Positions 1 to 64,000 of a stretch of DNA of 64,000 bases are shown one piece after another. Where the stretch lies: positions 713 through 64,712 of the forward strand of contig JAYPHU010000014.1 in the NCBI GenBank assembly GCA_038127535.1, written 5' to 3'. The stretch comes from Rhodospirillaceae bacterium. Lineage in GTDB: Bacteria; Pseudomonadota; Alphaproteobacteria; Rhodospirillales; UBA2165. The position numbers and the translations under genes were made by a program. The notes under the pieces are model-generated. The model did not search any database. It was not told the DNA's origin and worked only from the letters and a program-made list of their open reading frames with translations. The number at the start of each line of letters is the position of its first letter. Positions within the stretch are counted from its first letter, which is position 1.

Positions 1-528
1 AATATCTGGACGGCTCTTAGGTTTCCGGTCTTCCGGTAGATGAGTTGGTACGCCGCAGCCAATGATTGCTGTAGGTACATGGATCAAGATTTATCTCTGT
101 GACCCACTTTTCGACAAACTAGTATATTAGCGCGTGCAGATAGACTTGAGGCCTCTCCCTCGTCCAAGGAACAAGAATGGTGAGTTTAGTCCCTTCCTAC
201 TATTAAGGTACGGATCAACAGCCGTTCTGGAGTGTTCCGATATTTAAAACGTTACCGGTCGACCAGTCTTCTGCCGCCTAATAGTTGCTCGTCCTTTTAC
301 ATATCCATTGGGGGCTACGTCGTCGATCCGCAAGCTGACCAAATCACATCCGCGTAGTTTGCTATCAATGGCTAAGTTGAACATCGCCAGATCACGGACT
401 CGGCCATCTAGTTGTAGACGTGCCCTGATTGCCCAGACATGTTTTGGCTTCAAAGGTGGTCTTTGGCCAACAAGTTTCCCTTTGTTCCAAGGTGTAAGGG
501 TTTGATTTCTAGATTGAAACAGTAACAT
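1..528 (-). pseudogene. Tyrosine recombinase/phage-integrase family pseudogene, running off the window edge
   Basis: ORF 244-528 begins PWNKGKLVGQRPPL...DSKLRGCDL (catalytic Arg region). Reading past TAA 244-246 gives ISEHSRTAVDPYL...FLFLGR...TR, a second TAA, then frameshifted WVTEINLDP..YSNHWLRRT and LIYRKTGNLRAVQI, matching the HxLRRT and pre-LGH motifs. Confidence 0.85.
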
Positions 529-591
529 GGTCTTCCTCCATTTGAGTTAGAAAGACCTGTCAGATTACAGAGGGATCAATCCCAGATGGTA

Positions 592-662
592 GTCCGTACC
601 GAGGCTACCAGCGGACAAACCTGGAGGCTGGGAAAATCGTCCGCTCATGACCCATTGCAGAC
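592..662. repeat. Alternating GTCCG(C)/GCGGAC short inverted motifs upstream of the integrase
   Basis: GTCCG 592-596, GCGGAC 611-616, GTCCGC 639-644, TGACCC 648-653, GCAGAC 657-662. Confidence 0.4.
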
Positions 663-692
663 ACCGACACTGAGATTAATGAGGCATCAGCA

Positions 693-1583
693 TTAAATAT
701 CAATCCGCATGTTGTCGTGAGCGAGGCGAAGTTCGCCGGTATAGGTCTCCCGGATGTCGGCGGCGACCTCATCCAGGAGCGCCGGACCGATCATTTCCTT
801 CGGCATGTGCACGCCCATAATGTCCTTCACCACCGGATTGCAGGTGTCGTAGCTGCCGAAATGTGTGGCCACTAGGCGCTTGGCGTTAGCTTTCTCGGCG
901 ATTTCCCCCAACGCCTTCGGATAGGTGTGAGACCAGGTGCCGACCTGGACCTTCTTGCGGAACTCGATGGCGCTTTCCGGGAAGGTGCATTCGTGGATCA
1001 TCAGGTCCACGTCTTTGGAAAGCTCAATAAACCGGTCGCAGGGCGCCGTGTCGCCGCTGAAAGACACCGACTCCCCGTCAATGGTATCCATCCGCAAGCC
1101 GAAGCAAGGTGAAATCTCGGTCGGGATATGTTCCACATAGCACGCGGTGACCTTCACCAGATCATCCTCGAACACCAGACCGGGCTGGCATTCCCGCACG
1201 TCCGGCACCAGGATTTCCGTGTTTTGCCGGCGCGGGTATTGACGGCGGGCCTCGATATCCTTGGCGAAGGCCCCATCCTCAAATAGATGGTCGATGAAGT
1301 TCTGGGTGCCTTCCGGACCGACGACCACAGGTGGCTGTTCCCGGTCACAAATCCAGGACGTCAGCAGGAAATAGGGAAAATCAATGATGTGATCGTAATG
1401 CAGGTGCGACAGGAAGACATGATTCACTTCCGTGGGGTTGATGTTGGACTTGATCATCGAGCGCGTGGTGTTGGCTCCACAGTCGAATAAGTAATGCCGT
1501 CCGCGAACAGTAAGAAGAATACCCGATCCGCCACGGTCGGGGTCGGGGGCGGCGGCGCTGGTGCCGAGCATAGTTACGCGCAT
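693..1583 (-). CDS. MBL-fold metallo-hydrolase, RNase Z/ElaC/AtsA-like
   Basis: LGTS N-terminus, LFDCG, HLHYDH (HxHxDH), SGDT, HECT, SHT and THF motifs. Confidence 0.85.
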   Translation of the reverse strand: MRVTMLGTSAAAPDPDRGGSGILLTVRGRHYLFDCGANTTRSMIKSNINPTEVNHVFLSHLHYDHIIDFPYFLLTSWICDREQPPVVVGPEGTQNFIDHLFEDGAFAKDIEARRQYPRRQNTEILVPDVRECQPGLVFEDDLVKVTACYVEHIPTEISPCFGLRMDTIDGESVSFSGDTAPCDRFIELSKDVDLMIHECTFPESAIEFRKKVQVGTWSHTYPKALGEIAEKANAKRLVATHFGSYDTCNPVVKDIMGVHMPKEMIGPALLDEVAADIRETYTGELRLAHDNMRIDI

Positions 1584-1619
1584 GATGTGAACTCCTTTAC
1601 TCTTCCTGTTTCTCTATAC

Positions 1620-2063
1620 TTACTGATTAGCGGTTATCTGAAACTCAATCGTGATGCCGTCGGGATGGCGTAAATAAACATTACAATTGCCGTTGGGAAC
1701 CGTCAGCGGGGGGCTATACGGAACAAAGCCGCTGGGCGTGATGGCCGCCACGGCCGCCTCGATATCATCAACCTCCAACGCCAGATGAAACGCGCCGGGA
1801 TCGCAGTTGCGAAGATCGGAAATCTTTCGATCGTCTTTGGTGATGTACTCCAACAACTCCAGCCGATGACCCGGCATATCCACGAAACAAAGTTTCACTT
1901 CGGCGCCGGGAACGCCGGTCAAGTTCTCCACCATTTCTCCTTTGTGGTGGAAAATCTCTGTCGTCTCGCAGCTCAAGACATCCCTGAAGAACGAGGCTGT
2001 TGCTTCAATATCTCTGACAGTGATGCCAGTATGGTTGGTGCGTTTGATGGTAAATCCGCTCAT
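1620..2063 (-). CDS. VOC/glyoxalase family protein (methylmalonyl-CoA epimerase-like fold)
   Basis: NHTGITV, LELLEY, FHLALEVDDI, HPDGITIEF. The likely start is ATG 2063 with GAGGAAGG upstream (track ORF starts at 2111). Confidence 0.8.
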   Translation of the reverse strand: MSGFTIKRTNHTGITVRDIEATASFFRDVLSCETTEIFHHKGEMVENLTGVPGAEVKLCFVDMPGHRLELLEYITKDDRKISDLRNCDPGAFHLALEVDDIEAAVAAITPSGFVPYSPPLTVPNGNCNVYLRHPDGITIEFQITANQ

Positions 2064-2391
2064 CTTATCCTTCCTCAGTTCAGAAGCCCGTCCGCCATCA
2101 TGCACAAACACAGATTAGTAGGAGTCTCCGTCCGCCATAAACCAAGCGCCCCGTTCAGGGCTTTTTTAATGGGTGGCGAGTGCGGCAGTCTCGTAGCCTC
2201 TATTTAATAAAAAGCGGTTCGAGCCGACGCGCGCCGGTGACCACAGGCTACGGAGCGACGCGCCTCTTCTAGCTCCGCGAGGTAATCCCTCTCCCTCCGC
2301 CAGTCAGTCTGTCCCTGAAACTCGGCCCTCTCAACCTCCCTCACGAACCTCTCGGTTCGGCTGGATTGACCCTCGCAATCCTTGCGCGGCA

Positions 2392-4719
2392 TCAGGCCTG
2401 ACCGGCGTCGATCAAATTACAGAGATATTCCGGTGTGACAGGATACCGGTCGACGGTGACGTCAAAGTCCCGAAGCGCGCTTTCGATCGCCGCGATCACG
2501 GCGTTGGCGGCGGGAATCGTACCGCCCTCGCCCGCGCCCTTTAGCCCCAGCGGATTGAGCGGTGACGGCGTCTCATGGTGGACAATGTTGATGGGCGGCA
2601 TTTCCGTCGCCAACGGCAGGAGGTATTCGCCGTAGTTCACGTTCTGGGGTTGACCGCTATCGTCGTAGATCATCTCCTCGAACAGCGCGTTGCCGATCCC
2701 GTGGACAACGCCACCGATGATCTGCCCTTCCACAATCAACGGATTAAGCTTCTTACCGCAGTCGTGGGCCACACAGTAGTTCAGCAGCTTGACCTCGCCG
2801 GTACCGATGTCCACTTCGACTTCGCACACATTGGTGCCGCTGGCGTGGGGCGGTCCTTTCGACGCGTCAAACGAGGTCGCTTCCAGGCTGGCCATGTGAC
2901 CGGCGGGCACGGCTACCCCGGCCATGGGCGCCAATTTCAAGGCGATCTCCCCAAGGCTGATAGTGATGTTGCTACGGCCTTTGTCGCGGACGAGGCCGTC
3001 CTCGAACACCAGATTGTCGATGTCGGTTTCCAGGACTTCGGCCGCCAGCGCGAGCGCCTTCTCCCGGATTTCGGCGGCAGCGCCAAACGCCGCCGTGCCG
3101 ATATTGACGCCGACCCGGCTGCCAATGGTGCCCACGCCTTGGGGAAACTTGCCGGTATCCCCTATGTCCACATGGATATCATCCATGTCAACGCCCAGCT
3201 CATCGGCAATGATTTGTTTAAGAACCGTCTTATGCCCCTGGCCCTGGCTGGCGGCGCCGGAACTGACATAGATTTTTCCTTTGGGGTCTACCCGGATGGT
3301 GACGCCTTCGTAGGGCCCCATCCCGGTGTCCTCAACACACGACGAAACGCCGATGCCGAGATAGCGCCCTTCCTTACGGGCCGCCTCTTGGCGGGCGGCA
3401 AAACCGTCATAGTCAGCGAGGCTCAGCGCCTTTTCCAACAGGCTGTGATAGTCGCCGCTGTCATAGGTCATGGCCCGGCCGTTAAAGTGGATCAGGCCGG
3501 TCTGGTAAGGGAAGTCGGCCTTCTCGACGAAATTACGCCGCCGGACTTCCGCCGTGTCGATCCCCAGTTCCCGGGAGACGAGTTCGATCATCCGCTCAAT
3601 GGCATAAGCGGCATTTGGCCGGCCCGCGCCGCGTACCGGTGAATTCGACACGGTGTTGGTGAACACCACGTCCTGGGTCAGATCGAGAGCCAATATTTTA
3701 TAAGGCCCCGGAAACGGCGCCATCATGGTAAAGGGCAAAAGAATGCCATACGGCACATAAGCGCCATTGTCGTTCACCAGCCGTCCACGGATCGCCTCAA
3801 TACGCCCCTTTGCGGTCGCGGCGACTTCCAACTCCCACCAGGTATCGCGCTGGGTGTTTGTCGTGGTGAAATGCTCTTTCCGGTCTTCGATCCACTTGAT
3901 CGGCCGTCCAAGTTTGCGCGCAGCCCAAGGGGTGATGATCTCCTCGACATAAAAGCCGGCTTTCGGGCCAAATCCCCCACCGACGTCCGGCGCGATCACC
4001 TGAATGCGGCTTTCCGGCAAATCAAACTGATTGGCCAGGCAGCGGCGCACCAGATAGGGGCATTGGGTTGCCGACCAAATGGTGAATTCATCGCCGAAGG
4101 AGTCGTGTTGCGCCACCACGCCCCGGCCTTCCATGGCATGGCAGCCGCCGCGATGTTGCAGGAATTCCGCCTTGAACACGTGCTCGGCCTTCGCAAACGC
4201 CGGCTCGACGTCGCCGTAGATGATGTTCAGTTGGGCGATCAGGTTATCCGGAGAGTCTTTGTGCGCCTTGGGGGCATCATCATCCATGGCTTCCCTGAGC
4301 CGGACGATGGGAGGCAGTGTTTCGTACTCGACCTGGATGAGCGGCAAGGCGTCCTCGGCAATATGCCTTGTTTCAGCGACAACAAACGCCACGGCTTCGC
4401 CGACGAAGCAAACCTCGTCCTTCGCTAGAGGATACGGTGTGATATCCTGGGCGATAAGCGGGTTCGGATAGGGCTGCACCTGACGCCCATTCACCGGTTC
4501 TTCCAAATCCCGATAGGTGAAGACGGCGTGCACCCCCAGCAGCGCTTCTGCAGCGCTGGTGTCGATTGATTTGATCACGGCATGAGCATGAGGACTGCGC
4601 AAATAAGCGCCGTGCAGCATGCCGAGGAGTTTTAGATCGTCCACATATTGGCCCCGGCCCGTGAGGAGCGCCTGATCCTCGCCCCGTTGAACTTCAGCCC
4701 CTGTAAGTCTGACACCCAT
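2392..4719 (-). CDS. Xanthine dehydrogenase family molybdopterin-binding subunit (CoxL-like, not form I CODH)
   Basis: EDQALLTGRGQYVDD, RSPHAHA, VGGGFGPK, PVRGAGRP loop instead of AYRCSFR, QGQGH, KGAGEGG. The likely start is ATG 4719. Confidence 0.92.
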   Translation of the reverse strand: MGVRLTGAEVQRGEDQALLTGRGQYVDDLKLLGMLHGAYLRSPHAHAVIKSIDTSAAEALLGVHAVFTYRDLEEPVNGRQVQPYPNPLIAQDITPYPLAKDEVCFVGEAVAFVVAETRHIAEDALPLIQVEYETLPPIVRLREAMDDDAPKAHKDSPDNLIAQLNIIYGDVEPAFAKAEHVFKAEFLQHRGGCHAMEGRGVVAQHDSFGDEFTIWSATQCPYLVRRCLANQFDLPESRIQVIAPDVGGGFGPKAGFYVEEIITPWAARKLGRPIKWIEDRKEHFTTTNTQRDTWWELEVAATAKGRIEAIRGRLVNDNGAYVPYGILLPFTMMAPFPGPYKILALDLTQDVVFTNTVSNSPVRGAGRPNAAYAIERMIELVSRELGIDTAEVRRRNFVEKADFPYQTGLIHFNGRAMTYDSGDYHSLLEKALSLADYDGFAARQEAARKEGRYLGIGVSSCVEDTGMGPYEGVTIRVDPKGKIYVSSGAASQGQGHKTVLKQIIADELGVDMDDIHVDIGDTGKFPQGVGTIGSRVGVNIGTAAFGAAAEIREKALALAAEVLETDIDNLVFEDGLVRDKGRSNITISLGEIALKLAPMAGVAVPAGHMASLEATSFDASKGPPHASGTNVCEVEVDIGTGEVKLLNYCVAHDCGKKLNPLIVEGQIIGGVVHGIGNALFEEMIYDDSGQPQNVNYGEYLLPLATEMPPINIVHHETPSPLNPLGLKGAGEGGTIPAANAVIAAIESALRDFDVTVDRYPVTPEYLCNLIDAGQA

Positions 4720-4729
4720 GACCCTCTCC

Positions 4730-5209
4730 TCAGCGTCCCCGCATCTGTGACGCTGCATCAAGCGCGGCGGCCACAATGCCCTGATAGCCGGTGCACCGGC
4801 AGATATTCCCCGAGACAGCCTCCCGGATTTCCGCTTCCGTTGGATCAGGATTGTCCCGGAGATAGGCGGTCAGGGTCGTCAAAAAGCCGGGCGTGCAAAA
4901 GCCGCACTGCAAACCATGGTGTTTGCGAAACGCCGCTTGCAGGGGATTCAGCTGGTCCCCGTCAGCCAGACCTTCGATGGTGGTGATGTCTTTTCCATTC
5001 GCCTGAACGCCGAGCATCAGGCAGGATCTTACGGCCTCACCATCCACCAGGACCGTACAGGCGCCACAGGCCCCGTGTTCACACCCGACGTGGGTACCGG
5101 TGAGATTCAATTTCTCACGCAGGATGTCGGCCAGATTGTATCGGGTTTCCACCGTTTCCGTGTACGATCTGCCGTTGACCGTTAGCGTAATCTCTCTCGT
5201 ATCCGCCAT
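4730..5209 (-). CDS. (2Fe-2S)-binding small subunit (CoxS-like)
   Basis: [12 protein letters not shown]...RSC and QCGFCTPG...CRCTGY. The likely start is ATG 5209. Confidence 0.93.
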
Positions 5210-5213
5210 CGAA

Positions 5214-6080
5214 TTACTCTCCCCCGCCTGCGCGTTCGGCCGCGGAGGCCAGCGCTCGCTGGACCAGCGTGTCCGCCAGCCGCTGCCGGTAGGCCGCGCT
5301 GACATATGTATCCGACATGGCGTCGATCTCTCGGGCTTCGGCGCCGGCGGCTCTGAATGTTTCCTGATTGGCCGGTTGGCCGGCCAGGTTCCCTTCCACG
5401 TCCGTCAGACGCGTTGGTTTTACATCCGCACCCGCGACGGTAATGGCCGCCCTAGTTATCGTGTTATCGCTCAGCTCGATAAGAGCGCCGACGGCGGTGA
5501 TGGCGAAATCCCCATGACGCCGGGCGAATTCCGTAAAGGCGTACCCATGCCCCTCCGGCCAAACGGGGAGAGACAGCGAAACCAGCACCTCCTCCGGCGC
5601 GATGCTGGGCATCATGTAGGCAATGACCCATTCTTCCATGGGCACCTCCCGCTCGCCCTCTTTTCCGGCGACGGTCAGAGTTGCGCCATAAAGGCTGGCG
5701 ATCGCCGGCAACTCCGCTGACGGGTCCAAATGACAGAGGCTGCCGCCGATAGTGCCCCGGTTCCGGGTTTGAAGATGCCCGACATGGCCGAGAGCCTCTC
5801 TCATCACCGGGGCAGCGTCTTGAATCTCCGGTGCGACCAGCAAAGCCCTTTGACGGGTCATCGCCCCGATCCGAAGCGACCCATTTTCGCGCTCAACAAA
5901 ATCCAACTCGGTGACGCCGTTGATATCTACCACATCGTCCGGCGCGACAAAACGCATATTCATCATCGGCATCAAGGATTGGCCACCCGCCAAAATCTTG
6001 GCGTCTTCCAGCCCGGCCATCAGATCGACGAGCTCGGTCAAGGATTGGGGATCGTGATATTTAAACGGCGCCGGTTTCAT
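5214..6080 (-). CDS. FAD-binding medium subunit (CoxM-like)
   Basis: MKPAPFKY, LAGGQSLMP, RNRGTIGGS, RRHGDFA. The likely start is ATG 6080. Confidence 0.92.
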   Translation of the reverse strand: MKPAPFKYHDPQSLTELVDLMAGLEDAKILAGGQSLMPMMNMRFVAPDDVVDINGVTELDFVERENGSLRIGAMTRQRALLVAPEIQDAAPVMREALGHVGHLQTRNRGTIGGSLCHLDPSAELPAIASLYGATLTVAGKEGEREVPMEEWVIAYMMPSIAPEEVLVSLSLPVWPEGHGYAFTEFARRHGDFAITAVGALIELSDNTITRAAITVAGADVKPTRLTDVEGNLAGQPANQETFRAAGAEAREIDAMSDTYVSAAYRQRLADTLVQRALASAAERAGGGE

Positions 6081-6648
6081 TCTTGGCCTTGTCGCATCCG
6101 AATTTAAGTCGGCCAATTCCGGCCTTTACCAAGAGTTTCAATCCCGAAATTTCGCCCGCGTCAAATTCGGTGCCGTCCTCGGCGGTCAACACGGTCGCCA
6201 AATTATCGGCGAATTCCTTGGTGAGTTCCTGCGCCACGCCTTCAATTAACCCGCTGGCGCGGCCGTATTGAGCGATTGATCCATTGAGCGTCAGATCCGT
6301 TGTTACTACGACGCGGGTGGCCGAGGCTTCTTCGACGGCGGCGTCATTATCCAGGAGCTGAAACGTAACTATGGCTTCCGCGCCGCCTCGGCCTTTTTTG
6401 TCGGCGCCGCTCGCCCGGACGCTGGCGGTGTGTGCGGCAAGATTGATCTCTATGATTTCTGCCCGGCCGGAGAAGGTGAGTTTTACAGGGCCCAGCCGAA
6501 CCGCAGCCTCGCCCGCATATTTGGTATCGGCCTCCGCCTCGGTCACTGAAACGCCGGGAAGGCACGGCGCAATTAAAGGCACATCGGTCAGGACTTGCAT
6601 TGCCGCATCTTTTGGCAAGGCGACGATAAATTCATTTGTCAGGATCAT
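6061..6648 (-). CDS. coxG: CoxG / SRPBCC family protein
   Basis: APCLPG, VRLGPVKLTF, GSIAQYGR. It sits directly upstream of the M-S-L genes. Confidence 0.85.
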   Translation of the reverse strand: MILTNEFIVALPKDAAMQVLTDVPLIAPCLPGVSVTEAEADTKYAGEAAVRLGPVKLTFSGRAEIIEINLAAHTASVRASGADKKGRGGAEAIVTFQLLDNDAAVEEASATRVVVTTDLTLNGSIAQYGRASGLIEGVAQELTKEFADNLATVLTAEDGTEFDAGEISGLKLLVKAGIGRLKFGCDKAKNETGAV

Positions 6649-6731
6649 GCGTCAGTATCGGAGAGGCTGGACAATGGGAACTCAGTTGGAAGGTGATGGG
6701 CGCGCCGGTGAGCTGATCTCAGAATCAACTT

Positions 6732-6761
6732 AATAAATTTTATCCATCATATGATTGTCAA
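6732..6761 (-). promoter_or_regulatory. Putative sigma70 promoter for the coxG operon with a palindromic operator in its spacer
   Basis: Minus-strand TTGACA at 6761-6756, AT-rich -10 candidate TTTATT at 6737-6732, and perfect palindrome ATCATATGAT at 6746-6755. Confidence 0.45.
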
Positions 6762-6849
6762 ACCCGGTAAACAAGTTAGACTAACCAATCACCTCGACGA
6801 TAGGTGTGTTGAAATTTTCGTCTGATTAAAACTACGGGAGGCTGAATAA

Positions 6850-7965
6850 ATGCCTAGAACTATGGATAAAATTTTCGCTGCGGGACTTACTGCGGCTTTG
6901 GTGTCGCTGGGATCTGCTGGCGTCGCTTCCGCTCAAAGTCTTACACCGCAGGAAAAGAAACTTATCGCCGGCGCGAAATCCGAAGGCGCCGTGACCCTGA
7001 TCAACCCTCTGTTTAGCGACCGCACCGGCCAACGCATGGCGGCCGCCTTTAAGAAGCGCTATGGGCTGGGTGATGGGTTCCAGTTCAACAATCTGCGGAA
7101 GGGTACCGGTGCGACCGTGTCCCAGGTCCGTCAGGAAATCAAAGCCGGTAAGTTTACGATTGATGCCATCATGGTGAGCGCTCCCAGCTTTTTCGATGCT
7201 GGCGCAAAGCGTGGCGTGTTCCTTGAACTCGATAGCGGCTACTGGAAAGATTCTGAGCCGGTGGCCAAGGCCGCGGGGCAGTATTACAAGTATCCGTTCG
7301 TGGTCACGCCGTTGGGCTATACCTTCCAGCCGGTCTGGAATTCCGCCTGTCCCGGCATGGAGAACTTCAATGTGAGCTCCTACGCGGACACGACAATCGC
7401 GGCGGTCAAAGGTAAGACCATCGCCTCCGAGATCACCAAGAGCACGACCTACACGAACACAGCTATCGCGCTGTCTCAGGCCGGCGCCCTTGACCTCGAT
7501 AAGTTCTGGCCGGCCTTGAAGGCGACCGATCCGCTGATTGAATTCCGGACCGAACCCAAAATGCAGATGGTCATCTCCTGTCAGCGGCCGTTTGATATGT
7601 GGAACCTGGCTGGTCGCGTCTATCAGAACGTGATCAAGCAACCTGCCTTGAAGGGTAAAATTAAACTCGGATCCTACAAGGAAGGTCAGGTCATGCTCGG
7701 CAACCAGATTGCCGTCTTGAAGGGTTCCCCGCATCCAAATGCCGGTAAGTTGCTTGTTGAGTTCCTGCTTAGCAAGGAAGGATCGGATCTGTTCGTCGAG
7801 GGTGAGGCGGTCTACAGCCTGCGCAAGGGGTACACGCCTCCGGCCGCTGCGGCGCCTTATCTGATGGATCTGAGCAAGCAAAAATTGCTTGGCATGAAGG
7901 ACTGGGTCGGCTCCGCGAAGGAGATCAAACCTACCCGCGCGAAGTGGGAGAAAAACTTCCGCTAA
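6850..7965 (+). CDS. ABC transporter substrate-binding protein (iron/thiamine/phosphonate-type family)
   Basis: Signal peptide ending ASA-Q, AGAKSEGAVT, PHPNAGKLLVEFLLSKEG. GGGAGG RBS. Confidence 0.85.
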   Translation: MPRTMDKIFAAGLTAALVSLGSAGVASAQSLTPQEKKLIAGAKSEGAVTLINPLFSDRTGQRMAAAFKKRYGLGDGFQFNNLRKGTGATVSQVRQEIKAGKFTIDAIMVSAPSFFDAGAKRGVFLELDSGYWKDSEPVAKAAGQYYKYPFVVTPLGYTFQPVWNSACPGMENFNVSSYADTTIAAVKGKTIASEITKSTTYTNTAIALSQAGALDLDKFWPALKATDPLIEFRTEPKMQMVISCQRPFDMWNLAGRVYQNVIKQPALKGKIKLGSYKEGQVMLGNQIAVLKGSPHPNAGKLLVEFLLSKEGSDLFVEGEAVYSLRKGYTPPAAAAPYLMDLSKQKLLGMKDWVGSAKEIKPTRAKWEKNFR

Positions 7966-7989
7966 TCTTCCTGCTACGACATTAGAATT

Positions 7990-8014
7990 GGGTGGGCGTT
8001 TATAGCGCCCACCC
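7990..8014 (+). terminator. Stem-loop after the SBP gene (terminator or mRNA-stabilising hairpin)
   Basis: GGGTGGGCG-N7-CGCCCACCC, with no strong U-tract. Confidence 0.55.
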
Positions 8015-8069
8015 GGTTCAGCTTGTCTTTGAGTCCTTTTCAACAGCCTTTATTTGACGAGTCTTCCCC

Positions 8070-9830
8070 ATGCAAGATGCCGTCGCGCTCAGTCCTGCAG
8101 AACAACCGCGAAACAATAGGGTTCGAAACCGGTTAAGAGCCGCTTTCAACCAAGAAAATGTGGCGACTATGGCGGTCGCCCTGGTCATTGCCGTTGCTGT
8201 CATTTTGCCGCTGATCGCTCTGGTGGTCAGCAGCTTTCTGGTCCTGGATGATCAAGGGTGGGATACCACCTGGGGGTTTGACAACTATGTGACGCTGTTT
8301 ACGGATCGCGTCATTCCAAAGGCATTTTTAAACACGCTCCTCATTTCCTCGGGATCGACTGTGGTGGCCACTGTATTGGGGGTGGCGCTTGCGTGGATCA
8401 ACGCCCGCACAAACTGCCCGGGGCGGGATTATTTAGAGCCCTATAATCTTATTCCGTTTTTCCTTAGCCCGTTCGTTGGTGCCATCGCCTGGCACAATTT
8501 GGCCGCGCCGAAAACCGGGCTATTGAATATTTGGGCCCGAGACTATTTGGGAGTTGAGGGGCATTTGCTCAATGTTGATACCCTTTGGGGTGTGATTTGG
8601 GTGACCGGAATATTCTTCACCCCACTGGTTTACCTATTTGTCGTCGGTTCTTTGCGGCGCATGGATCCGTCGCTGGAGGACAGCGCCCGGACGACCGGTG
8701 CGGGTCTCTTAAGAACGACGATGACGGTCACCCTGCCGCTGGTGATGCCGGGCATTTTGTCCGGCGCCATTATCGTGTTTGTGACAAGCGCCGGCGAGTT
8801 TGGCGTTCCGTTCAAATTGAGTGCGCCGTACGGCTGGGAAACATTGACGACACAGATTTTCTCCAAGGCTGTGGGCGACGATGCGAACCATTATCTGGGC
8901 GCGACCATGAGTATGGCGCTGGGTGTGATCACGGTATTCTTGATCTGGATTCAGCAACGCTATATTGCGCCGCGATCCTTCACCACCGTGACCGGCAAGG
9001 GCTTCCGACCGAATGTCCTGGATCTGGGCGGATGGAAGTGGGTCGCCTTCGGGTTCAACATTTCCTACATCCTGATCGCTGTTGTTTTGCCGATCCTCTG
9101 CCTGATTGTCGTTAGTCTGCATCCCGTTTGGACGGCAAAGATCGAATTCTCGCAGATGAGCTTTATCAACTATGAGAAGACGCTCTTCTTCTGGCAGCCC
9201 AACAGCATCAAGGCCGCCACGAACGGCATCTTTAACAGCTTTATTCTTGCCTTCATCGGGGCATCCCTCGCTATGGTCCTGGCCATTGTGATCAGCTACA
9301 TGATCCATCGAACCAAGAATTTTGGCGCAAGGCTGCTGGATTTCTTATCCGTGGTGCCGATCGGTTTTCCGGGCATCGTCCTCGCCATGGGTGTCTTGGT
9401 GACCTACATCCAGACACCGATCTATGCCACGCTCTGGATACTTTTGCTGGGTTATGTCACCCGGTTCTTCCCCTACGGCCAGCGGAATGTCTCCTCCATC
9501 ATGTTGGCGATCTCCGAAGAGTTGGATCAAAGCTCCAGGATGGCCGGTGCCACGTGGTTCACCACTTTGCGGCGGATCACAATCCCGCTTCTCAAGCCCG
9601 GCATTTTCGCCGGCTGGGTCCTGATGTTCATCATCTTTATGCGGGAGCTGTCGATTTCCATCATTTTGTACACTACCGGCACCGAGACATTGTCCGTCGG
9701 CGTGTACTACCTATCCAATTTTGAGAACGAGCCACTGACCGCGGCCCTTTCCATGGCCCAGACCGTGGTTCTACTTGCCTGTGTCTATCTTTTCCGCAAA
9801 GTCGCCGGAAAAGAGGCCTTAACCGCATAG
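8070..9830 (+). CDS. ABC permease with two fused TM domains (FbpB-like)
   Basis: 586 aa hydrophobic protein with two EAA-like loops (LEDSARTTGAG, LDQSSRMAGAT). Confidence 0.92.
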   Translation: MQDAVALSPAEQPRNNRVRNRLRAAFNQENVATMAVALVIAVAVILPLIALVVSSFLVLDDQGWDTTWGFDNYVTLFTDRVIPKAFLNTLLISSGSTVVATVLGVALAWINARTNCPGRDYLEPYNLIPFFLSPFVGAIAWHNLAAPKTGLLNIWARDYLGVEGHLLNVDTLWGVIWVTGIFFTPLVYLFVVGSLRRMDPSLEDSARTTGAGLLRTTMTVTLPLVMPGILSGAIIVFVTSAGEFGVPFKLSAPYGWETLTTQIFSKAVGDDANHYLGATMSMALGVITVFLIWIQQRYIAPRSFTTVTGKGFRPNVLDLGGWKWVAFGFNISYILIAVVLPILCLIVVSLHPVWTAKIEFSQMSFINYEKTLFFWQPNSIKAATNGIFNSFILAFIGASLAMVLAIVISYMIHRTKNFGARLLDFLSVVPIGFPGIVLAMGVLVTYIQTPIYATLWILLLGYVTRFFPYGQRNVSSIMLAISEELDQSSRMAGATWFTTLRRITIPLLKPGIFAGWVLMFIIFMRELSISIILYTTGTETLSVGVYYLSNFENEPLTAALSMAQTVVLLACVYLFRKVAGKEALTA

Positions 9831-9840
9831 AGCGTCTCTC

Positions 9841-10956
9841 ATGGATAATCAAAACCAGAACTCCGACGAGAACTACCTCGAAGTCTCCAACCTGATTAAG
9901 TGGTTCGGTGATGACCGGGCTGTCGACAATGTCTCTTTTTCCATTCCCAAGGGCCATTTTCTGACCCTTTTGGGGCCGTCCGGCTGCGGTAAGACCACAA
10001 CACTGATGAGCATTGCCGGTCTCCACTCCATCGACAGCGGGACGATCCGGGTGGGTGACACGATCTATACCTCGCCAAACGAAGGGTTGTTTCTGGCGCC
10101 GGAAAAGCGGGATATCGGCATGGTTTTCCAGAGCTACGCCATTTGGCCGCATATGTCGGTGGCGCAGAACGTCGCCTATCCGCTGGAAATTCAGAAACTT
10201 CCCCAGGACGAGATCGATGACCGGGTCGCCGATGTTTTGGCGTTGGTCGGGCTCACCGACATGGCGGATAAGATGGCGACCCAATTGTCGGGCGGACAGC
10301 AGCAACGGGCATCCTTGGCCCGAGCGATCGTCGGTCAACCCAAGTTGCTGCTTTTCGATGAACCGCTCTCAAACCTCGACCTCAAATTGCGGGAACAGAT
10401 GAGGGTAGAGCTCAAACGCATCCAGAATGATGTGGGCATTACCTCGATTTACGTCACCCACGACCAGGCGGAAGCGCTGGTGATGAGCGATGACATCATC
10501 GTAATGAGTAAGGGCAAAATCGAACAAATGGGCGGCCCGCTTGAAATCTACAGCACCCCCGTGAACCGATATGTGTCCAACTTCATCGGCGTCGCCAATC
10601 TCCTCAACGGTAAGGTCGCGGAAACGGGATCAGACGGAGTGGGGCAGATCGAAGTCGATGTACCGGGCAATCCCATAAAAATCGGCTGCCGGTTTGCGGA
10701 CAATTTCTCTACCGGCGAGGAGGTTGTACTCTCCGTGCGGCCGGAGAATATCCATCCTCTACGCGAGAAGAATAGTGAGGACGTGCTTGAAGGTACCATT
10801 ACCTCGGCGACATTCCTCGGCAATTATGTGGATTGCCGGGTGGACTGGCGGGGATTTGAGTGGAAGGTCATTTCCCACCCCCGGATGGGGCTCAAAGAGG
10901 GCGAGCCCATTTACTTGAAATTCGACACCAACCAAATTCTAGCTGTGAAGCCATGA
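9841..10956 (+). CDS. ABC ATP-binding protein (FbpC/PotA-like), copy 1
   Basis: GPSGCGKTT, LSGGQQQR, LLLFDEP, C-terminal TOBE-like region. Confidence 0.95.
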   Translation: MDNQNQNSDENYLEVSNLIKWFGDDRAVDNVSFSIPKGHFLTLLGPSGCGKTTTLMSIAGLHSIDSGTIRVGDTIYTSPNEGLFLAPEKRDIGMVFQSYAIWPHMSVAQNVAYPLEIQKLPQDEIDDRVADVLALVGLTDMADKMATQLSGGQQQRASLARAIVGQPKLLLFDEPLSNLDLKLREQMRVELKRIQNDVGITSIYVTHDQAEALVMSDDIIVMSKGKIEQMGGPLEIYSTPVNRYVSNFIGVANLLNGKVAETGSDGVGQIEVDVPGNPIKIGCRFADNFSTGEEVVLSVRPENIHPLREKNSEDVLEGTITSATFLGNYVDCRVDWRGFEWKVISHPRMGLKEGEPIYLKFDTNQILAVKP

Positions 10957-12068
10957 CCCAGAATTCCGACTTCTCCATGGTCGATATCGACCATCTCGTA
11001 AAACGCTTTGGTCCGGAGACGGCGGTCGACGATTTCAACATCTCGATCAAGGAAGGGGAGTTCGTCACCCTATTGGGTCCTTCGGGGTGCGGCAAAACCA
11101 CGACACTAAGGTGCATCATTGGCTTGGAACGGCCGGATCAGGGTGAAATTCGTGTGGCCGGCACGCCGGTCGTGTCAGCGGAGAAAAATATCTATCTCTA
11201 TCCTGAGGATCGGGATCTCGGCATGGTGTTTCAAAGTTATGCCGTTTGGCCCCATATGACGGTTTTTGACAATGTCGCCTATGGTCTGAAAATTCGCAAA
11301 GTCTCCGGCGCAGAGTTGAAAAGCAAAACCATGCGGGCGCTTGAGCTCGTCGATTTGGCGCATCTGGCGGACCGGTATGCAACGAAGCTATCGGGCGGAC
11401 AGCGGCAGCGGGTCGCTTTGGCGCGGGCCATTGTCTACGAACCCAAGGTGATCCTGTTTGACGAGCCGCTCTCCAACCTGGACGCAAAGCTTCGGGAGCA
11501 AATGCGCGACGAGATCGTTCGCCTGCAGAAAGAGGTCGGCATTACCTCCGTCTATGTCACTCATGATCAGTCCGAAGCCTTGGTGATGAGCGACCGTATC
11601 GTGGTGATGGATAAAGCCGTCATTCAACAAATCGGCGATCCGGCGACGATTTATTCAAATCCCGCCAACTCGTTTGTTGCGAATTTCATCGGCGTAACCA
11701 GCCTGCTGGAAGGCTCGCTTCTTGGCCGGTCCGGTGATTTATGTGAGATGGAAATTTTCGGCGCCGAGTCAAAATTGGTGGTGAAGGCCGTCGGCGGCGA
11801 GGGTGCTTTGCCCGGCGATAAACTGTTTTTGAGCCTTCGGCCCGAGGATGTCACGTTGCATATTTCAAAACCCGCGGACCTGAACGGCCACAATGTCGTT
11901 GAAGGCCAGGTGATCGATACGATTTATCTCGGCAACTTCATGGAGGGCCGCATCAAGGTGGGGTCCAATGAAATCGGAATCCAGATCAATCACTATGAAA
12001 GCCTGGAGCCCGGCCAGTCGGTCTATCTTTCCTTCGCACCCGATCACGGGCTTTGCCTGACCAGTTAG
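10953..12068 (+). CDS. ABC ATP-binding protein (FbpC/PotA-like), copy 2
   Basis: GPSGCGKTT, LSGGQRQR, ILFDEP. ATG 10953 overlaps the stop of copy 1 (ATGA). Confidence 0.95.
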   Translation: MTQNSDFSMVDIDHLVKRFGPETAVDDFNISIKEGEFVTLLGPSGCGKTTTLRCIIGLERPDQGEIRVAGTPVVSAEKNIYLYPEDRDLGMVFQSYAVWPHMTVFDNVAYGLKIRKVSGAELKSKTMRALELVDLAHLADRYATKLSGGQRQRVALARAIVYEPKVILFDEPLSNLDAKLREQMRDEIVRLQKEVGITSVYVTHDQSEALVMSDRIVVMDKAVIQQIGDPATIYSNPANSFVANFIGVTSLLEGSLLGRSGDLCEMEIFGAESKLVVKAVGGEGALPGDKLFLSLRPEDVTLHISKPADLNGHNVVEGQVIDTIYLGNFMEGRIKVGSNEIGIQINHYESLEPGQSVYLSFAPDHGLCLTS

Positions 12069-12145
12069 GGTTTCGCGTGCCGGACTGGCCTTTGGCGGAT
12101 CGGACTACAGGAAACTTATAACAACAAACATACGGGGAGAGCAGC

Positions 12146-13183
12146 TTGATCAATCTAGCGGTTGTCGGACTCGGCGTCTGGGGACAGCGCCATGTCAGGT
12201 CGGCGAGAGCCTCGAGTAGGTTCGACATCAACGTGGCCGTGGATCCTTCCCCGGCGGCGGCTGAGGTCGCTGGAAACCTGGGTCTTGAGCTTCGGGCCTC
12301 CCTGAACCAGGCGCTAGAAGATCCGAAAATAGATGCCATCGCGCTTGCCACACCGCACTCCCAACACACTCAGCAGATCATCGAGGCGGCGGCAGCCGGA
12401 ACGCCTGTTTACACGGAGAAGCCGTTTGCTCTGAACGCGGCTGATGCACGCGCCGCCGTCGATGCGGCCAAGAAAGCGGGTATTCCGCTGGCGCTTGGCC
12501 ATGATCAGCGGAACTATCCTTCGATTCAACGCCTGTCAGAAATCATCAACGATGGTGCGCTGGGCACGATCTCCCATTTGGATACGACGTTGATCCATGA
12601 CTCGCTGCTTCGCCCCTATCAGGATTTGATGGCCGACGAGAACACGAACTATGCCCGCAGATGGCGTCTTGAACAGGACGAAGCGCCGGCCGGCCCGATC
12701 TCACAGTTCGGCATTCACAGAATTGATACGATGATCCAGTTGATGGGACCGATCGACTGGGTGATTGCCTCGCCGTCGTCAACCGCGATTGACCCCGACT
12801 TGATCGACACGGTGAGCATCACGGTCCAGTTCGCCGGCGGCCAATTGGGGCATTTGTCCAACTCAATCGCCTCTCCCCTCTATTCCCGGCTACAGATTTT
12901 CGGCACCAGTGGTTGGGCTGAATCCCGGGGCCCGGAGACGTTTGAAGATTACCGGGAATGCTCGCTTGTGGACCTGCACGTCCTTAAGGATGGAGAACGC
13001 ACTTTTGAGGCGTTTCCGATCATAGATTCGGTGGCGGCAAACTTTGCCAGCTTTGCCGACGCGATTGAGGGCAAAGCGGACTTCATCATTCCCATGGAAG
13101 ATATGATTCACGTGATCGAAGTCGTGGACGCTATCCGCGAGTCCATTGCCGGCGGCCAAAGGGTCTTGATAAAACGGGATTAG
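12146..13183 (+). CDS. Gfo/Idh/MocA family oxidoreductase
   Basis: VVGLGVWG, TPHSQH, TEKPFA, FGIHRID. Confidence 0.9.
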   Translation: MINLAVVGLGVWGQRHVRSARASSRFDINVAVDPSPAAAEVAGNLGLELRASLNQALEDPKIDAIALATPHSQHTQQIIEAAAAGTPVYTEKPFALNAADARAAVDAAKKAGIPLALGHDQRNYPSIQRLSEIINDGALGTISHLDTTLIHDSLLRPYQDLMADENTNYARRWRLEQDEAPAGPISQFGIHRIDTMIQLMGPIDWVIASPSSTAIDPDLIDTVSITVQFAGGQLGHLSNSIASPLYSRLQIFGTSGWAESRGPETFEDYRECSLVDLHVLKDGERTFEAFPIIDSVAANFASFADAIEGKADFIIPMEDMIHVIEVVDAIRESIAGGQRVLIKRD

Positions 13184-14166
13184 GCCTGCACAGGGTCAGC
13201 GGGAGTATCGGGTGTCTTATGCCATCCATCTAGACCGACGCCTTCCAAATGCCCGAACGCTTGTTTGAGACGCTGGACATCGGCGGCGGCAAGCGGCGGT
13301 TTTAGGATCGAATTGAGATTGGTTTGCAGGTGGTCCAAATCACCGGTGCCGAAGAGCACGACATCGGCGCCGGGTTCATGGCGAACATAGCGGTAGCAGG
13401 CATCGATTACGCTGCTGGCGCCTTCTTCATGCATTAGAAAGCCCAGAGGATCGCTTCTGTCTACAGTGGACGGGTCGAGCCTTCCCTGCGCGATCAAGGC
13501 ATCGATTTCCGTCTGCAGCCGTCCCGGGGCGCTGAACAAGGTCCGGACGGCGAACATGATCTGCGTGCCGATGCCCAGTTTTTGCGTCATCGGAAAAACA
13601 ACCTTCTCGGCATTCTGATTGAGGAGTGAATAGGCCACCATAACCACGTCCAAAAAGTCATCCTCAAAGGCCCGTTGCAGCGCTTCGTGCCGATGATGAA
13701 TTTGTGAGTATTCGCTGGCAGCGAAGAAACGGAACTTTCCCTTTGCCCGCTCTTTTTCAAGGGCTGGCAAGATTTCGTCCTGAACCCGGTCATAGCAGTG
13801 CAGGCTAAAGGCGTGAATGTGGTAAATGTCGATATAGTCCGTGCCGAGCTGCCTCAGAGAATTATCGAGCCCCTCCAGGATTTCCTTGGTCGAATATGTC
13901 CGTCCCTCCCACTCTGCATAATGCTTTGTGGAAAGAACGAGCTCGTCCCGGGGCATTCCCTTGATCGCCTGCCCCACGATGCCCTCGGTGCCATAGGCCG
14001 GAGCCGTGTCGATCAGATTGACGCCTAACTCCATCGCCCGATGGATGATGCCGATAGACTCCTCCTCGGATTTTCCAGCCGCCTGTCCCAGCTTCGAAAA
14101 CCCGCCGCAGCCTAGGCCGGCGACGCCAACCTTCAACCCGGTTCTGCCGAGCGTTTTGTATTCCAT
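13180..14166 (-). CDS. Aldo/keto reductase
   Basis: LGRTGLKV, GLGCGG, IDTAPAYG, LSTK, LGTDYIDIYHIH. Confidence 0.92.
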   Translation of the reverse strand: MEYKTLGRTGLKVGVAGLGCGGFSKLGQAAGKSEEESIGIIHRAMELGVNLIDTAPAYGTEGIVGQAIKGMPRDELVLSTKHYAEWEGRTYSTKEILEGLDNSLRQLGTDYIDIYHIHAFSLHCYDRVQDEILPALEKERAKGKFRFFAASEYSQIHHRHEALQRAFEDDFLDVVMVAYSLLNQNAEKVVFPMTQKLGIGTQIMFAVRTLFSAPGRLQTEIDALIAQGRLDPSTVDRSDPLGFLMHEEGASSVIDACYRYVRHEPGADVVLFGTGDLDHLQTNLNSILKPPLAAADVQRLKQAFGHLEGVGLDGWHKTPDTPADPVQA

Positions 14167-14189
14167 GAGCCTTTATATTCAGATGCGTT

Positions 14190-14582
14190 TTAACCGGCAG
14201 GCGTTCCCGCGATGCCGGCGCGCAAGTCCTTACAAGTGAAGAACTTACAATCCGCTTCCTCTGAAACGGTGACCGAATGGGTCACATTCGCCGGAAAATA
14301 AATCAGGCTCCCGGGGCCGGCGGTGGAGTGTAGGCCGTCGACCGTGACGTCAAGCTGGCCTTGCAGGATATAAACCCACTGTTCATTAGGGTGAAAATGC
14401 GGGGCCGATGTCTTCCCGGCGGGAAGCGTCATGAGACCGACTTGCGTTAGTTCCCCTTCAACGACCGGGCCAAATGTTTCCGCATAACCGGGGCCGGCGT
14501 CTACGCCCTGTAATTGTTCAAAATCAAAAATGTACTCGTTCGATCCGGCCTTGTACGCGCCGTCTGTCTTGGTTTCAGTCAT
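14190..14582 (-). CDS. Cupin domain protein
   Basis: PHFHPNEQWVYILQG...YFPANVTH cupin motifs. The likely start is ATG 14582. Confidence 0.85.
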   Translation of the reverse strand: MTETKTDGAYKAGSNEYIFDFEQLQGVDAGPGYAETFGPVVEGELTQVGLMTLPAGKTSAPHFHPNEQWVYILQGQLDVTVDGLHSTAGPGSLIYFPANVTHSVTVSEEADCKFFTCKDLRAGIAGTPAG

Positions 14583-14790
14583 TGAATATCGTCCATCTCT
14601 CGATTGGTGGAATGCTATCTGAAGATTAGAGTTTATCAAATAAATCGCCCTCCGGCCATCTGCGGCATTTATGGCAAGCTATGGTGATCAGCCCCCCTCC
14701 CGACATTCCTCCAGGATTCGGCCTTGCCTTCCCTGACCTGAACCCGCCTAATTGGTCCACGCAACATCGTTAAAAGGGAGGCGCTATCTC

Positions 14791-15573
14791 ATGCAATTGC
14801 CGTCAAAAATCGTCGATATTTCCATGCCGCTGGACAACGACACCGTGGTCGATCCGGATATCATGCGGCCGCAAATCCGCTATGTGAAACACGAAGAAAA
14901 TGCCGAAGCCATGGCCGGCTTCTTTGAGGGCATGAAACCGGAGGACCTGCCTGACGGCCAGGGCTGGGCCTGGGAGATAATCACGCTGACCACCCACAAC
15001 GGCACCCATATGGATGCGCCGTGGCACTATCATTCCCACGACAAAGACGGCAACCCGATGCAGACCATCGACGAGATGCCGCTGGATTGGTTCTTTCGCC
15101 CCGGCGTGAAGCTGGATTTTCGCAACAAGCCGGACGGGTATGTGATCGAGCCGGAGGATATCGAAGAAGAGCTGAAGCGCATCGATTATGAGCTGAAACC
15201 TCTGGATATCGTGCTGTTCAACACCAAGGCCAGCGAATACTATGGCAAGGACGGCTACCTCACCCACGGTGTCGGCATCGGCAAGGAAGCCACCCTCTAT
15301 ATGACCGCGGATCACGGCATCCGGGTCACCGGCATTGACGCCTGGGGCTGGGACGCGCCGTTCCTGCTGGCCAAGGACCAATACGCCAAGGACCATGATG
15401 CGATGAAGGTCTGGCAGGGTCACTGGGCGGGGATCGAGCAGCCCTATTGCCACATGGAGAAGCTGTTGAACCTGGAGCAACTGCCGCCCCATGGTTTCAT
15501 GGTGAACTGTTTCCCGTGGAAGATTAAGGGTGCGTCCGGCGGCTATGTCCGCGCGGTGGCGATGTTCGATTAG
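14791..15573 (+). CDS. Cyclase family metal-dependent hydrolase (kynurenine formamidase/isatin hydrolase-like)
   Basis: HNGTHMDAPWH (HxGTHxDxPxH), MEKLLNL, KIKGASGG. GGGAGG RBS before ATG 14791. Confidence 0.9.
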   Translation: MQLPSKIVDISMPLDNDTVVDPDIMRPQIRYVKHEENAEAMAGFFEGMKPEDLPDGQGWAWEIITLTTHNGTHMDAPWHYHSHDKDGNPMQTIDEMPLDWFFRPGVKLDFRNKPDGYVIEPEDIEEELKRIDYELKPLDIVLFNTKASEYYGKDGYLTHGVGIGKEATLYMTADHGIRVTGIDAWGWDAPFLLAKDQYAKDHDAMKVWQGHWAGIEQPYCHMEKLLNLEQLPPHGFMVNCFPWKIKGASGGYVRAVAMFD

Positions 15574-15593
15574 CCGGAGAGGCTAGCCGCCAG

Positions 15594-16850
15594 TTAGACC
15601 TTGCTGATACCCAGGACGTTCCACTGGGTCTTCTTGTCGGTCGCGCCCACCAGCACCCGGCCACAATCCTCCAGGATTTGATCGGCCAGGAAAATATGCT
15701 GGGTGCCTGAGTGGATGTCCCGGTAGCAGCGCTGCAGGATCGAATCTCGAAGCGAGATGCCGCGAGATGCCTTATGGACGAAGGTGGCGATTTCCGACAC
15801 CACGTCATGGATGTGCCGCATGGCGAGGCGGATGACCGTGATCTGACGGATGCTGGCGCGCTTGTTGCGCGCGTAGGTATCGGAAACATCCTCCCAGGCC
15901 TCGTAGATCCAGGCGCGGGCGGCAAGGTAATTGGCTTGGGCCTCGGCGAATTCCTTCAGAAATCCGGCGCCGTCTTGCATCTTGCCGAACGCGTCTGCCC
16001 GGCTGCTGGCAATCATCGTGATTTCATCCAGGACCCGACGGCCGACGCCCAGGGCCCAGGCCGTGTGCCCCCAGGTGGTGTTCACCGGCAGCCCGTCCGC
16101 ATACATGATCCCGCCCCGGTACTGGGTCGGGTGATCGAACGGATAGCAGTATTCCTCACCGACGAAGAGTTCCTTTGTCTTGGTCGTATAGTCAAAACTG
16201 CCGGTGCCGCGGAGACCTAAGGTCTTCCAGTTCCCAGTCAGCTTGATCGTGTCTCTGGCATGATGAGCGAGGATGACTTGCGGCCGGCCTTTCTCATCCA
16301 AACGCATGGACTTGCCGTCATCGGAAATAAAGCAGCCGGTGTGAATCCATTCGGCATGGTGAATGGTGCTGCCGTAGCCCCACTTACCTTTGATCATATA
16401 GCCGCCCTTCACCGGCCGGGCGAAGCCCCGCGGCACCCCGTGCCCGGCGACGAGGGTATCCCGCCCCTTGGGGTAGACTTTGCGAACGCCTTTTTCCGGC
16501 ATGAAGGGGCCGGCTGAGGAGCCTTGCACCCCGTGCACCATCAGGCACCAGCCGGCGGAGGCATCAGCGTGGCTGACCATCTCGGCGATTTCCAGGCCTT
16601 CGATGTAAGAGATTTCAGAGCCGCCCAGCGCTCTCGGCACCATCATGGCGGAGAGGCCGGTGCGGCGCAGCTCCGCCATCAGCTTATCCGTCATGTGATG
16701 ACGTTTTTCAGACTCGTCTGCCTACGCCTCCACCAGGGGCAGAAGGTCCTTGGCCGACTTCAGAAGCTGGCGATAGGTGGGCGGGCGGCGTGTTGGTTTC
16801 GGCTTCGACTTTGTTCTGGCTTTAGCCTTGGTGGCCGCGCGCTTGGCCAT
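15594..16850 (-). pseudogene. Acyl-CoA-dehydrogenase-fold flavin monooxygenase (HsaA/IacA-like) interrupted by an in-frame TAG
   Basis: PRALGGSE, HADASAGW, KWGYGSTIHHAEW, GLRGTGSFD, RCYRDIHSGTQH. The frame is continuous from ATG 16850 (RBS GGGGA) except for TAG at 16724-16722. Confidence 0.75.
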
Positions 16851-16859
16851 GGGAGTCCC

Positions 16860-18185
16860 CTACTCCGCCGCCAGCAAATGGGGCAAGATCAGGGTGATTG
16901 ACGGGAAACCAATAATGAAGGCGACCCGGATCGCATCCGACATGAAGAAGGGAATGACGCCCTTGAAGGTCTCGATCATCGGTACGTCCTTGGCCAACGA
17001 ACTGATGACGAACACATTGAGCCCCACCGGCGGCGTGATCAGACCAACCTCCACCACAATCAGGGAGATGATGCCGAACCAAAGCTTCACATCGTCGACC
17101 GGCATGCCGAAATCCAACCCGGCAATGATCGGCCAGAAGATCGGCACGGTCAGCAGGATCATGGACAGCGAGTCCATGACAAAGCCAAGCAGGATGTAAA
17201 GCACAACCATCATCAACACGACGACAATCGGCGCCCAGCCGGATTCCGCGAAGTAGTTGGCCATTTGGATGGGCAGTTCGGTGAAGCCCAGGAAGGCGTT
17301 GAAAATCCCCGCACCCAGAATGATCAGGAAGATCAAGCCGGTGGTCTCCGCCGTGCCGAGGAGGGATTCCTTGATGCCTTGCCAGCGCATGCCGCCGCGG
17401 GTGATGGCGATCAGGAACGTGCCGACGCAACCGATGCCGGCGCCTTCGGTCGGCGTAAAGATGCCGGTATAGATACCGCCCATGACCAGCAGGAAAATCA
17501 GCAGCACCGCCCAGATATCAAACAGAGCCTTCCACTTTTCCTTGGTGGAGGCCCGGGGCGCGGCGGGGCCCGATTCCGGATTAATCCGCACCACGATGGC
17601 GATCGTGGCGACATAGCCGAGCGCGGCCAGAATGCCGGGGATAAAAGCCGCCTGGAACAATGTGGCGATATTGGCTTCCACCATAATCGCGTAGATGATC
17701 AGAATGAGGGACGGCGGGATCAGAATGCCCAGCGTGCCGCCGGCCGCCAATGCGCCGGTGGCCAGAGAGCCCGAATAGTTGAACCGTTTCAATTCCGGCA
17801 GCGCCGCCTGACCCATGATGGCTGCGGTCGCCAGGGATGAGCCGCTGATGGCGCCAAAGCCCGCGCAACCTCCGACGGCGGCCATGGCGACCCCGCCCCG
17901 ATAGTGGCCGAGCCACGTATGCGCGGCCGTAAACAGGGCCTGACTGAGACCGGCCTTGGCGGCGAACTGGCCCATCAGGATAAATAGTGGCGCCACTGAC
18001 AGGTCAAACGTGGTGAACTTCCAGTAGACCTCTGTCTTGAGGTGGCTCAACAGGGCCGCAGAGCCGGCGATCTGAATATAGCCGACCATACCGACGGCCA
18101 GCATGGCCACGCCGATGGGAACCCTGATGGCCAGCAAGAACAACAGGACGGCGAATCCGATGATTCCGAGTTCTAAACCGCTCAT
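16860..18185 (-). CDS. dctM: TRAP transporter large permease
   Basis: PLFILMG, GAISGSS, GGTLGILIPPS, TPTEGAG, ITPPVGLN. Confidence 0.95.
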   Translation of the reverse strand: MSGLELGIIGFAVLLFLLAIRVPIGVAMLAVGMVGYIQIAGSAALLSHLKTEVYWKFTTFDLSVAPLFILMGQFAAKAGLSQALFTAAHTWLGHYRGGVAMAAVGGCAGFGAISGSSLATAAIMGQAALPELKRFNYSGSLATGALAAGGTLGILIPPSLILIIYAIMVEANIATLFQAAFIPGILAALGYVATIAIVVRINPESGPAAPRASTKEKWKALFDIWAVLLIFLLVMGGIYTGIFTPTEGAGIGCVGTFLIAITRGGMRWQGIKESLLGTAETTGLIFLIILGAGIFNAFLGFTELPIQMANYFAESGWAPIVVVLMMVVLYILLGFVMDSLSMILLTVPIFWPIIAGLDFGMPVDDVKLWFGIISLIVVEVGLITPPVGLNVFVISSLAKDVPMIETFKGVIPFFMSDAIRVAFIIGFPSITLILPHLLAAE

Positions 18186-18769
18186 CAGTCGACTATCCCC
18201 CGGACATTTACTTCTTCATTGTCGTCATTGAGAGACGGATCAAAGAACCGGCCCTGTTTGGTCTCTTCGATGGACCGCCACACGGTATAGGCGGTGACCG
18301 CGATCAACAGAAACATACAGAGCGCGGCATAGGGAAAGGAATACCAGCGGGGCAATTCGGTGGTGGCGAACATTTCATTATATTTATACATGTCGTGTCC
18401 GCCGAGGATCAGCCGCCAGGTGAGCAGGCACCCCAGGAAGAGATACATGGCGTTTCCCAGGAGATCACAGGCGGTCTTCGCCCGGGTCGGGGTTTTGGAC
18501 ATGATGAAGTCGACGATGACATTGGCCCGGATCATCTGGCAGTAGGGCAGGAACGCGAACACCGCCGTACAGGTGCCCAGTTCGATCATGTCGATGATTC
18601 CGGAAATCGACGAAATATTGGTTGCCCGGCCGGTGACGTTGACGGTGATGGTGATCGCCATGATGGCGACCACGAAACCGCCCAACAGGGCAAGAAGTTC
18701 CGATAACCAATAAAGAACACGGCCCACCTTGTCGGTGGGCCGGGCGTCTTGTGCTAGTCCGTCGCTCAC
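18185..18769 (-). CDS. dctQ: TRAP transporter small permease
   Basis: Four TM segments between dctP and dctM. The likely start is GTG 18769 after GGAGG. Confidence 0.88.
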   Translation of the reverse strand: MSDGLAQDARPTDKVGRVLYWLSELLALLGGFVVAIMAITITVNVTGRATNISSISGIIDMIELGTCTAVFAFLPYCQMIRANVIVDFIMSKTPTRAKTACDLLGNAMYLFLGCLLTWRLILGGHDMYKYNEMFATTELPRWYSFPYAALCMFLLIAVTAYTVWRSIEETKQGRFFDPSLNDDNEEVNVRGIVD

Positions 18770-18804
18770 GAAGTTACCTCCCAAACAATGGGTAATTTAA
18801 CCCA

Positions 18805-19848
18805 CTATTTGGCGTACTTGGCAATCATCGCGTTCGCGTCGTCGATCATCTGCTGACCATTGTGGCCCAGCTTATTCATTTCATTGACGAACCGGGTGAA
18901 GACGACCTTGGTCGCTTCGCGGATTTTGTTGGTTTCTTCAAGGTTCAGCTTGGAGAACTTATTCTTCGTCTTGGACTTCATGACCTTGAGGCCCGGCGCT
19001 TCGATGGCGCGCCAGTTTTCACCGACAGAGCGGGCAATATTACGGCCCGAGTTGGCGTCGATGACCTTTTTCAGATCAGCCGGTAGACCGTCATATTTGG
19101 CCTTGTTCATCAGAAAGGTGAACACCGCCGTACCCAAACGGGGCTGCGGTCCGGACAGTTCCGTGAAGTAGCTGACCAGCTCGTGCATTTTCACGGCCGG
19201 AGCAATTTCATACGGCAGCATCACGCCGGTAATCGTACCCTTGGCCAGCATTGGCGGGATCCGGCCGAGCGGGGACTGAATCGCGTCCGCGCCCAAAGCC
19301 TGTAGCAGCCAGACACCCGTCCGGGTGGCGGCCCGCAGCTTACGGCCCTTGATGTCTTCCATCTTGGTGATCGGCTTACGGGTCATCAGAAGCTCGCCGT
19401 CGTGGGCGTGAACCATCAGAGGCTTATAATCCTTCAGTTCGTCGCCCAGATGCTTGTCCTGGAAATCCTGAAGCGCCAGAGTGGATGACAGCGCGTCCTT
19501 GTGAACGAAAGGCAATTCGAAGGTTTCCACCTTCGGCATGCGGCCGGCAGTAAAACCCGGCAGAACCCAGGTAACGTCGGCGACACCTTCACGAATCTGA
19601 TCCAGAAGCTGGGTCGGCTTGCCGCCCAATTGCATGGCCCAGAACGTTTTAACTTCGATACGGCCACCCGAATCCTTGCCGATTTTTTCGGCCCAAGGTT
19701 TCAAGAAGGTCTTAACCGGGTTGGCTACCGGCGGAACAAATGTATGCAGACGCAGTGTCACGTCGGCGGCATTCGCAACCGAAGAGACGGAAAGAGCACC
19801 GGCAGCGACAACAGCGGCCGCAGCGGCGATCGAAATCCCATTTTTCAT
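18805..19848 (-). CDS. dctP: TRAP transporter substrate-binding protein
   Basis: Signal peptide, SGGRIEV, QLGG, EDIKGRKLR. Confidence 0.93.
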   Translation of the reverse strand: MKNGISIAAAAAVVAAGALSVSSVANAADVTLRLHTFVPPVANPVKTFLKPWAEKIGKDSGGRIEVKTFWAMQLGGKPTQLLDQIREGVADVTWVLPGFTAGRMPKVETFELPFVHKDALSSTLALQDFQDKHLGDELKDYKPLMVHAHDGELLMTRKPITKMEDIKGRKLRAATRTGVWLLQALGADAIQSPLGRIPPMLAKGTITGVMLPYEIAPAVKMHELVSYFTELSGPQPRLGTAVFTFLMNKAKYDGLPADLKKVIDANSGRNIARSVGENWRAIEAPGLKVMKSKTKNKFSKLNLEETNKIREATKVVFTRFVNEMNKLGHNGQQMIDDANAMIAKYAK

Positions 19849-19902
19849 GAGAGGCTCCCTGTAAAGAAAATATAATTGAAGGCAGAAGCTATCTGATCAG
19901 CC

Positions 19903-19946
19903 TTATCGACTCAACGACAAATTATCGATAATTTATCGCTTTATCG
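19903..19946. promoter_or_regulatory. Putative GntR operator: 16-bp perfect palindrome plus three TTATCG half-sites
   Basis: AAATTATCGATAATTT at 19919-19934 and TTATCG at 19903, 19933 and 19941, in the dctP/gntR divergent promoter. Confidence 0.7.
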
Positions 19947-19968
19947 TTACTTTAAATCTCCGATTGAG

Positions 19969-20700
19969 GTGGCTAAGGTCATCAAAATAAAAATTGGCGT
20001 CAGGGAATTGGGTCAACTCCTAGCAAAATCGGAATCGTTGACGGAGCGCGCCTACCGTTCGCTTCGCCACGATATTATGTCGGGCATTCTCGAGCCGGAC
20101 ACGCCTTTGCGGGTTGAACATCTCAAGAAACAACTGGGCGTGGGATCGAGCCCGATCCGCGAAGCCCTCTCCCGCCTGGCCGCCGAAGGGCTGGTGGTCA
20201 GCGAGTTGAACCGGGGATTCCGGGTGCCGGTTGTGACCTATGACGATCTCCGCGACATCGTCGCCCAGCGCAAGCTGATCGAATGCAATACGCTTAGAGA
20301 AGCCATCTTGAACAGCGACGAACAATGGGAAGCGGAGGTCATCGCCGCCTATCACCGCATGACCAAGGTCGAGGAACGGGGATTGGCCGAAGGCCTCAAC
20401 CCCTGGGAAGAATGGGAAGAACGCCACCGAGAGTTTCATGAAGCCCTGATGAGCGGCGCCGGTTCCACCTGGGCCAGCAAGATGCTGCGCCAGCTTTATG
20501 ATCAAGGAGACCGCTACCGGCGGATTTACCGCTCGGACGCGTTCATCGTGCCGTGCATCCAAAACGATCATAAGCTGATCCTGGATGCCGTGCTGGCCCG
20601 CGACGTGGACGCCGCCCTGGCGGCCATGGGCAATCATGTGGAACGGTTGAACGAGGGCGCGGACAAGAGCACCGGCCCGCATCTGAAACCGGACAACTAA
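19969..20700 (+). CDS. GntR family transcriptional regulator (FCD domain)
   Basis: LGVGSSPIREALSRLAAEGLV HTH, HREFHEAL, NDHKLILDAV. Start is uncertain (GTG 19969 or TTG 20008). Confidence 0.92.
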   Translation: MAKVIKIKIGVRELGQLLAKSESLTERAYRSLRHDIMSGILEPDTPLRVEHLKKQLGVGSSPIREALSRLAAEGLVVSELNRGFRVPVVTYDDLRDIVAQRKLIECNTLREAILNSDEQWEAEVIAAYHRMTKVEERGLAEGLNPWEEWEERHREFHEALMSGAGSTWASKMLRQLYDQGDRYRRIYRSDAFIVPCIQNDHKLILDAVLARDVDAALAAMGNHVERLNEGADKSTGPHLKPDN

Positions 20701-20724
20701 TCATTTAAATTGAGGGAGAACGTC

Positions 20725-21489
20725 ATGGGCTGCATGGACGGAAAAGTGTGCGTGGTGACCGGCGGAGCCGGCAGTATCGGTCTGGCGAGCGCCAAATTAT
20801 TTCTGGAGGAAGGCGGCAAGGTTCTGCTGGTCGACCTCAGCGAGGATCAGCTGGCCACAGCCGCCGGCACGCTCTCAGCCTTCGGCGATGACGTCAAAAC
20901 CTGCGCCGCGGACGTCTCCGACACGGCGCAAACCAAAGCTTACCTGAAAGCCAGCCATGACGCCTGGGGCAACATCGATGTGATTTTCTCCAACGCCGGC
21001 GCGAGCGGCGAGATCAAACCCATTGTCGACTATGACGACGACGTGTTCGACCGGGTGATGGCGGTGAACGTCCGCGCCTCTTACCTGGTGTGCAAATACG
21101 GCTTGCCCCTGATGAACGACGGCGGCAGCATCATCATCACGTCTTCCATCATGGGGGTACGCACCAATCCCCTCATCGTCGCCTACACTACGTCCAAGCA
21201 TGCGGTGGTCGGCCTGGCCCGCACCGTGGCCAAGGAAGTGGCCGGGCGCAACATTCGGGTGAACGTGCTGGCGCCGGGGCCGGTGGACAATGAATTTCAG
21301 ACGGATATCGAGGACCGGATCGGCGCCGCCGTCGGCACTGACGCCACCGCGATGATCAACGAGGGCATCCCGCTTAAGCGCCACGCCAGCGCGGCGGAAA
21401 TCGCCGAGACCACGTTGTTCCTGGCCTCCGACCGCTCCAGCTTCTCCACCGGCGGCGTGTTCATGGCCGATGGGGGGTTGAACTCTTAA
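20725..21489 (+). CDS. SDR family oxidoreductase
   Basis: TGGAGSIG, NAG, YTTSK, PGPVD. ATG 20725 follows GGGAG. Confidence 0.93.
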   Translation: MGCMDGKVCVVTGGAGSIGLASAKLFLEEGGKVLLVDLSEDQLATAAGTLSAFGDDVKTCAADVSDTAQTKAYLKASHDAWGNIDVIFSNAGASGEIKPIVDYDDDVFDRVMAVNVRASYLVCKYGLPLMNDGGSIIITSSIMGVRTNPLIVAYTTSKHAVVGLARTVAKEVAGRNIRVNVLAPGPVDNEFQTDIEDRIGAAVGTDATAMINEGIPLKRHASAAEIAETTLFLASDRSSFSTGGVFMADGGLNS

Positions 21490-21496
21490 AGAGCCC

Positions 21497-22468
21497 TCAC
21501 ACCCGCAACGCCACAGCGCCGGTGGTTTTGCGCGCGGCGATGTCGATATGGGCCTGAACCGCGTCGGCGAGCGGGTACACGTGGCTGACGTCCGGCGTTA
21601 AGACCCCCTGACCGACCAGATCAAAGAATTCCTGCGCCCGGGCGCGCCGTTCCTCCGGCGTCCGCATATAGTGGGGCAGCGAGGATTTGTTGAAGAACAT
21701 CGACTTCGCGTTGATCGCCATAGCATCGACCGGCGGCAGCGGGCCTGACGACAGTCCGTAGTTCACGAAATAGCCGCGCACCGCCAGCGCTTCCAGATTG
21801 CCGTCATACGTTTCTTGGCCGACCGCGTCATAGACGACGGTGGCGCCCTTCTCGTTCGTGAAGGCCAGAACCTCCTTGGCGAAATCCTGATCCGAATAGT
21901 TGATCACCAGATCACAGCCCAGGCCCTTGACCAGATCGGCCTTGGCGTCGGTGCTGACCGTGCCGATGACCGTGGCCCCCAGATGCTTGGCCCATTGCAC
22001 CAGAATGGTGCCGACCCCGCCGGCGGCGGAATGCACCAATACCACGTCATCGCCGGTCACCGCATAGGTGGATTTCACAAGGTATTGCGCGGTTATCCCC
22101 CGCAACAGGCTGGAGCCGGCGACCTCGTCGCTGACACCGTCCGGTACCGGGATGACAAAGTCGGCAGGCACGCACTTCTTCTCGGCGTAGGCGCCCAAGG
22201 ACATGACATAACCGACCCGCTGGCCGACGGAGATGCCGTCAACGCCCTCGCCTACAGCGGCAACCGTGCCGGCGCCTTCAAAGCCGGGAATAGCCGGTGT
22301 CTCGGGCTTAATGAAATACCGGCCCTCCCGCATCATGACGTCGGCAAAGTTGACGCCGATCATGGTCTGGTCGACCAACACCTCGCCGGCGGCCGGCGTC
22401 GGGTCGGGCGCATCTCCATAGGACAGGACGTCCGTCCCGCCATAGTCCGTCATCGTGATGGCTTTCAT
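21497..22468 (-). CDS. Quinone oxidoreductase (Qor/zeta-crystallin, MDR family)
   Basis: GVNFAD, IPGFEGAG, HSAAGGVG, YDAVG, TTGAVAL. The likely start is MKAITM at 22468. Confidence 0.9.
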   Translation of the reverse strand: MKAITMTDYGGTDVLSYGDAPDPTPAAGEVLVDQTMIGVNFADVMMREGRYFIKPETPAIPGFEGAGTVAAVGEGVDGISVGQRVGYVMSLGAYAEKKCVPADFVIPVPDGVSDEVAGSSLLRGITAQYLVKSTYAVTGDDVVLVHSAAGGVGTILVQWAKHLGATVIGTVSTDAKADLVKGLGCDLVINYSDQDFAKEVLAFTNEKGATVVYDAVGQETYDGNLEALAVRGYFVNYGLSSGPLPPVDAMAINAKSMFFNKSSLPHYMRTPEERRARAQEFFDLVGQGVLTPDVSHVYPLADAVQAHIDIAARKTTGAVALRV

Positions 22469-22518
22469 ACCTACTGTTCCTTTGTCTGATAATTTTAGGA
22501 GAGGAGCCTCGCCGCCCC

Positions 22519-23376
22519 TTAAAAGCTCTTGGTCTGTTGCGGCCGCCAGCGGGAGAACCGGGCCTCGATGGAGCGCACGATCCCGGTCAGGATCAGCGAC
22601 ATGGCCATGAACAGGATCAGCCCGGCGAACACCACATCCACTTGGAAGGAGCCGGACGCCCGGACCATGATCACCCCGACGCCGTTGGACGAGCCGCCGA
22701 AGAACTCCGCCACCACCACGCCCAACACGGCGCGGCCGATGGCGAGCCGCAGCCCGGCGATGATGAACGGCAGGGAATTGGGTATGACCACCAGCTTGTT
22801 GATCTCCCACTCGTTCGCGCCGTAGGATTTCACCACATTGATAAGCAACCGGTCGGCGTTCTTCACCCCTTCGTATGTGTTGATCAGCAGCGGGAACAAT
22901 GCGCCGATAAACACCACGACAATGACCGACCACATGCCGATGCCGAACCAGATCAGAATGAGCGGCAGGAACACCAGCCGGGGCGTCGCATTGATCGCCG
23001 TGATAAACGGATCGAACATGTCGCTAAGTACTTGGGAGCGGCCCATGACAACGCCCAACGGCAAGGCGACAATGATGGAGAGGCCCAGGCCCAGGCCAAA
23101 GGCGCTGGCGCTGAACTGCAGCGCCGGCCACAATTTGCCGCTGGCGATCAGGTCGCCGAACGCGCCGACGATCATAGTCGGCGTGGCGAAAAACAACTTC
23201 ATGCCCTTCGACAGCGTGAACACCGACGGCACCAACTGCCAGATGATGATCATCAGGGCGATGAAACCGAAGCCTAGGAACAGGGACTCGTTCTTCTCCC
23301 AAAAGCCGGGATTGTTGATGTCGTCCACGGGCTCCACGGGGGCAAGACCGGTATCGGGCATATCCATTTTGCTCAT
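22519..23376 (-). CDS. ABC permease, NitT/TauT family
   Basis: PRLVFLPL, VKSYGA, LPFIIAGLRLAIG, VVAEFF. Confidence 0.92.
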   Translation of the reverse strand: MSKMDMPDTGLAPVEPVDDINNPGFWEKNESLFLGFGFIALMIIIWQLVPSVFTLSKGMKLFFATPTMIVGAFGDLIASGKLWPALQFSASAFGLGLGLSIIVALPLGVVMGRSQVLSDMFDPFITAINATPRLVFLPLILIWFGIGMWSVIVVVFIGALFPLLINTYEGVKNADRLLINVVKSYGANEWEINKLVVIPNSLPFIIAGLRLAIGRAVLGVVVAEFFGGSSNGVGVIMVRASGSFQVDVVFAGLILFMAMSLILTGIVRSIEARFSRWRPQQTKSF

Positions 23377-23388
23377 CGCCGCCGCCCC

Positions 23389-24198
23389 CTACATGCCCAC
23401 GCGCCACGGGAAGGCCGTGCGCTCCGCCCAGCGAATGCCTTCGGTGAACAGGATGGCGACCACCATCATCACCAGGATGTAACCGAACATCCGGTCCAGC
23501 ACATACATGTCGCCATACCAGGCGATACGGTAGCCGACCCCTTCGGAGGCGGCGAAGAACTCGCCCACCAGGACGCCGATCAGGCCGCGGCCGATGGCGT
23601 AGCGCGCGCCGGCGATGACGAATGGCAGCACCGTCGGCACGATGACGATGCGATAAAGATCCATCTCCTTGCCACCGAAGGAAAGTACCGTGTTGATCAG
23701 CAGCGGATCAACGGATCGCACCCCGGCCAGGGAGTTAAAGACAAACGGAAAGACGCAGAGAACGAATATCAGGATCGCCTTGCCAGCAACGCCGACGCCG
23801 AAAAAGATGATCACCAGCGGCGCGACGGCCACCAGCGGGCTCGCGTACAGTGCCGTCAACAACGGGTCCAACGAATAGCCCACCTTTTCCCGCCAACCCA
23901 TCACCACGCCAACCGGAATGCCGATCACCACCGCCGCGCCGAAGCCGAACAGCAACGGCCGGCCGCTGACCAACAAATCCCGCCATAGAATGCCGCTTTC
24001 CATGTCGCGCGTAATGCCGAGGAAAATCAGACTCGGCTTGGAAATAACGAACTTATTGAGGGGGATAAACCAAGTGAGCAGCGCCTCCCACACCAGGAAG
24101 AACAAAATCACGGCGATGCCGCCGATGATCAGCCGCCGCCAGGTCTGCCAAAACGTCAGTTTGCCGACTTCTTCCTCTTCCATGACGTGGTCCGTCAT
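23389..24198 (-). CDS. ABC permease, NitT/TauT family
   Basis: SPLVAVAPL, LPFVIAGARYAIG, VGEFFA. Confidence 0.92.
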   Translation of the reverse strand: MTDHVMEEEEVGKLTFWQTWRRLIIGGIAVILFFLVWEALLTWFIPLNKFVISKPSLIFLGITRDMESGILWRDLLVSGRPLLFGFGAAVVIGIPVGVVMGWREKVGYSLDPLLTALYASPLVAVAPLVIIFFGVGVAGKAILIFVLCVFPFVFNSLAGVRSVDPLLINTVLSFGGKEMDLYRIVIVPTVLPFVIAGARYAIGRGLIGVLVGEFFAASEGVGYRIAWYGDMYVLDRMFGYILVMMVVAILFTEGIRWAERTAFPWRVGM

Positions 24199-24201
24199 CC
24201 C

Positions 24202-24993
24202 TTAATCCACCACCGGGCCGCCCTGGGAGTCAATCTCGTCCTTGAGCTCGTTCCAAATTTGCAGCTTTAAGTCATTAAACTCCGGCGTCACCCGCATTTC
24301 ATAATCCCGGGGCCGAGCCAGCGGAATATCGATCAGCTTCTTGGTCCGGCCGGGCCGTTTGGTCATCACGATCACCCGGTCGGAGAGATACACCGCCTCC
24401 TCGATCTGGTGGGTCACAAACAGAACCGTCTTCTTCGCTTCCTGCCAGATGCGCAGTAGTTCCGCCTGCATAATATCACGTGTCTGGGCGTCTAGCGCCG
24501 CAAACGGTTCATCCATCAACAGCACGTCCGGGTCCGAGACCAGGGCGCGGGCGATGCCCACCCGTTGCTTCATGCCGCCCGAGAGCTCGTGTGGATAATG
24601 ATTTTCAAAACCGGCAAGCCCGACCATCTCGATAAACTTCTGGCTGGCGTCCCGGCGCTCGGCCTTGGAGACGCCGCGCAGTTCCTGACCCAGCCCTACA
24701 TTGTCCATCACCGTCCGCCAGGGCAGCAGGCCGAATTCCTGGAACACCATGGCCCGGTCCTGGCCCGGCCCGGAGACCGTTTTACCGTTGATCGACATCA
24801 CCCCCGAGTTCGGCGGGATGAGACCTAGCAATACGTTTAGAAAGGTGCTCTTGCCGCAGCCCGACGGGCCGACGATCGAGACAAACTCACCCTCGTCCAC
24901 GTTTAGATTGAAATCCTGAAGCGCCATCACCGGACGCCGGTTTGGCGGTGTGAAGGTCAGATTGATGTTCTCGGCCTTGATATAGTCGGCCAT
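24202..24993 (-). CDS. ABC ATP-binding protein, TauB/SsuB-like
   Basis: GPSGCGKST, LSGGMKQR, LLMDEPFAALDAQTR. Confidence 0.95.
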   Translation of the reverse strand: MADYIKAENINLTFTPPNRRPVMALQDFNLNVDEGEFVSIVGPSGCGKSTFLNVLLGLIPPNSGVMSINGKTVSGPGQDRAMVFQEFGLLPWRTVMDNVGLGQELRGVSKAERRDASQKFIEMVGLAGFENHYPHELSGGMKQRVGIARALVSDPDVLLMDEPFAALDAQTRDIMQAELLRIWQEAKKTVLFVTHQIEEAVYLSDRVIVMTKRPGRTKKLIDIPLARPRDYEMRVTPEFNDLKLQIWNELKDEIDSQGGPVVD

Positions 24994-25246
24994 TTCGTAC
25001 CCCTTTGGGTTCCGGCGGCATTGCGTTTTAATCGTCGGAACAGTCCCTGTTCATGCGGACGCCCTGTAGGCATCCAGTTGCCTAAAGGTAGGCATGTTTG
25101 CCGGGGCGGGTCCAGAGTTATCTCGCGCCTCAGTTCGTCCAAAATTTTCGGCTTTCAATAGCGGGCGTACGGGAGATAGTATGGCTCGCCGATACGAACG
25201 AAAAATCTAAACAGGCTCTCAAACCAAACACAGGAAGGTGCATGTC

Positions 25247-26263
25247 ATGTTGAAATCCAAGTTTCTCATTGCCGCGATGGCCCTGGCCGCTGTCGCCTTC
25301 GCCGGCGCCGCCGAGGCCCAGACCAAGATTAAGGTCGGCCGCACGCTAAGCGGCTCCGGGTTCCACATCCCCGTCTATATCGCCTACTCCAAAGGCCTCT
25401 TCAAAAAAGAAGGGTTGGACGCGGAAATGGTCTCTATGACCGGTAAGGCGCTGGTCACCGCCGGCGTTTCCGGCAATATCGATTTCCTGCCCGTGCCGGG
25501 CGGCGGATCGCAGGCCTCTTTGCAAGGCGCGAAACTCAAGTACATTGTAGGCGAGTCCCTGATTTCCCAATGGGCCCTGGTCGCCGATCCGAAGATCAAG
25601 TCGGTGAAAGACCTCAAAGGCAAGACCGTCGGCTACGGCCGGGCGGGCGCCGCCGACTATGATGAAGGCGAAATCGTGCTTAGCCGCTTCTTCGACATGC
25701 GGGTGGGCCGGGACTACAAGGTGATCAGTTTCCAAGCTGAATCCGACCGGGTTGCGGGCCTCATCAACGGTGATATCGTCGCCGGTCTGATGTCTTTCCC
25801 GACAGCAGCCCGTGCGCAGGTCGCCGGCTTTAAGATGCTGGTGAAAACCGGTCAGTATCTGCCCCGCGTCGGCGGCAGCATCTGGACTCGCGCCGAGTAT
25901 GTGGAGAAGAACCGGGGCACGGTGAAGAAGTTCATCCGCGCCATCGCCAACTCCATCGAGTACCTCCGGACCAACAAGGAAGGTTCCGTCGAAGTCATCA
26001 TGGCGGAATTCGGCCTCAAGGACAAAAAGCAGGCGGGCATCGTCTGGGATGAAATTCATGATCAATATTCCCCGGACTTGCCGGCCGATCTATTCAAGAA
26101 ACTGTTCGAAGGCCGTCAAAAACGTATGGTGAAACGCGGCCTGTGGCCGAAAGACAAGCCGATGCCGGACGTCAATAAGTTCATCGCGCGCGAACTGCTG
26201 GACGAAACCCTTCGGGAAATGGGCTACTTCCTGCAGCCCCGGCCGAAGCCCGACGCCGGTTAA
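25247..26263 (+). CDS. ABC substrate-binding protein, NMT1/SsuA-like
   Basis: Signal peptide ending AEA-Q, YIAYSKGLFKKEGLD, KDLKGKTVG. Divergent from the cognate permease/ATPase genes. Confidence 0.88.
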   Translation: MLKSKFLIAAMALAAVAFAGAAEAQTKIKVGRTLSGSGFHIPVYIAYSKGLFKKEGLDAEMVSMTGKALVTAGVSGNIDFLPVPGGGSQASLQGAKLKYIVGESLISQWALVADPKIKSVKDLKGKTVGYGRAGAADYDEGEIVLSRFFDMRVGRDYKVISFQAESDRVAGLINGDIVAGLMSFPTAARAQVAGFKMLVKTGQYLPRVGGSIWTRAEYVEKNRGTVKKFIRAIANSIEYLRTNKEGSVEVIMAEFGLKDKKQAGIVWDEIHDQYSPDLPADLFKKLFEGRQKRMVKRGLWPKDKPMPDVNKFIARELLDETLREMGYFLQPRPKPDAG

Positions 26264-26285
26264 GTAATGTCGGCATGATCGAGAG

Positions 26286-26319
26286 GAAGCGGCCCGGGTC
26301 TGTCCGGGCCGTTTCTTTT
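26286..26319 (+). terminator. Rho-independent terminator or hairpin after the SBP gene
   Basis: GAAGCGGCCCGG-N6-CCGGGCCGTTTC followed by TTTT. Confidence 0.7.
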
Positions 26320-26324
26320 GAAAA

Positions 26325-27923
26325 ATGGCTGAAGAACAAAACTTTGATTATGTGATTGTCGGCGGCGGTTCCGCCGGCTGCGTGCTCGCCAACCGGCTAA
26401 GCGAGGACACCAAGGTCTCCGTCTGCCTGCTGGAAGCCGGCGGGCCGGACAAGCACTGGCAAATTCATGTGCCGCTGGGCCTGATCTTCGGGATGGTCAA
26501 CGACAAGATCACCTGGAAGTTTCAAACCACACCGCAGGCCAAGGCGAATGACCGGCAAATATACATTCCGCGCGGCGGCGTGCTGGGCGGGTCCAGTTCC
26601 ATCAACGGGATGATGTATATCCGCGGCAATCCGAAAGACTATGACGATTGGGCGGCCGCGGGAAATGCGGGCTGGTCCTGGGACGAGGTCAAACCGTATT
26701 TCCTGAAATCCGAAAACAATGAACAGTATGCGGGCGACGGACATCACGCCGCCGGCGGGCCGCTGAATGTCACCTTCATTCGCGATCCAAACCCGACCAT
26801 CGACAGTTTCGTCGAGGCGGCAGAAAGCCTCCAGTATCGCGCCAATCATGACTTCAACGGCGACACCCAGGAAGGCTTCGGTCTCAGCCAGGTCACCCAG
26901 AAGAACGGCCGTCGCTGGTCCACCGCCAAGGCGTTCCTGGAGCCCGCTAAGAGCCGAAAGAACCTGACCGTAATCACCCATGCGCCGGTGGAGAAAGTGC
27001 TGATCGAAAACGGCCGGGCAATTGGCGTCAGCACTATCGGCGGCGTCATGACGGTCAGGGCGAACAAGGAAGTGGTGTTGTCCGCCGGCGCCATCATCTC
27101 GCCGAAAATCCTGCTGCAGTCGGGCATCGGCGACGGCGGCGAATTAAAAGAACTGGGCGTGGAGAGTGCCCACCACCTGCCCGGCGTCGGCAAGAACCTG
27201 CAGGACCACGCCGCCATATTGGTATCGACCAAGACCAAACACCGGACGCCGGCTGGGTTTTCTATTCCGGCGCTGCCCAAACATGCGATCTCCGTCCTGG
27301 ACTACCTGATCCACCGCCGCGGGCTCTGGTCCTCCAACATGGTAGAAGGCACCGGCTTCATCCGCACCCGGCCAGAACTTGACCGGCCGGATATCCAGTA
27401 CATCTGGACGCCCGGCTACCGCAGCCCGCCGCCGAAGATGATTGGCTATGGCCACGGCTATGCGCTGTCGACGGTGCTGCTGCATCCGAAAAGCAGGGGC
27501 TCGGTTGGCATCTCCAGCGCAAACGGCGCCGAAAAGCCGCTGATCAACCCGCAGTTCTTCTCGGAACAAGAAGACCTGGAGATTCTTCTCAAAGGAATGA
27601 AGGAATCCATCCGCATTCTGAAGGCCGACGCTTTTAAAAAGTACAAGCTGATCTCCAGCCGGCCCGACCTTGACGCAGACGATGACACCCTCCGGGACTT
27701 CGTCCTGGCCAACGCCGCCACCATCTTCCATCCCGTCGGCACCTGCAAAATGGGCAACGACGATACAGCCGTAGTGGATGAGAGATTGAAAGTGAGGGGG
27801 CTGGAGGGGTTGCGGGTCGCCGATGCCTCAATCATGCCCACCATCGTCAGCGGCAACACCAACGCGCCGACCATAATGATCGCGGAAAAATCCGCCGATA
27901 TGATCAAGCAGGACGCGGCCTAA
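26325..27923 (+). CDS. GMC family oxidoreductase (choline dehydrogenase-like)
   Basis: [56 protein letters not shown]. Confidence 0.93.
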
Positions 27924-27933
27924 GAAGAACGCC

Positions 27934-28695
27934 TCAGCCTGCGTCCGGCGGCGTCAGTTCCTTCCGCTTCCACCACAACAAATTGCCCTGTAGGAATGAC
28001 TGCGCGAGCTCGCTTTCCGGTTTATCGAAAAAGCTTTGCGCTGGCGATCGTTCGATCAGCCGACCCCGATACATAAACAGTACATCATCGGCCAGACGCC
28101 TGGCCTGGGCCATATCGTGGCTGGACATGATGACGGTCGTCCCCGACGCGCGGATCGCCTGGATAAACTCTTCAATCGCATGGGTGGCGGACGGGTCCAA
28201 CGCCGCCGTCGGCTCATCCAGGAATAGAACCTCGGGCTGGAGGGTCCAGGCCCGCGCCACGGAGAGACGCTGTTGCTCCCCGCCTGACAACCGACGTGCC
28301 GAAACCTTCGCCAGCCGCCGCAGCCCGGTGCGTTCCAGCATTTCTTCGATGCGGCTCACTCTCTCCGCCTTGTCGACGTTGCGCTGGCAGAGGGCGTGAT
28401 CCAGGTTGGCGTAGACCGAGCGGCGCAGCATCACCGGACGCTGGAACACCATGGCCTGATGGGGCTGGGGGTCTTCCGCCGCCGGCCCCTGCCAGGTCAC
28501 ACTGCCGGCCGTGGGCTCAATCAATCCATGACAAAGGCGCAATAGTAGGCTTTTCCCGGCCCCGTTCGGCCCGAGAACAAAACTCAACGAGCCCGCTTTA
28601 AACTCGGTACTCACATCTTTGATCAAACGGATGCCGTCGGCCTCGAACTCCACGCCCGAGAGCGAAAGGGGTAAAATGTTGGAGAGGCTAGCCAT
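27934..28695 (-). CDS. tupC: Tungstate ABC transporter ATP-binding protein
   Basis: GPNGAGKS, MVFQRPVMLRRSV, LSGGEQQR, LDEPTAALDP. It follows tupB. Confidence 0.8.
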   Translation of the reverse strand: MASLSNILPLSLSGVEFEADGIRLIKDVSTEFKAGSLSFVLGPNGAGKSLLLRLCHGLIEPTAGSVTWQGPAAEDPQPHQAMVFQRPVMLRRSVYANLDHALCQRNVDKAERVSRIEEMLERTGLRRLAKVSARRLSGGEQQRLSVARAWTLQPEVLFLDEPTAALDPSATHAIEEFIQAIRASGTTVIMSSHDMAQARRLADDVLFMYRGRLIERSPAQSFFDKPESELAQSFLQGNLLWWKRKELTPPDAG

Positions 28696-29392
28696 ATCGC
28701 TTGCTCGCCGATTCATTAATCAGGTAGGCGGCCGCGTTGACGCCCAGCGCCAGCACCAACAGCACGATGCCGAGGCCCAAAGCCAATGCCAGATCGCCCT
28801 TGCTGGTCTCAAGTGCGATAGCCGTAGTCATGACGCGAGTGACGTGATCGATATTGCCGCCGACGATCATCACCGCACCGACCTCCGCACTGGCCCGGCC
28901 GAAGCCCGCCAGCACCGTGGTGATCAGGCTGAACCGGTTGTCCCACAACAGGGTCGCAATAATCTGATCCGGTCCGGCGCCGAGGGAGCGCAAATGCTCC
29001 TCGTACTCCCGCCACAAATCTTCTGTGGTTTGGCGGGTCAGCGCCGCTACGATGGGGGTGATCAGGCAGACCTGGGCGATGATCATGGCGGTGGGTGTGA
29101 ATAGCAGGCCCAGCGTGCCCAAGGGTCCGGCGCGGGACAACAGTAGGTAAACAATAAGCCCGACCACCACCGGCGGCATGCCCATCATAGCGTTCAGCAA
29201 CACAACGATCACCGTCCGGCCGGGGAACTTAAAGACCGCCAAGGCCGCGCCCAAGGGTAGGCCGATCACGCAGGCGATCAGCACAGCGGTCAGGCTGACT
29301 TGCAGCGACAGTAGTACGATCTCGGCCAGACCGCTTTCCAAGGTGATGATCAGGCCCCAGGCGGCGGCAAATGCGTTCCCGATATCGGTCAT
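28688..29392 (-). CDS. tupB: Tungstate ABC transporter permease
   Basis: MGMPPVVVGLIVYLLLSRAGPLG, AEVGAVMIVGGNI, TRVMTTAIALETSKG. Confidence 0.88.
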   Translation of the reverse strand: MTDIGNAFAAAWGLIITLESGLAEIVLLSLQVSLTAVLIACVIGLPLGAALAVFKFPGRTVIVVLLNAMMGMPPVVVGLIVYLLLSRAGPLGTLGLLFTPTAMIIAQVCLITPIVAALTRQTTEDLWREYEEHLRSLGAGPDQIIATLLWDNRFSLITTVLAGFGRASAEVGAVMIVGGNIDHVTRVMTTAIALETSKGDLALALGLGIVLLVLALGVNAAAYLINESASKRYG

Positions 29393-29410
29393 AACAGTCC
29401 GTTCGTTGAC

Positions 29411-30169
29411 CTAGAATGCCTGGCTAAAGAAGAACACAGCGCCCGCCAGAATAACACCCTCTATCAGCAGGGTGTGCATTCGGACCGATGTGCGGCGCAA
29501 CAGCCAGCGCCCGACCACCGCGCCCGGCATGGTACAGAGCCCCAACATCAGCCCGATGACGATTAGCGGGAAGTTCAACAGGGGTGAGGCCCCGAAGACC
29601 ACGGTCTTGGTGGCGTTCAACACCACGCCCAACGCCGCCGTCATCGCCGCCAATTGCGCGCCTCTCAGTCCCGCACCCAAGAAAAACGGGGCCAGCATCA
29701 ACCCGGCGCCCATGGTCACCCCGCTGACAACGCCATAGGCCGGCCCGACGGCAACAAATCCCCAGGTGCCCATCTTGACGTCTTTCTTCTCCAAATACCG
29801 GCGACCCGGCACGGACACGGCCATGAACAGGCCCAACAGCAGGGCGATCGTGTCCGCCGGCAGATAGACGAAGATAAACGCGCCGGCGATCATGCCAGGA
29901 AAACTGGAAATCATCAGCGGCACATAGATGCCCCAGTGGATTTCCCGCCAGAACACATAAAGCCGGGTGATATTGCTGACCACGATCGCGACGGAGACCA
30001 CCGGCACCGCCACCTTGATCCCCAAAATCGGCGCGATGCAGATCAGCAACAGCAACGCGCCGGCAAAGCCTGAAAAACTGTGGAACACGGCGGTGGCGAA
30101 CGCCGCCACGGCCATCAGTAACAGCAGAGGGAAGGTAATGCCGATCTCGGCGAGGATGGAACTTAGCAT
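29411..30169 (-). CDS. Sulfite exporter TauE/SafE family protein
   Basis: About 8 TM segments with two repeated halves (SFSGFAGALLL, SGVTMGAGLMLAP). Confidence 0.8.
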   Translation of the reverse strand: MLSSILAEIGITFPLLLLMAVAAFATAVFHSFSGFAGALLLLICIAPILGIKVAVPVVSVAIVVSNITRLYVFWREIHWGIYVPLMISSFPGMIAGAFIFVYLPADTIALLLGLFMAVSVPGRRYLEKKDVKMGTWGFVAVGPAYGVVSGVTMGAGLMLAPFFLGAGLRGAQLAAMTAALGVVLNATKTVVFGASPLLNFPLIVIGLMLGLCTMPGAVVGRWLLRRTSVRMHTLLIEGVILAGAVFFFSQAF

Positions 30170-30365
30170 GATGGTGTTGGCATGATTTGAGGCCGGACCT
30201 TACAGGGAAAAACCGGCTCTGGTAAGCAATTTGGAACGGCTAAGGGGGGGGGTGTTGACGGGCCGGGGTCTGGCCATTAAACCTCCGAGTCATTACAATC
30301 TTCGCCAGTGAAATTAGGAGTCCGGTATGCACTTTGGCCGGGGCGAAATCTAGGAGAGAACCTGA

Positions 30366-31232
30366 ATGTCTGACACGAATATCGTACGCATCGCGCCGAA
30401 CAACCCAGTTTTCGATCTGCCGGTTTTGGTCGGTATTGAGGAAGGCCTGTTTGAAAAAGCCGGCTTGGATGTCGCCTTCGCCGCGTCCTATGACGACCGC
30501 GAAGCTGACAATGAAAAGATGGAATATCTCTCCCGCCTGAAGGAAAGCATGTTCGAAAAGGGCGACGCGGACAACTACAACGTCTGCGAATGGGCCACCA
30601 TCGACCGGATCGAACGCGGTTCCGGTGGCGGTCACATTGCCGCGCTGCGCGCAGCTGTCGGCGCCCAGGCCATTCTGACCTTTGACGACGCTCTGCAGAC
30701 CCCGCGGGACATGAAGGACGTGCCGGTCGCCGTTCAGGAATACACCGGTTCCCACTTCACCTGCATTCAGATGCTGGAAAGCGCCATCGGTTACGAGCAC
30801 ATCAACATCGTGCAGGGCCGTCTGCCGCAAAAGCGGTATGACGGACTCAAAAGCGGTGAATACCGCGCTGTCACCGTGATGGAGCCGTTCATCAGCTTAG
30901 GGTTAAAGGAAGGCGCTCACATCATCGCCTCGTCCTTCTATCGCGGCGGCGAAGTGATCGGTCCGAACCTCACGACCGAGCAGCGGGAAACCTTCTACGA
31001 AGCCGAGAATGCCGCCGTCGATATGATCAATGCGGACTTCTACAAGTATGCGCACTATCTGACCGACCGCACCAAGGGTGCATTGGAGCCGAACGAACTG
31101 CTCCGCGCCTTTGTCCACTACAAGCACGTGGATTACTACGCGGAAGACCTATTCAACCGCGCCTACGACTGGATGAAGGAACGCGACTTCACCGAAGGCC
31201 GAAGCGACCACAACAACATCGTGTTTGCGTAG
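30366..31232 (+). CDS. Periplasmic-binding-protein type II fold protein (NMT1/SsuA-like) lacking a signal peptide
   Basis: LPVLVGIEEGLFEKAGLDV, VAVQEYTGSHF, VTVMEPFIS. The N-terminus is polar, with a GGAGAG RBS. Confidence 0.7.
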   Translation: MSDTNIVRIAPNNPVFDLPVLVGIEEGLFEKAGLDVAFAASYDDREADNEKMEYLSRLKESMFEKGDADNYNVCEWATIDRIERGSGGGHIAALRAAVGAQAILTFDDALQTPRDMKDVPVAVQEYTGSHFTCIQMLESAIGYEHINIVQGRLPQKRYDGLKSGEYRAVTVMEPFISLGLKEGAHIIASSFYRGGEVIGPNLTTEQRETFYEAENAAVDMINADFYKYAHYLTDRTKGALEPNELLRAFVHYKHVDYYAEDLFNRAYDWMKERDFTEGRSDHNNIVFA

Positions 31233-31253
31233 AACGTCGTTTTAAGTTTGGAG

Positions 31254-31291
31254 AACGCGGGGGCGGCTCAGGCCGGCCCGCGTTTTTCTTT
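31254..31291 (+). terminator. Rho-independent terminator
   Basis: AACGCGGG...CCCGCGTT followed by TTTCTTT. Confidence 0.7.
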
Positions 31292-31441
31292 GACCCCGCC
31301 ACTTCTTCGTGCGTCGCCCCCGAGTTGCGCAGTAATTCTCGGGGGGTCATTAATCCTCGAGCAATAGGTACCCGAGACTTGGTTCCAACTAGCGTCGGCC
31401 CCAACTCGGGCATGGCGCATTAAAAGGCCGGATAGGGGGGA

Positions 31442-32422
31442 TCACCCCACCTTAAATATCCCGGCGGCCGTGTCGCCCAGGATCATGGCCTTTTCTCCGT
31501 CGGTCAGGTCAGCGTCCTCCACCACCTTGAGCGGGTTCGGATCGCCGATGGGGAACGGATAGTCGGAGCCCAGCATCAGCTTCTCCGCACCGACGACCGT
31601 CTTCAGGAAATTGAGCGCGTTGGGATCGAACAGCACTGTATCGAAATAGAGCCGCTTCAGCCCGTCCACCGGGTTCGCATAGTCGTGGCCCGGGATTTCG
31701 ATATTCCGGTTCAGCCGGCCCAGCATGTAAGGCAGTGCGCCGCCGCCGTGGGACAGGATGAACTTCATCCCCGGATACTTGATAAAGTGCCCGGAATACA
31801 AAAGCCGGGAAATGGCGATGGTGGTGTCCACGCCGCGCCCGACCGCGTTCATCATGCCGAAATCCAACAGGCGCGGATCACCGCAGCCGAACATGGGATG
31901 CAGATACAGGACGGCGCTCAAGGACGAGGCCGCTTCCCAGAACGGATCCAGATCCGGATCGTCCAGATTGCCGGAATCCCCGTGGGGCTGGGTGCCGATC
32001 ATGGCACCGGCAAATCCGGCGTTTAAAGCTTCTTCCAGCACCTCCGCCGCCAGCTTGCCGCTTTGCAGGGGCACCGTGGCGAGCGGCACCAAGGGATCAA
32101 TCCCGTCGGTGCCGGACATGAGATATTCGTTCAGAAACCGGCTCCAGGCCACGCCCTCTTCCGGCGGCAATTCATAGCCGAAACTGTCCATCCAGCCGCC
32201 GTTGATCTGATGGGTGATGCATTGATGATCCATCCATTCCAGCCGCTGATCCGTATCCCGCAGTTTCGGCGAAATGGGCCGGGTCGCCCGCCCACCGGTA
32301 AAGGCGAGCTGGTACTTGTCCCCGTCCGCCAGCAGTTCCACGTTGGGGAAGCGGCTGATTTCCTTTTGCAGGGCGTCGAGCATCGCCTGAGGGGTGAAAT
32401 GGGCGTGGGTATCAATGATCAT
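31442..32422 (-). CDS. Amidohydrolase-2 family protein (ACMSD-like decarboxylase/hydratase)
   Basis: IDTHAH, LYLHP, SHGGG, LGSDYPF. Confidence 0.9.
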   Translation of the reverse strand: MIIDTHAHFTPQAMLDALQKEISRFPNVELLADGDKYQLAFTGGRATRPISPKLRDTDQRLEWMDHQCITHQINGGWMDSFGYELPPEEGVAWSRFLNEYLMSGTDGIDPLVPLATVPLQSGKLAAEVLEEALNAGFAGAMIGTQPHGDSGNLDDPDLDPFWEAASSLSAVLYLHPMFGCGDPRLLDFGMMNAVGRGVDTTIAISRLLYSGHFIKYPGMKFILSHGGGALPYMLGRLNRNIEIPGHDYANPVDGLKRLYFDTVLFDPNALNFLKTVVGAEKLMLGSDYPFPIGDPNPLKVVEDADLTDGEKAMILGDTAAGIFKVG

Positions 32423-34821
32423 TTGTCGCGTCCTTCGTGTAACAGGGCTTCGATATCGGTCATGCGCATAGGCAGTTCTTCCAGGCTGAGACCCAGCGGA
32501 TAAAGCGCGTCATTGACGGCGCTGGCCATGGCGGCCGGCGCACCGAGATAGCCGCCTTCGCCCGACCCTTTCTGGCCGTGAGAGGTCAGCGGCGACGGTG
32601 TGCAGTGTTCCACATCCTTAACGTACGGCACCTCGAATGTCGACGGCATGACGTAGTCGACGAAAGTGCCACTCAGGAACTGGCCATCCTCGCCGTAGGC
32701 GAATTTCTCATAGAGCGCCGCGCCGATCCCGTGGGCCACACCGCCGATGATCATGCCCCGCACGATATCCGGGTTGATTACCGTGCCGCAGTCATGGCCG
32801 ATGAAATACTCATGGACGGTCACCTTGCCGGTGCCGGGATCGATCTCGACGAAGGGAATATGCGCCTGAAAGGAAAAACAGGGATAGAGCTGCACCCGGT
32901 TGTTTTCGTCCGGATATTCGCCGCCCAAGGGCACCTGCATCACATGCAGCGCCTGCAGGCCCGGCTCCATCCCGTCGGGCAACAGGTCATAGCGCCGGTG
33001 GGCGATGTTTACCAATTCGGCCCAGGTGAGTTTGCGGGACGGATCATTTCGGTCGGAAATATCGCCGTTGTTGTATTCAAGCTGCTCAATCGGCACCTGC
33101 AGGTTATGCGCCGCGATTTCGTGCAACTGTTTCTTCAGCTTATGCGCCGCACCGTCCGCCGCACCGCCCAGCATCACCGCCATCCGGCTTGCGACGGGGC
33201 TGCGAGTCGGCAGGCCGGCCAGGGTATCGGCGTGGATCACGCGGATGTCTTCCGGGTCCTTCTGAAATTCCTCACCCAGGATCGTGGCGACCAGGGTCTC
33301 ATGGCCTTGACCGGACGTGGTCGTGCCCATGGTGCCGATGATATTGCCGGTGCTATCGATCCGGACCTGACAGCCCTCCATGAAGGTGCTGATCTCCAGC
33401 TTCGGGTTCAGCAAGTATTCGAACATGTTGTTGCCGCCCGACGGCTCCAAACACGCGCCGATGCCGATCCCCGCCAGATTGCCGGCGGCGCGGATGTCAT
33501 CCCGGCGCTTCACCAGATTTTCGAAATCGGCCAGCTCCATGGTTTTTTCCAGCACCGTGTGATAGTCGCCGGAGTCATACTTGGTGCCCGTGGGATTGAG
33601 ATAGGGAAACTCGTCATGGCGGATAAAGTTCCTCTGACGCACCTCAAGCCGGTGCATTTTCAAATGCCGGGCCACCTTGTCTACGGCCAGCTCGATCATG
33701 AAGTTGGTCGGACCTTGGCCCATGCCGCGCACCGGCACCTGTCCTGTCTTGTTGGTACTGACCGAGATCGGGTGATAGTGGACGCTGTTGATCCGGTAGG
33801 GCCCGACCAGCGCGGCGATGGGCTTGCCGAGCTGGAACGGCCCCCGGCCCGGATAAGCCCCGCAATCATCGATGGCCTTGATCTTCATGGACTTGATGAC
33901 GCCGTCATTGGTGAAGGCCACATCGGTATAGAAAATTCGGTCGGGGCCGTGAGCGTCGCCACCGGACATGTTGGTCAGCCGGTCCTCGATAAAGCGCACC
34001 GGCACGCCGCCCAGTTTCTTCGACAGATAGGCCACCAGCACCGTGTGCTTGATGCCCCGTTTCACGCCGTAGCTACCGCCCACATCCACATCCTGGTGCA
34101 CGCGGACGCTGTTCAGCGGCAGACGCATGGCGTTGGCGATCTGCTCCTGATAGTTCGGCATTTGGATTGACGCCCAGACCTGCAGGCTTTCCGTTCCCCC
34201 GTCCCATTGGGCCATGGCGCCGAAGGTCTCAATCGGCACCGTGGACGACCGGCCCCAGCGCGCCCGGAACGACAGCACGTGGTCGGCGGCGGCGAAGTCC
34301 TCTTCGACCGGTCCCCAGACGAAATCCTTCTCCAGCACCAGGTTGGTGCCTTGATCCGGATGGACCAGCGGCGCATCGGGCTTCAGCGCTTCTTCCGGAT
34401 CGACCACGGGCTCCAGCGGCTCGTAGTATACCTCGATCAGCTCCACCGCATCTTCCGCCGTGTAGCGATCCTCGGCGACAACGGCGGCCACCCATTCCCC
34501 GGCGTAGCGGGTCAACTCATGGGCCAGCGGATACCAGCGCAGATTGGGCACGTCCGGGCCGTGGTAGAGCGGCGACGTATGCTCCGCCAGCTCATCCCCG
34601 GTCAAAACCGTCAGAACGCCGGGCACCGCCAGTGCGGCCTCCGCATTGATGGAGAGGATTTTGGCGCGCGGGTGGGGGCTCGCCAGGATCGCTACGTGTT
34701 TGGTGTCCTGCACCGCCACGTCCTGGATGTACTTGCCCTTGCCGGTGACGAAGCGTTTGTCTTCCTTCACCCGGCGCTTGCGGGCGACGTAATGATAATT
34801 GCTGCCTGCAGGTGCGCTCAT
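32419..34821 (-). CDS. Xanthine dehydrogenase family molybdopterin-binding subunit (second system)
   Basis: EDKRFVTGKG, VGGSYGVK, PVRGMG, SGQGH, KGSGEGG. Confidence 0.92.
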   Translation of the reverse strand: MSAPAGSNYHYVARKRRVKEDKRFVTGKGKYIQDVAVQDTKHVAILASPHPRAKILSINAEAALAVPGVLTVLTGDELAEHTSPLYHGPDVPNLRWYPLAHELTRYAGEWVAAVVAEDRYTAEDAVELIEVYYEPLEPVVDPEEALKPDAPLVHPDQGTNLVLEKDFVWGPVEEDFAAADHVLSFRARWGRSSTVPIETFGAMAQWDGGTESLQVWASIQMPNYQEQIANAMRLPLNSVRVHQDVDVGGSYGVKRGIKHTVLVAYLSKKLGGVPVRFIEDRLTNMSGGDAHGPDRIFYTDVAFTNDGVIKSMKIKAIDDCGAYPGRGPFQLGKPIAALVGPYRINSVHYHPISVSTNKTGQVPVRGMGQGPTNFMIELAVDKVARHLKMHRLEVRQRNFIRHDEFPYLNPTGTKYDSGDYHTVLEKTMELADFENLVKRRDDIRAAGNLAGIGIGACLEPSGGNNMFEYLLNPKLEISTFMEGCQVRIDSTGNIIGTMGTTTSGQGHETLVATILGEEFQKDPEDIRVIHADTLAGLPTRSPVASRMAVMLGGAADGAAHKLKKQLHEIAAHNLQVPIEQLEYNNGDISDRNDPSRKLTWAELVNIAHRRYDLLPDGMEPGLQALHVMQVPLGGEYPDENNRVQLYPCFSFQAHIPFVEIDPGTGKVTVHEYFIGHDCGTVINPDIVRGMIIGGVAHGIGAALYEKFAYGEDGQFLSGTFVDYVMPSTFEVPYVKDVEHCTPSPLTSHGQKGSGEGGYLGAPAAMASAVNDALYPLGLSLEELPMRMTDIEALLHEGRDK

Positions 34822-35303
34822 GTTCCCTGCTCCTTCATCCGCTCGGCGGCGAGCCGGATCGCGTCAATGATCTGGGTATAGCCGGTGCAGCGGCAGATGT
34901 TCCCGCCGATGGCTTCTCGGATATCCTCGTCGGTCGGCGACAAGGTTTCCTCCAGCAGCGCATGGGCCGACATCAACATGCCCGGCGTGCAATAGCCGCA
35001 CTGCATGCCATGGGCGTCCCGGAACGCATCCTGCAGAAGACCGGGCTCGCCATCTTCCTGGCAGAGGCCTTCCACGGTCTGGACCGTGTCGCCGTCTGCC
35101 TGCACCGCCAGCATCAGACACGACCGAATCGGCTCTCCGTTTACAATGACCGTGCAGGCGCCGCAGACGCCGTGTTCGCAGCCCATATGGGTGCCGGAAA
35201 GATGCAGCTCGTCCCGCAGGAAATCCAGCAGCGTCATGCGGGGTTCGGCGGGCGCAGTGGCGTCCTTGCCGTTGACGGTGAGAGAAATATCGCGCCGGCT
35301 CAT
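34818..35303 (-). CDS. (2Fe-2S)-binding small subunit
   Basis: GCEHGVCGAC...RSC, QCGYCTPG, CRCTGY. Confidence 0.94.
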   Translation of the reverse strand: MSRRDISLTVNGKDATAPAEPRMTLLDFLRDELHLSGTHMGCEHGVCGACTVIVNGEPIRSCLMLAVQADGDTVQTVEGLCQEDGEPGLLQDAFRDAHGMQCGYCTPGMLMSAHALLEETLSPTDEDIREAIGGNICRCTGYTQIIDAIRLAAERMKEQGT

Positions 35304-36184
35304 GACAGGCTACCTCCGGCATCAGCAACCGCATCCGCCAGCGCCCGGCCGATCAGCACCCGGGCCACCCGGCGGCGGTAATCCGCGCTGCCATGCAGGT
35401 CATCCGCCGGATCCATCTGGTCGCCGATCTCCGCGAGCGCCTCGTCAATCAGGCTTTCGCTCAGCGCATTGCCGGTGAGATTTTCTTCCGCGTCCCGCAG
35501 CCGCACCGGTGTGCCTGCCACTCCGCCAACCGCGATCGCTGCCTTTTGGCACACGCCGGTATCGTCCAAGAGGACCTGCGCACCGGCTGAAACCACAGCG
35601 AAATCACCATGCCGCTCGGCCACCTCGTGGAAGCCCGCGCCCGTGCGTCCTGCCTCCCGCCACACGGGAAAATTGATTTCGACCAGGATTTCATCTTCGT
35701 TCCGGTCGCTCATCATCGGGCCTTGGTAAAACGCATCCGCCGCGACGGGACGCGTACCGGTCACCGACTGTAGATTAATCTCCACCCCCAGCGCCACGGC
35801 CACCAGGGGAATCTCCGCCGCCGGGTCGCCATGGGCAATACTGCCGCCGACCGTTCCCCGGTTCCGGGTCTGGTGATGGCCGACCCAGGGCAACGCCTTG
35901 GCCAGCAAGGGCAGGTTCTCGGTGATGACGGCCGATTTCAACGCCGCCGTTTGCCGGGTCGCCGTCTTGATCCGCACCGCATCACCGGTCCCATCAACCC
36001 CGGCCCAATCTTCAATGCCGTTGATATCAATTAGCACAGACGGCCGCGCCAAACGCATGGCCAGCATGGGCACCAGGGTCTGGCCGCCGGCCAGGATCAT
36101 GCCGTCATCGCCGGCCTCGCTCAGCAACTGCAGTGCATGCTCCGCCGAGGTGGCGGCAATATGATCAAAGGGAGCGGCTTTCAT
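35300..36184 (-). CDS. FAD-binding medium subunit
   Basis: MKAAPFD, LAGGQTLVP, RNRGTVGGS, ERHGDFA. Confidence 0.93.
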   Translation of the reverse strand: MKAAPFDHIAATSAEHALQLLSEAGDDGMILAGGQTLVPMLAMRLARPSVLIDINGIEDWAGVDGTGDAVRIKTATRQTAALKSAVITENLPLLAKALPWVGHHQTRNRGTVGGSIAHGDPAAEIPLVAVALGVEINLQSVTGTRPVAADAFYQGPMMSDRNEDEILVEINFPVWREAGRTGAGFHEVAERHGDFAVVSAGAQVLLDDTGVCQKAAIAVGGVAGTPVRLRDAEENLTGNALSESLIDEALAEIGDQMDPADDLHGSADYRRRVARVLIGRALADAVADAGGSLS

Positions 36185-36208
36185 TCGACTGACACCAAGA
36201 CCGGACGC

Positions 36209-37858
36209 TTAGTCCTTGTCCCAGCCATCCTCGACCTGACGGACAGAGGTCTCTGGCGGGAAGTCTTTATCCTTCTGCTGGCGGGTCAGGGAAACTTCGC
36301 CGTTCTTCAGATAGTCGCCCTTGGCGGCGTTCTGCGCAGCGGTTTCCCAAATCTGATGCCAGTCACCGAGAGAATACCCGTGCCACGGGGATTCGGGCCG
36401 AAGCGCCGGCAGATCAAGTTTCTCCCACAGCGCCTTGCCTTTCTCCATGAACTCCTTTGTCGGCAGCGCCAGGGGCGGCATGTCGGACTTCATGGTCGCA
36501 TCTATCAAGAGCGTGCTGTCTTCCTCGCCGGTGTGCTCCCGCTTGGGTCCGTGTCCCTGGCCGCGGTGGGGAATGGTTTGCACATCTTCGATCGGGTTCA
36601 AGCGATAGGCCATGGCCCAGAGGATCGCGTCCGCGCTGTCCGGATCGATATCCTCGGTCACGGCGATGGTGATCTTGCCCATATCGCCCTTGTAGAAGGC
36701 CGCGCCGTTGAGCGCGCGCCAGACCTCTGTCTTGGGCACGCCTTTCTCCATCACAATGATGGTCACCCGCAGAAGCCCGGTCAGCGGTTCGTGCAGCGCC
36801 ACTTTTTTAACGCCGCGCACGTTCAGTTCCTTGGTCAGGTGATTGAGGAACAGGGGCTCGTAAGCCACCCGCTTGATCACACTGGATTCGGACGGAGTCA
36901 CCTGACTGATGTAGGACGGGATCACCGCGTCCTTGCGCATGGTGATCGCAGTGACCTCCATGGGCATGTTGAATTCTTCCAGAGCAACGTGGCCATGGGA
37001 TTCACCAAACGGCCCTTCCGGTTCCAGCACGGTTGGGTCAATGAGGCCTTCGATCACCACTTCGGATTCCGCCGGCACCATCAGATCGACAGACTTGGCG
37101 CGCACCATGTTGATGGGCTCGCCCGCCAGGCCGCCGGCCACGTCGACTTCATCCATGCCGATGGGCAGTTTCTGCGGGCCCATGAAGGCCACATAGGGCG
37201 GACAGCCAAGCACTATGGCGCAAGGCATTTTCTCGCCCTTGGCCTTATATTTCTGCCAGTGGAGATACCCGCCGGCGCCGCCGACGCGGGTCGCCATACG
37301 CACTACCAGCCGGTCCGGAGCCTTCAGCCCGCACCGGTACGTCCCCATATTGTGGACGCCGGTTTCCGGATCGGCGGTGACGATATTGGTGGCCGAAAGC
37401 GTCGGTGCGCTGTCGAAACCGGGCGTCGAGACGGGAATCGGCAGAGCGTCCAACCCTTTGCCTTCGCCTTGCAGATCGTCGCCTTCCCAAATTACGTCGT
37501 GGCAAGGTGCCGTGTTGACGATCCGGGGCGGGATCGGATTGGCGATGGCCTTTTGCCATTTCTCCGAAATCTCGTCGACCGAAGCATCCATGCCCACGCA
37601 ATAGACGCCGCGATTGCCCGCCATAGCGCCGACGGCCACCGGAATATCGTATTTCCGGCCCTTGGCGTTGACGATGTTGGTGAACAGGAAGGCCTTGCGG
37701 TCGTCTTCGGCGATACCGCCCCGGTACTGCCAGCGCACCAAGGAATGCATCTCGGAGTCCTTATCCACCGGCGTATCGATCTCATAAAGCAAATCGGCTT
37801 TTCTAAGCGCATCCAGATGCTGGTGCATGTCGCGATATTTATGACTGGTCGTACTCAA
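36209..37858 (-). CDS. UbiD family (prFMN-dependent) decarboxylase
   Basis: KAFLFTN, NMGTYR, AIVLGCPP, VPAESEVVIEG, EGPFGE, EDIDP, IDAT. Confidence 0.9.
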   Translation of the reverse strand: MSTTSHKYRDMHQHLDALRKADLLYEIDTPVDKDSEMHSLVRWQYRGGIAEDDRKAFLFTNIVNAKGRKYDIPVAVGAMAGNRGVYCVGMDASVDEISEKWQKAIANPIPPRIVNTAPCHDVIWEGDDLQGEGKGLDALPIPVSTPGFDSAPTLSATNIVTADPETGVHNMGTYRCGLKAPDRLVVRMATRVGGAGGYLHWQKYKAKGEKMPCAIVLGCPPYVAFMGPQKLPIGMDEVDVAGGLAGEPINMVRAKSVDLMVPAESEVVIEGLIDPTVLEPEGPFGESHGHVALEEFNMPMEVTAITMRKDAVIPSYISQVTPSESSVIKRVAYEPLFLNHLTKELNVRGVKKVALHEPLTGLLRVTIIVMEKGVPKTEVWRALNGAAFYKGDMGKITIAVTEDIDPDSADAILWAMAYRLNPIEDVQTIPHRGQGHGPKREHTGEEDSTLLIDATMKSDMPPLALPTKEFMEKGKALWEKLDLPALRPESPWHGYSLGDWHQIWETAAQNAAKGDYLKNGEVSLTRQQKDKDFPPETSVRQVEDGWDKD

Positions 37859-37957
37859 GACCTCTGCCCTCCCCAGGCTTAATTGCGGCTGTTTCGCCTA
37901 ATATGCCCGAGCATATCCGCTAGTTCCAGGCGTGAATTCCGCCAAATTCCGTCGGGG

Positions 37958-39013
37958 CTATACCTTGTCGAACCCGTAGAGCGCGCGGGCGTTGTCATCA
38001 AGAATCTTGTCGATCGCGGAAACGGCAATTTCCCCGTTTTCTCTCAATTTGCGCAACGCCTCAATCTCCGTCGAGGTATCATGGTGACCATAATCCGTGC
38101 CGACCACCAGATTATCCTCACCGGCCGACGCAATCACATAGGGTAGATCGTCGGTCACCTGGCAGGCCACGTAGACATTGTTGTCGGCCAAGATCGAGGG
38201 GCCGAATTCCTTGCCCGTTTTCTTGAAACGTAATTTCAGATCGTTGAGCACATAGGGAATCCACTGTGCGCTCACCTCGATAAATCCCCAACGGACTTTG
38301 GGAAATTTTTCTGACAGGCCTTCCAGAATGAGCGAATGCACGGTGCCGATCACCGGCAACTTAAATTTCGAGAAGCCGGCTTCATCCAGGAACATATCGT
38401 GGACGTCGTAGGAGCCGTTGCCAGCGTGATGACAAATGGCCAGATCAAATTCCTCCGCCAGCTCAAACAGCGGATAGAAATACGGATCGACCAACCGCCG
38501 GCCGTTCTCTAGGCCCCGCATGAATATCCCGCAGGCGCCGTTTTCCGTGGCGAATTGGATTTCTTCGCGCAGGCCTTCCATGCTCATCAGCGGCAGGACC
38601 GCGACCCAGCGCAGCCGGCCGTTACCGTGTTTCCAAATTTCGGCGAGCCAGCGGTTATAGGATCGGGTCATGGCCCGTTCCACCGCCGCCTTCTTGGTCA
38701 GCGGGCGCAGGAATAAGGTCGGATAGAGGACCTGCACATCGATCCCCAGCTCGTCCATATGATTGAGCCGTTCCTCGATATCGGCCATTTCCCGCGCGGT
38801 TTGGGTGGTGTTGTAGCCCAGGTTCTGATCCCGGGAATGCACCCGGTTGTCGATCAGCCAGTATTCCTTCATCTCCTTGCCGTGGAGACCCACATCCGTA
38901 TACCCCGAGGTTTGATTCACCATGCGCGGTCTCAGCGCCTCCTCGCCTGCTTCCATAAATTCCCAGGTGCGGGGGGATTCGATCACGTGTGCGTCTGAAT
39001 CGATTGAGCCCAT
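37958..39013 (-). CDS. Amidohydrolase-2 family protein
   Basis: IDSDAHV, GIDVQVLYPT, ICHH, FIEVSAQW, GTDYGH. Confidence 0.88.
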   Translation of the reverse strand: MGSIDSDAHVIESPRTWEFMEAGEEALRPRMVNQTSGYTDVGLHGKEMKEYWLIDNRVHSRDQNLGYNTTQTAREMADIEERLNHMDELGIDVQVLYPTLFLRPLTKKAAVERAMTRSYNRWLAEIWKHGNGRLRWVAVLPLMSMEGLREEIQFATENGACGIFMRGLENGRRLVDPYFYPLFELAEEFDLAICHHAGNGSYDVHDMFLDEAGFSKFKLPVIGTVHSLILEGLSEKFPKVRWGFIEVSAQWIPYVLNDLKLRFKKTGKEFGPSILADNNVYVACQVTDDLPYVIASAGEDNLVVGTDYGHHDTSTEIEALRKLRENGEIAVSAIDKILDDNARALYGFDKV

Positions 39014-39054
39014 TTGGCTGTCTCCCTGTTGGTCTGCGCCAATAATTTATGACG

Positions 39055-39082
39055 CGTTGATTTCAGAAAACTGTAATCAACG
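39055..39082. promoter_or_regulatory. Candidate operator inverted repeat in a divergent promoter
   Basis: CGTTGATTTCAG-AAAA-CTGTAATCAACG, with 11 of 12 positions paired. Confidence 0.45.
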
Positions 39083-39192
39083 GCTGGCGCGCCGTAAAGC
39101 ATACCGCGCCGGTCTTCGTGCCAGCCCCGTGCCTTGTCTTGTCCCTGGCATTCTTCTCCGGCTAAATGGATCGGTAATTAGGGGAGTTGCCC

Positions 39193-40179
39193 GTGCTGGG
39201 AATCGTCTATGCATTGCTGGCGGCCGCCAGCTTCGGCTTCAACAACGCCAGCGCCCGGCGCGGTGTTTTGACCGGCACCGCGCTGCAGGGTTTGGTGGTC
39301 AGCCTGCCCTTGGGAATGCTCATATTTGTTATCGGCGCGACCCTGACGGACGAATGGCCGGCCCTGGCCGAGATCAGTTTTACCGGCTACGGGCTGCTGG
39401 CCCTGGCAGGGTTCATGCATTTCGCCTTGGGACGCTATTTCAACATTCGGTCGCTGGCCGCCATCGGCTCCAACCTAGCCTCGCCCATCCAGCAGTTTCA
39501 GCTCCTCTTATCACTGACCCTGGCTATCGTCTTTCTGGGCGAGACTCTGACGCCCTTAAAAGTGCTGGGCATCCTCTTGATCGTCGCCGCCCCCATCTAT
39601 GTACTGCGCATGCGGCGCAAAGACAAAGAGACAACATCTGTCCAAAAAGTAGAAACCAAAGACGGCTTTAATCCGCGGATGGCGGAGGGATATTTCTGCG
39701 CCTCCATGGCGGCGCTGGGGTTCGGCAGCAGCACGGTGCTGATCAAAGCCGGCCTGGGCGAAACCAATCTGAGCTTCATCGGCGGCTTTGTGGCCTATTC
39801 CGCCGCCATGATCACCATCGCGCTGGTCCTGGCGATCCCCGCCCGCCTGTCGGAAGTGCGCACGACGAACAAAGAGTCCCTCAAGTGGTTTGTCTATTCC
39901 GGCATCGGCGTCGGCGTGTCCCAGATGTTCCGCTTCCTCGCCCTGGGCATTGCGCCGGTGACCATTGTCCAGCCGCTGAACAGCCTGTCGGTGATCTTCC
40001 GGATGATCTTCGGCTATTTCCTCAACCGGGAGCACGAGCGCTTCGACCGTTATGTGATCATTGGGATTTTTCTGTCGTTCTTCGGCGCGCTGTCCTTGGC
40101 GCTCTCCAGCGATGTCATCCTGGCGAATGTGGATCTGCCGCCCTGGCTGGCGGAGATCGTTGGCTGGACCTGGCCTTAA
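39193..40179 (+). CDS. DMT/EamA family transporter
   Basis: Two repeated ~5-TM halves, GETLTPLKVLGILLI. The likely start is GTG 39193 after GGGGAG. Confidence 0.85.
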   Translation: MLGIVYALLAAASFGFNNASARRGVLTGTALQGLVVSLPLGMLIFVIGATLTDEWPALAEISFTGYGLLALAGFMHFALGRYFNIRSLAAIGSNLASPIQQFQLLLSLTLAIVFLGETLTPLKVLGILLIVAAPIYVLRMRRKDKETTSVQKVETKDGFNPRMAEGYFCASMAALGFGSSTVLIKAGLGETNLSFIGGFVAYSAAMITIALVLAIPARLSEVRTTNKESLKWFVYSGIGVGVSQMFRFLALGIAPVTIVQPLNSLSVIFRMIFGYFLNREHERFDRYVIIGIFLSFFGALSLALSSDVILANVDLPPWLAEIVGWTWP

Positions 40180-40182
40180 GTA

Positions 40183-42312
40183 TTAGAACAGATTAAGCCA
40201 GATGATGGATTTCAGCTCCGGAAACCAAACACCCATCAGAGATTGAGGCCACGGAACGATCAACAGGACGTGGAACAAGAGGTAAGACACAATCCACATG
40301 GGTACGGCAATCGACAGGGTCATTTTCCAACTTTCGCCGCTGCCGAACCGCATATAGCCCACCAGGAAGACAAACATGGACGGCAGCAGGCCGATCACCC
40401 CGGCGACGGCGAAGAAGAACAGCAGCCAGCCGAAATACACGGCCGCCCGGCGGAGTATTTCCTGAACAGAGAGATCTCCGTAGTCAGCCTTAATGTCGAA
40501 GTGCACATCCTCGCCCTCGACCGCAAAGGCATCCACTTTGTTTTTCTCGCCTACGCCAGTGGCTGCAACCGCAGAAGCTTCGATCGGCTTCGGCACAACG
40601 AAGAACCGCAAGAACACAATCCCGCCGGCAAAAAGAATCCCCGCGATGCTCATCACCTGGGGCACCAAGCGCGCCGCCAGCTCCCAATCTGCGGAGACAT
40701 AAAAAATGACGGCAAACAGGGCGATCACCCCAAAGGTGAAGTATGTGTCCGGGTTCATCGCCTCCGGCCGGAAGCCCAGAGTCAGGCCTCTGGAGATGCC
40801 CTGTTTACGCCGCGCGATATAGCTGCGAATGATGGGGCTCAGCACGCCGTACAAGGTGATCGCGAAAACAATCATGACCCAGGGATGGAACTCACCTTCG
40901 CGGACAACCCAAAGCCACTCCCAGCCATAGCGCTCCACCGAGATGAACATGTAACGTTCGATCAGCCCACCAAGCACAAAGCCCAAGATCAGTGGCGGCC
41001 GCGGCCAATGCATCCGTTTCATGAGCCAGCCTACAAGACCAAACGCCAGCAGGGTAACAATATCACCCCAGGACTTGGCGCCTTGGAAGGCGCCGATATA
41101 GGTGATCGCCAAAACCACCGGCGCCAGGATACCGATCCGCACCAGGGCAATCTTGGCAAGCTGTCCGGCAAACAGGAAGCACGTGCCTGCCCCCAAAATA
41201 TTGGCGATCGCCACCGACCAGACCAGGGTGTAGGTGATATCGAGGCGTTTGTTGAGCATTTCCGGTCCCGGCACCAGCCCGTGGATGAGGAACGCGCCCA
41301 GGATCAGCGCCATGGAGGCAGAGCCCGGCACACCAAAGGCGATGGTCGGCAACAGCGCGCCGCCTTCCTTGGCGTTGTTGGAACTCTCAGACGCGATCAC
41401 GCCCCGTACATCGCCCTTGCCGAAAGTTTTACCTGAATCCTTGATCGTGCGGACGGCGTGACCATAGGCGATCCAGTCAATGACGGATGCACCGATCCCG
41501 GGCACGGCTCCCAGGCCCGCGCCGAGGGTGGAACAACGGAACATCAAGAATTTATTCCTGAATACGTCCTTTACGCCCTCCCACTGCGCCCAGCGGGAAC
41601 CCACATCGGAATTTCCGGCAATGGATTTTCGCGAAATGACCATGTCAGCGATTTCCGGCACGGCAAACAAACCAAGCGCGATCGGCACCACCGGAATGCC
41701 ATCCCAGAGATAGAGCGTATCGAAAGTCCAGCGGAAGGTGCCGGTCTGGGAATCCTCGCCGGTCATGGCCACCAACACGCCGATGCAGGCGGCAGCCAAG
41801 CCCTTTAGCGGCGTGCCGCCGCTGAGCACCGCCACCAGGGACAGACCGAAGATGCAGATGGCGAACAATTCGGGCGATGCAATATTCAGGATAATCGGCC
41901 GGATCACCGGCACGGCGAGGGCCAGCAGAAACGCACCATAGAGCCCGCCCAGTACGGAAGCCGTAAACGCTGCGCCGAAGGCCCGGCCGGCTTCGCCCTT
42001 TCGCGCCATGGGATATCCATCGAGGATCGTCGCGGCTGAGCCCACCGTCCCCGGCACGCCGAACAACACCGCCGGGATCGTATCGGAGGTCACAACCACC
42101 GCCTGTAGCCCCATGAGAAAGGCCAATGCGGTATAGGGGTCCATATTAAAGGTGAACGGCAACAGAAGTGACAGGCCGACAAGGCCGCCCAGGCCGGGGA
42201 TCACGCCCAGGATCAGCCCGAAGAACACTCCCAGCGCCAAAAAGGAGAGACGCAACGGATCGGCCAGATTTGCAGCCGCCGTGATGGCCATATCCAGCAT
42301 ACTTACTTCCAT
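40183..42312 (-). CDS. tctA: Tripartite tricarboxylate transporter TctA with a C-terminal TctB-like fusion
   Basis: IPGLGG, LFGVPGT, DGYPMARKG, ESSNNAKEGG, GVPGS, HGLVPGP, followed by about 200 aa of 4-TM TctB-like tail. Start is uncertain (42300-42339). Confidence 0.9.
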   Translation of the reverse strand: MEVSMLDMAITAAANLADPLRLSFLALGVFFGLILGVIPGLGGLVGLSLLLPFTFNMDPYTALAFLMGLQAVVVTSDTIPAVLFGVPGTVGSAATILDGYPMARKGEAGRAFGAAFTASVLGGLYGAFLLALAVPVIRPIILNIASPELFAICIFGLSLVAVLSGGTPLKGLAAACIGVLVAMTGEDSQTGTFRWTFDTLYLWDGIPVVPIALGLFAVPEIADMVISRKSIAGNSDVGSRWAQWEGVKDVFRNKFLMFRCSTLGAGLGAVPGIGASVIDWIAYGHAVRTIKDSGKTFGKGDVRGVIASESSNNAKEGGALLPTIAFGVPGSASMALILGAFLIHGLVPGPEMLNKRLDITYTLVWSVAIANILGAGTCFLFAGQLAKIALVRIGILAPVVLAITYIGAFQGAKSWGDIVTLLAFGLVGWLMKRMHWPRPPLILGFVLGGLIERYMFISVERYGWEWLWVVREGEFHPWVMIVFAITLYGVLSPIIRSYIARRKQGISRGLTLGFRPEAMNPDTYFTFGVIALFAVIFYVSADWELAARLVPQVMSIAGILFAGGIVFLRFFVVPKPIEASAVAATGVGEKNKVDAFAVEGEDVHFDIKADYGDLSVQEILRRAAVYFGWLLFFFAVAGVIGLLPSMFVFLVGYMRFGSGESWKMTLSIAVPMWIVSYLLFHVLLIVPWPQSLMGVWFPELKSIIWLNLF

Positions 42313-42609
42313 GCCCGGAAATTCTCCCTGTGTGGGCAATTCTCCTCGAAGAATTGCTGATGCCTACTTATTTATGAGCCAATGTGTAGCAGATTAATCT
42401 GCCCCAGTTCCATGAAAACTCTTCAATTTTTCGGGAAAATTGCTTAGAACACTTAGGAGTTTTGCCGCAGTCCTGATAGGATACCGGCGTTTTTAGCAAT
42501 ATGGCGGTATGCCGGAATGCAGGTTGTCGCCACAATTGCGGCACAATTTATCGGTTCAAATTTGTCGGAATGATCTCAATTTTCCCGGCAATGATCCAAA
42601 GGAGGTAAT

Positions 42610-43644
42610 ATGTACAAGTTTCTGAAATACTCTGCTGTGGCCGCAGTTGGCGCAGCTCTTCTGGCCGGCGCGCCTGCCAAGGCGCAAAGCGCCGCTGACT
42701 TCTTCAAGGGTAAGACCCTGACCATCGTATACGGCTTTGGTTCGGGCGGCACCTACGGCAGATTCTCTCTGCTGTTTGCGGAATATATGTCGAAGCACAT
42801 TCCGGGCAATCCGCAGGTGATCGCCCAATCCATGCCGGGTGCCGGTGGCCTGAAGGCCGCAAACTATGCCTACAACGTCATGCCCAAGGACGGCACTGGC
42901 CTCTACGTGCCGGTCGATACGCTGATCGTCTCTGAATTGCTTCGTCCGAAAGCGGTGAAATTCAAGTCCGATAAGTTCACCTGGCTCGGCAACGCGGTTC
43001 AGGCGAACGCCGTCATCGTGGTTCGGACGGATGCCGGCATCAACAAACTTGAAGACCTCAAAAGCAAGCAGGTCATCATCGCGTCCACCGGTAAAGGATC
43101 GCAGACCTTCCTGATGCCGGCTCTGATGAACGCCGTCTACGGCGCCAAGTTCAAGATCGTTTCCGGCTACAAGGGGTCCCGCAATCTGCAGCTGGCCATG
43201 GAACAGGGTGAGGCCCAAGGTTCTTCCCTGACCTGGCTGGCCTGGTCCACCGCCAAACCCCAGTGGTTCAAGCCGGGCGGATTTGCGAAAGCCCTCGTCC
43301 AAATCGGTTATGCCAAGGACAAAGCCCTGCCGAACGTGCCGCTGGCATCCGAGGTCGTTACTGATCCGGGTGACAAGCAGATCGTCAACTTCATGGCGTC
43401 CATGGGCCCGATTGGCCGTGGCCTCGCGGTCCCGCCGGGCGTCCCGGCCGACCGCGTTGCGGTGTTGCGGAAAGCCTTCTCCGACATGATTGCGGACCCG
43501 ACGTTTGGACCGGCAGCCAAAAAACGGAAGTTGGCGGTCAACGCCCTTTCCGGCGAAGAAGTCCAAAAAATTGTCAATGAATCGATGAAAGTCGATGAAG
43601 CTTTGTTGAAGCGGGCCCGCGCGGGCATCATGGGTGGCAAATAA
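42610..43644 (+). CDS. tctC: TTT substrate-binding protein (Bug/TctC family)
   Basis: Signal peptide, HIPGNP, MPGAGG, PKDG, GYKG, LPNVP, PPGVPADRV. Confidence 0.9.
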   Translation: MYKFLKYSAVAAVGAALLAGAPAKAQSAADFFKGKTLTIVYGFGSGGTYGRFSLLFAEYMSKHIPGNPQVIAQSMPGAGGLKAANYAYNVMPKDGTGLYVPVDTLIVSELLRPKAVKFKSDKFTWLGNAVQANAVIVVRTDAGINKLEDLKSKQVIIASTGKGSQTFLMPALMNAVYGAKFKIVSGYKGSRNLQLAMEQGEAQGSSLTWLAWSTAKPQWFKPGGFAKALVQIGYAKDKALPNVPLASEVVTDPGDKQIVNFMASMGPIGRGLAVPPGVPADRVAVLRKAFSDMIADPTFGPAAKKRKLAVNALSGEEVQKIVNESMKVDEALLKRARAGIMGGK

Positions 43645-43677
43645 GCCTGTACCGCTGACACAAGACTGAGTTAGAGA

Positions 43678-43713
43678 GCGGACGGGCGGCCATCGCCCGT
43701 CCGTTTCTCGTTT
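43678..43713 (+). terminator. Hairpin or terminator after tctC
   Basis: GCGGACGGGCG-N5-CGCCCGTCCGT followed by TTCTCGTTT. Confidence 0.65.
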
Positions 43714-43731
43714 CAGATCAGGGGAAGAACC

Positions 43732-44433
43732 ATGGCTGATAAAAGTGTGTTCGAGGATCACTGCTGGAAGGACGTTATCTCGGAAGAGGATTACGCGACC
43801 TATGCACCCTATCGGCGGGAGACCTATATCGGCGAACGGCCCGCGGTGTTGGCCATCGACCTCTACAATTTAGTATTCAAGGGCGGGCCCAAACCGCCAT
43901 CCGAAATTACCGTCAAATTTCCCAGCACCTGTGGCCAATACGCTTACGAGGCGGTTGAGCCGATCCAAAAATTATTGGCTGGCTGCCGGGCGGCAAACCT
44001 GCCGATCTTTTATATTACCGGCCGGTTTTCGGAGAACCGGGTGCGCTCCACTCGGCGCAACGTGGCGCCGCTCACAAAGGAAGATTATGAAATCCATGAG
44101 GCGTTCACCCCCGAACCTGATGACGTCGTCTTCCGCAAGGAGCGCGCCAGCGCTTTTTTCGGCACTCCTTTGATCGCCCATCTTACTCAGGGCGGCTTCG
44201 ACAGTCTGATCGTCTGCGGCGAAAGCACATCCGGCTGCGTACGCACCAGCGTTCTCGACGCCTATTCTTATGGTTTCCATATCTCTATCGTCGAGGAATG
44301 CGTGTTCGACCGGAGCGAACTGATCCATAAGGTCAACCTGTTCGACATGCACCACAAATATGCAGACGTGATGAAGCTGAACGAAGTGCTGGCTCATTTG
44401 GCCGGCCCGACCGAAACCAAAGGGGTCGCTTAG
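43732..44433 (+). CDS. Isochorismatase family cysteine hydrolase (NicF/RutB/N-carbamoylsarcosine amidase-like)
   Basis: AIDL (Asp), RKERASAFFGT (Lys), GESTSGCVRTSVLDA (Cys). Confidence 0.9.
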   Translation: MADKSVFEDHCWKDVISEEDYATYAPYRRETYIGERPAVLAIDLYNLVFKGGPKPPSEITVKFPSTCGQYAYEAVEPIQKLLAGCRAANLPIFYITGRFSENRVRSTRRNVAPLTKEDYEIHEAFTPEPDDVVFRKERASAFFGTPLIAHLTQGGFDSLIVCGESTSGCVRTSVLDAYSYGFHISIVEECVFDRSELIHKVNLFDMHHKYADVMKLNEVLAHLAGPTETKGVA

Positions 44434-45863
44434 AGCCTTCTCAGCTGATCACAAAGATCGCCGGCCATCCGATAGACCTGAAAACCGATTGCGGGCACGC
44501 CGTTGACCTCCCCAAACCGGGCGCGGGTCATCGGCCCGATTACCCGTAGGAGAGGATCGTTTCGCCCCGATGCGTTGAGCGCGGCACAGCTTCCATCCAC
44601 CTCGACTCCCATGGCGAAGGGGCTTTCCACCAGAATGCCCAGCGCCACAAGATCAACCAGGAAAGGGCTGCCCGACTTGGCTGGGCTGCGTGTCGGCCCC
44701 GTACAGTTGACCACCGCGTCGAAAGTCTGAACCGCGATATCTTTGCTTCCCCGTGGGCGAATACCGACCGCCAGTCCGTCGCCGTCAGCCTCGGCAGAGA
44801 CCAGACTGCCCGCGAGAAGCCGCACCTGACCGTTCTCCATGGCCTGACCCACTCGCGCCTCGATTTGCGGCGGCAGGCGGAACCGATGGCTCTCATACCA
44901 GGGCGCGAGATGGCGGAAGAATCGGTTCTTTTCCTCATCGGGCAGGTTCGGCCACAGCACATGCGCCGCGTCCCGCAGAAAGTCGAATGCCACCTGCCAT
45001 TCGATCCCGTCAGGCTCCAGCTGACGGATATCACTTCTGAGCGCCCGCAAAATTTTAACCACGGTCTCCGGCGTGCCGTGACGGGTGACAAAGTCCGGCG
45101 GGTCCAGGTTCATTTCCTCCCACAGGGTGCGGGGCGGCGGGGCCACCCGCTGTGGCTTCGGATAGAGCCCGCGGCGGGACACAGCGGTGATCCGGCTGTC
45201 CGGCGAGCGACGCATCACCGTCATCGCCACATCCGCCATGGTCAGACCGGTGCCGATGATCAGTACCTCTCCGCCGGGCTTGATGCCGCAGAGCCGGTCC
45301 AGGTCCCAGGGGTTGGGCACGAAGGCTGGGTGATCCTCCAGACGTTCATTGAACGGAGGGGGAATGGCCGGGCGGGAATTGTTGGTGCACAAAACCACAG
45401 CGTCCGCCGTCAGAGCCTCGCCCGTGTCCAGGGTTAGCTGGTAACCGGCATCCTCGGCAGTCATAGATTGGGCGGATGCCTGCACGTGCCGCAAGTTTGA
45501 ACCGGAGGGGTTGTCTCGGCTGTTTTTGGCGAACTCCAGTCCCAGGTAGCGGCCCAGCTCGCTGCGGCGGACAAACACCCGGCCATCCGGCATCTGCGCG
45601 TCCGGATCATCGTCGGCGATCTCCTCTTCGACCACCCAGCGTGCAAAATGGTTGGTGTCCTCTGCATAAATATAGTGAACCACCGCCGGGCCATTCAGCC
45701 GGTGATCAGGGTCGGTACTGCCATAAGCCACGCCACGCCCCACCTCAGACTCGGGTCCGACCACGGTGATCTCCAGAGGAATGGCGGATTGCTGCGCGAG
45801 TTGGACCGCCACGCAAACGCCGCTATAGCCGCCCCCGATGATGACGACTCGGGGCTCAGGCAT
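44430..45863 (-). CDS. FAD/NAD(P)-binding flavoprotein (HpyO/CreE-like family)
   Basis: IIGGGYSG, GRGVAY, IIGTGLTMADV, SRRG, HRFRLPP, VNCTGP, IGPMTRA. Confidence 0.8.
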   Translation of the reverse strand: MPEPRVVIIGGGYSGVCVAVQLAQQSAIPLEITVVGPESEVGRGVAYGSTDPDHRLNGPAVVHYIYAEDTNHFARWVVEEEIADDDPDAQMPDGRVFVRRSELGRYLGLEFAKNSRDNPSGSNLRHVQASAQSMTAEDAGYQLTLDTGEALTADAVVLCTNNSRPAIPPPFNERLEDHPAFVPNPWDLDRLCGIKPGGEVLIIGTGLTMADVAMTVMRRSPDSRITAVSRRGLYPKPQRVAPPPRTLWEEMNLDPPDFVTRHGTPETVVKILRALRSDIRQLEPDGIEWQVAFDFLRDAAHVLWPNLPDEEKNRFFRHLAPWYESHRFRLPPQIEARVGQAMENGQVRLLAGSLVSAEADGDGLAVGIRPRGSKDIAVQTFDAVVNCTGPTRSPAKSGSPFLVDLVALGILVESPFAMGVEVDGSCAALNASGRNDPLLRVIGPMTRARFGEVNGVPAIGFQVYRMAGDLCDQLRRL

Positions 45864-46857
45864 CCGGCAATAGTTCCGACAATCTTACGGACCGGCCTTC
45901 GGCGGACGACTTCCCGGCGGCGAGTACGATGGCCAGGGGTTGAAGCGCCTCCCGCCCGCCGATCTCTGGCGCCCGCCCCTCGGCAATGGCGTCGGCAAAG
46001 TCCTCCAGTTCCGCGGTCAGATGATCAATGGGCGGATAGTCCACAGACACCCGCTCGAGCTCGCCGGTCTTCTGCACCCGCAACCCGTCCGTATTCAACT
46101 CAAAGAAAGCGTTGCCCTTGGTGCCATGCGTAACCAGATCAAACCGCAAAGGCGAACAATAGTTGGAGCCGACAAAACCAATAGCGCCGGACTCGAACCG
46201 CAGTAAAACGGCGGTCACATCCTCAATCTCGGGTTCGGTCTCAAGCCGGTTGAAATAAGCGGAGACCTCGCTGACCGGCCCCATGAGATAGAGCATGTTG
46301 TCGATCTGATGAATGCCCAGCTGCATCAAACAGCCGCCTGGAATTTCCGCCGGATTGGTGCGCCACACGCCGGGTTTCATTTTCAGTCCGTTGTCGTTGC
46401 CGAAAAAGGCCTCAGCCATGCTGACCCGTCCCAGCTCGCCCGTGTCGATCAAGTGGCGCATGTGCCGAAGCGCGCCGTTGCGCCGATAACAATGCCCCAC
46501 CGCCAAGGTGACACCCGCCGCGTCGCAGACCTCAATCATGGCGCGCCCGTCTTCCAGCGTGTTGGAGATGGGTTTTTCCACGAACACATGCTTGCCCGCT
46601 TCCGCCGCCCGCTCCGTGCCTTCCCGGTGGGCTGAGTTCGGTGTGGTCAGGATCACCGCGTCCACATCATCCCTGGCCAGCAAGGCCTCATAGCTTTCCA
46701 CCGCGTCGCAGCCGAACTTCTCGGAAAACTCGGCGCACTTTTTAGGGCTCCGCGTATAGCCCGCGCGCAAATCAAGCTTGTCGCTGGCCTGCATGGTCTC
46801 GGCCAGAACGTTTGACCACCAGCCGATGCCTACAATACCGACGCGAAGAAGTATCAT
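45856..46857 (-). CDS. Gfo/Idh/MocA family oxidoreductase
   Basis: IVGIGWW, TPNSAH, VEKPIS, LGIHQID. Confidence 0.92.
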   Translation of the reverse strand: MILLRVGIVGIGWWSNVLAETMQASDKLDLRAGYTRSPKKCAEFSEKFGCDAVESYEALLARDDVDAVILTTPNSAHREGTERAAEAGKHVFVEKPISNTLEDGRAMIEVCDAAGVTLAVGHCYRRNGALRHMRHLIDTGELGRVSMAEAFFGNDNGLKMKPGVWRTNPAEIPGGCLMQLGIHQIDNMLYLMGPVSEVSAYFNRLETEPEIEDVTAVLLRFESGAIGFVGSNYCSPLRFDLVTHGTKGNAFFELNTDGLRVQKTGELERVSVDYPPIDHLTAELEDFADAIAEGRAPEIGGREALQPLAIVLAAGKSSAEGRSVRLSELLPDA

Positions 46858-46867
46858 GGTCTGCTCC

Positions 46868-47674
46868 CTAAATCTTATCTTCCCATTCCGCCAGGAACGG
46901 TTCCACCAGCGCGTTCCATTCGTCGGAATGGCGTCGGAAGGAATAGTGCCCGCCCTCCTCCACGAGGATCAGTTTGGAGCCTTCGATGGCAGCGTGTAGA
47001 TCTTCGGAGAAATAATAAGGCACCGTCGCATCATCCCGCGTCCCAATGATCAAGGACGGATTTTTAATCTTGGTGAGCTCATCCAGCCGGTCATGGCTCA
47101 TGGTCATGTCGAGACGCGCCGCCAGAATTTCCGGCTTAGCAATGGTATCCAGGGACCGTTTCTCCACTTCCATCACGCGATCCAGATTATAGCGAAACTG
47201 GTTGGCCCCATTGGTGAACAGCGAGCTGATCTTCACATAGGCTTCCTGTCCTTCGGCCAGCGCGATCTGCTTGCGCGCCGTCTGCACCCGCATTATGTAT
47301 TCATCTGCCTTGGTCCAGGTGTTGGAGAAAATGCAGCAGCGCAACCGGTCCGGATGATCGATGGCTAGATTCTGCAGGATGGCCCCGCCGGTCGACGTGC
47401 CGGCCACATGCGCCTTTTCGATCCCCAACGTGTCCATCAGGGCGATCACATCCTCGGCGATGTGCTTAGTGGAATATTCGCTTAGGGGTGGCCGGTCGCT
47501 TTCTCCGGCGCCCCGGTGATCCAGGGAAATACAGCGATAGCTCTTGGAAAACTCGGCGATCTGATAGCCCCAGGCAGTCAGCAGCCCGACGAGGCCGGGG
47601 ATGAAGATAAACGGCGGGCCATCTCCCTTCTCTTCCACGTTAAGGGTGATCCGTCCGACATCGATTCTCGCCAT
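46868..47674 (-). CDS. Alpha/beta hydrolase (RutD/enol-lactonase-like)
   Basis: FIPGLVG, DHRGAGES, GTSTGG nucleophile, DDATVP, GGHY. The likely start is ATG 47674. Confidence 0.88.
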   Translation of the reverse strand: MARIDVGRITLNVEEKGDGPPFIFIPGLVGLLTAWGYQIAEFSKSYRCISLDHRGAGESDRPPLSEYSTKHIAEDVIALMDTLGIEKAHVAGTSTGGAILQNLAIDHPDRLRCCIFSNTWTKADEYIMRVQTARKQIALAEGQEAYVKISSLFTNGANQFRYNLDRVMEVEKRSLDTIAKPEILAARLDMTMSHDRLDELTKIKNPSLIIGTRDDATVPYYFSEDLHAAIEGSKLILVEEGGHYSFRRHSDEWNALVEPFLAEWEDKI

Positions 47675-47774
47675 GATTTCCCCAATATTCTGCTCCGTTT
47701 GGTCGAGACCGCACTCTAGGCAACCCCGGCCAATGGGACAAACGGATTTCCCGCAGCATACCCTCGGATGTGCG

Positions 47775-47803
47775 TTGACACTCCCGGTTTTGAACAGCAC
47801 TTT
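47775..47803 (+). promoter_or_regulatory. Putative sigma70 promoter for the acyl-CoA operon
   Basis: TTGACA at 47775-47780, a 17-nt spacer, then CACTTT. Confidence 0.4.
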
Positions 47804-47826
47804 AGGCAAAATTCGAGGAGAGCAAG

Positions 47827-48969
47827 GTGGATTTCAGTTTTACGGAAGAGCAGGAAGTTTTGCGCGGCCAAGTCCGCAAACTGGTGCAAGATGTATGCCC
47901 GCCGGAGTATGTGGAGGAATGTGATTCCACTCCGCGTCCGCCGGTGGAAGCTTACAAGGCTATGGCGGAACAAGGATGGCTCAGCGTCCTGCTGCCGGAA
48001 GAACATGGCGGCGTCGGCGGCTCGCCGACGGACGTGGCCATCGTCCTGGAAGAAGTTGGCCGGCAGTATGAAGAACTGGCCATGTGGATGTTCCGCTCCA
48101 GCGTTTGGGGCGGCTATGCGGTCGCCACCCACGGGACGGATGAGATGAAGGCGGAGGTTCTGCCCCGGGTCGCTAGTGGCGATATCAGCATCTGCTTTGG
48201 CCTCACCGAACCAGACTCTGGCTCAGACGCGGCGGCGCTCAAAACTTTTGCCAAGCCGGACGGCGACGACTACATCATCAACGGCCAGAAGGTCTTCACC
48301 TCCGGCATGGACATCAGCGACTATTGTCTGCTGGTCACCCGCACAAGCCGCGGCGAGAAGCAGCAGGAAGGCATCACCCTGTTCCTGGTCGATACCAAAT
48401 TGCCGGGCATCGACATCAAGAAAATCGACACGCTCGGCCATCGGGGCATCGGCACCACCCAGGTGTTTTACGAAGATGTACGCGTCCCTAAGACGGCGAT
48501 CATGGGCGAGCTTAATCAGGGCTGGCGCTGCGCCGATCAGTATCTATGGTACGAGCGCCTGTGTCTCTCGGCGGCGCGGTATGGCGCCGCATCGGCCGCA
48601 TTCGAGTACGCGCTCAACTACGCCAAGGAGCGGGAACAATTCGGCCGGCCCATCGGCAAGTTCCAGGCAATCTCTCACAAGCTGGCAGATATGCGGGTGA
48701 TGCTCGAAGTGTCGCACTTGCTGGTCTACCAATTCGCCTGGAAGATGGAACGGGGCGAGGCCAGCCGCCACGACGCGGCAATCATCAAGCTCTATTCCGG
48801 CGAAGCCTATAAGTCGATCTCCGATTTGGGCTTGCAGATCTTTGGCGGCTACGGCTTCTGCATGGAATATCCAATGCAGCGGTTCTTCCGAGACTCCCGC
48901 CTGGCCGTGATCGGCGGCGGCACGTCAGAAATTCAGCGCAACATCATCGCGAAAAGTCTTGGCCTCTGA
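47827..48969 (+). CDS. Acyl-CoA dehydrogenase (CaiA-like or IVD/LCAD-type catalytic Glu position)
   Basis: GLTEPDSGSD, NGQKVFTSG, YERL, REQFGRPIGKFQ, GGYG, IGGGTSEIQRNII. Confidence 0.93.
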   Translation: MDFSFTEEQEVLRGQVRKLVQDVCPPEYVEECDSTPRPPVEAYKAMAEQGWLSVLLPEEHGGVGGSPTDVAIVLEEVGRQYEELAMWMFRSSVWGGYAVATHGTDEMKAEVLPRVASGDISICFGLTEPDSGSDAAALKTFAKPDGDDYIINGQKVFTSGMDISDYCLLVTRTSRGEKQQEGITLFLVDTKLPGIDIKKIDTLGHRGIGTTQVFYEDVRVPKTAIMGELNQGWRCADQYLWYERLCLSAARYGAASAAFEYALNYAKEREQFGRPIGKFQAISHKLADMRVMLEVSHLLVYQFAWKMERGEASRHDAAIIKLYSGEAYKSISDLGLQIFGGYGFCMEYPMQRFFRDSRLAVIGGGTSEIQRNIIAKSLGL

Positions 48970-50167
48970 TCAAAAAATTCACCGGCCCCTAGATGGCGTG
49001 CGGGTGTTGGAGCTCGGTCAGATCATCGCCGGCACCTACGGCGGGCAACTTCTCTCCGATCTTGGCGCTGAAGTCATTAAGATCGAAGCTCCGGTCGGCG
49101 ACCTGGGCCGGCTTCCGTCTGTCGCGCCCTATAAGCATCTGAGCGGTCTATTCCTCACCTATAACCGAAACAAGAAAAGCGTGGTGATCGATCTCAAGAC
49201 GGACCAGGGCCGAGAGGTGTTCTACGATTTCGTCAAAACGGCCGACGTGGTGGTGGACAACTTCCGCCCCGGCGTGTTGGAAAAGCTGAAAGTTGACTAT
49301 CCGACGCTGAAATCCATCAACCCGCGGATCATTCAGTGTTCGGTCACCGGCTTCGGCCTGGAAGGCGAGTATAAGGATCTGCCGGCCCTCGACATTATTA
49401 TTCAGTCCATCAGCGGCATGCTGGCGGTCACCGGCGAGAAAGACGGCCCGCCGGCCCGCGTCGGCATTCCGATCTCTGACTTGGGGGGCGGCTTGTTCTC
49501 CAGCCAAGGGATCCTGGCTTCACTCTATGAGCGGGAACGCACCGGCACCGGCCGGCGGCTCGAGGTCTCCATGTTCGATGCCATGCTCAGCCTCTTGAGC
49601 TATATGGGCACCCTCTGGCTGACCAATGGCGAACTGCCGGAGCCCATGGGTACGTCTCATGAGTATACGGTGCCCTGGCAGGCCTTCGAGACGAGAGAGG
49701 GCTATCTGGTGGTGGCCACCCGCCAGGACAAATTCTGGCAGATGTTCTGTGAAGCCGTTGAACGGCCCGATCTGGGCGCGGACGAGCGCTTCAGCACCAA
49801 TGACAGCCGGGTCGTGCACCGCGACGTCCTGGTCCCCATTCTGGAAGAACACTTGCGCACCCGCACCGCCCAGGAGTGGCTAAAGGTCATGCGGGAATTT
49901 GGTGTACCGGCAGCACCCGTGAACAATCTGGACGGGGTCTTCGCCGAACCGCCGGTGGCGGAGCGGGAGATGATCGTCGAATACGATCACCCCGAAGTGG
50001 GTAAGGTCCGCATGCCGGGCAACCCGATGAAGATGGAGGGTGTAACAGAAACCTTGTCGGAGCCCGCGCCCATGCTGGGCCAGCACACGGATGAGCTTTT
50101 GGAAGAATTGTTGAACAAAACGCCGGACGAGATCGCTGCCTTACGGGATGCCGGCGCGGTTAAATAA
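48959..50167 (+). CDS. CaiB/BaiF family III CoA-transferase
   Basis: DLGAEVIKIE, RNKKS, DNFRPG, TGFG, ALD (catalytic Asp), APMLGQHT. Confidence 0.93.
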   Translation: MASDQKIHRPLDGVRVLELGQIIAGTYGGQLLSDLGAEVIKIEAPVGDLGRLPSVAPYKHLSGLFLTYNRNKKSVVIDLKTDQGREVFYDFVKTADVVVDNFRPGVLEKLKVDYPTLKSINPRIIQCSVTGFGLEGEYKDLPALDIIIQSISGMLAVTGEKDGPPARVGIPISDLGGGLFSSQGILASLYERERTGTGRRLEVSMFDAMLSLLSYMGTLWLTNGELPEPMGTSHEYTVPWQAFETREGYLVVATRQDKFWQMFCEAVERPDLGADERFSTNDSRVVHRDVLVPILEEHLRTRTAQEWLKVMREFGVPAAPVNNLDGVFAEPPVAEREMIVEYDHPEVGKVRMPGNPMKMEGVTETLSEPAPMLGQHTDELLEELLNKTPDEIAALRDAGAVK

Positions 50168-50177
50168 GGGATAGATT

Positions 50178-50627
50178 ATGGTTGGATTGTATTGGGAAGA
50201 ATGGGAAATCGATCAGGAATTCGAATCACCGGCGCGAACCGTGACCGAAGCCGATGTGGTTCACTTCGCCGGTATTTCCGGCGACTATAATCCCCTCCAC
50301 GTGAACGAGGAATTCTGCAAGGAGACCATCTTCGGCACGCGCATCGCGCACGGGCCACTGATCTATTCCATCGCTGCCGGGTTGCTTTTCCAGCTTCATC
50401 TCTACGACGACACGCTGATCGCGTTTCTGGGCTTCGACAGTCTGAAGTTCACCAAGCCGGTGAAGATCGGCGACACCATCCACGCCCGAATCAAGGTGAC
50501 CGAAAAGCGGGAGACCTCGAAGCCGGACCGGGGCGTCATGAAACGGACCCTGGAAGTCGTCAACCATCACGGCGAGGTCGTACAGGAAGGCGTGCAGGCG
50601 TTTCTGTTGAAACGTAAACCGGCGTAG
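50178..50627 (+). CDS. MaoC family (R)-enoyl-CoA hydratase/dehydratase
   Basis: RTVTEADV, GDYNPLH hydratase motif, IAHG, PVKIGDTI. Confidence 0.92.
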   Translation: MVGLYWEEWEIDQEFESPARTVTEADVVHFAGISGDYNPLHVNEEFCKETIFGTRIAHGPLIYSIAAGLLFQLHLYDDTLIAFLGFDSLKFTKPVKIGDTIHARIKVTEKRETSKPDRGVMKRTLEVVNHHGEVVQEGVQAFLLKRKPA

Positions 50628-50638
50628 GGAGACGGACC

Positions 50639-51499
50639 ATGAGCTATCCCCTGATCACGCTTTACACGCCGGGCACCCGTCCTGAGCTGGCTCAGAAGGC
50701 TGAAAAGTACGACATCGATTCCATCATCATTGATCTCGAAGACACCGTACCGCCGGATATGAAGGCGGAGACACGGGGCATCATCGCCGAGTTGATCCCG
50801 ACCCTACCCAATAAGCCCCTGGTCCGAGTGAACAATGACCCGGACTTGCTGGAGGACGATCTTCGCGCAGTGATCACGCCAAACACGCTGGGCATCCTGT
50901 TCCCCAAGGCGGAAACGGTGGAGGACCTGAAAAGCGTCGACAAAGTCATGGAAGAAGCTGAAGCCGCCACCGGACTTGAGACCGGCTCGGTGCGGCTGTT
51001 GTTACAGATTGAATCCGCGCTCGGTGTGCTCAGATGCTTTGATCTCTGCATGGCGGCAGACCGGATCGACAGCGTCTCCTTCGGCAGCGCCGAGGATGGG
51101 GATCTGCAGCGGGATTTGGGCTGCGAGTTTTCTCTCGAAGGCACTGAGCTGATGTATGCGCGATCAAAGGTTTTGCTGGAAGCGCGTGCCGCGAAAATGC
51201 CCTACGTCCTGGACGGCGCCTTCAGCGATGTGAGCAATGTGGAGGCCTTCCGCACCGACAGTATCCTCTCCCGCCGGCTGGGCTATGACGGACGCACCTG
51301 TGTGCATCCGGCGCAGGTTGATGCGGCGCGGGAGATTTACTCTCTGTCGGAAGAACAGACCGCCTATTACCGGAAAGTGGTCGAGGAATTCGAAGCCGCG
51401 CTGAAGGCCGGCGCGGCCTCCATCAAGGTCGACGGCAAGATGGTGGACAATGCCATGTATGTGCAGGCAAAGTCCGTCCTGGACCGGTTCGGCGGTTAG
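50639..51499 (+). CDS. CitE/malyl-CoA lyase family acyl-CoA lyase
   Basis: IIDLEDTV, VRVN, PKAE, IESALG, GSAED, GRTCVHPAQV, DGKMVD. Confidence 0.92.
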   Translation: MSYPLITLYTPGTRPELAQKAEKYDIDSIIIDLEDTVPPDMKAETRGIIAELIPTLPNKPLVRVNNDPDLLEDDLRAVITPNTLGILFPKAETVEDLKSVDKVMEEAEAATGLETGSVRLLLQIESALGVLRCFDLCMAADRIDSVSFGSAEDGDLQRDLGCEFSLEGTELMYARSKVLLEARAAKMPYVLDGAFSDVSNVEAFRTDSILSRRLGYDGRTCVHPAQVDAAREIYSLSEEQTAYYRKVVEEFEAALKAGAASIKVDGKMVDNAMYVQAKSVLDRFGG

Positions 51500-52677
51500 G
51501 GAGAAATCTCCAGCCGCTTGTCGTGGCCGTCCGGCAGGCCCTTTTCCAGAACGTCTGAAATCCAATCGGCAATCCCCGGATAAATGTCTCCGGCCACTTC
51601 GCCCATGGGATGGAAGACATCCTGGTACATCCAGAGCTCTCTCGGACAGTTCAGCCGATCAAGCCAGGCATGGACGTCTTCCGGCGGCGTCAATTCGTCC
51701 ATTTCACCCGCGACCAGGAGGTACGGACATTCCAATTTTTCCCCGGATGCAAAAAAGTTTGCATCCATTTCATCGGCATACTTATCGAACGTATCCTCGT
51801 CGTAGATATTCGTCATATACATGTAGATGCGTTTGAAGTTGGGCTGGGCCTGATTAAAGATGACATCGGTCGGCCCCACATTGGCCATCTGCCCCACGGC
51901 GGCCTTTACCCGGGGGTCTGCCGCAGCGATCTCCACACTATAGCGGCTGCCCATGGAGGTGCCGAAGACGGCAATTTTATCCGCATCGACGTCGTCTCTC
52001 TCCACCAGCATGTCGAGAACGGCCGACCCCGCGCGGGCATAATTGCCGACAACCTGCCACACCTGATTGATGTTGCACTCCCCTTGCCCCGGTCCGTCCA
52101 TGACGCAGATATTCATGCCCCGGCGGGTAAACTCGTTGTTATACGGATTTGGGAAATCCTCTTTGATCGCGTCCATGCCCGGCTGATACAGGACCGTCGG
52201 TTTGGGCCCATCGCCCGGCGCTTTATGAAACAGGCAATAGATATTTTTACCGTCTTCAAAAGGCACAACGTGGCGGCTCACTTCTCCGTCCAGCAACTCG
52301 ATCAGCCGGTCATAATTCTCGACCACACTGGCATGATAGGACATCTTCTTGGCGTTGCCGTCCACGGGTATGAGGTGCTGAGCGCGGCCGTAATAGATAG
52401 CGGCCCGGTGAAAATGCTGTGCGGCGGTGACACGGTGCCCGGCCGCCAGGGCTTCTTCGGCCATTTCCTCCTGCCGGGCGGCGCCCGCCGCCCAAGCTCG
52501 CGGAAAGGCGCGCCGGCCGGTGACGTTGCGGAAAATCCGCTCCATATCACCGAATTTGAATCCCCGCTCCAACCGGATACCCATAATACCCGGATGCAGG
52601 ATGTCCTCGTTGTCTGTTAGCTGGATGAAATTATCAAAAATCCAGTTTTGACTCGCACGCGGTGCTTGCCGTCGCAT
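51496..52677 (-). CDS. Alpha/beta hydrolase, 2,6-dihydroxypseudooxynicotine hydrolase/FrsA-like
   Basis: PGMDAIKE, DGPGQGE, GTSMG, GEMDELTP, VFH. Confidence 0.78.
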   Translation of the reverse strand: MRRQAPRASQNWIFDNFIQLTDNEDILHPGIMGIRLERGFKFGDMERIFRNVTGRRAFPRAWAAGAARQEEMAEEALAAGHRVTAAQHFHRAAIYYGRAQHLIPVDGNAKKMSYHASVVENYDRLIELLDGEVSRHVVPFEDGKNIYCLFHKAPGDGPKPTVLYQPGMDAIKEDFPNPYNNEFTRRGMNICVMDGPGQGECNINQVWQVVGNYARAGSAVLDMLVERDDVDADKIAVFGTSMGSRYSVEIAAADPRVKAAVGQMANVGPTDVIFNQAQPNFKRIYMYMTNIYDEDTFDKYADEMDANFFASGEKLECPYLLVAGEMDELTPPEDVHAWLDRLNCPRELWMYQDVFHPMGEVAGDIYPGIADWISDVLEKGLPDGHDKRLEISP

Positions 52678-52701
52678 CGTCCCCTCCCTGCGTTGGTTGT
52701 T

Positions 52702-55191
52702 TTACGCCGTCGCTTCGTCCTTGCCGCTCATCTGATAGATCAGCGTCGCCCCCATCACGATCGCACCCACAATGTAAGTGTAGTAGTGAAGGTTAGCTTC
52801 GGTGCCGACGACCCAGGCGATGAACTCGCCGGTGGGCATCAACAGACACAGCGCACAGAACAGCCAGATAAACCGCTCATACGGCACATGCCGGCCGATG
52901 CCCCAACCGTCAAGGAATTTCGCCCAGCAGAACACACCGGCCGAAATGGCGATCACCGAAATAACGATGTCGAAGATCGGGCCTTCCAGCAATAGCGGCG
53001 TATAAACGAACAGGAACGGCGTGATCAGGATCATCGAGGCCTGTTTGAGCGCCTGGTTACCTGTTTTTACCGGATCGGACTGCGCGATGGAACTCGCCGC
53101 ATAAGCCGCCAGGGCCACCGGCGGGGTCACCGCGCTGACCACGGCCACCCAGTAGCTGATCATGTGGGCGGCGATCGGCGGTACACCCAGTTCAGACAGC
53201 GCGCCGACCGCGAAGATCGCCAAAATCACATAGCTGGCGACGATAGGCAGGCCCATACCGACGATGTAACCGGCGACGATTACCCAGAATATGGTCAACG
53301 GCAGCAGCCCAAAACTGGCGTCCACCAACAATTGAGACACCCGGCCCGGGAGATCGGACTGGGTCGCGGCGGAGAGCAGAATACCCAGCACGCCGGCGAT
53401 GCAACTAACCACCAGCGTGTTTCGCGCGCCCGCTTCGAGAGAGACCCAGATCGTGCGGACCAGCTCCTTGAACACGTCGCCCAAGGATTTGATCTCCAAA
53501 CCGGCATCATCATAACCGACGCCGGCGTTGGCGACTTCGCGGATTGCATGTTCGGGAGCATCGCTCCGGCCGAGATAGGCAATCTCGCCCACTTTCAGGA
53601 CGATGAAGGTGAACAACACCCAATAGCCAGCGTCGCCGATGCCGATTCCCACATCAGCGTAGACGAACCACATAAAGGGCGCACCGATTTTCTCACCGAA
53701 GATATAAACGAACGCTCCAACCAGAACACTAATCGTCAAATAAGATTTCCATGAGGTGCGCGACACACGTGTGGGGATCACGACCAACAAATCAGTCAGC
53801 TTCAGCATGATGATCAGAATGATGGTCTTGGCCGCCGCTAGGAACGCGGAGTCGCCGATTACCAGAAAGAAGATCATCGCCGGAATCGGCAGCAACAGGT
53901 GCAGCCGAGGCACAATACCGTCCCACGACGGCAGTTCAGAGGCCGGCACCCCATGCAGCTTGTCTCGCCGGGCCCGGAAATACACGATCAGGCCTACCGA
54001 CAGGTAATAAAGAAGCGCCGGAATGGCAGCGATCTTGACGATATCGAAGTAGCTGGTTTCAGTTAGTTCCGCTAGCAGGAACGCGCCGGCGCCCATGATC
54101 GGCGGCATATAGGCGCCGCCGGTCGACGCCGCAGCTTCAACGCCGCCTGCGAACTCGGGCCGGTAGCCGACTCGCTTCATCAGCGGAATGGTAAACGTGC
54201 CCGTGGTCATAACGTTGGCGACGCCGCTACCGGAGATCATCCCGAAGAAGCCGCTGGAGATCACCGCTGCTAGACCGGGGCCGCCAGTCTTTTGGCCGGT
54301 CAGCCGGTAGGTCGTGTTGATGATCAGCGCACCCAAACCGGTTTTTTCCAGGAAGGCGCCCAGGATCACGAAGATCACGATGAAGGTTGCGAACACTTCG
54401 ACGATCAGGCCCAGCATGCCCTCGGTGGACAGCATGAGGAATTCCAGCACCCGTGCGGTGCGGTTGCCCGGGTGCTCCAGAATGCCCGGCAGATTCTGGG
54501 CGATCGGTTCAAACGAATAGATAAAGAACAGGAAGCCCAGCAGCGGGATCAGCGGTCCGACGATACGCCGGGCGATCTCGAAGCTCACGGCCGCCATCAT
54601 GGTGCCGAAAATTACCAGCTCGGCCGGCACCCGGCCGCCCATGTTGGTCTGCAGTTCGACCAGGTTGATGCCCCACCAAGTGACCGACGCTATGGCCGCC
54701 GACAGATAGAGGACGTCCGAAATGACCAGTCCGTCGCCCCGGCTACCGCGCCGGGCCTCGAAATAATAGAGGGCCGCACCGACAACGCCGCCGGCGATAC
54801 CTATGGTCCAAATGGTGTCGGTGATGTAGCGCCGCCAGAAATATTCCTGGCCACTCGCGGCCCAATGGATCAAGACCGCAATGGAGCCGACCAGCATGAC
54901 CATGGAGATTAGGGAGAAAAACTCATCCAGCCAGACAAACCCTTCCTTTAGGGATTTCTGCCGGCTTTTGAAGAGCAGGAGCGACATGACGCTCACGCCC
55001 ATGAAGAACGTGCCCTTGAAAATCTCGGAAACGGGTGGGCCGAAAACGGCGATATGAAGGAAGAAATACGAATAAGCCACCGCCACCACGGAAAATAATA
55101 TTTTCGCAAGGCCTGAAAGCTGTCTGGGTTGCGTCATCTCCTCACTAATGAGGCCGATTTTCATCAAGACGCCGACGGTTCCGGTAGCCAT
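52702..55191 (-). CDS. TAXI-TRAP fused 4TM/12TM permease (unusually long)
   Basis: GPGLAAVISSGFFGMISGSGVANV, EAAASTGGAYMPPIMGAGAF, GMGLPIVASY, VTPPVALAAYAA. Confidence 0.92.
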   Translation of the reverse strand: MATGTVGVLMKIGLISEEMTQPRQLSGLAKILFSVVAVAYSYFFLHIAVFGPPVSEIFKGTFFMGVSVMSLLLFKSRQKSLKEGFVWLDEFFSLISMVMLVGSIAVLIHWAASGQEYFWRRYITDTIWTIGIAGGVVGAALYYFEARRGSRGDGLVISDVLYLSAAIASVTWWGINLVELQTNMGGRVPAELVIFGTMMAAVSFEIARRIVGPLIPLLGFLFFIYSFEPIAQNLPGILEHPGNRTARVLEFLMLSTEGMLGLIVEVFATFIVIFVILGAFLEKTGLGALIINTTYRLTGQKTGGPGLAAVISSGFFGMISGSGVANVMTTGTFTIPLMKRVGYRPEFAGGVEAAASTGGAYMPPIMGAGAFLLAELTETSYFDIVKIAAIPALLYYLSVGLIVYFRARRDKLHGVPASELPSWDGIVPRLHLLLPIPAMIFFLVIGDSAFLAAAKTIILIIMLKLTDLLVVIPTRVSRTSWKSYLTISVLVGAFVYIFGEKIGAPFMWFVYADVGIGIGDAGYWVLFTFIVLKVGEIAYLGRSDAPEHAIREVANAGVGYDDAGLEIKSLGDVFKELVRTIWVSLEAGARNTLVVSCIAGVLGILLSAATQSDLPGRVSQLLVDASFGLLPLTIFWVIVAGYIVGMGLPIVASYVILAIFAVGALSELGVPPIAAHMISYWVAVVSAVTPPVALAAYAASSIAQSDPVKTGNQALKQASMILITPFLFVYTPLLLEGPIFDIVISVIAISAGVFCWAKFLDGWGIGRHVPYERFIWLFCALCLLMPTGEFIAWVVGTEANLHYYTYIVGAIVMGATLIYQMSGKDEATA

Positions 55192-55247
55192 GGCAGTGTC
55201 CCCGTTTACTATATGAGCAAAATAATTGTTGGATTTTGTCAGCGAGA

Positions 55248-55278
55248 GAGCGCGAGGAGATTAACTCTCCCCGCGTTC
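55248..55278 (-). terminator. Hairpin between the TAXI SBP and permease genes
   Basis: GAGCGCGAGGAGA-TTAAC-TCTCCCCGCGTTC imperfect stem. Confidence 0.45.
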
Positions 55279-55321
55279 AAACCAATTCTCGTGCTAGGCA
55301 TTCAGAAGAATGCCGGGTCGG

Positions 55322-56311
55322 TTAGTACCCTTGAACTAGACTAGCCGGCATTTTGTAGCCGCGGCCCGACCAGTACTTGGCCGCTGCCGGGTGAATCGGA
55401 ATCTTCACCGTCGTCAGGTTGGAGAAGTCGCCGTTCAGCGTCTTCCAATAACCTGCCGTGGCAGATAGTTTCTTCAGATTTTCCGGCTTGGCGGCAACCG
55501 ACAGCATAGCTTCGATCGCAGCAGCGGAAACTGATTTGTGAGCCAGCCAGTACACGTCATAACCGATGGACTTGGCCGGTTCGGTCATGCCGCGCACGTC
55601 CTTCTGCACCGGAATGGTCAGCGGAGAATAGAACGGGTTGGCTTTGACGATGGCTGCTTGTTCGGCATCGGTCAGGCTGACGTAGCGCACCGGCTTGGTG
55701 ATCGACAGCTGAGTCACGGCCGGGATCAGGAACGGCGCGCCGGCGGAGCAATACACGTCGATCTGACGGTCGCCCAAGGCGCGTCCGGAGGCCGCGAAGC
55801 CAAGGTTACGGGCATCAATCTTGTCGAGGAGCCCAACGCCCTTGAAGATATTGACGCAGTTCACGTTGGAACCGGAACCCTTGTTCAGCAGGTTAACAAC
55901 CTTACCCTTCATGTCGGAGAAGGTTTTGATCGGGCTGTCAGCCAACACGACGATGAGCTGAGCCTGCTTACGCACGTTACCGATGATCCGGAAATCCTTG
56001 CTGGCGCCATCGCGCTTGAACAGACCAATGCCGTTCCAGGACTGATAGGCCTGGCCGACGTGGCCCCAAGCGGTGTGGAAATCGCCGAGTGAAACGCGGC
56101 GCACGTTATCCACTGAACCGTTGGACGGGGAATAGTTGAACTTGAATTTGCCGCTAAGTTCGCTGTTGAGTAATTGCGCACCAGCACTAACGGCAGGGTG
56201 CCAGCCGCCGCCAGCGGGGCCGCCACCAATTTTGTAAGATTCCATCGCCTGAGCAGACGTGGCCACAGCCAACGCAGCACTGGCAACCATCAAACCTTTG
56301 AAGATTTTCAT
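55322..56311 (-). CDS. TAXI family TRAP solute-binding subunit
   Basis: Signal peptide, GGGPAGGGW, SNGSVDNV, KGKVV, GSGS, IPIHPAAAKYW. Confidence 0.92.
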   Translation of the reverse strand: MKIFKGLMVASAALAVATSAQAMESYKIGGGPAGGGWHPAVSAGAQLLNSELSGKFKFNYSPSNGSVDNVRRVSLGDFHTAWGHVGQAYQSWNGIGLFKRDGASKDFRIIGNVRKQAQLIVVLADSPIKTFSDMKGKVVNLLNKGSGSNVNCVNIFKGVGLLDKIDARNLGFAASGRALGDRQIDVYCSAGAPFLIPAVTQLSITKPVRYVSLTDAEQAAIVKANPFYSPLTIPVQKDVRGMTEPAKSIGYDVYWLAHKSVSAAAIEAMLSVAAKPENLKKLSATAGYWKTLNGDFSNLTTVKIPIHPAAAKYWSGRGYKMPASLVQGY

Positions 56312-56340
56312 AGATACCTCCCGGGGTTACAAAGTTATAC

Positions 56341-56360
56341 AATTTTCCTTTCGGAAAATT
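56341..56360. promoter_or_regulatory. Candidate operator AATTTTCC-N4-GGAAAATT
   Basis: Perfect 8-bp inverted repeat in an AT-rich divergent promoter, with an extra GGAAAATT at 56432-56439. Confidence 0.45.
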
Positions 56361-56445
56361 ATCGGTATTATTATTGGGAATCTTGGGAAAGAGCAACTAA
56401 ATATCTTGTGAGTTATGACGTAAAGTATACCGGAAAATTGGGGAA

Positions 56446-57477
56446 ATGACCGAAATTATCAGAGACGAGATCACCACGGCGGACGCCTGGATGGGCGCGG
56501 AAATCCAGCATCAGATGGACTGGACCTGGCATCTGACCGGCGGGGAGATCGAGGAAATCGACGCGGCGCTGCACACCGCCAAGGCCGCCGGCGCGGAGAT
56601 TCCCTTCTCCAAGGACTTGTTTCCTCTACCCACAGTGCAGAAGCGGCTGGAGAAGGTCGTCCGAGAGGTTTCTGACGGCCGGGGTTGCGTGATGGTGCGC
56701 GGCCTGTCCCGCGATCATTTTACCGATGAAGATTGCGCGCTTATCTATTGGGGCATCGGCGTTCACCTCGGCACGCCCGTTTCCCAAAACAAACGCGGCC
56801 ACTTGCTGGGCCATGTCACCGACGAGGGCAAGGATCTGAGCGACCCGGACGCCCGTGCCTATCAGACCCGAAATAAGCTGGACTTCCACTGTGACCAGTT
56901 ACCGGTGGATATCCTTGGCCTGATGTGTCTGCGCGGGGCCAAGATCGGTGGGGCCAGCTATCTGGTCAGCGCCCCCATGGTGCACAATGTTTTCCTCCGG
57001 GAACGACCCGACCTTTTGGAGTATCTCTATCAACCCCTGCACATTGATTGGCGGGGCGACCAGCCGCCGGGCGAACAGCCCTGGTACGACGTGCCCATGT
57101 TCTCGGCCAAGGACGGCCGTATCTCGGCGCGGGTCACCAGCCGGGCGTTTATCGAGTCCGTGGTCCGCTACGGCGACGAGCTGACGATCAGCGAGAAACA
57201 ACGCGAAGCCGTGGACGTAGTGCAAGATATCGCCAACCGGCCGGAGCTCCGGCTCTCCATGGAGTTTCAGGAAGGCGACTTCCAGTTCATCAGCAATCAC
57301 TCCATCATGCACGCCCGCGAAGCCTATGAGGACTATGACGACCCGGCTTTGAAACGGCATCTTTTGCGCATGTGGATCGGCCTGCCGGACGAGCTGCGCC
57401 GCCCTCTCTCACCGCTGCTGGATCATCGCTATGATTATGTAAAGATCGGCGGCATCCCCAAACACGCAAACGCCTGA
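56446..57477 (+). CDS. TauD/TfdA family Fe(II)/2-oxoglutarate dioxygenase
   Basis: GRGCVMVRGL, LGHV, FHCD (HxD), GGASYLVS, NHSIMHAR, RHLLRMW. Confidence 0.9.
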   Translation: MTEIIRDEITTADAWMGAEIQHQMDWTWHLTGGEIEEIDAALHTAKAAGAEIPFSKDLFPLPTVQKRLEKVVREVSDGRGCVMVRGLSRDHFTDEDCALIYWGIGVHLGTPVSQNKRGHLLGHVTDEGKDLSDPDARAYQTRNKLDFHCDQLPVDILGLMCLRGAKIGGASYLVSAPMVHNVFLRERPDLLEYLYQPLHIDWRGDQPPGEQPWYDVPMFSAKDGRISARVTSRAFIESVVRYGDELTISEKQREAVDVVQDIANRPELRLSMEFQEGDFQFISNHSIMHAREAYEDYDDPALKRHLLRMWIGLPDELRRPLSPLLDHRYDYVKIGGIPKHANA

Positions 57478-57484
57478 GGCTCCC

Positions 57485-58591
57485 ATGTTCAAAATACAAA
57501 AGATCGATTCCTATGCTGTCAGTATGCCGCTGAAGTCACCGATCAAGATGGCGGGTATCGTTGTAGAGACGGCAGATAATCTGCTGGTACGCGCAACGGA
57601 CAGCGATGGCAATGTCGGCTGGGGCGAGGCATCGTCCGCACCCACAATGACCGGTGAAACCCCGGAAAGCATGTTGGCCGCAGCGCACTTTATCGCCCCC
57701 CGGATAGAAGGGCTGGAAATCGAAGCCTTGTCCCATATTCACCATCAGGTGGATGCGCCCATGTATGGAAATCACGGGGCCAAAGCGGCGATCGAAATCG
57801 CCCTGCTGGACATCGCTGGCAAGCGGTCAGGTAAGCCGATCTATGAATTACTGGGCGGCGCTCAGCGTGACGAGGCAAGAATATTGGCCATGATCGCCGG
57901 CGGTGACTTGGAGACCGAGAAAGCCAACGCTCGGAAACTGGCTGATGCCGGCTTTGACGCGTTCAAGGTGAAGATCGGCATTCTGGGTGCTGATCTGGAC
58001 CTAGAAAGATCGGCGGCGACAAGAGCTGTTCTTGGTGAAGACGTGCAGATATCCGCCGACGCCAATCAGGGCTATACCCGCGATGACGCTCTGGATTTTG
58101 CCAGAGGCGCTCGGCAGGCGGGGTTAAACTTTATGGAACAGTTGCTGCCGGGTTCGGATATCGAGGGGATGGCTGCCTGTGCCGAGGAAACCGACGTGCC
58201 GCTCGGCGCTGACGAGGGCATTCACAGCCTGAACGATCTGCGCGCCCACAAAGATGCGGGCGCCGCCAAAGGCGCAAGTCTGAAAGCCATTAAACTGGGC
58301 GGGCTGTTCCCGGTGATAGAGGCGGCCAACTGGATGAACGGCAATGGGATGCATATCAATCTGGCCGGAAAGGTCGCCGAATCGACCATCGCCAGCGCCG
58401 CCGTCGCGCATGTTGCTTTGGCTTTGCCGCAGCTGGACTGGGATACGTCTATTACCAATCAGTATCTGGCGGAAGACCTGGCCGATGATTCCTTGAAGAT
58501 CGAAGACGGTGTGGTTCGTCTGGATGATCGGCCCGGACTGGGATGGGAGCCGTCCGAAGAACGGCTCCAGCGATTCCAAATCCTGCAGTAG
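57485..58591 (+). CDS. Enolase superfamily, muconate-lactonizing/dipeptide-epimerase subgroup
   Basis: GWGE, FKVKIG (KxK), DANQ, EQ, DEG metal ligands, KAIKLGG. Confidence 0.9.
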   Translation: MFKIQKIDSYAVSMPLKSPIKMAGIVVETADNLLVRATDSDGNVGWGEASSAPTMTGETPESMLAAAHFIAPRIEGLEIEALSHIHHQVDAPMYGNHGAKAAIEIALLDIAGKRSGKPIYELLGGAQRDEARILAMIAGGDLETEKANARKLADAGFDAFKVKIGILGADLDLERSAATRAVLGEDVQISADANQGYTRDDALDFARGARQAGLNFMEQLLPGSDIEGMAACAEETDVPLGADEGIHSLNDLRAHKDAGAAKGASLKAIKLGGLFPVIEAANWMNGNGMHINLAGKVAESTIASAAVAHVALALPQLDWDTSITNQYLAEDLADDSLKIEDGVVRLDDRPGLGWEPSEERLQRFQILQ

Positions 58592-58594
58592 ATC

Positions 58595-59689
58595 TTAGTC
58601 TATTTTGAACAGCCGCTTGGCGGTGCCGCTGAGGATGCTCTCGATATCCTCGTCGCTGAGACCTTCCGCGCTCAACAAATGCGCCACCGGATTGCGGTTG
58701 GTCATGCCGAAGTCATGGTCCGTGCCGAGCATCAACTGTGACACGCCGACTTCCGTGATCAGATGCTCCAGGTTCTCCGTGCCGTAGACCAGCGTGTCGA
58801 AATAGAGCTGGCGGATATATTCGCTGGGCTTCTTTTTCTCGAGCCCCCGGCCGCCCCGGTCCGCGCTATTATGGCCATGATCAAACCGGCCGATATAAGA
58901 CGGCAGGAACCCACCGCCGTGGGCCGCGGCGATCTTGAGACCCGGGAACCGGTCCAACGTGCCTTCATAAATTAAGTGCGCCAACGCCGTCGCCGTTTCC
59001 AACGGATTGCCTATCATATTGGTCAGGAAGCCTCTGCCGTGTAGGCGCGGCTGCAACTCAGGCTCGATCCGGGGATGGATAAACACCACCACGTCCAGCT
59101 CTTCCGCCTTTTGCCAAAACGGATGGAACTTGGTGTTGGACAGCTCCTCACCCAGGATACTGCCCATGATCATGCAGCCCCGGTGGCCAAGCTCCTTCAC
59201 CGAATGCTCCAACTGCTTGGCTGCCAAATACGGATGCTGCAGAGACACCACGCCTATAGGAACAAACTTGTCCGGGTGGGTGGCGCAGACCTCGCTCAAC
59301 AGTTCGTTCTGCTTGATCGCGATTTCCTCCGCCAGTTCATATTCAGCCCAGGGGAAATGATTCTCGGTGGCGATGCTCAAAACTTCGATGTCCGTCCCCA
59401 TGGCGTCCATCTGCTGCAGCCGGACATCGATGTTCTCGACTTTCTTGAGCTGACCTTCGTAAGGGTTCTGACCGCCCAGCTCCTCCCGGCCCTCAACCAT
59501 GGGCCAAATCTGGGAGAACTGGCAGTGGGCATGCATGTCGATCACCAGAGAACGTTTGCCGTTGATCGAGATCGGCCGGGGCGTCTGCGGTTCAATTGTA
59601 GACGGGTTCCGGTCAAAGGCCGGCTTTTCAGGATGATAGTGAAGTTGGCAGCCGACGAATTCCACACCGGTCGAGTCTTCATCAGACAT
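58595..59689 (-). CDS. Amidohydrolase-2 family protein (ACMSD-like)
   Basis: IDMHAH, FIHP, IGNPLET, HGGGFLP, LGTD. The likely start is ATG 59689. Confidence 0.9.
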   Translation of the reverse strand: MSDEDSTGVEFVGCQLHYHPEKPAFDRNPSTIEPQTPRPISINGKRSLVIDMHAHCQFSQIWPMVEGREELGGQNPYEGQLKKVENIDVRLQQMDAMGTDIEVLSIATENHFPWAEYELAEEIAIKQNELLSEVCATHPDKFVPIGVVSLQHPYLAAKQLEHSVKELGHRGCMIMGSILGEELSNTKFHPFWQKAEELDVVVFIHPRIEPELQPRLHGRGFLTNMIGNPLETATALAHLIYEGTLDRFPGLKIAAAHGGGFLPSYIGRFDHGHNSADRGGRGLEKKKPSEYIRQLYFDTLVYGTENLEHLITEVGVSQLMLGTDHDFGMTNRNPVAHLLSAEGLSDEDIESILSGTAKRLFKID

Positions 59690-59802
59690 TGAGTTCCCCT
59701 GGGTTACGCACATTGAGATTTGCCCAACTGTACTGAATTGGGTTTGCCCGGAAAAGACCGAGGGGATAAATAGGCAGACAAGAAAACAGGGAAGAGAATT
59801 AG

Positions 59803-60004
59803 GTGCCTGACGGAGCTTCAGGAGGACGGCAATCGGTCGGCGTCGATATCGGCGGCACGTTCACCGATCTTGTCGCCATCCGGGACGGCGGGATCGTTGT
59901 CAGCAAATCCTCCACCATCGTGGACGACCCGACCACCGGATGACGCCGACTGTGTGGAGATCGCCGGCATTTCCACTGCCGAGACTAACGAGTTCCTTCA
60001 CTAA
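59803..60004 (+). pseudogene. Hydantoinase/oxoprolinase A-subunit N-terminal remnant
   Basis: GTG 59803 gives VGVDIGGTFTDLVAIRDG...DDPTTG then TGA 59941. A shifted frame continues ADCVEIAGISTAETNEFLH and stops at TAA 60002-60004, where HGTT is expected. Confidence 0.8.
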
Positions 60005-60019
60005 AGACCCTACCTTCAC

Positions 60020-60054
60020 AGAAAAGGCCGGCTCGTTCCCGGCCGGCCCTCTTC
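60020..60054 (-). terminator. Rho-independent terminator of the second TAXI operon
   Basis: Minus strand GGCCGGC-N9-GCCGGCC followed by TTTTCT. Confidence 0.65.
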
Positions 60055-60079
60055 TAACTTTTGTCACTCGATGATCAGA

Positions 60080-61093
60080 CTACATGACCATCTTCGTGGC
60101 TTTGTCGTTTGCCTTCATGGCGTCATCGGTCCACAGGCCCTGGGCCTTGTAGAACTCAACAGCGGCCGGGTGATACGGCACCATCGGGAACAGAGTCACC
60201 GCGGCCTTCTTTTGGAAGCCTTGGAAAACCGGGCTGGATTTGGTGAAGGCGTCGGTGCCTTTCCACAGCGCCTCGGTGATCTTCTTGGCCGTGGCGTTAT
60301 CCATATCCTTACTAGCCTGTAGATAGGTGTCATAGGTGATCAGGTTGGTCGGACCCATGATCCCCAACGGCGGGATCGGCTTCGGGAAGTGGGCCAACTG
60401 CAGACCCGGGAACATCATTTCCCGCATCTTGGCCAGCTTGGCCGGAGAATTGTCGAAGCTCAGGAACCGGACCTTATTCTTGGCATGAATTTCCCGAATG
60501 ATCGGCATGCCGACCGCGCCCCAGCTTGAATCCACCCGGCCCGCGCCGAAGGTCTTGATGCCGTCCACCACGCCGGTGACCGGAACTTTAACCACGTCGT
60601 CCCAAGTGATTCCGCCATTATCGAGGCCCGTCGCAATGGAGTGCGGCAGGGTCGAGTGGCCGCCGAAATCGGAGGTCAGCTTTTTACCCTTGAGATCGCC
60701 GACCTGCTTGATCGGAGAGTCGTTGCGCACGATAAGGCCCAGACGCAGCACGTTCGGCCCGGCGCGAAGGATGCGGTAGTTGGTGCGCTTTTTCTTGGCC
60801 TTGTTGCCGCCGGTGACTTCCAGATAAATGGAGCTGGCGGTGATAACCGCAAGTTTGATTTCACCATTGTTGTGCGCGTCGAGATAGGCGTCAGGGCCGG
60901 CAAACGGCCGCACCACAAAGCGCATGTCGGAATTGTCGGTCAGGGTCTTGGCCATGGCGGTGCCGACCCGGTTCATCAGGCTGCCCTGACGGTCGGTCGC
61001 GATCACCATGGTTTGCGCCTGCGCCACGCCCGCCGCAAAGGTCATCAAACCGGCGCTAATCGCCAGTGCAGTAAATTTCTTGGATACGTACAT
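60080..61093 (-). CDS. TAXI family TRAP solute-binding subunit
   Basis: Signal peptide, IATDRQGS, DLKGKKL, VPYHPAAVEFYK. Confidence 0.9.
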   Translation of the reverse strand: MYVSKKFTALAISAGLMTFAAGVAQAQTMVIATDRQGSLMNRVGTAMAKTLTDNSDMRFVVRPFAGPDAYLDAHNNGEIKLAVITASSIYLEVTGGNKAKKKRTNYRILRAGPNVLRLGLIVRNDSPIKQVGDLKGKKLTSDFGGHSTLPHSIATGLDNGGITWDDVVKVPVTGVVDGIKTFGAGRVDSSWGAVGMPIIREIHAKNKVRFLSFDNSPAKLAKMREMMFPGLQLAHFPKPIPPLGIMGPTNLITYDTYLQASKDMDNATAKKITEALWKGTDAFTKSSPVFQGFQKKAAVTLFPMVPYHPAAVEFYKAQGLWTDDAMKANDKATKMVM

Positions 61094-61211
61094 AAATTAC
61101 CTCCCAAAGGTTGAATACCGTACATACGGCTTGGTGCGAATTGGTGGCGTATTATCAGCCACACTTATAATCATATCAATAGAACAAATAAGGCGGATAG
61201 ATGATCTCGTC

Positions 61212-63188
61212 CTACCCCGCTTCGCCCGCCGGCTGGGACCGCGCCTTCAACTGCATGACTGCAAGACCGGCGGTGATAATCGCCGCGCCGCCAATCATCG
61301 GCCAGGAGAGACCCATCCCCAAAGGAATAACCATGATAATGATGCCGCAAAGCCCGATCAAAACCTGTTCCACCATCGACATGCTCCTGAACATGTAGCC
61401 GGCCATCCCGACCGCCAATAACGCCACGCCGATAGAGGTCTTGATCGTGGCGATAGCGATATCCCCGGCGGACCCCTCAAAGATCAGGCCCGGCTGGAAC
61501 ACAAACACGAACGGCACCACATAGGCCGCGATCCCCATGCGCACCCCAGCTAGGCCGGTCTTCCAGAAATCCGTATTGGCGACGGCACAGGCTGCAAATG
61601 TGGCAATACAGATGGGCGGCGTGATCATCGACAACATGCCGAAGTAGAAGATGAACAGGTGCGCCGCCATTTTCGGAATCCCTGCCTGCTCCAGCGCCGG
61701 CGCTATCAACAGGGCAAGCATGAGATAAATCACGCCCGAGGGCATCCCCATACCGAGGACAATGCAAACAATAGCCGTCATAAGTAGCAGACTCAGAGCA
61801 CTGTCGCCCGCCATTTCGGTCAGCAGCAGAGAGAAGTTGAAGCCCAACGTGGAGATTTGTATGGAGCCGATGATCATACCAGCCAGTGCGGTAATGATCA
61901 CCAGCTCCAGCACGGTCTGCCCTGTTTCCCGCACCGCCAGCCACAATTTGTTCACCGAAGGCCGGGTCGCCGGGTTGAAAAAGGCGACCGCGACGGTCAC
62001 ACCGACCGCCAGCATGGCCGACTCGCCGGGCTCCCACGCCTCTACCAAAAGGGTCCAGATCAACAGGAAAATCGGGATGATGAAGATCCAGCCCCGGGCA
62101 AGGATATTACCCACCGAGGGCGCGTCGGTCGTGTCCACGGGTTTAAGATTTCGCTTCGCCGCTTCCAGGTCCACCTGCATGAACAACGCCAGATAGTACA
62201 TCAGCGCCGGCAACGCGGCAGCGATGATAACCTCGCCGTAGGTTACCCCCATCACATCGACCATCAGGAACGCGACGATGCCCATGACCGGCGGCATGAT
62301 CTGACCGCCCGTGGACGCCACGGCCTCAATGGCGGCAGCTACATGGCCGCGATAGCCGGACTTCCGCATCATCGGGATGGTAATCGGCCCGTCCATAACC
62401 ACGTTAGAGACCGCACTGCCGGAAATGGTGCCGAACAGGCTGGACGCCACCACGGCGACCTTGGCCGGCCCGCCCCGGTACTTACCCATGGTGGTCAGCG
62501 CGAAGTCGTTCAGGAACTTGTCGCCATTGGCCGCGAACAACACCCGGCCAAACAAGATGAACGCGACGATGATGCCGGTTGTCACGTCCAAGGGCGTGCC
62601 CAACAACGCGTTATTGTCGAGATAGAGATACGTGGCGATCCGGTTCAACGGCGTGCTCGGCACATTCAACAAGCCCGGCGCAAGATGAGACAAGGCGGAG
62701 TAGCCAACAAACACTGCCCCCATGATCACCAGCGCCCAGCCTGTCGCCCGGCGGGTAGCCTCGAACACCAGGATCACCGCGGCATACCCGAGGACGATGC
62801 GTTCCGGACGCAACTCCCCGATGGTCTCGACGATATCGCGGTAGGTGGCGACCACGAACAGGCCGCAGATCAAGCAGCCGAGCGCAAACAGCCAGTCGTA
62901 CCAGGGCACCTCGTTGCTGGGGTTTTCCCGGTCCGACTTCAACCCGATGAAGATCGCCGCCATGGCGAGGGCGAAGATCAGCGCCAGGAACTGTTCCTTG
63001 AAAACGGCGAAGCCGATAATGTGATGCAAGTTAATAGACCAGCCGGCACAGAGGATAGTAATCGCCGCCACCAGAAAGTTCTGGATATAGAGCGGGCCGC
63101 CGCTGAGCTGCCGCCACTTGCGGGTGCCCATCAGATCTTCGACCTGCTCTAGGTTTTCTGCGGCCGCAGCCGAATTTTCAGTACTCAT
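61212..63188 (-). CDS. TAXI-TRAP fused 4TM/12TM permease
   Basis: GGPAKVAVVASSLFGTISGSAVSNV, EAVASTGGQIMPPVMG, GMGMPS, ITPPICIA. The likely start is MSTENS at 63188. Confidence 0.92.
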   Translation of the reverse strand: MSTENSAAAAENLEQVEDLMGTRKWRQLSGGPLYIQNFLVAAITILCAGWSINLHHIIGFAVFKEQFLALIFALAMAAIFIGLKSDRENPSNEVPWYDWLFALGCLICGLFVVATYRDIVETIGELRPERIVLGYAAVILVFEATRRATGWALVIMGAVFVGYSALSHLAPGLLNVPSTPLNRIATYLYLDNNALLGTPLDVTTGIIVAFILFGRVLFAANGDKFLNDFALTTMGKYRGGPAKVAVVASSLFGTISGSAVSNVVMDGPITIPMMRKSGYRGHVAAAIEAVASTGGQIMPPVMGIVAFLMVDVMGVTYGEVIIAAALPALMYYLALFMQVDLEAAKRNLKPVDTTDAPSVGNILARGWIFIIPIFLLIWTLLVEAWEPGESAMLAVGVTVAVAFFNPATRPSVNKLWLAVRETGQTVLELVIITALAGMIIGSIQISTLGFNFSLLLTEMAGDSALSLLLMTAIVCIVLGMGMPSGVIYLMLALLIAPALEQAGIPKMAAHLFIFYFGMLSMITPPICIATFAACAVANTDFWKTGLAGVRMGIAAYVVPFVFVFQPGLIFEGSAGDIAIATIKTSIGVALLAVGMAGYMFRSMSMVEQVLIGLCGIIIMVIPLGMGLSWPMIGGAAIITAGLAVMQLKARSQPAGEAG

Positions 63189-63336
63189 GCGCCTACCTGT
63201 GAGAATCGCCGCCTTTTTGAACTGGCTCAAAATTGGTGAGGTCAGCCTAGTATGAATCTCAATTCGAGAAAAGCGTGTCCTAATAGGGGAATGTCGAAAT
63301 ACTTGGAAAGCGCTCGGGAACACAATAAGCTCTCGG

Positions 63337-63351
63337 GAGATTAATAATCTC
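63337..63351. promoter_or_regulatory. Candidate operator palindrome GAGATTA-A-TAATCTC
   Basis: Perfect 7-bp inverted repeat in the TAXI/VOC divergent region. Confidence 0.4.
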
Positions 63352-63368
63352 ATCGACGGGGGCGGCAA

Positions 63369-63890
63369 ATGGATCAAACGACACCCAAATCGGACGTGCG
63401 CAAGAAACCCTTGCTTGATCTGGATTTTCTCTCCCATGGCACGGTGGAATGCTATGACCTGGACGCCACTCGGCGCTTCTATGAAGAGGTTTTGGGCATG
63501 GAGGTGGTGCAGACCAGCGCCCGTTCCATCATGATCCGGCTCAACAGCACGACAACCATCGCCGCCGTCGCCAGCAAAGGCGGCACCAGCGCAGGGCTCT
63601 ACAATCATTTCGGCTTCGACGTGGAGACCAAGGAACAGGTGGATGAGGCTTACCAGAAAGTCATGAAGGTCAAGGACGAGTACGGGATCAAAAAAATCAC
63701 AAAGCCCGTCGGCCAGCACGGCACCTATTCCTTCTATATCGTCGATCTGGATGAGAATTGGTGGGAAATCCTGGAGAACCCCAAAGGCGGCTACACCTAT
63801 GTCTTTGACGTAGATGAGAATGCCGTCGCCTGGCGGGATCAGGATCACGGCCAGGGTCGCCGCGAAAAGTGGGAAGAAAAGAAATCATGA
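63369..63890 (+). CDS. VOC/glyoxalase family protein
   Basis: LSHGTVEC, FYEEVLGMEV, NHFGFDV, SFYIVDLDENWWEI. Confidence 0.88.
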   Translation: MDQTTPKSDVRKKPLLDLDFLSHGTVECYDLDATRRFYEEVLGMEVVQTSARSIMIRLNSTTTIAAVASKGGTSAGLYNHFGFDVETKEQVDEAYQKVMKVKDEYGIKKITKPVGQHGTYSFYIVDLDENWWEILENPKGGYTYVFDVDENAVAWRDQDHGQGRREKWEEKKS

Positions 63891-64000
63891 CCGGCACCGC
63901 AACCCTTTCCGCCGAGGTCAAACCTTTTGACAACGGCGCCGGCGCGGAGATCGCCGGGATTGATCTCTCCCAGCCCCTGCGGGAGGAGGATTTCATTGTC
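63887..64000 (+). CDS. TauD/TfdA family dioxygenase, N-terminal fragment truncated by the window edge
   Basis: ATG overlaps the VOC stop (ATGA). GAEIAGIDLSQPL is the typical TauD N-terminus. Confidence 0.7.
   Translation, partial: MTGTATLSAEVKPFDNGAGAEIAGIDLSQPLREEDFIV

Follow-up and report, generated by a model that had tools for sequence, protein, structure and literature searches.

A 64-kb mosaic of catabolic cassettes in an uncultured marine Rhodospirillaceae genome, probably the core of a larger catabolic hot spot

In soil bacteria, supra-operonic catabolic islands such as the aromatic-acid island of Acinetobacter baylyi ADP1 provide nearly every operon with a regulator of its own. The pic and nic pathways open with a Mo-hydroxylase; PicC is an amidohydrolase-2 decarboxylase, NicF and PicF are isochorismatase-type maleamate amidohydrolases, and NicD is an alpha/beta-hydrolase deformylase. 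The Hmf pathway for 2,5-furandicarboxylate and 2-furoate comprises HmfFG and HmfABCDE, and includes the UbiD HmfF and the three-subunit Mo-hydroxylase HmfABC, the substrate of which is a CoA ester. Importers of the TRAP, TAXI-TRAP and TTT types are classically carboxylate-specific.

The lumazine/pterin cluster I of Cupriavidus sp. LA-1 encodes LuDH, DHLI and XCDC/UbiX (Doi et al. 2025, PMC12391406). Its Mo-hydroxylase has three subunits and falls outside the classical COX/XDH/PAO/IOR groups, and its UbiD is a prFMN-dependent decarboxylase remote from known UbiDs (PMC12391406). DHLI is composed of two paralogous amidohydrolase-2 subunits of about 27 kDa each that are about 65% similar, a CobW-type GTP-binding protein is always encoded beside the DHLI beta subunit, and UbiX and a pterin or cytosine deaminase are present within the cluster (PMC12391406). 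The chemistry uses neither O2 nor CoA and consists of water-derived hydroxylation, ring rearrangement or opening, and decarboxylation (PMC12391406). The homarine operon homABCD(E)R encodes the FAD protein HomA, its partner HomB, the peptidase HomC, the aldehyde dehydrogenase HomD and a regulator (PMC13236597).

The stretch of DNA analysed here (the window, 64,000 nucleotides) is from an uncultured marine Rhodospirillaceae genome. A Pfam scan of its 57 ORFs identified 34 enzyme genes and 21 transport genes. Seven binding-protein-dependent importers were present, in addition to EamA and TauE membrane proteins, and six binding proteins carry a signal peptide. No ribosomal, replication or biosynthetic genes were identified in the 64 kb. 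The window contained no tRNA, and hence no tRNA-flanked island, and no Rfam families (riboswitches or other RNA elements). The scan reproduced the inventory of a preliminary description made from the sequence alone, including its seven importers, two Mo-hydroxylases, UbiD, three amidohydrolase-2 proteins and two TauD proteins, and agreed with its statements that core housekeeping genes are lacking and that there is a single regulator. The features are listed below (Pfam; for 13180..16694, Pfam and NCBIfam).

247..546, minus strand: truncated tyrosine-recombinase (integrase) fragment, at the non-coding, lower-GC left edge
693..6648, minus strand: CoxG (6061-6648), subunits M, S and L of three-subunit Mo-hydroxylase no. 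1 (2392-6116), a 62-aa ORF, a VOC/glyoxalase protein and an MBL-fold hydrolase
6850..13183, plus strand: ABC importer (6850-12068), then a GFO/IDH/MocA oxidoreductase
13180..16694, both strands: aldo-keto reductase (minus), cupin (minus), cyclase (plus, 14752) and HsaA/HpaB-C2-like flavin monooxygenase (minus)
16860..21489, both strands: TRAP importer DctP-Q-M (minus, 16860-19848), GntR/FCD regulator (plus, 19969-20700), the only regulator in the window, and an SDR (plus); a dispensable cassette
21497..31232: quinone oxidoreductase, NitT/TauT-type ABC importer with NMT1 binding protein (22519-26263), GMC oxidoreductase, second ABC ATPase and permease (27934-29392), TauE
30366-31232: cytoplasmic binding-protein-like protein of 288 aa
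31442..39013, minus strand: amidohydrolase-2 b, UbiD (36209-37858), subunits M, S and L of three-subunit Mo-hydroxylase no. 2 (32419-36184), ACMSD-like amidohydrolase-2 a
31442, 37958 and 58595, minus strand: the three amidohydrolase-2 proteins
39187..47809: EamA, TTT importer (40183-43644; fused TctA-TctB, and TctC), isochorismatase-like amidohydrolase (43732), FAD/NAD(P)-binding protein, GFO oxidoreductase, RutD-like alpha/beta hydrolase
46868 and 51496: the two alpha/beta hydrolases
47827..51499, plus strand: acyl-CoA dehydrogenase (ACAD), family III CoA-transferase, MaoC hydratase and CitE-like lyase, a CoA-dependent C-C cleavage operon
Within 51496..64000, minus strand: FrsA-like hydrolase and TAXI-TRAP importer 1 (52702-56311)
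Within 51496..64000, plus strand: FrbJ-like TauD hydroxylase and MLE-type enolase
Within 51496..64000, minus strand: ACMSD/LigW-like amidohydrolase-2 c
60080-63848, minus strand: TAXI-TRAP importer 2
From about 63887, plus strand: second TauD/TfdA gene (Pfam TauD, 189 bits), ending 1.5 kb past the right edge of the window

The density claimed for the cluster was borne out. TRAP/TTT permeases, Mo large subunits, amidohydrolase-2 proteins and UbiD were counted in 251 sliding windows of 64 kb, taken from the contigs that reach this length (2.3 of the 3.5 Mb); this contig reached 9-10, against 6 for the next best region and a mean of 1.6, a count that covers these families only, as the queries were drawn from the window itself. 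The window has 18 strand switches and at least 19 strand-defined transcription units, and the intergenic regions of 50 bp or more sum to 4.9% of its length. We read the window, with a probability of roughly 0.7, as the central part of a catabolic hot spot that spans about 77 kb, was formed by the accretion of cassettes and is not one pathway, in a genome that is poor in regulators throughout.

In such a hot spot, about a dozen small cassettes would make up the transcription units, in all a patchwork of about twenty small units of transporters and enzymes. Each cassette would combine an importer of high affinity that depends on a binding protein with a few enzymes that modify rings or cleave amides. 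The TRAP, TAXI-TRAP and TTT importers would bring in carboxylates, with NitT- and PotD-type ABC systems alongside. The Mo-hydroxylases are predicted to introduce a hydroxyl group derived from water, the UbiD and ACMSD/LigW types to decarboxylate non-oxidatively, the flavin and Fe/2-oxoglutarate enzymes to hydroxylate, and the cyclase, isochorismatase and alpha/beta-hydrolase types to split C-N or C-O bonds. The CoA-transferase/dehydrogenase/hydratase/lyase operon could turn a C4-C6 dicarboxylate into acetyl-CoA and a 2-oxo acid. The substrates are probably aromatic or N-heteroaromatic and aliphatic carboxylates, and the order of the reactions is likewise a prediction. The cassettes would represent anciently diverged paralogues from families whose expansion extends over the entire bacterial family.

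The genome encodes 20 Mo large subunits, about 20 amidohydrolase-2 proteins, four UbiD proteins and more than 45 TRAP/TTT permeases (about 30 TRAP/TAXI and 14 TctA). The other Mo large subunits score 160-540 bits against the two of the window, compared with self-scores above 1800, which argues that they are old paralogues. Mo large subunits number 10-34 in each of the 25 genomes of the bacterial family (25/25) and 0-9 in the other families of the order. Similarly, at least 23 UbiD matches were found in five genomes of two genera. Literature searches on the expansion of Mo-hydroxylases or UbiD in this lineage, and on a UbiD/Mo-hydroxylase/amidohydrolase pathway in marine bacteria, returned nothing relevant.

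Comparison with a sister species (G001) showed collinearity over window positions 14714-63995 (49 kb) at 85-89% nucleotide identity, with positions 2391-14660 (12 kb) kept on another contig (C22) and the synteny breakpoint between the cupin and the cyclase (14660-14714). The separation of the two blocks is read from contig ends in a draft assembly, with non-homologous sequence running 1.3 kb and more than 6 kb past the breakpoints. Furthermore, 58 bp stand in G001 for positions 16800-21495, so that the 4.7-kb TRAP-GntR-SDR cassette is absent, and an insertion of 5.7 kb is present between amidohydrolase-2 c and the binding protein TAXI_P2. The window is a mosaic and not one unit or pathway; cassettes are gained, lost and reshuffled one by one between species. 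A coherent cluster is not supported, given the number of transcription units, the separated blocks and the coming and going of cassettes.

The integrase fragment at the left edge is a 100-aa open frame that resembles the start of the integrase catalytic domain, with a weak Pfam Phage_integrase match (E 0.035). The large subunit of Mo-hydroxylase no. 1 (MoL1) had its best NCBIfam match in CODH group 5 (780 bits, cut-off 950) and shows PVRGAGR in place of the form I AYxCSFR loop. The VOC and MBL proteins are not conserved partners, since collinearity with G001 ends at 2391. The ABC importer at 6850-12068 consists of an SBP_bac_8 binding protein bearing a signal peptide, a fused double permease and two TOBE ATPases, and its block (6850..13183) is collinear with contig C22 of G001. 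The nearest match of the cyclase was isatin hydrolase A (50 bits). The flavin monooxygenase gene has an in-frame TAG (16722-16724), where G001 has Glu. The GMC oxidoreductase scored 561 bits against the cut-off of 605 for the choline dehydrogenase subfamily. The 288-aa binding-protein-like protein had no Pfam match, no PDB match and no signal peptide, and homologues of it are encoded beside UbiD/Mo-hydroxylase genes elsewhere.

In the central operon (31442..39013), the genes are joined by 4-nt overlaps or gaps of 24-99 nt. Its five-gene core (UbiD, M, S, L and amidohydrolase-2 a) is kept in six genomes from five other genera and, in split form, in a seventh genome from another family; amidohydrolase-2 b, which adjoins the UbiD gene, is not conserved beside this operon in other genera. 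The nearest solved structure for the UbiD was HmfF (134 bits). The nearest characterised amidohydrolase-2 relatives include ACMSD and isoorotate decarboxylase, with ACMSD the PDB neighbour of amidohydrolase-2 a (135 bits). The large subunit of Mo-hydroxylase no. 2 (MoL2) has CoxL (419 bits) and quinoline oxidoreductase (363 bits) as PDB neighbours and neither the AYxCSFR nor the PVRGAGR motif; the nearest characterised relatives of the Mo large subunit include quinoline 2-oxidoreductase and Kdh. Three of the four UbiD genes in the genome abut a Mo large-subunit gene. In another genome (G026), the pair of TauD and amidohydrolase-2 c recurs 7 kb from the UbiD-M-S-L-amidohydrolase-2 a operon. A Neorhizobium plasmid carries a homologous UbiD/Mo-hydroxylase/TTT cluster with MarR, GntR, ArsR and UbiX in 21 kb.

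In the right half, N-carbamoylsarcosine amidohydrolase (89 bits) and the maleamate amidohydrolase 3uao (84 bits) were the closest matches to the isochorismatase. The genes of the CoA cleavage operon are spaced by -11 to +11 nt. The PDB neighbours were FrbJ for the TauD hydroxylase (179 bits), 2p88 and muconate cycloisomerase for the MLE-type enolase (171 and 142 bits, respectively) and ACMSD for amidohydrolase-2 c (125 bits).

The whole 3.5-Mb genome was found to encode four LysR, four GntR, two to three TetR, two IclR, one AraC, one LacI and about 19 MarR regulators, which total about 34 for the seven families, or about 15 without MarR. At this rate, about 0.6 regulators would be expected per 64-kb window, compared with the one observed. 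The low number in the window thus reflects a genome-wide shortage of one-component regulators, and the "nearly regulator-free" character ascribed to the locus is not a trait of its own. LysR regulators are also scarce in the UbiD-rich sister genera (1-10 per genome). Given this shortage, expression is probably constitutive or under global control. Families that were not counted (Crp/Fnr, AsnC, XRE, LuxR and two-component systems) could act in trans, and a MarR encoded outside the window could control several units. No shared operator or promoter-like motif was found by k-mer counting among 20 intergenic regions. A candidate GntR operator palindrome, TTATCGATAA, was present only at the regulator's own promoter, in the intergenic region of the TRAP-GntR-SDR cassette. 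The GntR was considered as a master regulator and rejected, as the single site with one mismatch elsewhere is at chance level and G001 retains the region without this GntR.

We considered whether the window instead encodes functionally linked N-heteroaromatic pathways (for pyridine, pteridine, indole and pyrimidine carboxylates), with the cassettes feeding one another into the CoA operon. Quinoline 2-oxidoreductase and Kdh lie close to the large subunits of both Mo-hydroxylases, all three enzyme families of the lumazine pathway (PMC12391406) recur in the central operon, and the isochorismatase and cyclase are nearest to amidohydrolases of N-carbamoylsarcosine and maleamate and to isatin hydrolase, respectively. 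Hydantoinase A/B and an amidase are encoded just outside the window, and a Burkholderiales relative of the window UbiD adjoins a homologue 63% identical to the window cyclase. However, none of these similarities goes beyond the superfamily or reaches a curated cut-off, the LigW, gamma-resorcylate decarboxylase and muconate cycloisomerase families serve lignin-derived and other carbocyclic acids, and nothing ties the GFO, AKR, SDR, GMC and CoA modules to nitrogen. Nor did the window show a NicX- or PicD-type ring-cleavage dioxygenase, and the blocks are unlinked in G001. Linked pathways are thus unlikely. Several of the nearest characterised relatives do act on N-compounds. The N-heteroaromatic theme proposed earlier is plausible for two to four modules but is not demonstrated across the 64 kb, because carbocyclic aromatic acids, C5-dicarboxylates and polyols are served equally by these families.

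A horizontally acquired genomic island, in which regulators would be missing because the region came as cargo, could account for the integrase fragment at the left edge, where GC is lower (0.53 in the first 2 kb), for the foreign-looking stretch of low GC3 (0.43-0.49) at 78-86 kb of the contig and the cassette-sized indels between the sister species. We regard it as improbable, since the GC3 of the catabolic genes is uniform (0.62-0.83) and the GC of the window lies within the contig range of the genome (mostly 0.55-0.62 across the window versus 0.51-0.61 among contigs). The sister species has orthologous blocks, the core operon recurs in five other genera, paralogous cassettes are scattered over the genome, and regulators are scarce throughout it. 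While the genome is a MAG that comprises 89 contigs (3.5 Mb), with many paralogues that might mislead an assembler, a mis-assembly or binning chimera is hardly credible as the source of the supercluster: an independent assembly from another study, a 67.6-kb contig of G001, has the same order and is collinear over the 49 kb, a second G001 contig spans the 12 kb of the left part, and completeness and contamination were 98.7% and 0.6%, respectively.

Beyond the accretion of cassettes, a wider and rather doubtful reading concerns a pelagic Rhodospirillaceae-type family with a nearly unregulated toolkit, free of O2 and CoA, that would "hydroxylate with water, then decarboxylate" and so continuously strip carboxyl groups from dilute marine heteroaromatic polycarboxylates. 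The 10-34 Mo-hydroxylases per genome, the about 20 ACMSD/LigW-type amidohydrolases here and the 23 or more UbiD proteins in some genomes may be its parts, with UbiD genes repeatedly adjoining Mo-hydroxylase genes, and carboxylate importers of the TRAP, TAXI and TTT types, dozens in number, may feed it. Pteridines/lumazines, pyridine carboxylates and related carboxyl-rich compounds of dissolved organic matter may be its targets. If this were true, the strategy would have its richest single locus in the window. The locus is of value for its sub-modules, namely the conserved UbiD-MoMSL-ACMSD-like operon, the operon for CoA-dependent cleavage and the cytoplasmic partner that resembles a binding protein, and for the genome-level pattern, a concrete case of broad catabolic capacity without matching regulatory capacity in the seven regulator families counted. 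The six binding proteins with signal peptides and several orphan enzymes offer handles for finding the organic acids that such bacteria remove.

When the 34 enzymes of the window were scored against the NCBIfam curated cut-offs, none (0/34) reached its cut-off, and the hom, Hmf, pic, nic and Rut sets were incomplete or absent, in agreement with the earlier statement that no complete known pathway is present. The homarine operon was rejected, as no aldehyde dehydrogenase or peptidase domain was found among the 57 ORFs. For the Rut pathway, RutB scored 44.8 bits against an equivalog cut-off of 378 and RutD 145 bits against 238.5, and no luciferase-like RutA was found in the window, the nearest being 5 kb outside. 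MoL1 and MoL2 (520 and 444 bits) fall below the TIGR02416 cut-off of 991 for form I aerobic CO dehydrogenase. The operon at 47827-51499 follows the logic of itaconate, methylsuccinate and mesaconate degradation (Ict-Ich-Ccl, RipABC), with CoA-transferase, (dehydrogenase), MaoC hydratase and CitE-type lyase, but scored 301 against 700 for mesaconate CoA-transferase, 55 against 340 for RipB/Ich and 117 against 375 for RipC/Ccl.

In common with supra-operonic islands, the window holds contiguous independent catabolic operons and transporters without housekeeping genes; it differs in having one regulator, in a dispensable cassette, for at least 19 units, and in not being conserved as a unit, since the sister species has the blocks apart. 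Superfamily-level matches to the hydroxylase, decarboxylase, hydrolase and amidohydrolase are all that is shared with nic and with pic, for which a cluster is described in bioRxiv 10.1101/530550. No 2,5-dihydroxypyridine dioxygenase, 6-hydroxy-acid monooxygenase or maleate isomerase was found in the window, its isochorismatase and hydrolase belong to other cassettes than the Mo-hydroxylases, and the scores are far below the equivalog cut-offs. A UbiD and a three-subunit Mo-hydroxylase are common to the window and the Hmf pathway, and a GMC oxidoreductase (HmfH-like family) is encoded 8 kb away; however, HmfF matched the window UbiD at only 134 bits, and furoyl-CoA ligase (AMP-binding), HmfE-type hydratase/crotonase and UbiX were absent from the 57 ORFs.

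Four defining features of lumazine cluster I are missing from the central operon, and we rejected its assignment as a lumazine cluster despite the three shared enzyme families. Paired alpha/beta amidohydrolase subunits are lacking (amidohydrolase-2 a and b, of 326 and 351 aa, are 23% identical), and no CobW, Flavoprotein (UbiX) or deaminase domain was found in the 57 ORFs; the only UbiX of the genome is on contig C26. In the AH2-UbiD-XdhAB-CobW cluster of C. campinensis, used as a proxy for LA-1, the UbiD is only 28% identical to that of the window. Judged by its enzyme families, the lumazine (pteridine) pathway is the closest known system for the central operon, as both bring together a Mo-hydroxylase, amidohydrolase-2 proteins and a UbiD, in the window as one co-oriented operon (31442-39013).

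All 57 ORFs of the window, called from length and third-position GC, were scanned with Pfam, and the 34 non-transport proteins with NCBIfam. The window corresponds to C14:713-64712 of the source genome, a 3.53-Mb MAG of 89 contigs (98.7% complete, 0.6% contamination), and the closest public records are 'uncultured Rhodospirillaceae' of marine metagenomes. The Pfam analysis recovered every item of the preliminary description. No housekeeping genes were identified among the 57 ORFs, and there were no tRNAs and no Rfam family matches in the window. The intergenic stretches of at least 50 bp sum to 3.1 kb.

Features of the window (window positions)
2392-6116 and 32419-36184: two Mo-hydroxylases of three subunits each (large subunits MoL1 and MoL2), one preceded by CoxG
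16860-21489: cassette of TRAP DctPQM, the single GntR/FCD regulator and an SDR
31442-39013, minus strand: central operon of amidohydrolase-2 AH2_b (31442), the single UbiD, Mo-M, Mo-S, MoL2 and AH2_a (37958)
47827-51499, plus strand: CoA operon of four genes (acyl-CoA dehydrogenase, CoA-transferase, MaoC, CitE)
58595: AH2_c, the third amidohydrolase-2
~63887: start of the second TauD gene, which continues beyond the window edge
Seven importers of binding-protein-dependent types: three ABC (two complete, one an ATPase/permease pair with no secreted binding protein next to it), two TAXI-TRAP, one TTT (TctA-TctB fused) and one TRAP; six binding proteins of the window carry a signal peptide
Others: one cyclase, one isochorismatase, two alpha/beta hydrolases

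As called, a mere 17 bp separates the alpha/beta hydrolase from the divergent acyl-CoA dehydrogenase ORF (46868-47827), so the TTG at 47809 probably lies upstream of the true start. The ORF of the quinone oxidoreductase (21497-22933) carries a 155-aa N-terminal extension that overlaps an ABC permease gene; both its domain and its alignment with the sister species start near residue 150. The HsaA/HpaB-C2-like flavin monooxygenase has an in-frame TAG at 16722-16724, where the sister species has Glu (...LPLVEAEADESEK...) and a longer N-terminus that is intact. A recent nonsense mutation or an error in the sequence accounts for the TAG, and a restart at ATG 16694 would yield a 366-aa ORF.

The window is built up from cassettes that move independently of one another. 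The preliminary description of one dense cluster does not hold as a unit, since counting strand switches alone gives at least 19 transcription units, and in the independently assembled sister species (G001) blocks lie apart and cassettes are absent or extra. The sister sequence is 85-89% identical at the nucleotide level and collinear across 14714-63995; within this span, 16800-21495, comprising TRAP DctPQM, SDR and the window's only regulator, is replaced by 58 bp, and an additional 5.7 kb of hydantoinase-like genes separates AH2_c from the second TAXI system. The left block (2391-14660) is on another contig in G001, with unrelated sequence past both breakpoints; the Mo large subunit in G001 is not followed by the VOC and MBL genes. 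In more distant genera, small modules alone are retained. The five-gene core of UbiD, Mo-M, Mo-S, Mo-L and an ACMSD-like amidohydrolase (the central operon without AH2_b) was present in five other genera (six genomes), with a TauD/AH2_c pair 7 kb away in one of these genomes, and was split in a seventh genome from another family of the order. Some of the related genomes are closed assemblies of one contig.

When TRAP/TTT permeases, Mo large subunits, amidohydrolase-2 proteins and UbiD, identified by phmmer with the window's own proteins as queries, were counted per sliding 64-kb window, this contig (C14) scored 9-10 vs 6 for the second-best region and a mean of 1.6, which makes it the genome's hot spot for the counted families. 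The catabolic theme extends beyond the window, up to ~77 kb of the contig, with TauD, hydantoinase A/B, a luciferase-like monooxygenase, a cupin, an amidase, a ring-hydroxylating beta-like protein, a TPP enzyme and a further amidohydrolase-2. To its right, C14:78-86 kb is a block of low GC3 (0.43-0.49) that includes a DUF1538 protein. At the left border (window 1-692), an integrase fragment lies within lower-GC non-coding DNA. Both edges look like remnants of mobile DNA.

The window had also been described as nearly regulator-free. The whole genome encodes 4 LysR, 4 GntR (the window's copy included), 2-3 TetR, about 19 MarR, 2 IclR, 1 AraC and 1 LacI regulators, or ~34 per 3.53 Mb for these seven families. 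This predicts 0.6 per 64 kb vs 1 observed, so there is no local depletion. LysR numbers in 40 relatives ranged from 1 to 29 per genome, with 1-10 in the UbiD-rich uncultured genera; by the seven-family and LysR counts, the scarcity is a trait of the genome and lineage, not of the window. A candidate GntR operator was confined to the regulator's own promoter, and no common motif was found among the window's 20 intergenic regions.

Searched with the window proteins by phmmer, the complete set of six-frame ORFs in the genome yielded 20 Mo large subunits, about 20 amidohydrolase-2 proteins, about 30 TRAP/TAXI permeases, 14 TctA and 4 UbiD. With the two window subunits as queries, the other Mo paralogs scored 160-540 bits vs self-scores above 1800, and they are therefore old paralogues. 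Within the bacterial family, each of the 25 genomes carried 10-34 Mo large subunits, compared with 0-9 in the order's other families. At least 23 UbiD-family matches were present in each of five same-family genomes (among relatives G007, G014, G024, G027; also G004, G021, G025), and these five had 26-34 Mo large subunits but only 1-10 LysR. Such a UbiD expansion is unusual among aerobic marine Alphaproteobacteria. The most interesting remainder is this family-level pattern, in which Mo-hydroxylases, UbiD and decarboxylases of the amidohydrolase-2 type have expanded massively and long ago, next to many carboxylate importers and very few regulators.

Three of the genome's four UbiD genes directly adjoin a Mo large-subunit gene (window 32419-37858; C5:112-124 kb; C4:28-32 kb), and the fourth is at 7 kb. 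Given 20 Mo genes in 3.5 Mb, such adjacency is very unlikely to arise by chance (about 1e-4 by our own estimate). UbiX is a single copy, away from the window. The C5 and C4 large subunits have no neighbouring S or M subunit genes; an AMP-binding CoA ligase precedes the C4 copy, and the C5 cluster also includes TctC/TctAB, a TPP enzyme, TauD and a class II aldolase.

A 288-aa binding-protein-like protein (30366-31232) showed no signal peptide, no Pfam match and no PDB match. Its homologues (C5:123299-124207; L034, 12329-13213; L041, 6358-7293) adjoin UbiD/Mo-hydroxylase genes, both in this genome's C5 cluster and in a different family of the order. The homologue on a Neorhizobium plasmid, annotated 'ABC transporter substrate-binding protein', lies within the Mo-hydroxylase operon (25% identity, E 2e-9). 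The protein may be a functional partner of the UbiD/Mo-hydroxylase enzymes and not a transport protein.

The earlier statement that no complete known pathway is present was borne out, as none of the 34 enzymes reached an NCBIfam curated cut-off. The nearest solved structures are listed below.

Solved-structure matches of the window's enzymes
UbiD: HmfF (134 bits)
AH2_a: ACMSD (135 bits); below it isoorotate decarboxylase and LigW
AH2_c: ACMSD (125 bits); LigW below
AH2_b: remote matches alone
MoL2: M. smegmatis CoxL (419 bits), quinoline 2-oxidoreductase (363), Kdh (314)
Cyclase: isatin hydrolase A (50 bits)
Isochorismatase: N-carbamoylsarcosine amidohydrolase (89 bits), maleamate amidohydrolase 3uao (84)
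TauD: FrbJ (179 bits)
Enolase: N-succinyl-amino-acid-racemase-like 2p88 (171 bits), muconate cycloisomerase (142)

The form I CO-dehydrogenase loop was absent from both Mo large subunits of the window. The proposed N-heteroaromatic theme was upheld in part: for the Mo-hydroxylase operons and part of the amide hydrolases, an N-heteroaromatic substrate is our best guess, at the superfamily level, but the theme leaves out the CoA operon, the GMC enzyme and the dehydrogenases of polyol type. In a Burkholderiales MAG (L004, 4166-11437), a UbiD and a cyclase 64% and 63% identical to the window's lie 5 kb apart, with a TRAP system between them. This arrangement hints at a possible functional link between the window's UbiD and cyclase cassettes, which are separated by 20 kb.

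The lumazine/pterin degradation of Cupriavidus sp. LA-1 (2025) employs a Mo-hydroxylase of a novel kind with three subunits, an isomerase of the amidohydrolase-2 family and a decarboxylase of the UbiD family (PMC12391406). Compared by enzyme family and gene make-up, it is the closest known system to the central operon, which shares these three enzyme families. An assignment of the operon as an LA-1-type lumazine cluster was rejected, as four defining features are absent from the window: the pairing of alpha and beta amidohydrolase subunits (AH2_a shares 23% identity with AH2_b), the obligatory CobW-type GTPase, the clustered UbiX and the pterin deaminase. A Cupriavidus campinensis cluster of LA-1-like make-up encodes a UbiD with only 28% identity to that of the window. 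This unannotated locus (L044; NZ_CP043441.1 1530029-1549216) contains GntR, an M20 peptidase, an isochorismatase, a 466-aa amidohydrolase-2 (possibly a fused DHLI alpha-beta), UbiD, a xanthine/uracil permease, XdhA, XdhB and CobW, and looks like a variant of the published cluster. The homologous UbiD/Mo-hydroxylase/TTT cluster of the Neorhizobium plasmid carries MarR, GntR, ArsR and UbiX in 21 kb, whereas the window has one regulator. As a whole, we rate the window as a variant of the known supra-operonic catabolic island type.

Follow-up and report, generated by a model that had tools for sequence, protein, structure and literature searches.

Does the gene at positions 30366..31232 (plus strand) of the window, by which we mean the whole 64,000-nucleotide stretch of DNA that was analysed, encode an exported transport protein, or a protein of the same fold that acts inside the cell? 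The names given automatically to such proteins (JGI, NCBI and the ESM Atlas) are 'NitT/TauT family' or 'nitrate ABC transporter' substrate-binding protein (SBP). The original prediction, made from the sequence alone, proposed instead a stand-alone protein of the binding-protein fold that lacks a signal peptide and is a candidate cytoplasmic enzyme. Here we follow up that proposal for the gene product, P0001.

The gene and its missing leader

The open reading frame is genuine, as had been proposed: it encodes 288 aa, its third-position GC (0.75) is comparable with that of neighbouring genes, a Shine-Dalgarno element read directly from the sequence (AGGAGA, 30352..30357, +) lies 8 nt 5' of the ATG, and an in-frame TGA (30363..30365, +) stands immediately before the start codon, with the stop-to-stop frame starting at 30366. 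Because this stop abuts the ATG, an N-terminal extension is excluded, and with it the upstream start giving a signal peptide that would have overturned the original prediction. The N-terminus as encoded has no hydrophobic core either, again as claimed, its best 12-residue Kyte-Doolittle mean being 1.47 against 2.65 for P0272, an exported, leader-bearing SBP encoded in the same window that served as comparator.

Where the protein begins relative to its exported kin is consistent with this. The AF2 model of P0001 aligns from residue 1 onto residue 25 of SsuA 3e4r, where the mature protein begins, and in an hhalign alignment residue 12 falls on residue 38 of P0272. Leaderlessness is kept across a wider superfamily represented by 33 relatives, 31 of which have only 14-24 residues ahead of the conserved P19. 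Since the start of P0001 thus matches the mature start of a binding protein, as it does in those 31 of 33 distant relatives, a cytoplasmic location is well supported.

The gene is monocistronic. The 196-bp divergent intergenic region that it has in common with a TauE operon holds a predicted sigma-70-type promoter (TGGCCA-17-TACAAT, 30271..30299, +; nine of 12 consensus matches), the sole site in a consensus scan of the region (shuffles average 0.3), and no inverted-repeat operator was found in these 196 bp. At the 3' end, the terminator attributed to the gene was recovered by folding as an intrinsic-terminator-like hairpin (31250-31282, +; GC core CGCGGG/CCCGCG) followed by UUUUUCUUU (the whole at 31250..31291); its MFE of -28.8 kcal/mol corresponds to a z of only -1.65 against shuffles of the same GC-rich stretch, and a consensus terminator scanner did not flag it.

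Fold and family

Searches of Pfam (E<=10) and NCBIfam (E<=0.01) assign P0001 itself to no family; it has no score on the SsuA/TauA family models TIGR01728, TIGR01729, PF09084 and PF13379, and finds no sequence match in the PDB by phmmer. The predicted NMT1/SsuA-like fold could nonetheless be confirmed, although it becomes visible only through profiles and structure. A profile of 33 sequences reaches SsuA 2x26 (E 1.5e-10) and TauA (E 4e-8); PF09084 is matched by 22 of the 33 relatives, though not by P0001, and the NCBIfam SsuA/TauA matches among the 33 are all sub-threshold. A usable AF2 model (pLDDT 96.1, pTM 0.92) came from a 67-sequence alignment that included distant relatives, 24 close orthologues alone having given a pLDDT of 50.

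Structural comparison with this model, a check that had been suggested at the outset, returned SsuA 3e4r as the best match (Z 23.8, rmsd 2.8 over 263 residues, TM 0.79). The true binding proteins SsuA, NrtA and TauA superpose at Z 22-24 (TauA 22.0), and 3un6, PqqT and the CmpC regulatory domain (Z 22.4) are further close neighbours, whereas enzymes sharing the fold score lower (Thi5 18.4, MqnD 17.8, DszB 16.5, dihydroxyphthalate decarboxylase 13.3). ESM Atlas models of the P0001 family agree with ours at TM 0.98. P0001 is a single fold, with no DNA-binding or signalling domain fused to it, and there is good support for placing it in a branch of the SsuA/NMT1 fold that lacks a leader. We found no sequence link from P0001 to the Thi5, MqnA/MqnD, DszB or dihydroxyphthalate decarboxylase enzymes, and it is therefore by inference that we call it an enzyme: of the cytoplasmic enzyme originally envisaged, the location and the fold stand, while the model lies nearer to binders than to catalysts.

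An invariant cysteine in place of a glycine loop

The motif N72-V73-C74-E75-W76 (NVCEW; 30579..30593, +) had been put forward as offering a catalytic Cys/Glu, and conservation backs the cysteine strongly and the glutamate less so. Among 33 relatives of 23-68% identity C74 is the sole invariant residue (C in 32 of the 32 in the alignment). W76 and R81 are each retained in 31/32; E75 is found in 27/32, with Q, V or A in the remainder. Elsewhere G128 is present in 31/32, E173 in 29/32 and H130 in 24/32, so that neither E75 nor H130, nor any other putative catalytic residue, accompanies C74 as a second invariant one.

In the secondary structure of the AF2 model C74 ends strand 70-74, ahead of helix 75-84, and hhalign sets YNVCEWAT of P0001 opposite LPVPGGGS of the window's true SBP, with V73-C74-E75-W76 on P-G-G-G. 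Judged from this alignment, CEW appears to replace the Gly-rich sulfonate-binding loop in lobe 1 of true binding proteins. By residue offset, position 74 would be the equivalent of Gly79 in TauA, where the backbone NH groups of Gly79 and of Thr132 contact the sulfonate (PMC6906117). The corresponding element of lobe 2 seems to have been retained: in profile alignments to 6ssy and 2x26, T127-G128-S129-H130 (30744..30755, +), a putative anion-binding loop, aligns with S131-T132-T133-H134 of TauA, which together with its conservation suggests that G128-S129-H130 is a TauA-type anion loop. Secondary structure, the one hhalign alignment and residue offsets would place C74 in the cleft.

Conservation and distribution

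Across Alpha-, Beta- and Gammaproteobacteria, 251 species genomes carry members of the orthologous group of P0001 (66-98% identity), and the group is broadly distributed among Proteobacteria of soil and sea. It forms a single 50%-identity cluster, the next relatives being at most 43% identical, a degree of conservation far beyond what binding proteins usually show. At E<=1e-3 we counted 2836 clusters (90% identity), the best 120 of which are 70-98% identical to P0001 and 282-303 aa long. The wider superfamily, which is unnamed and defined here, consists of leaderless, Cys-bearing proteins of the SsuA fold (~280-320 aa) with a signature that P0001 shares: C-E-W-G/A-x3-R after strand 3, a G-S-H-Y/F loop, an M-E-P hinge and W269. 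Four members are encoded in the genome of P0001 itself, and within its bacterial family the family is patchy (present in 17/24 genomes). Phage carriage was not detected, either by tblastn in 50,697 phage records or in IMG/VR. Literature searches on PBP-fold dihydroxyphthalate decarboxylase, THI5-like cytoplasmic catabolic proteins and clusters of UbiD with the xanthine dehydrogenase family found no paper on a leaderless member.

Neighbourhoods of P0001 and its relatives

The original prediction described the gene as having no permease, which does not hold. An operon on the minus strand (27934..30169) that contains no SBP gene diverges from P0001 across the 196 bp mentioned above, and encodes a TauE-family membrane protein (29411-30169, PF01925), a TupB-like ABC permease (28688-29392, NF038017, 262.8 bits) and an ABC ATPase (27934-28716, PF00005). 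We regard it as context; the permease is TupB/ModB-like and not NitT/TauT-like. A link between TauE and a sulfite-releasing reaction was considered, but adjacency to TauE was seen only in this window and at one other locus (L006). A complete SsuABC-like importer with its leader-bearing SBP lies at 22519-26263 of the window.

On its other side P0001 is convergent with a minus-strand operon (31442..39013) whose family matches are Amidohydro_2, UbiD, the FAD, 2Fe-2S and MoCo subunits of a Mo-hydroxylase, and a second Amidohydro_2. We saw no XdhC-like gene among them. That the gene faces this operon had been noted correctly, and the adjacency to it recurs in close kin, at P0005 (86% identical to P0001) and L006, but it is absent from most orthologous loci: a Mo-hydroxylase lies within 6 kb in 3/80 of them and UbiD in 11/80. 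Superfamily members show associations of this kind. Three of the four in the own genome lie within 1.2 kb of a Mo-hydroxylase large-subunit gene (the genome has 21 such genes), and two of these three are also within 5 kb of a UbiD gene; in a genome of another family (G036) a superfamily member, a Mo-hydroxylase and UbiD form a triad on one contig, and in G019 a member and UbiD face each other in convergent orientation. With 15-36 Mo-hydroxylase matches per genome, however, chance adjacency is not negligible, and a functional link between P0001 and the UbiD/Mo-hydroxylase operon is suggested only.

The gene contexts of the orthologues are heterogeneous, with recurrent neighbours that belong to catabolism and carboxylate uptake. 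TctC stands directly upstream in 23/70 orthologous loci and is of at least three unrelated types; TctC genes are so numerous in these taxa that chance adjacency is high. An FAD monooxygenase recurs in 17 loci, and other recurrent neighbours are TAXI-TRAP, MFS, amidase, HMGL-like, FAA hydrolase and CoA-transferase genes. Since many of the 70-80 loci come from closely related genomes, all these counts overstate independence. 'NMT1b' (307 aa) and 'NMT1c' (325 aa), which also recur beside the gene, proved to be other PBP-fold families outside the Cys superfamily. BPD_transp_1-type ABC permease/ATPase genes occur within four genes in ~5/70 loci, and such systems appear to have their own SBP. Of the distant relatives, P0185 sits after TctC and P0126 after a complete ABC importer, ahead of dehydrogenases. 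Importers of four classes (TTT, TAXI-TRAP, MFS and ABC) often adjoin orthologues or relatives. At two loci (L057, L077) the orthologue lies beside TupABC/ModA/Mop-like and MoeA/MobA-like genes, identities that were read from N-terminal sequence.

A possible cysteine-dependent enzyme and its alternatives

An SsuA fold that lacks an export signal and carries an invariant cysteine at the site of ligand contact in the transporter protein leads us to a reading that we give an even chance: P0001 would be an enzyme of the cytoplasm, derived from a binding protein of the sulfonate/taurine type and probably independent of cofactors. It would act on an organic anion that has been imported; an aromatic or N-heteroaromatic carboxylate is the likeliest candidate, ahead of a sulfonate or sulfinate. 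The inherited lobe-2 loop G128-S129-H130, the counterpart of Thr132-His134 in TauA, would hold the anionic group of the substrate, probably with help from N12 and Q101, which map near Gln30 and Glu106 of TauA. Helix 75-84 would have Cys74 at its N-terminus, the position taken in TauA and SsuA by the glycine whose backbone NH binds sulfonate; the thiol would therefore adjoin the carbon bearing the anionic group and could act as general acid or nucleophile, with W76 and R81 shaping the site. The reaction might be a DszB-like ipso-protonation with loss of CO2 or SO2, or alternatively a Michael-type addition or isomerisation. In this genome P0001 would probably serve the adjacent decarboxylase/Mo-hydroxylase pathway, but because it is monocistronic here its co-regulation with any pathway is unproven. 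A bolder version, which we consider unlikely, is that P0001 founds a new class of cofactor-independent, Cys-dependent C-C/C-S lyases (of decarboxylase or desulfinase type) or isomerases on the sulfonate-binding scaffold, the thiol standing where the ancestral glycine loop held the anion, and that in this lineage it supplies a missing step of the UbiD/Mo-hydroxylase modules, abundant though uncharacterised, that degrade polycarboxylated (hetero)aromatic rings.

What counts most directly against an enzyme is that the nearest structural neighbours are non-catalytic binders (SsuA, 3un6, NrtA, TauA, PqqT), among them a cytoplasmic one, the CmpC regulatory domain. P0001 might accordingly be a non-catalytic cytoplasmic binder which, as a sensor, buffer or hand-off protein, takes hold of an organic anion after its import and perhaps regulates a transporter or enzyme in the manner of the NrtA-like C-terminal domains of NrtC/CmpC; the inherited anion-binding loop and the frequent placement beside importers would also fit. 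We hold this to be possible, if rather on the unlikely side, as an invariant Cys in place of a backbone-NH glycine loop is unexpected for simple binding, identity this high across proteobacterial classes is unusual, a single 288-aa fold offers no DNA-binding or signalling domain, and the partner transporters differ in class, which makes one conserved protein-protein interface unlikely. The NrtC/CmpC domain itself (9uai, 9uak), third-best among our structural matches, is likewise leaderless and binds nitrate/bicarbonate to regulate transport, but it is fused to an ABC ATPase, whereas P0001 stands alone beside varied transporters or none and has the invariant Cys. The Mo-hydroxylase and UbiD associations of the own-genome members, G036 and G019, the divergent tungstate-type permease operon without an SBP, the lack of an XdhC-like gene in the convergent operon and the molybdenum-related neighbours at L057 and L077 would instead suit an accessory factor of UbiD/Mo-hydroxylase modules that does not act on the carbon substrate but chaperones or carries a cofactor (molybdenum cofactor or its sulfuration, prFMN) or an oxyanion such as molybdate, tungstate or bicarbonate. 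This is a speculative reading and an improbable one: 77/80 orthologous loci have no Mo-hydroxylase and 69/80 no UbiD within 6 kb, the abundance of Mo-hydroxylase genes makes chance adjacency a concern, and P0001 resembles neither XdhC nor molbindin nor any known cofactor carrier.

The automatic names, and the divergent permease/ATPase operon that has no SBP, would be explained if P0001 were an ordinary ABC substrate-binding protein, mis-started or exported unconventionally, that serves this operon. Such a reading is close to refuted, and we regard it as very improbable given the in-frame stop, the leaderlessness conserved across the superfamily, a permease of the wrong type, the absence of a score on any SBP family model and the replaced Gly-rich ligand loop. 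Hardly credible, finally, is a bacterial Thi5/NMT1-type HMP-P synthase for thiamin pyrimidine synthesis. Thi5 (4h67, 4esx) is a cytoplasmic enzyme of the same fold and Pfam clan (Z 18.4, TM 0.68), and a weak profile match to it covers residues 14-45 only (E 0.005); against this, P0001 has no PF09084 match, the superfamily signature is C-E-W-G...R, sequence similarity to Thi5 ends with the first helix, the neighbouring genes are those of catabolism and never of thiamin synthesis, and the family is patchy. Thi5 has a PLP-binding active-site Lys62, a sacrificial His66 and a Cys-rich motif; by offset its Lys62, like C74, appears to come after strand 3, so that P0001 would have Cys where Thi5 has Lys.

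The database name 'nitrate/sulfonate ABC transporter substrate-binding protein', carried by thousands of these proteins, is almost certainly wrong for a protein confined to the cytoplasm. With 2836 clusters and 251 species genomes the group is large, and it is unusually constrained, yet it has no Pfam or NCBIfam model. If C74 is catalytic, as our favoured enzyme reading supposes, the group would add one more, and a very populous, example of binding-protein folds turned to catalysis, with a readable evolutionary path (anion site retained, glycine loop exchanged for a thiol), and it could account for a step that is still unassigned in the breakdown of aromatic or N-heteroaromatic acids. A Mo-hydroxylase, an amidohydrolase-type isomerase and UbiD also occur together in the lumazine cluster of Cupriavidus LA-1 (PMC12391406), and a term search of that paper found no binding-fold protein mentioned in the cluster.

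Comparison with known proteins of the fold

SsuA and TauA (3e4r, 2x26, 6ssy; TIGR01728/TIGR01729) are closest to P0001 by both profile and structure (259-263 residues aligned), sharing the two-lobe type II fold, the length, the lobe-2 G/S/T-S/T-H anion loop and a (D/E)-P hinge motif. P0001 differs from them in having no signal peptide, no cognate NitT/TauT permease/ATPase in the same operon and no family HMM score, in its Cys-Glu-Trp (with the invariant Cys) at the place of the Gly-rich lobe-1 sulfonate loop, and in far tighter sequence conservation.

Several enzymes are built on this fold, including DszB, Thi5, MqnA and thiaminase I, and MqnA/MqnD of the futalosine pathway act on aromatic (chorismate-derived) carboxylates in the inter-lobe cleft (PMC9672406). 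These last (3a3u, 2nxo, 6o9a; MqnA at Z 12.8-14.8) share the PBP fold, but P0001 has no PF02621 match and no menaquinone context. The 4,5-dihydroxyphthalate decarboxylase (9jp7), a PBP-fold aromatic-acid decarboxylase, carries out the kind of reaction proposed for P0001, and is a distant structural match only (rmsd 4.3) with no sequence match. To our knowledge, MqnA and MqnD use no catalytic cysteine.

DszB (2'-hydroxybiphenyl-2-sulfinate desulfinase; 2de2/2de3) is a cytoplasmic, cofactor-free enzyme that reportedly cleaves the C-S bond next to an anionic group with a cysteine in the cleft, and by analogy we use it as a working model for how P0001 might act. The two share the fold (TM 0.68; model residues 5-288 against DszB chain residues 20-354), DszB being ~60 residues longer, and DszB is neither matched by sequence nor among the 42 chains that the P0001-family profile matches at E<=10. 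Of the catalytic residues of DszB (Cys27, His60 and Arg70), Cys27 would by residue offsets follow strand 1 and map to about N12 of P0001 and not to C74. If both cysteines are catalytic, they would have arisen independently.

The P0001 gene and the location of its product

P0001, the 288-aa protein under study, is encoded on the plus strand (30366–31232) by an ORF whose third-position GC (0.75) is like that of the neighbouring genes. A Shine-Dalgarno-type AGGAGA lies 8 nt 5' of the ATG, and the codon immediately 5' of the ATG is an in-frame TGA; a longer N-terminus is therefore impossible, which excludes an upstream start that would supply a leader. The N-terminus has no hydrophobic core, residue 1 of the structural model aligns with residue 25 of SsuA (3e4r), which is the mature start, and an hhalign comparison with P0272, the window's own exported, leader-bearing binding protein, begins at P0272 residue 38, opposite P0001 residue 12 (probability 96%). 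The conserved Pro19 is likewise preceded by only 14–24 residues in 31 of 33 relatives. These observations bear out the original prediction of a cytoplasmic protein with no signal peptide.

Downstream of the stop codon, folding revealed a GC-rich hairpin (31250–31282, plus strand), followed by UUUUUCUUU, which a simple terminator scanner did not flag, probably because of its long compound stem. Upstream, a consensus scan found a single sigma-70-like site (30271–30299, plus strand). With its own promoter-like site and terminator-like hairpin, the gene is predicted on sequence grounds to be monocistronic, in agreement with what had been proposed.

Fold and family

P0001, searched alone, gave no match to Pfam families (even at E ≤ 10), to NCBIfam or to PDB sequences. 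Its homologues form 2836 clusters; the top 120 are 70–98% identical and 282–303 aa long, and automatic JGI/NCBI names for some homologues are NitT/TauT or nitrate transporter binding protein. In a 50%-identity library, the whole orthologous group has a sole representative (P0122), and the next full-length relatives (272–321 aa) are only 23–43% identical. A profile of 33 such sequences, used to tie the superfamily to known families, matched SsuA (2x26, E = 1.5e-10) and TauA (4e-8), with Thi5 marginal; 22 of the 33 members match PF09084 weakly, and 19 match TIGR01728 below cut-off.

An AlphaFold model built from 67 diverse sequences reached pLDDT 96.1 and pTM 0.92 and agrees with ESM Atlas models of the family (TM 0.98); the diverse alignment was needed, as close orthologues only gave pLDDT 50. 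Its structural matches were SsuA 3e4r (Z = 23.8), S. aureus 3un6 (23.3), the cytoplasmic regulatory domain of CmpC (22.4), NrtA (22.1), TauA (22.0), Thi5 (18.4), MqnD (17.8), DszB (16.5) and 4,5-dihydroxyphthalate decarboxylase (13.3). Profile and structure together therefore confirm the SsuA/NMT1-like assignment, and the model would place P0001 closer to true binders than to any enzyme named in the original prediction. Catalytic recruitment of this fold is already known (DszB, Thi5, MqnA/D and thiaminase I; PMC9672406); for the P0001 family itself there is neither a family model nor a structure or assay, and its database names are almost certainly wrong.

An invariant cysteine and a putative anion site

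The NVCEW motif is invariant in 24 orthologues, but so is half of the whole protein. In the superfamily alignment of 33 sequences, C74 alone is invariant. Among the 32 relatives, W76, R81, G128 and W269 are each kept in 31, P174 in 30, E173 and N222 in 29, and H130 in 24; position 77, Ala in P0001, is Gly in 31 and a small residue in all 32. Of the C-E-W residues, the Cys and Trp are thus well conserved, E75 less so (27 of 32, and Q, V or A otherwise).

In the AlphaFold model, C74 terminates strand 70–74, ahead of helix 75–84, a cleft-lining position in type II binding proteins. hhalign sets Y-N-V-C-E-W-A-T of P0001 opposite L-P-V-P-G-G-G-S of the true binding protein P0272. TauA holds its sulfonate by Gln30 and through main-chain amides of Gly61, Gly79 and Thr132 (PMC6906117). 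Profile alignment puts G128-S129-H130 of P0001 on T132-T133-H134 of TauA, and Q101 on its hinge residue Glu106; residue offsets would pair C74 with Gly79 and N12 with Gln30. From these alignments, the superfamily appears to have kept the ancestral lobe-2 anion loop, with a thiol replacing the lobe-1 glycine loop.

Possible functions of P0001

We give about an even chance to an enzymatic role for P0001 in the cytoplasm, with an imported organic anion as its substrate. The substrate's anionic group would be anchored by the GSH loop (G128-S129-H130), and C74, next to that group, would react as general acid or nucleophile. The working analogue is DszB, a cofactor-free Cys-dependent desulfinase of the same fold, although it is not a sequence relative and its cysteine appears to sit in another loop. 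The strongest competing reading, which we consider appreciably less probable, has P0001 as a cytoplasmic binder or regulator without catalytic activity, resembling the CmpC/NrtC domain.

More speculative, and rather improbable in our judgement, is an accessory factor of Mo-hydroxylase/UbiD modules. In its favour, a molybdate/tungstate-type permease is encoded in the operon next to the P0001 gene, and in two loci (L057, L077) an orthologue has Mo-related neighbours, as identified from N-terminal sequence. An ordinary exported binding protein and a Thi5-type thiamin enzyme are both nearly excluded.

Neighbouring operons

The P0001 gene is divergent from one minus-strand operon and convergent with another. 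The divergent one encodes a TauE-family membrane protein (29411–30169), a TupB-like ABC permease (28688–29392; NF038017, 262.8 bits versus a cut-off of 100) and an ABC ATPase (27934–28716), and has no binding-protein gene within 27934–30169. Taken literally, the claim that P0001 has no permease therefore does not hold, though this one is of molybdate/tungstate rather than NitT/TauT type. L057 and L077 have this permease/ATPase pair too, close to the orthologue and accompanied by TupA/ModA-like binding proteins. The convergent minus-strand operon (31442–39013) encodes an Amidohydro_2 protein, UbiD, the Mo-hydroxylase FAD, 2Fe-2S and MoCo subunits, and a second Amidohydro_2 protein, so that P0001 does face a UbiD/Mo-hydroxylase operon as described.

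Farther out lies a complete SsuABC-like importer (22519–26263) whose own binding protein, P0272, has a classical leader. A 478-aa minus-strand ORF (21497–22933) has zinc-dehydrogenase domains beginning only at residue 182, reflecting an unusual N-terminal extension or a start called too far upstream, and competes with an overlapping plus-strand ORF (21815–22489). On the other side, 9 kb from P0001, is a fused TctA-TctB gene (718 aa, 40183–42339, minus strand); its TctC receptor may be one of two overlapping ORFs beside it, a 401-aa minus-strand ORF with no Pfam match (region 42556–43761) and a 344-aa plus-strand ORF (42610–43644).

Distribution and gene contexts

Of about 185,000 species genomes, 251 carry an orthologue (66–98% identity); almost all of these are MAGs from Rhodospirillales, Hyphomicrobiales/Xanthobacteraceae, Burkholderiales and some Gammaproteobacteria. 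The superfamily is patchy in the window's bacterial family (17 of 24 genomes) and was found in only one of 16 genomes of other families sampled from the same order. Phage carriage of the orthologous group was not found by tblastn of 50,697 phage records or in IMG/VR.

Genes were called in 80 orthologous loci and neighbours clustered for 70, four genes each side unless stated; the counts are not independent, since many loci are related to one another. In 23 of the 70, the next gene upstream, in the same orientation, encodes a TctC/Bug receptor; a single orthologous TctC (70–100% identity) accounts for most cases, and at least two further unrelated types are also seen in this position. Other neighbours are NMT1b, a second leaderless NMT1-like protein (23/70), FAD_binding_3 monooxygenase (17/70), CoA-transferase III (8/70), TAXI-TRAP systems and MFS transporters (6/70 each) and, in smaller counts, amidase, HMGL-like, HpcH aldolase and FAA hydrolase. 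Over 6 kb on each side, 11 of the 80 loci have UbiD, three a Mo-hydroxylase large subunit and four Amidohydro_2. Distant relatives have similar surroundings: P0185 follows a TctC gene, and P0126 comes after an entire ABC importer, binding protein included, and before dehydrogenases. Catabolism and uptake are thus the common themes, with no one fixed pathway.

NMT1b, which is unrelated to the P0001 group (307 aa, weak PF09084 match), is consistently paired with a FAD_binding_3 monooxygenase or UbiD decarboxylase, at about −3/−2 of the orthologue (L018, L028, L030, L034, L038, L040–L042, L044, L045, L052, L054, L058) or at +3/+4 (L029, L049, L056, L063). It may be another cytoplasmic binding-protein-fold family tied to aromatic-acid enzymes. 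In two Rhizobiales MAGs, the TctC–orthologue pair has MoeA/MobA/FdhD-like genes on one side and a TupABC/ModA/Mop-like cluster on the other (flanks at about 3–2633 and 6902–10001 in L057, 1–1462 and 6910–10833 in L077; identities read from N-terminal sequences only).

Association with UbiD and Mo-hydroxylase

P0005, 86% identical to P0001, has the same convergent operon and a different upstream side. Four superfamily members are encoded in the window's own genome (G000; 3.53 Mb, 98.7% complete). P0001 is 1.2 kb from a Mo-hydroxylase large-subunit gene; the second, at the end of a TauD/class II aldolase operon on contig C5, is 9 nt from one and 2.3 kb from UbiD; the third (C68:2119–3300, L096) is 314 nt upstream of one; and the fourth, on C8, adjoins neither. 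The third was missed by the gene caller, and its start and exact spacing are uncertain, because its 5.9-kb contig contains N bases. With 21 large-subunit genes in this genome, a random gene would lie that close to one in roughly 2–3% of cases, so that adjacency in three of four members is unlikely by chance, although clustering of catabolic genes inflates this rough estimate. Elsewhere, a member, UbiD and large subunit lie within 5 kb of each other in a genome of another family (G036), and a member is convergent with UbiD in G019; no such adjacency was seen in G003, G012, G015 or G017, where some contigs are short. The association is suggestive for this lineage and is not general for the family.

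At the C5 locus (119344–125940; L095 4027–10640), the large-subunit gene begins 5 nt after UbiD, neither a FAD nor a 2Fe-2S subunit gene adjoins it, and the pair is convergent on the TauD-dioxygenase/class II aldolase/leaderless SsuA-fold paralogue operon; genes for TctC and for a fused TctA-TctB protein are found upstream. Xanthine-dehydrogenase-family large subunits number 11–36 matches per genome in the window's bacterial family (G000 and G001–G040 searched), and UbiD is likewise numerous among the relatives (up to 52 matches in G007, 33 in G024). The two often lie no more than 2–3 kb apart on one contig (for example G003 C42, C27, C11 and C48; G017 C9, C82 and C8; G015 C20, C10, C2 and C25), which looks like a recurrent UbiD/Mo-hydroxylase module.

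What the first reader, a model, noticed from the sequence alone, without database searches (positions are those of the whole stretch)
31442..39013. Amidohydrolase-UbiD-Mo-hydroxylase(M,S,L)-amidohydrolase operon: candidate new heteroaromatic carboxylate pathway
Seen: six co-oriented genes, four with overlapping start/stop codons. Established: furandicarboxylate catabolism pairs a UbiD (HmfF) with a Mo-hydroxylase (HmfABC), and picolinate catabolism pairs a Mo-hydroxylase with an amidohydrolase-2 decarboxylase (PicC). This operon joins both decarboxylase chemistries around one hydroxylase, with no CoA ligase or ring-cleavage dioxygenase. From memory the large subunit resembles the HmfA/Kdh clade (EPS, GQGH, SGTFVDY), which is unverified. 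Inference: alternating decarboxylation and hydroxylation of a pyridine-, pyrazine- or furan-type (di)carboxylate, possibly with hydrolytic ring opening.
Basis: partly seen in the sequence, partly recalled or inferred. Interest (0 to 1): 0.72.

Follow-up and report, generated by a model that had tools for sequence, protein, structure and literature searches.

The report
Uncharacterised decarboxylase–molybdenum hydroxylase catabolic operon
A marine alphaproteobacterium carries a real, conserved operon pairing a prenylated-flavin decarboxylase with a molybdenum hydroxylase and a zinc decarboxylase, probably to break down an unidentified ring-shaped polycarboxylic acid; it failed the one described pathway I could compare by sequence, and its first "amidohydrolase" looks like a two-metal oxygenase.

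Summary
The six co-oriented genes exist as described. They are Amidohydro_2, UbiD, Mo-hydroxylase M/S/L and Amidohydro_2, and M, S, L and the last gene are joined by three 4-nt overlaps.

The conserved unit is five genes, UbiD-M-S-L-ACMSD-like decarboxylase. In 151 genomes of the order, orthologues of UbiD and the large subunit occur in the same 7 genomes, and the decarboxylase in 6 of them, always adjacent where the contig allows.

The UbiD has intact prFMN-type catalytic motifs, and a UbiX gene lies elsewhere in the genome. The large subunit has the hydroxylase Gln/Glu but no CO-dehydrogenase cysteine loop. The last gene keeps every ACMSD catalytic and substrate-binding residue.

The first gene occurs only in this genus and one metagenome contig, and does not look like a hydrolase or decarboxylase. 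It carries the ligand set of amidohydrolase-related dinuclear oxygenases (D-x-H ... D-Y-G-H-x-D), and its model fits PtmU3 best.

The operon is not the 2025 lumazine/pterin cluster: UbiD is 28% and the large subunit 29% identical, and there is no DHL-isomerase homologue. It lacks the CoA ligase that the hmf pathway needs. The substrate is unknown.

Verdict: a real, widespread, uncharacterised variant of a known kind of pathway.

The parts
37958..39013 (-). AH2a: PF04909-fold protein, candidate amidohydrolase-related dinuclear (Fe/Mn) oxygenase. It is an accessory first gene of the operon.
   Evidence: Pfam Amidohydro_2, 68 bits. The best PDB sequence hits are 8sm9 (an entry titled only 'Amidohydrolase 2') and the oxygenase PtmU3, followed by the oxygenases TruffO, AibH2 and SfbO. 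D7-A-H9, H196, E246 and D307-Y-G-H310-x-D312 are invariant in 120 homologues. AF2 model pLDDT 90.8, best fold match PtmU3 at TM 0.79. Orthologues occur only in G069 and L010.
36209..37858 (-). Long (549-aa) UbiD-family prFMN decarboxylase, 'UbiD1' clade.
   Evidence: Pfam UbiD_N/UbiD/UbiD_C. NMGTYR at 170-175 and EGPFGE at 281-286 are intact. Best PDB hit is HmfF at 4.5e-38. All NCBIfam equivalogs score below cut-off. Clade support 99. UbiX lies at C26 of the genome.
35300..36184 (-). Mo-hydroxylase medium (FAD) subunit.
   Evidence: FAD_binding_5 + CO_deh_flav_C. 4-nt overlap with the next gene.
34818..35303 (-). Mo-hydroxylase small (2x[2Fe-2S]) subunit.
   Evidence: Fer2 + Fer2_2. 4-nt overlaps on both sides.
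32419..34821 (-). Mo-hydroxylase large (molybdopterin) subunit, CoxL/Qor-like. It is not a CO dehydrogenase.
   Evidence: Pfam domains. PDB 8uem CoxL 3e-124, Qor 3e-107. The active-site loop reads PVRGMGQ where CODH has its Cys loop, and the catalytic Glu (GSGEGG) and Gln (ASIQMP) are conserved.
31442..32422 (-). AH2b: ACMSD-subfamily Zn-dependent non-oxidative decarboxylase.
   Evidence: Pfam 113 bits. ACMSD 2.7e-38. The equivalents of H6, H8, R47, H174, H224, R235 and D291 are all conserved in the alignment. The DYPFP loop has no dinuclear-oxygenase motif.
39014..39186 (.). Divergent intergenic region between AH2a and the EamA gene. Presumed promoter region.
   Evidence: Position only. The consensus scan found no convincing site. 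The divergent AH2a/EamA arrangement is kept in L010.
39187..40179 (+). EamA/DMT-family permease, possibly linked.
   Evidence: Pfam EamA. A 63% orthologue lies divergent from AH2a in L010.
40183..42339 (-). Fused TctA/TctB permease of a tripartite tricarboxylate transporter. Likely the uptake system.
   Evidence: Pfam TctA 419 bits + TctB. Paralogues and orthologues sit beside related long-UbiD modules in C5, L016, L018, L048 and L049.
42610..43644 (+). TctC-family solute receptor.
   Evidence: Pfam TctC 1.6e-8. The longer antisense ORF 42556-43761 is Arg/Gly-rich and has no matches.
30366..31232 (+). 288-aa cytoplasmic SsuA/THI5-fold protein, convergent with the operon. Membership is uncertain.
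   Evidence: No Pfam or PDB sequence hit. AF2 model pLDDT 84.6, SsuA TM 0.72-0.74. An 86% orthologue lies next to the cluster in L010. The family also occurs alone in unrelated contexts.

Best explanation
This is an accessory catabolic operon of an estuarine/marine Rhodospirillaceae bacterium. It acts on an aromatic or, more likely, N-heteroaromatic di- or tri-carboxylic acid that has not been identified.

The conserved five-gene core probably works as follows (the order of steps is inferred):
1. The acid is taken up, probably by the adjacent tripartite tricarboxylate transporter.
2. The 549-aa prFMN-dependent UbiD removes one ring carboxylate. The cofactor comes from a UbiX encoded elsewhere in the genome.
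3. The three-subunit CoxL/Qor-like molybdenum hydroxylase inserts a water-derived hydroxyl or oxo group at an electron-poor ring carbon.
4. The ACMSD-type zinc decarboxylase removes a second carboxylate that the new hydroxyl/oxo group (or a ring-opened enol) has activated.

In this genus a sixth gene has been added in front. It is not a hydrolase but a member of a Gly-variant branch of the amidohydrolase-related dinuclear oxygenases, and it probably adds an O2-dependent hydroxylation or oxidative step.

Shown here: domain content, intact catalytic residues, conservation and co-occurrence. Inferred: substrate class, order of steps, and oxygenase activity.
For: Structure and enzymes:
- Gene structure and domains.
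- UbiD has N170-x-G-x-Y-R175 and E281-x4-E286 intact. A UbiX-type gene lies at C26:36813.
- The large subunit keeps the catalytic Glu and Gln, and has PVRGMGQ in place of the CODH Cys loop.
- AH2b aligns to ACMSD with all four Zn ligands, the catalytic His and both substrate Arg conserved.

Conservation:
- The five-gene core is orthologous at 67-81% identity in L010, L044-L047 and L054. UbiD-M-S-L alone occurs in L002 and L055.
- Among 151 genomes of the order, UbiD1 orthologues (at least 67%) and large-subunit orthologues are in the same 7 genomes, and AH2b is in 6 of them. The seventh genome is 82% complete.
- The module is patchy within genera. G114 has it and four congeners do not, which marks it as an accessory, coupled unit.
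- UbiDs linked to M-S-L cluster together in the tree.

Transport:
- TTT permease and receptor genes flank this module and related modules.

AH2a:
- Oxygenase ligand set invariant in 120 homologues.
- The motif definition comes from PMC13154177.
- Fold match to PtmU3 at TM 0.79, against ACMSD at 0.68-0.72.
Against: - There is no biochemical or expression evidence, and no RNA runs hold the locus.
- The substrate is unknown.
- UbiDs of the same clade at 71-75% identity occur without an adjacent M-S-L (L012/L056, L014, L057). The decarboxylase therefore does not strictly need this hydroxylase.
- AH2b could act on a ring-opened ACMS-like intermediate rather than on an aromatic acid, which would require a ring-cleavage enzyme that this locus does not encode.
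- The AH2a motif has Gly where the published oxygenase signature has Pro, and no Rieske ferredoxin or other obvious reductase gene is nearby.
- The TM-score margin over decarboxylases is modest.
- The TTT genes are not in the operon. TctAB is separated from it by the opposite-strand EamA gene, and TctC is divergent from TctAB.
Confidence: 0.55

Rival explanations
1. It is a divergent version of the lumazine/pterin-to-xanthine pathway of Cupriavidus sp. LA-1. On this reading the Mo enzyme is LuDH, the two amidohydrolases are DHL isomerase alpha/beta, and the UbiD is xanthine-8-carboxylate decarboxylase.
For: The enzyme families match on paper: a three-subunit Mo enzyme, two PF04909 proteins and a UbiD (PMC12391406). 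One related contig (L055) has a BMP-type importer and two cytosine-deaminase-like genes upstream. L010 has oxamate/carbamate genes upstream.
Against: I compared against the rhizobial cluster L031, which matches the paper's description. It has a tandem amidohydrolase pair 72% identical to each other, with His6/His8 in one of them, plus a GTPase, UbiX and a CDA-like gene.
- Identities to L031: UbiD 28%, large subunit 29%, M 27%.
- Neither AH2a nor AH2b gives any BLAST hit to the DHLI subunits, and they are unrelated to each other.
- The whole genome has no homologue of DHLI or of the CDA-like deaminase.
- The GTPase and UbiX genes are not in the locus.
- S. meliloti strain LMB1 carries both a lumazine-type UbiD and a long UbiD on one replicon, so the two are distinct systems.
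Confidence: 0.03
2. It is an hmf-type furan pathway. FDCA would be decarboxylated by an HmfF-like UbiD, and a furoyl-CoA-dehydrogenase-like Mo enzyme would hydroxylate the ring.
For: HmfF is the best solved relative of the UbiD. A GMC oxidoreductase, the HmfH family, lies 8 kb away at 26325-27923.
Against: - The HmfF match is only 4.5e-38, the same distance as to the lumazine UbiD.
- A paralogue on contig C4 is closer to HmfF (1e-53) and, unlike this one, sits beside an AMP-ligase and a Mo subunit.
- No AMP-binding CoA ligase lies on the whole 86.6-kb contig, yet HmfABC acts on furoyl-CoA.
- The GMC gene is not conserved near the core in other genomes.
Confidence: 0.05
3. The substrate is specifically a pyridine di- or mono-carboxylate: quinolinate, isocinchomeronate, dipicolinate or picolinate. 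The sequence would be alpha-decarboxylation, hydroxylation next to the ring nitrogen, then PicC-like decarboxylation of the hydroxy acid.
For: The chemistry fits all three core enzymes. AH2b belongs to the ACMSD subfamily, which by my own knowledge also holds PicC (not compared by sequence here). The large subunit is Qor-like. A di/tricarboxylate transporter is adjacent.
Against: - No sequence comparison with PicA/PicC or quinolinate enzymes was possible.
- The locus has no PicB-type monooxygenase, no 2,5-dihydroxypyridine dioxygenase and no maleamate-pathway genes, except an isochorismatase-family gene on the other strand.
- Literature searches found no UbiD-based pyridine-dicarboxylate pathway.
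Confidence: 0.2
4. AH2b is a true ACMSD-like enzyme acting on a ring-opened 2-amino- or 2-hydroxy-3-carboxymuconate-type intermediate. The operon would then be only part of a pathway whose ring cleavage is encoded elsewhere.
For: Both substrate-binding arginines of ACMSD are conserved. In L054 and L055, arrays of ~185-aa cupin genes lie directly downstream of the operon. Their size suggests small ring-cleavage dioxygenases, which is my inference.
Against: The window's own locus has no cupin or dioxygenase gene. The best cupin homologues in this genome are only 35-43% identical and lie at least 6 kb outside the window. Identity to ACMSD is only about 30%.
Confidence: 0.15
5. The genes are neighbours by chance or by recent rearrangement and do not work together.
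For: AH2a, the 288-aa binding-fold protein and some UbiD1 members occur in unrelated contexts elsewhere.
Against: - Three 4-nt overlaps join four of the genes.
- The same five-gene order is found in six genomes across two families of the order and on two further metagenome contigs; in the seventh genome the genes lie on separate short contigs.
- The profiles coincide 7/7/6 of 151. The naive chance of two 7-genome sets coinciding is about 3e-12, although the genomes are not independent.
Confidence: 0.02

Closest known systems
Lumazine/pterin degradation cluster I of Cupriavidus sp. LA-1 (LuDH, DHLI alpha/beta, XCDC/UbiX; Doi, Maeda & Takaya 2025, PMC12391406)
   Same: It combines a three-subunit XOR-family Mo hydroxylase, a prFMN UbiD decarboxylase acting on a heteroaromatic acid, and PF04909-fold proteins in one catabolic cluster. 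The logic is the same: water-derived hydroxylation plus non-oxidative decarboxylation.
   Different: No component is orthologous (28-29% identity for UbiD and the large subunit). There is no DHL-isomerase pair, no GTPase metallochaperone, no UbiX and no deaminase in the locus. The UbiD here is about 90 aa longer. The PF04909 proteins here are an ACMSD-type decarboxylase and a dinuclear-oxygenase-like protein.
hmf pathway (HmfFG FDCA decarboxylase + HmfABC furoyl-CoA dehydrogenase)
   Same: A UbiD is paired with a CoxLMS-like Mo hydroxylase. HmfF is the nearest solved UbiD structure.
   Different: The relationship is distant (4.5e-38). No CoA ligase lies on the contig. No UbiX is adjacent. The extra ACMSD-type decarboxylase and dinuclear-oxygenase-like genes are absent from hmf clusters.
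pic picolinate pathway (PicA Mo dehydrogenase, PicC 3,6-dihydroxypicolinate decarboxylase)
   Same: A Mo hydroxylase is followed by an ACMSD-subfamily decarboxylase acting on a hydroxylated heteroaromatic acid.
   Different: pic has no UbiD, and it needs the PicB monooxygenase and PicD dioxygenase, neither of which is present here. Orthology to PicA/PicC could not be tested.
Amidohydrolase-related dinuclear oxygenases (PtmU3, SfbO, AibH2, DitZ; PMC13154177)
   Same: AH2a has the N-terminal D-x-H, the His and Glu, and the C-terminal Asp/His/Asp loop. Its best fold match is PtmU3.
   Different: The loop reads D-Y-G-H-x-D, not D-x-P-H-x-D/E. No Rieske partner gene is nearby. Sequence identity to characterised members is about 20%. 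Activity is untested.
ACMSD (2-amino-3-carboxymuconate-6-semialdehyde decarboxylase)
   Same: AH2b keeps the Zn ligands, the catalytic His and both substrate-binding Arg.
   Different: Identity is only about 30%. The genomic context has no 3-hydroxyanthranilate dioxygenase or downstream kynurenine-pathway genes.

Membership tests
Lumazine/pterin cluster I (LA-1 type) | A pair of closely similar PF04909 subunits (DHLI alpha/beta), with the beta subunit carrying His6/His8 | tested here: not met
   The L031 pair is 72% identical, and its beta subunit begins MIIDTHLHPT. AH2a and AH2b give no BLAST hit to either subunit or to each other. The genome has no homologue.
Lumazine/pterin cluster I (LA-1 type) | XCDC-type UbiD and LuDH-type Mo subunits | tested here: not met
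   UbiD 28%, large subunit 29%, M 27% and S 51% identity to the S. meliloti representatives.
Lumazine/pterin cluster I (LA-1 type) | GTP-binding metallochaperone, UbiX and a pterin deaminase in the cluster | tested here: not met
   GTPase homologues lie only on C4, C16 and C2. UbiX is on C26. There is no CDA-like hit in the genome.
UbiD family (prFMN-dependent decarboxylase) | UbiD domains, the Mn/prFMN-site N-x-G-x-Y-R motif and the catalytic E-x4-E motif | tested here: met
   Pfam UbiD_N/UbiD/UbiD_C. NMGTYR at 170-175 and EGPFGE at 281-286.
UbiD family (prFMN-dependent decarboxylase) | A flavin prenyltransferase (UbiX) available in the genome | tested here: met
   A 210-aa PF02441 ORF lies at C26:36813, 47% identical to S. 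meliloti UbiX.
Ubiquinone-pathway UbiD (4-hydroxy-3-polyprenylbenzoate decarboxylase) | Score above the NCBIfam equivalog cut-off | tested here: not met
   NF008175 scores 123 bits against 788. TIGR00148 scores 198 against 244.85.
XOR/CoxL-family molybdenum hydroxylase | L, M and S subunits with MoCo, FAD and 2x[2Fe-2S] domains, plus conserved catalytic Glu and Gln | tested here: met
Aerobic CO dehydrogenase (form I) | The Cys-containing AYRCSFR active-site loop | tested here: not met
   The loop reads PVRGMGQ. CODH models score below cut-off.
ACMSD subfamily of PF04909 decarboxylases | HxH, His and Asp Zn ligands, the catalytic His, and two substrate-binding Arg | tested here: met
   The alignment to human and P. 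fluorescens ACMSD shows all of them conserved. Strict orthology to ACMSD is not implied, at about 30% identity.
Amidohydrolase-related dinuclear oxygenases (ARO) | N-terminal D-x-H on the first strand | tested here: met
   D7-A-H9 is present in 118 of 120 homologues as DAH.
Amidohydrolase-related dinuclear oxygenases (ARO) | C-terminal D-x-P-H-x-D/E loop | tested here: inconclusive
   The loop is D307-Y-G-H310-x-D312. The three ligand residues are invariant, but Gly replaces Pro in the window's protein and in 119 of its 120 homologues; one has no match.
Amidohydrolase-related dinuclear oxygenases (ARO) | Fold closest to characterised members of the family | tested here: met
   PtmU3 TM 0.79, DitZ 0.76 and AibH 0.73-0.75, against ACMSD 0.68-0.72 and IDCase 0.64-0.69. 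The margin is modest.
Amidohydrolase-related dinuclear oxygenases (ARO) | A Rieske ferredoxin or reductase partner gene nearby (common but not universal) | tested here: not met
   No Rieske domain turned up among the neighbours scanned from 23.4 to 58.6 kb.
hmf furan pathway | Furoyl-CoA synthetase (AMP-binding ligase) with HmfABC | tested here: not met
   There is no PF00501 match on contig C14.
hmf furan pathway | HmfF-orthologous UbiD | tested here: inconclusive
   The match to PDB HmfF is 4.5e-38, and a paralogue on C4 scores 1e-53. No HmfA sequence was available for comparison.
pic picolinate pathway | Orthology to PicA/PicC, and presence of PicB and PicD | not testable with these tools
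   No pic sequences were reachable in the collections. No dioxygenase or multicomponent monooxygenase domains were seen among the neighbours.

The most novel reading that the evidence does not exclude
The long-UbiD / CoxMSL / ACMSD-like module may be a widespread marine and soil route that has not been described, a 'decarboxylative hydroxylation' route. In it a prFMN decarboxylase would unmask a ring carbon of an abundant natural N-heteroaromatic polycarboxylate. A tightly coupled, possibly physically associated, Mo hydroxylase would immediately oxidise that carbon with water, without O2, and a Zn decarboxylase would finish the job.

In this genus the module would also have recruited an unrecognised Gly-variant branch of the dinuclear oxygenases. 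That branch has several thousand members, and the published D-x-P-H-x-D/E census would have missed it.
Probability: 0.15. Interest if true: 0.8.

Novelty: new variant of a known kind. Interest (0 to 1): 0.55.

Why it matters
UbiD-plus-Mo-hydroxylase clusters are known for furans (hmf) and, since 2025, for pteridines. This module is a third lineage, unrelated by descent.

It is common in estuarine and marine metagenomes: thousands of UbiD homologues are at least 70% identical. In its carriers it comes with up to three long-UbiD paralogues, and this genome has 18 Mo-hydroxylase large subunits.

Identifying the substrate would assign a function to a large block of 'CoxL-like' and 'UbiD family' annotations in marine heterotrophs. 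It could also reveal how a class of dissolved organic nitrogen or aromatic carboxylates is turned over.

Separately, AH2a suggests that the dinuclear-oxygenase superfamily is larger than its published motif filter implies.

Tried and rejected
- **Lumazine pathway.** I located the rhizobial version on S. meliloti pSymB and compared every protein with it. Rejected.
- **Plasmid UbiD hits at about 27-30% identity** (Labrenzia, Paracoccus). They are the O2-independent ubiquinone UbiD/UbiX next to UbiT/U/V-like genes, so they are irrelevant here.
- **Paraburkholderia (L017) and Burkholderiales (L004) relatives.** Their contexts differ (UbiX and porins; TRAP transporter and FAA hydrolase) and gave no substrate clue.
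- **The 288-aa binding-fold protein as an obligatory pathway member.** Rejected as unproven. Orthologues sit alone in unrelated contexts, although it does adjoin the cluster in L010.
- **The 401-aa ORF at 42556-43761.** Rejected as an antisense artefact of a TctC gene.
- **Promoter and terminator scan.** Nothing above the shuffled background.
- **Sequencing runs.** Only DNA metagenomes were found, so there is no expression evidence.
- **Literature searches** for a described UbiD-based pyridine-dicarboxylate or similar pathway found none.
- **Supplementary files of the lumazine paper** are not held.
- **Cupin, TPP and luciferase-like neighbours of L054/L055.** They have no close orthologues next to this operon.

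Full report
**Observation**

The minus strand between 31442 and 39013 carries six ORFs.
- Amidohydro_2 (AH2a, 351 aa).
- A complete UbiD (549 aa).
- The FAD (M), 2x[2Fe-2S] (S) and molybdopterin (L, 800 aa) subunits of an XOR-family hydroxylase.
- A second Amidohydro_2 (AH2b, 326 aa).

M/S, S/L and L/AH2b overlap by 4 nt each. UbiD-M is 24 nt apart and AH2a-UbiD 99 nt apart. No NCBIfam equivalog reaches its cut-off for any of the six. The window belongs to a 3.53-Mb, 98.7%-complete MAG of an uncultured Rhodospirillaceae bacterium. Near-identical sequence is found in estuary, marine and biofilm metagenomes.

**Surroundings**

- Upstream, AH2a is divergent from an EamA permease gene.
- Next comes a fused TctA/TctB permease gene. 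Beyond it, on the other strand, lie a TctC receptor gene and an isochorismatase-family gene.
- The 401-aa ORF first listed at 42556-43761 is an Arg/Gly-rich antisense artefact of the TctC gene.
- Downstream, a 288-aa protein with no signal peptide converges on the operon.
- No AMP-binding CoA ligase lies on the whole 86.6-kb contig. No dioxygenase domain was seen among the neighbours scanned.

**The enzymes**

*UbiD.* It has the family's N-x-G-x-Y-R (170-175) and E-G-P-F-G-E (281-286) motifs, plus a C-terminal extension of about 90 aa beyond the Pfam UbiD_C domain. Its best solved relative is HmfF, at only 4.5e-38. A UbiX-type gene lies elsewhere in the genome, at C26.

*Large subunit.* It aligns best with Mycobacterium CoxL (3e-124) and quinoline 2-oxidoreductase (3e-107), ahead of the Kdh-type enzyme (2e-92). 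It keeps the catalytic Glu and Gln. It reads PVRGMGQ where CO dehydrogenases have their Cys loop.

*AH2b.* It aligns to ACMSD (2.7e-38) with all Zn ligands, the catalytic His and both substrate-binding arginines conserved. This marks it as a non-oxidative decarboxylase of the ACMSD subfamily, which to my knowledge also holds PicC.

*AH2a.* It differs from AH2b.
- Among its closest solved relatives by sequence are PtmU3, TruffO, AibH2 and SfbO, all amidohydrolase-related dinuclear oxygenases; the top hit, 8sm9, is titled only 'Amidohydrolase 2'.
- That superfamily is defined by an N-terminal D-x-H and a C-terminal D-x-P-H-x-D/E loop, which are reported absent from all characterised PF04909 hydrolases and decarboxylases (PMC13154177).
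- AH2a has D7-A-H9, H196, E246 and D307-Y-G-H310-H-D312.
- Across 120 homologues these residues are invariant, and the loop is always D-Y-G-H-x-D.
- An AlphaFold model (pLDDT 90.8) matches PtmU3 best (TM 0.79). DitZ and AibH score 0.73-0.76, against ACMSD at 0.68-0.72.
- AH2b, in contrast, has the decarboxylase loop DYPFP.

AH2a is therefore most likely a two-metal oxygenase of a Gly-variant branch, not a decarboxylase or ring-opening hydrolase. No Rieske partner gene is nearby, and activity is untested.

**Conservation**

The UbiD has thousands of metagenomic homologues at 70% identity or more.

- UbiD-M-S-L-AH2b, in that order, recurs in L010, L054 and genomes G069, G135, G114 and G023 at 67-81% identity. 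In G003 the UbiD lies about 3 kb downstream of M-S-L-AH2b on the same strand.
- UbiD-M-S-L alone is found in L002 and L055.
- In 151 genomes sampled from the order, UbiD orthologues (at least 67% identity) and large-subunit orthologues occur in the same seven genomes. AH2b is in six of them, and the seventh is 82% complete.
- Congeners of carriers often lack the module. It is therefore an accessory, functionally coupled unit.
- In a tree of long UbiDs, the M-S-L-linked proteins fall into one well-supported clade. A few members of that clade have lost the adjacency (L012/L056, L014, L057, L004).

AH2a orthologues exist only in the sister genome G069 and on contig L010. The six-gene form is thus a local elaboration.

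The same genome has a second module on contig C5: UbiD3, a TctAB paralogue, UbiD2 with a lone Mo large subunit, and an NMT1-like protein. On L010 that module lies directly beside the main operon. Rhizobial megaplasmids carry a more distant version, with UbiD at 56% identity, two large subunits, M, S, CoxG, a binding-fold protein, UbiX and TTT genes.

**Comparison with known pathways**

*Lumazine/pterin cluster.* The closest published system on paper is the lumazine/pterin cluster of Cupriavidus sp. LA-1. It comprises LuDH, the two-subunit PF04909 DHL isomerase, and the UbiD-type xanthine-8-carboxylate decarboxylase with UbiX, a GTPase and a deaminase (PMC12391406).

I located the rhizobial version on S. 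meliloti pSymB. It matches the paper's description feature by feature, including a tandem amidohydrolase pair 72% identical to each other, one of which has His6/His8.

Against it, the window's UbiD is 28% identical, L 29%, M 27% and S 51%. Neither amidohydrolase gives any hit to the isomerase subunits. The genome has no homologue of the isomerase or the deaminase. Membership is rejected.

*hmf pathway.* The reading fails on the missing CoA ligase. It also fails on distance, because a paralogue on C4, beside a ligase and a Mo subunit, is closer to HmfF.

*pic and quinolinate enzymes.* These could not be compared by sequence.

*Literature.* Searches found no described pathway with this composition.

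**Interpretation**

The best-supported reading is a catabolic module for an imported (hetero)aromatic di- or tri-carboxylate. It would use prFMN decarboxylation, water-dependent Mo hydroxylation and ACMSD-type decarboxylation. This genus adds a dinuclear-oxygenase step in front.

The order of steps and the substrate are inferred. The main uncertainties:
- AH2b may act on an aromatic hydroxy acid or on a ring-opened diene.
- The TTT system may or may not be the importer.
- AH2a may or may not truly be an oxygenase.

Earlier notes of this scan describe similar long-UbiD/Mo-hydroxylase modules in other marine genomes as uncharacterised. I used them only as leads and tested the relevant claims here.

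**Verdict**

This is a new, widespread variant of a known kind of pathway, with an unexpected oxygenase-like component. Interest is moderate.

Noticed in passing
window 37958-39013 and its 4356 homologues: The AH2a family carries the full dinuclear-oxygenase ligand set, but its loop reads D-Y-G-H-x-D. The published D-x-P-H-x-D/E filter, which gave a census of about 17,000 sequences, would miss this large branch.
   Followed up: partly
window 30366-31232 (+): A 288-aa cytoplasmic protein with no Pfam or PDB sequence match. Its model has the SsuA/TauA/THI5 binding-protein fold. The family has 2836 homologues, the 120 best of them at about 70% identity or more, and is usually monocistronic in unrelated contexts. 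Its function is unknown.
   Followed up: partly
own genome C5:112452-124207 (locus L051): A second long-UbiD module: UbiD3, a TctAB paralogue, UbiD2 followed directly by a lone Mo large subunit, and an NMT1_2-like protein. On metagenome contig L010 this module is fused to the main operon, giving three UbiD paralogues in a row.
   Followed up: partly
own genome C4:26658-31891 (locus L024): An AMP-binding ligase, a Mo large subunit and a 552-aa UbiD that is closer to HmfF (1e-53) lie side by side. This is a better hmf-like candidate than the finding itself.
   Followed up: partly
whole genome G000: There are 18 separate XDH/CoxL-family large-subunit loci in a 3.5-Mb genome, an unusually large expansion.
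   Followed up: no
window 42556-43761 (-) vs 42610-43644 (+): The longest ORF here is an Arg/Gly-rich antisense artefact. The real gene is a TctC-family receptor on the plus strand. It is followed by an isochorismatase-family gene whose listed ORF (43732-44433) runs past the stop of the minus-strand FAD/NAD(P)-binding protein gene (44430-45863).
   Followed up: yes
L055:308-9661; L054:16371-19283; L055:15474-18361: In related contigs the UbiD-MSL operon is preceded by a BMP-type ABC importer and two cytosine-deaminase-like amidohydrolases. It is followed by arrays of three or four paralogous ~185-aa cupins. These may hint at an aminated N-heterocycle substrate and a ring-cleavage step in those organisms.
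   Followed up: partly
L010:1-2884: AllF/AllG-like genes and a carbamate-kinase gene (oxamate/oxalurate metabolism) lie directly upstream of the fused UbiD/Mo supercluster.
   Followed up: no
L031 (S. meliloti pSymB, CP140921.1 1568840-1581899): This is a complete rhizobial lumazine-type cluster: DHLI alpha/beta, UbiD, UbiX, an NCS2 permease, a GTPase, LuDH L/S/M, GntR and a CDA-like gene. S. meliloti strain LMB1 carries both this UbiD type and a long-UbiD/Mo module on one replicon, NZ_CP141213.1.
   Followed up: partly
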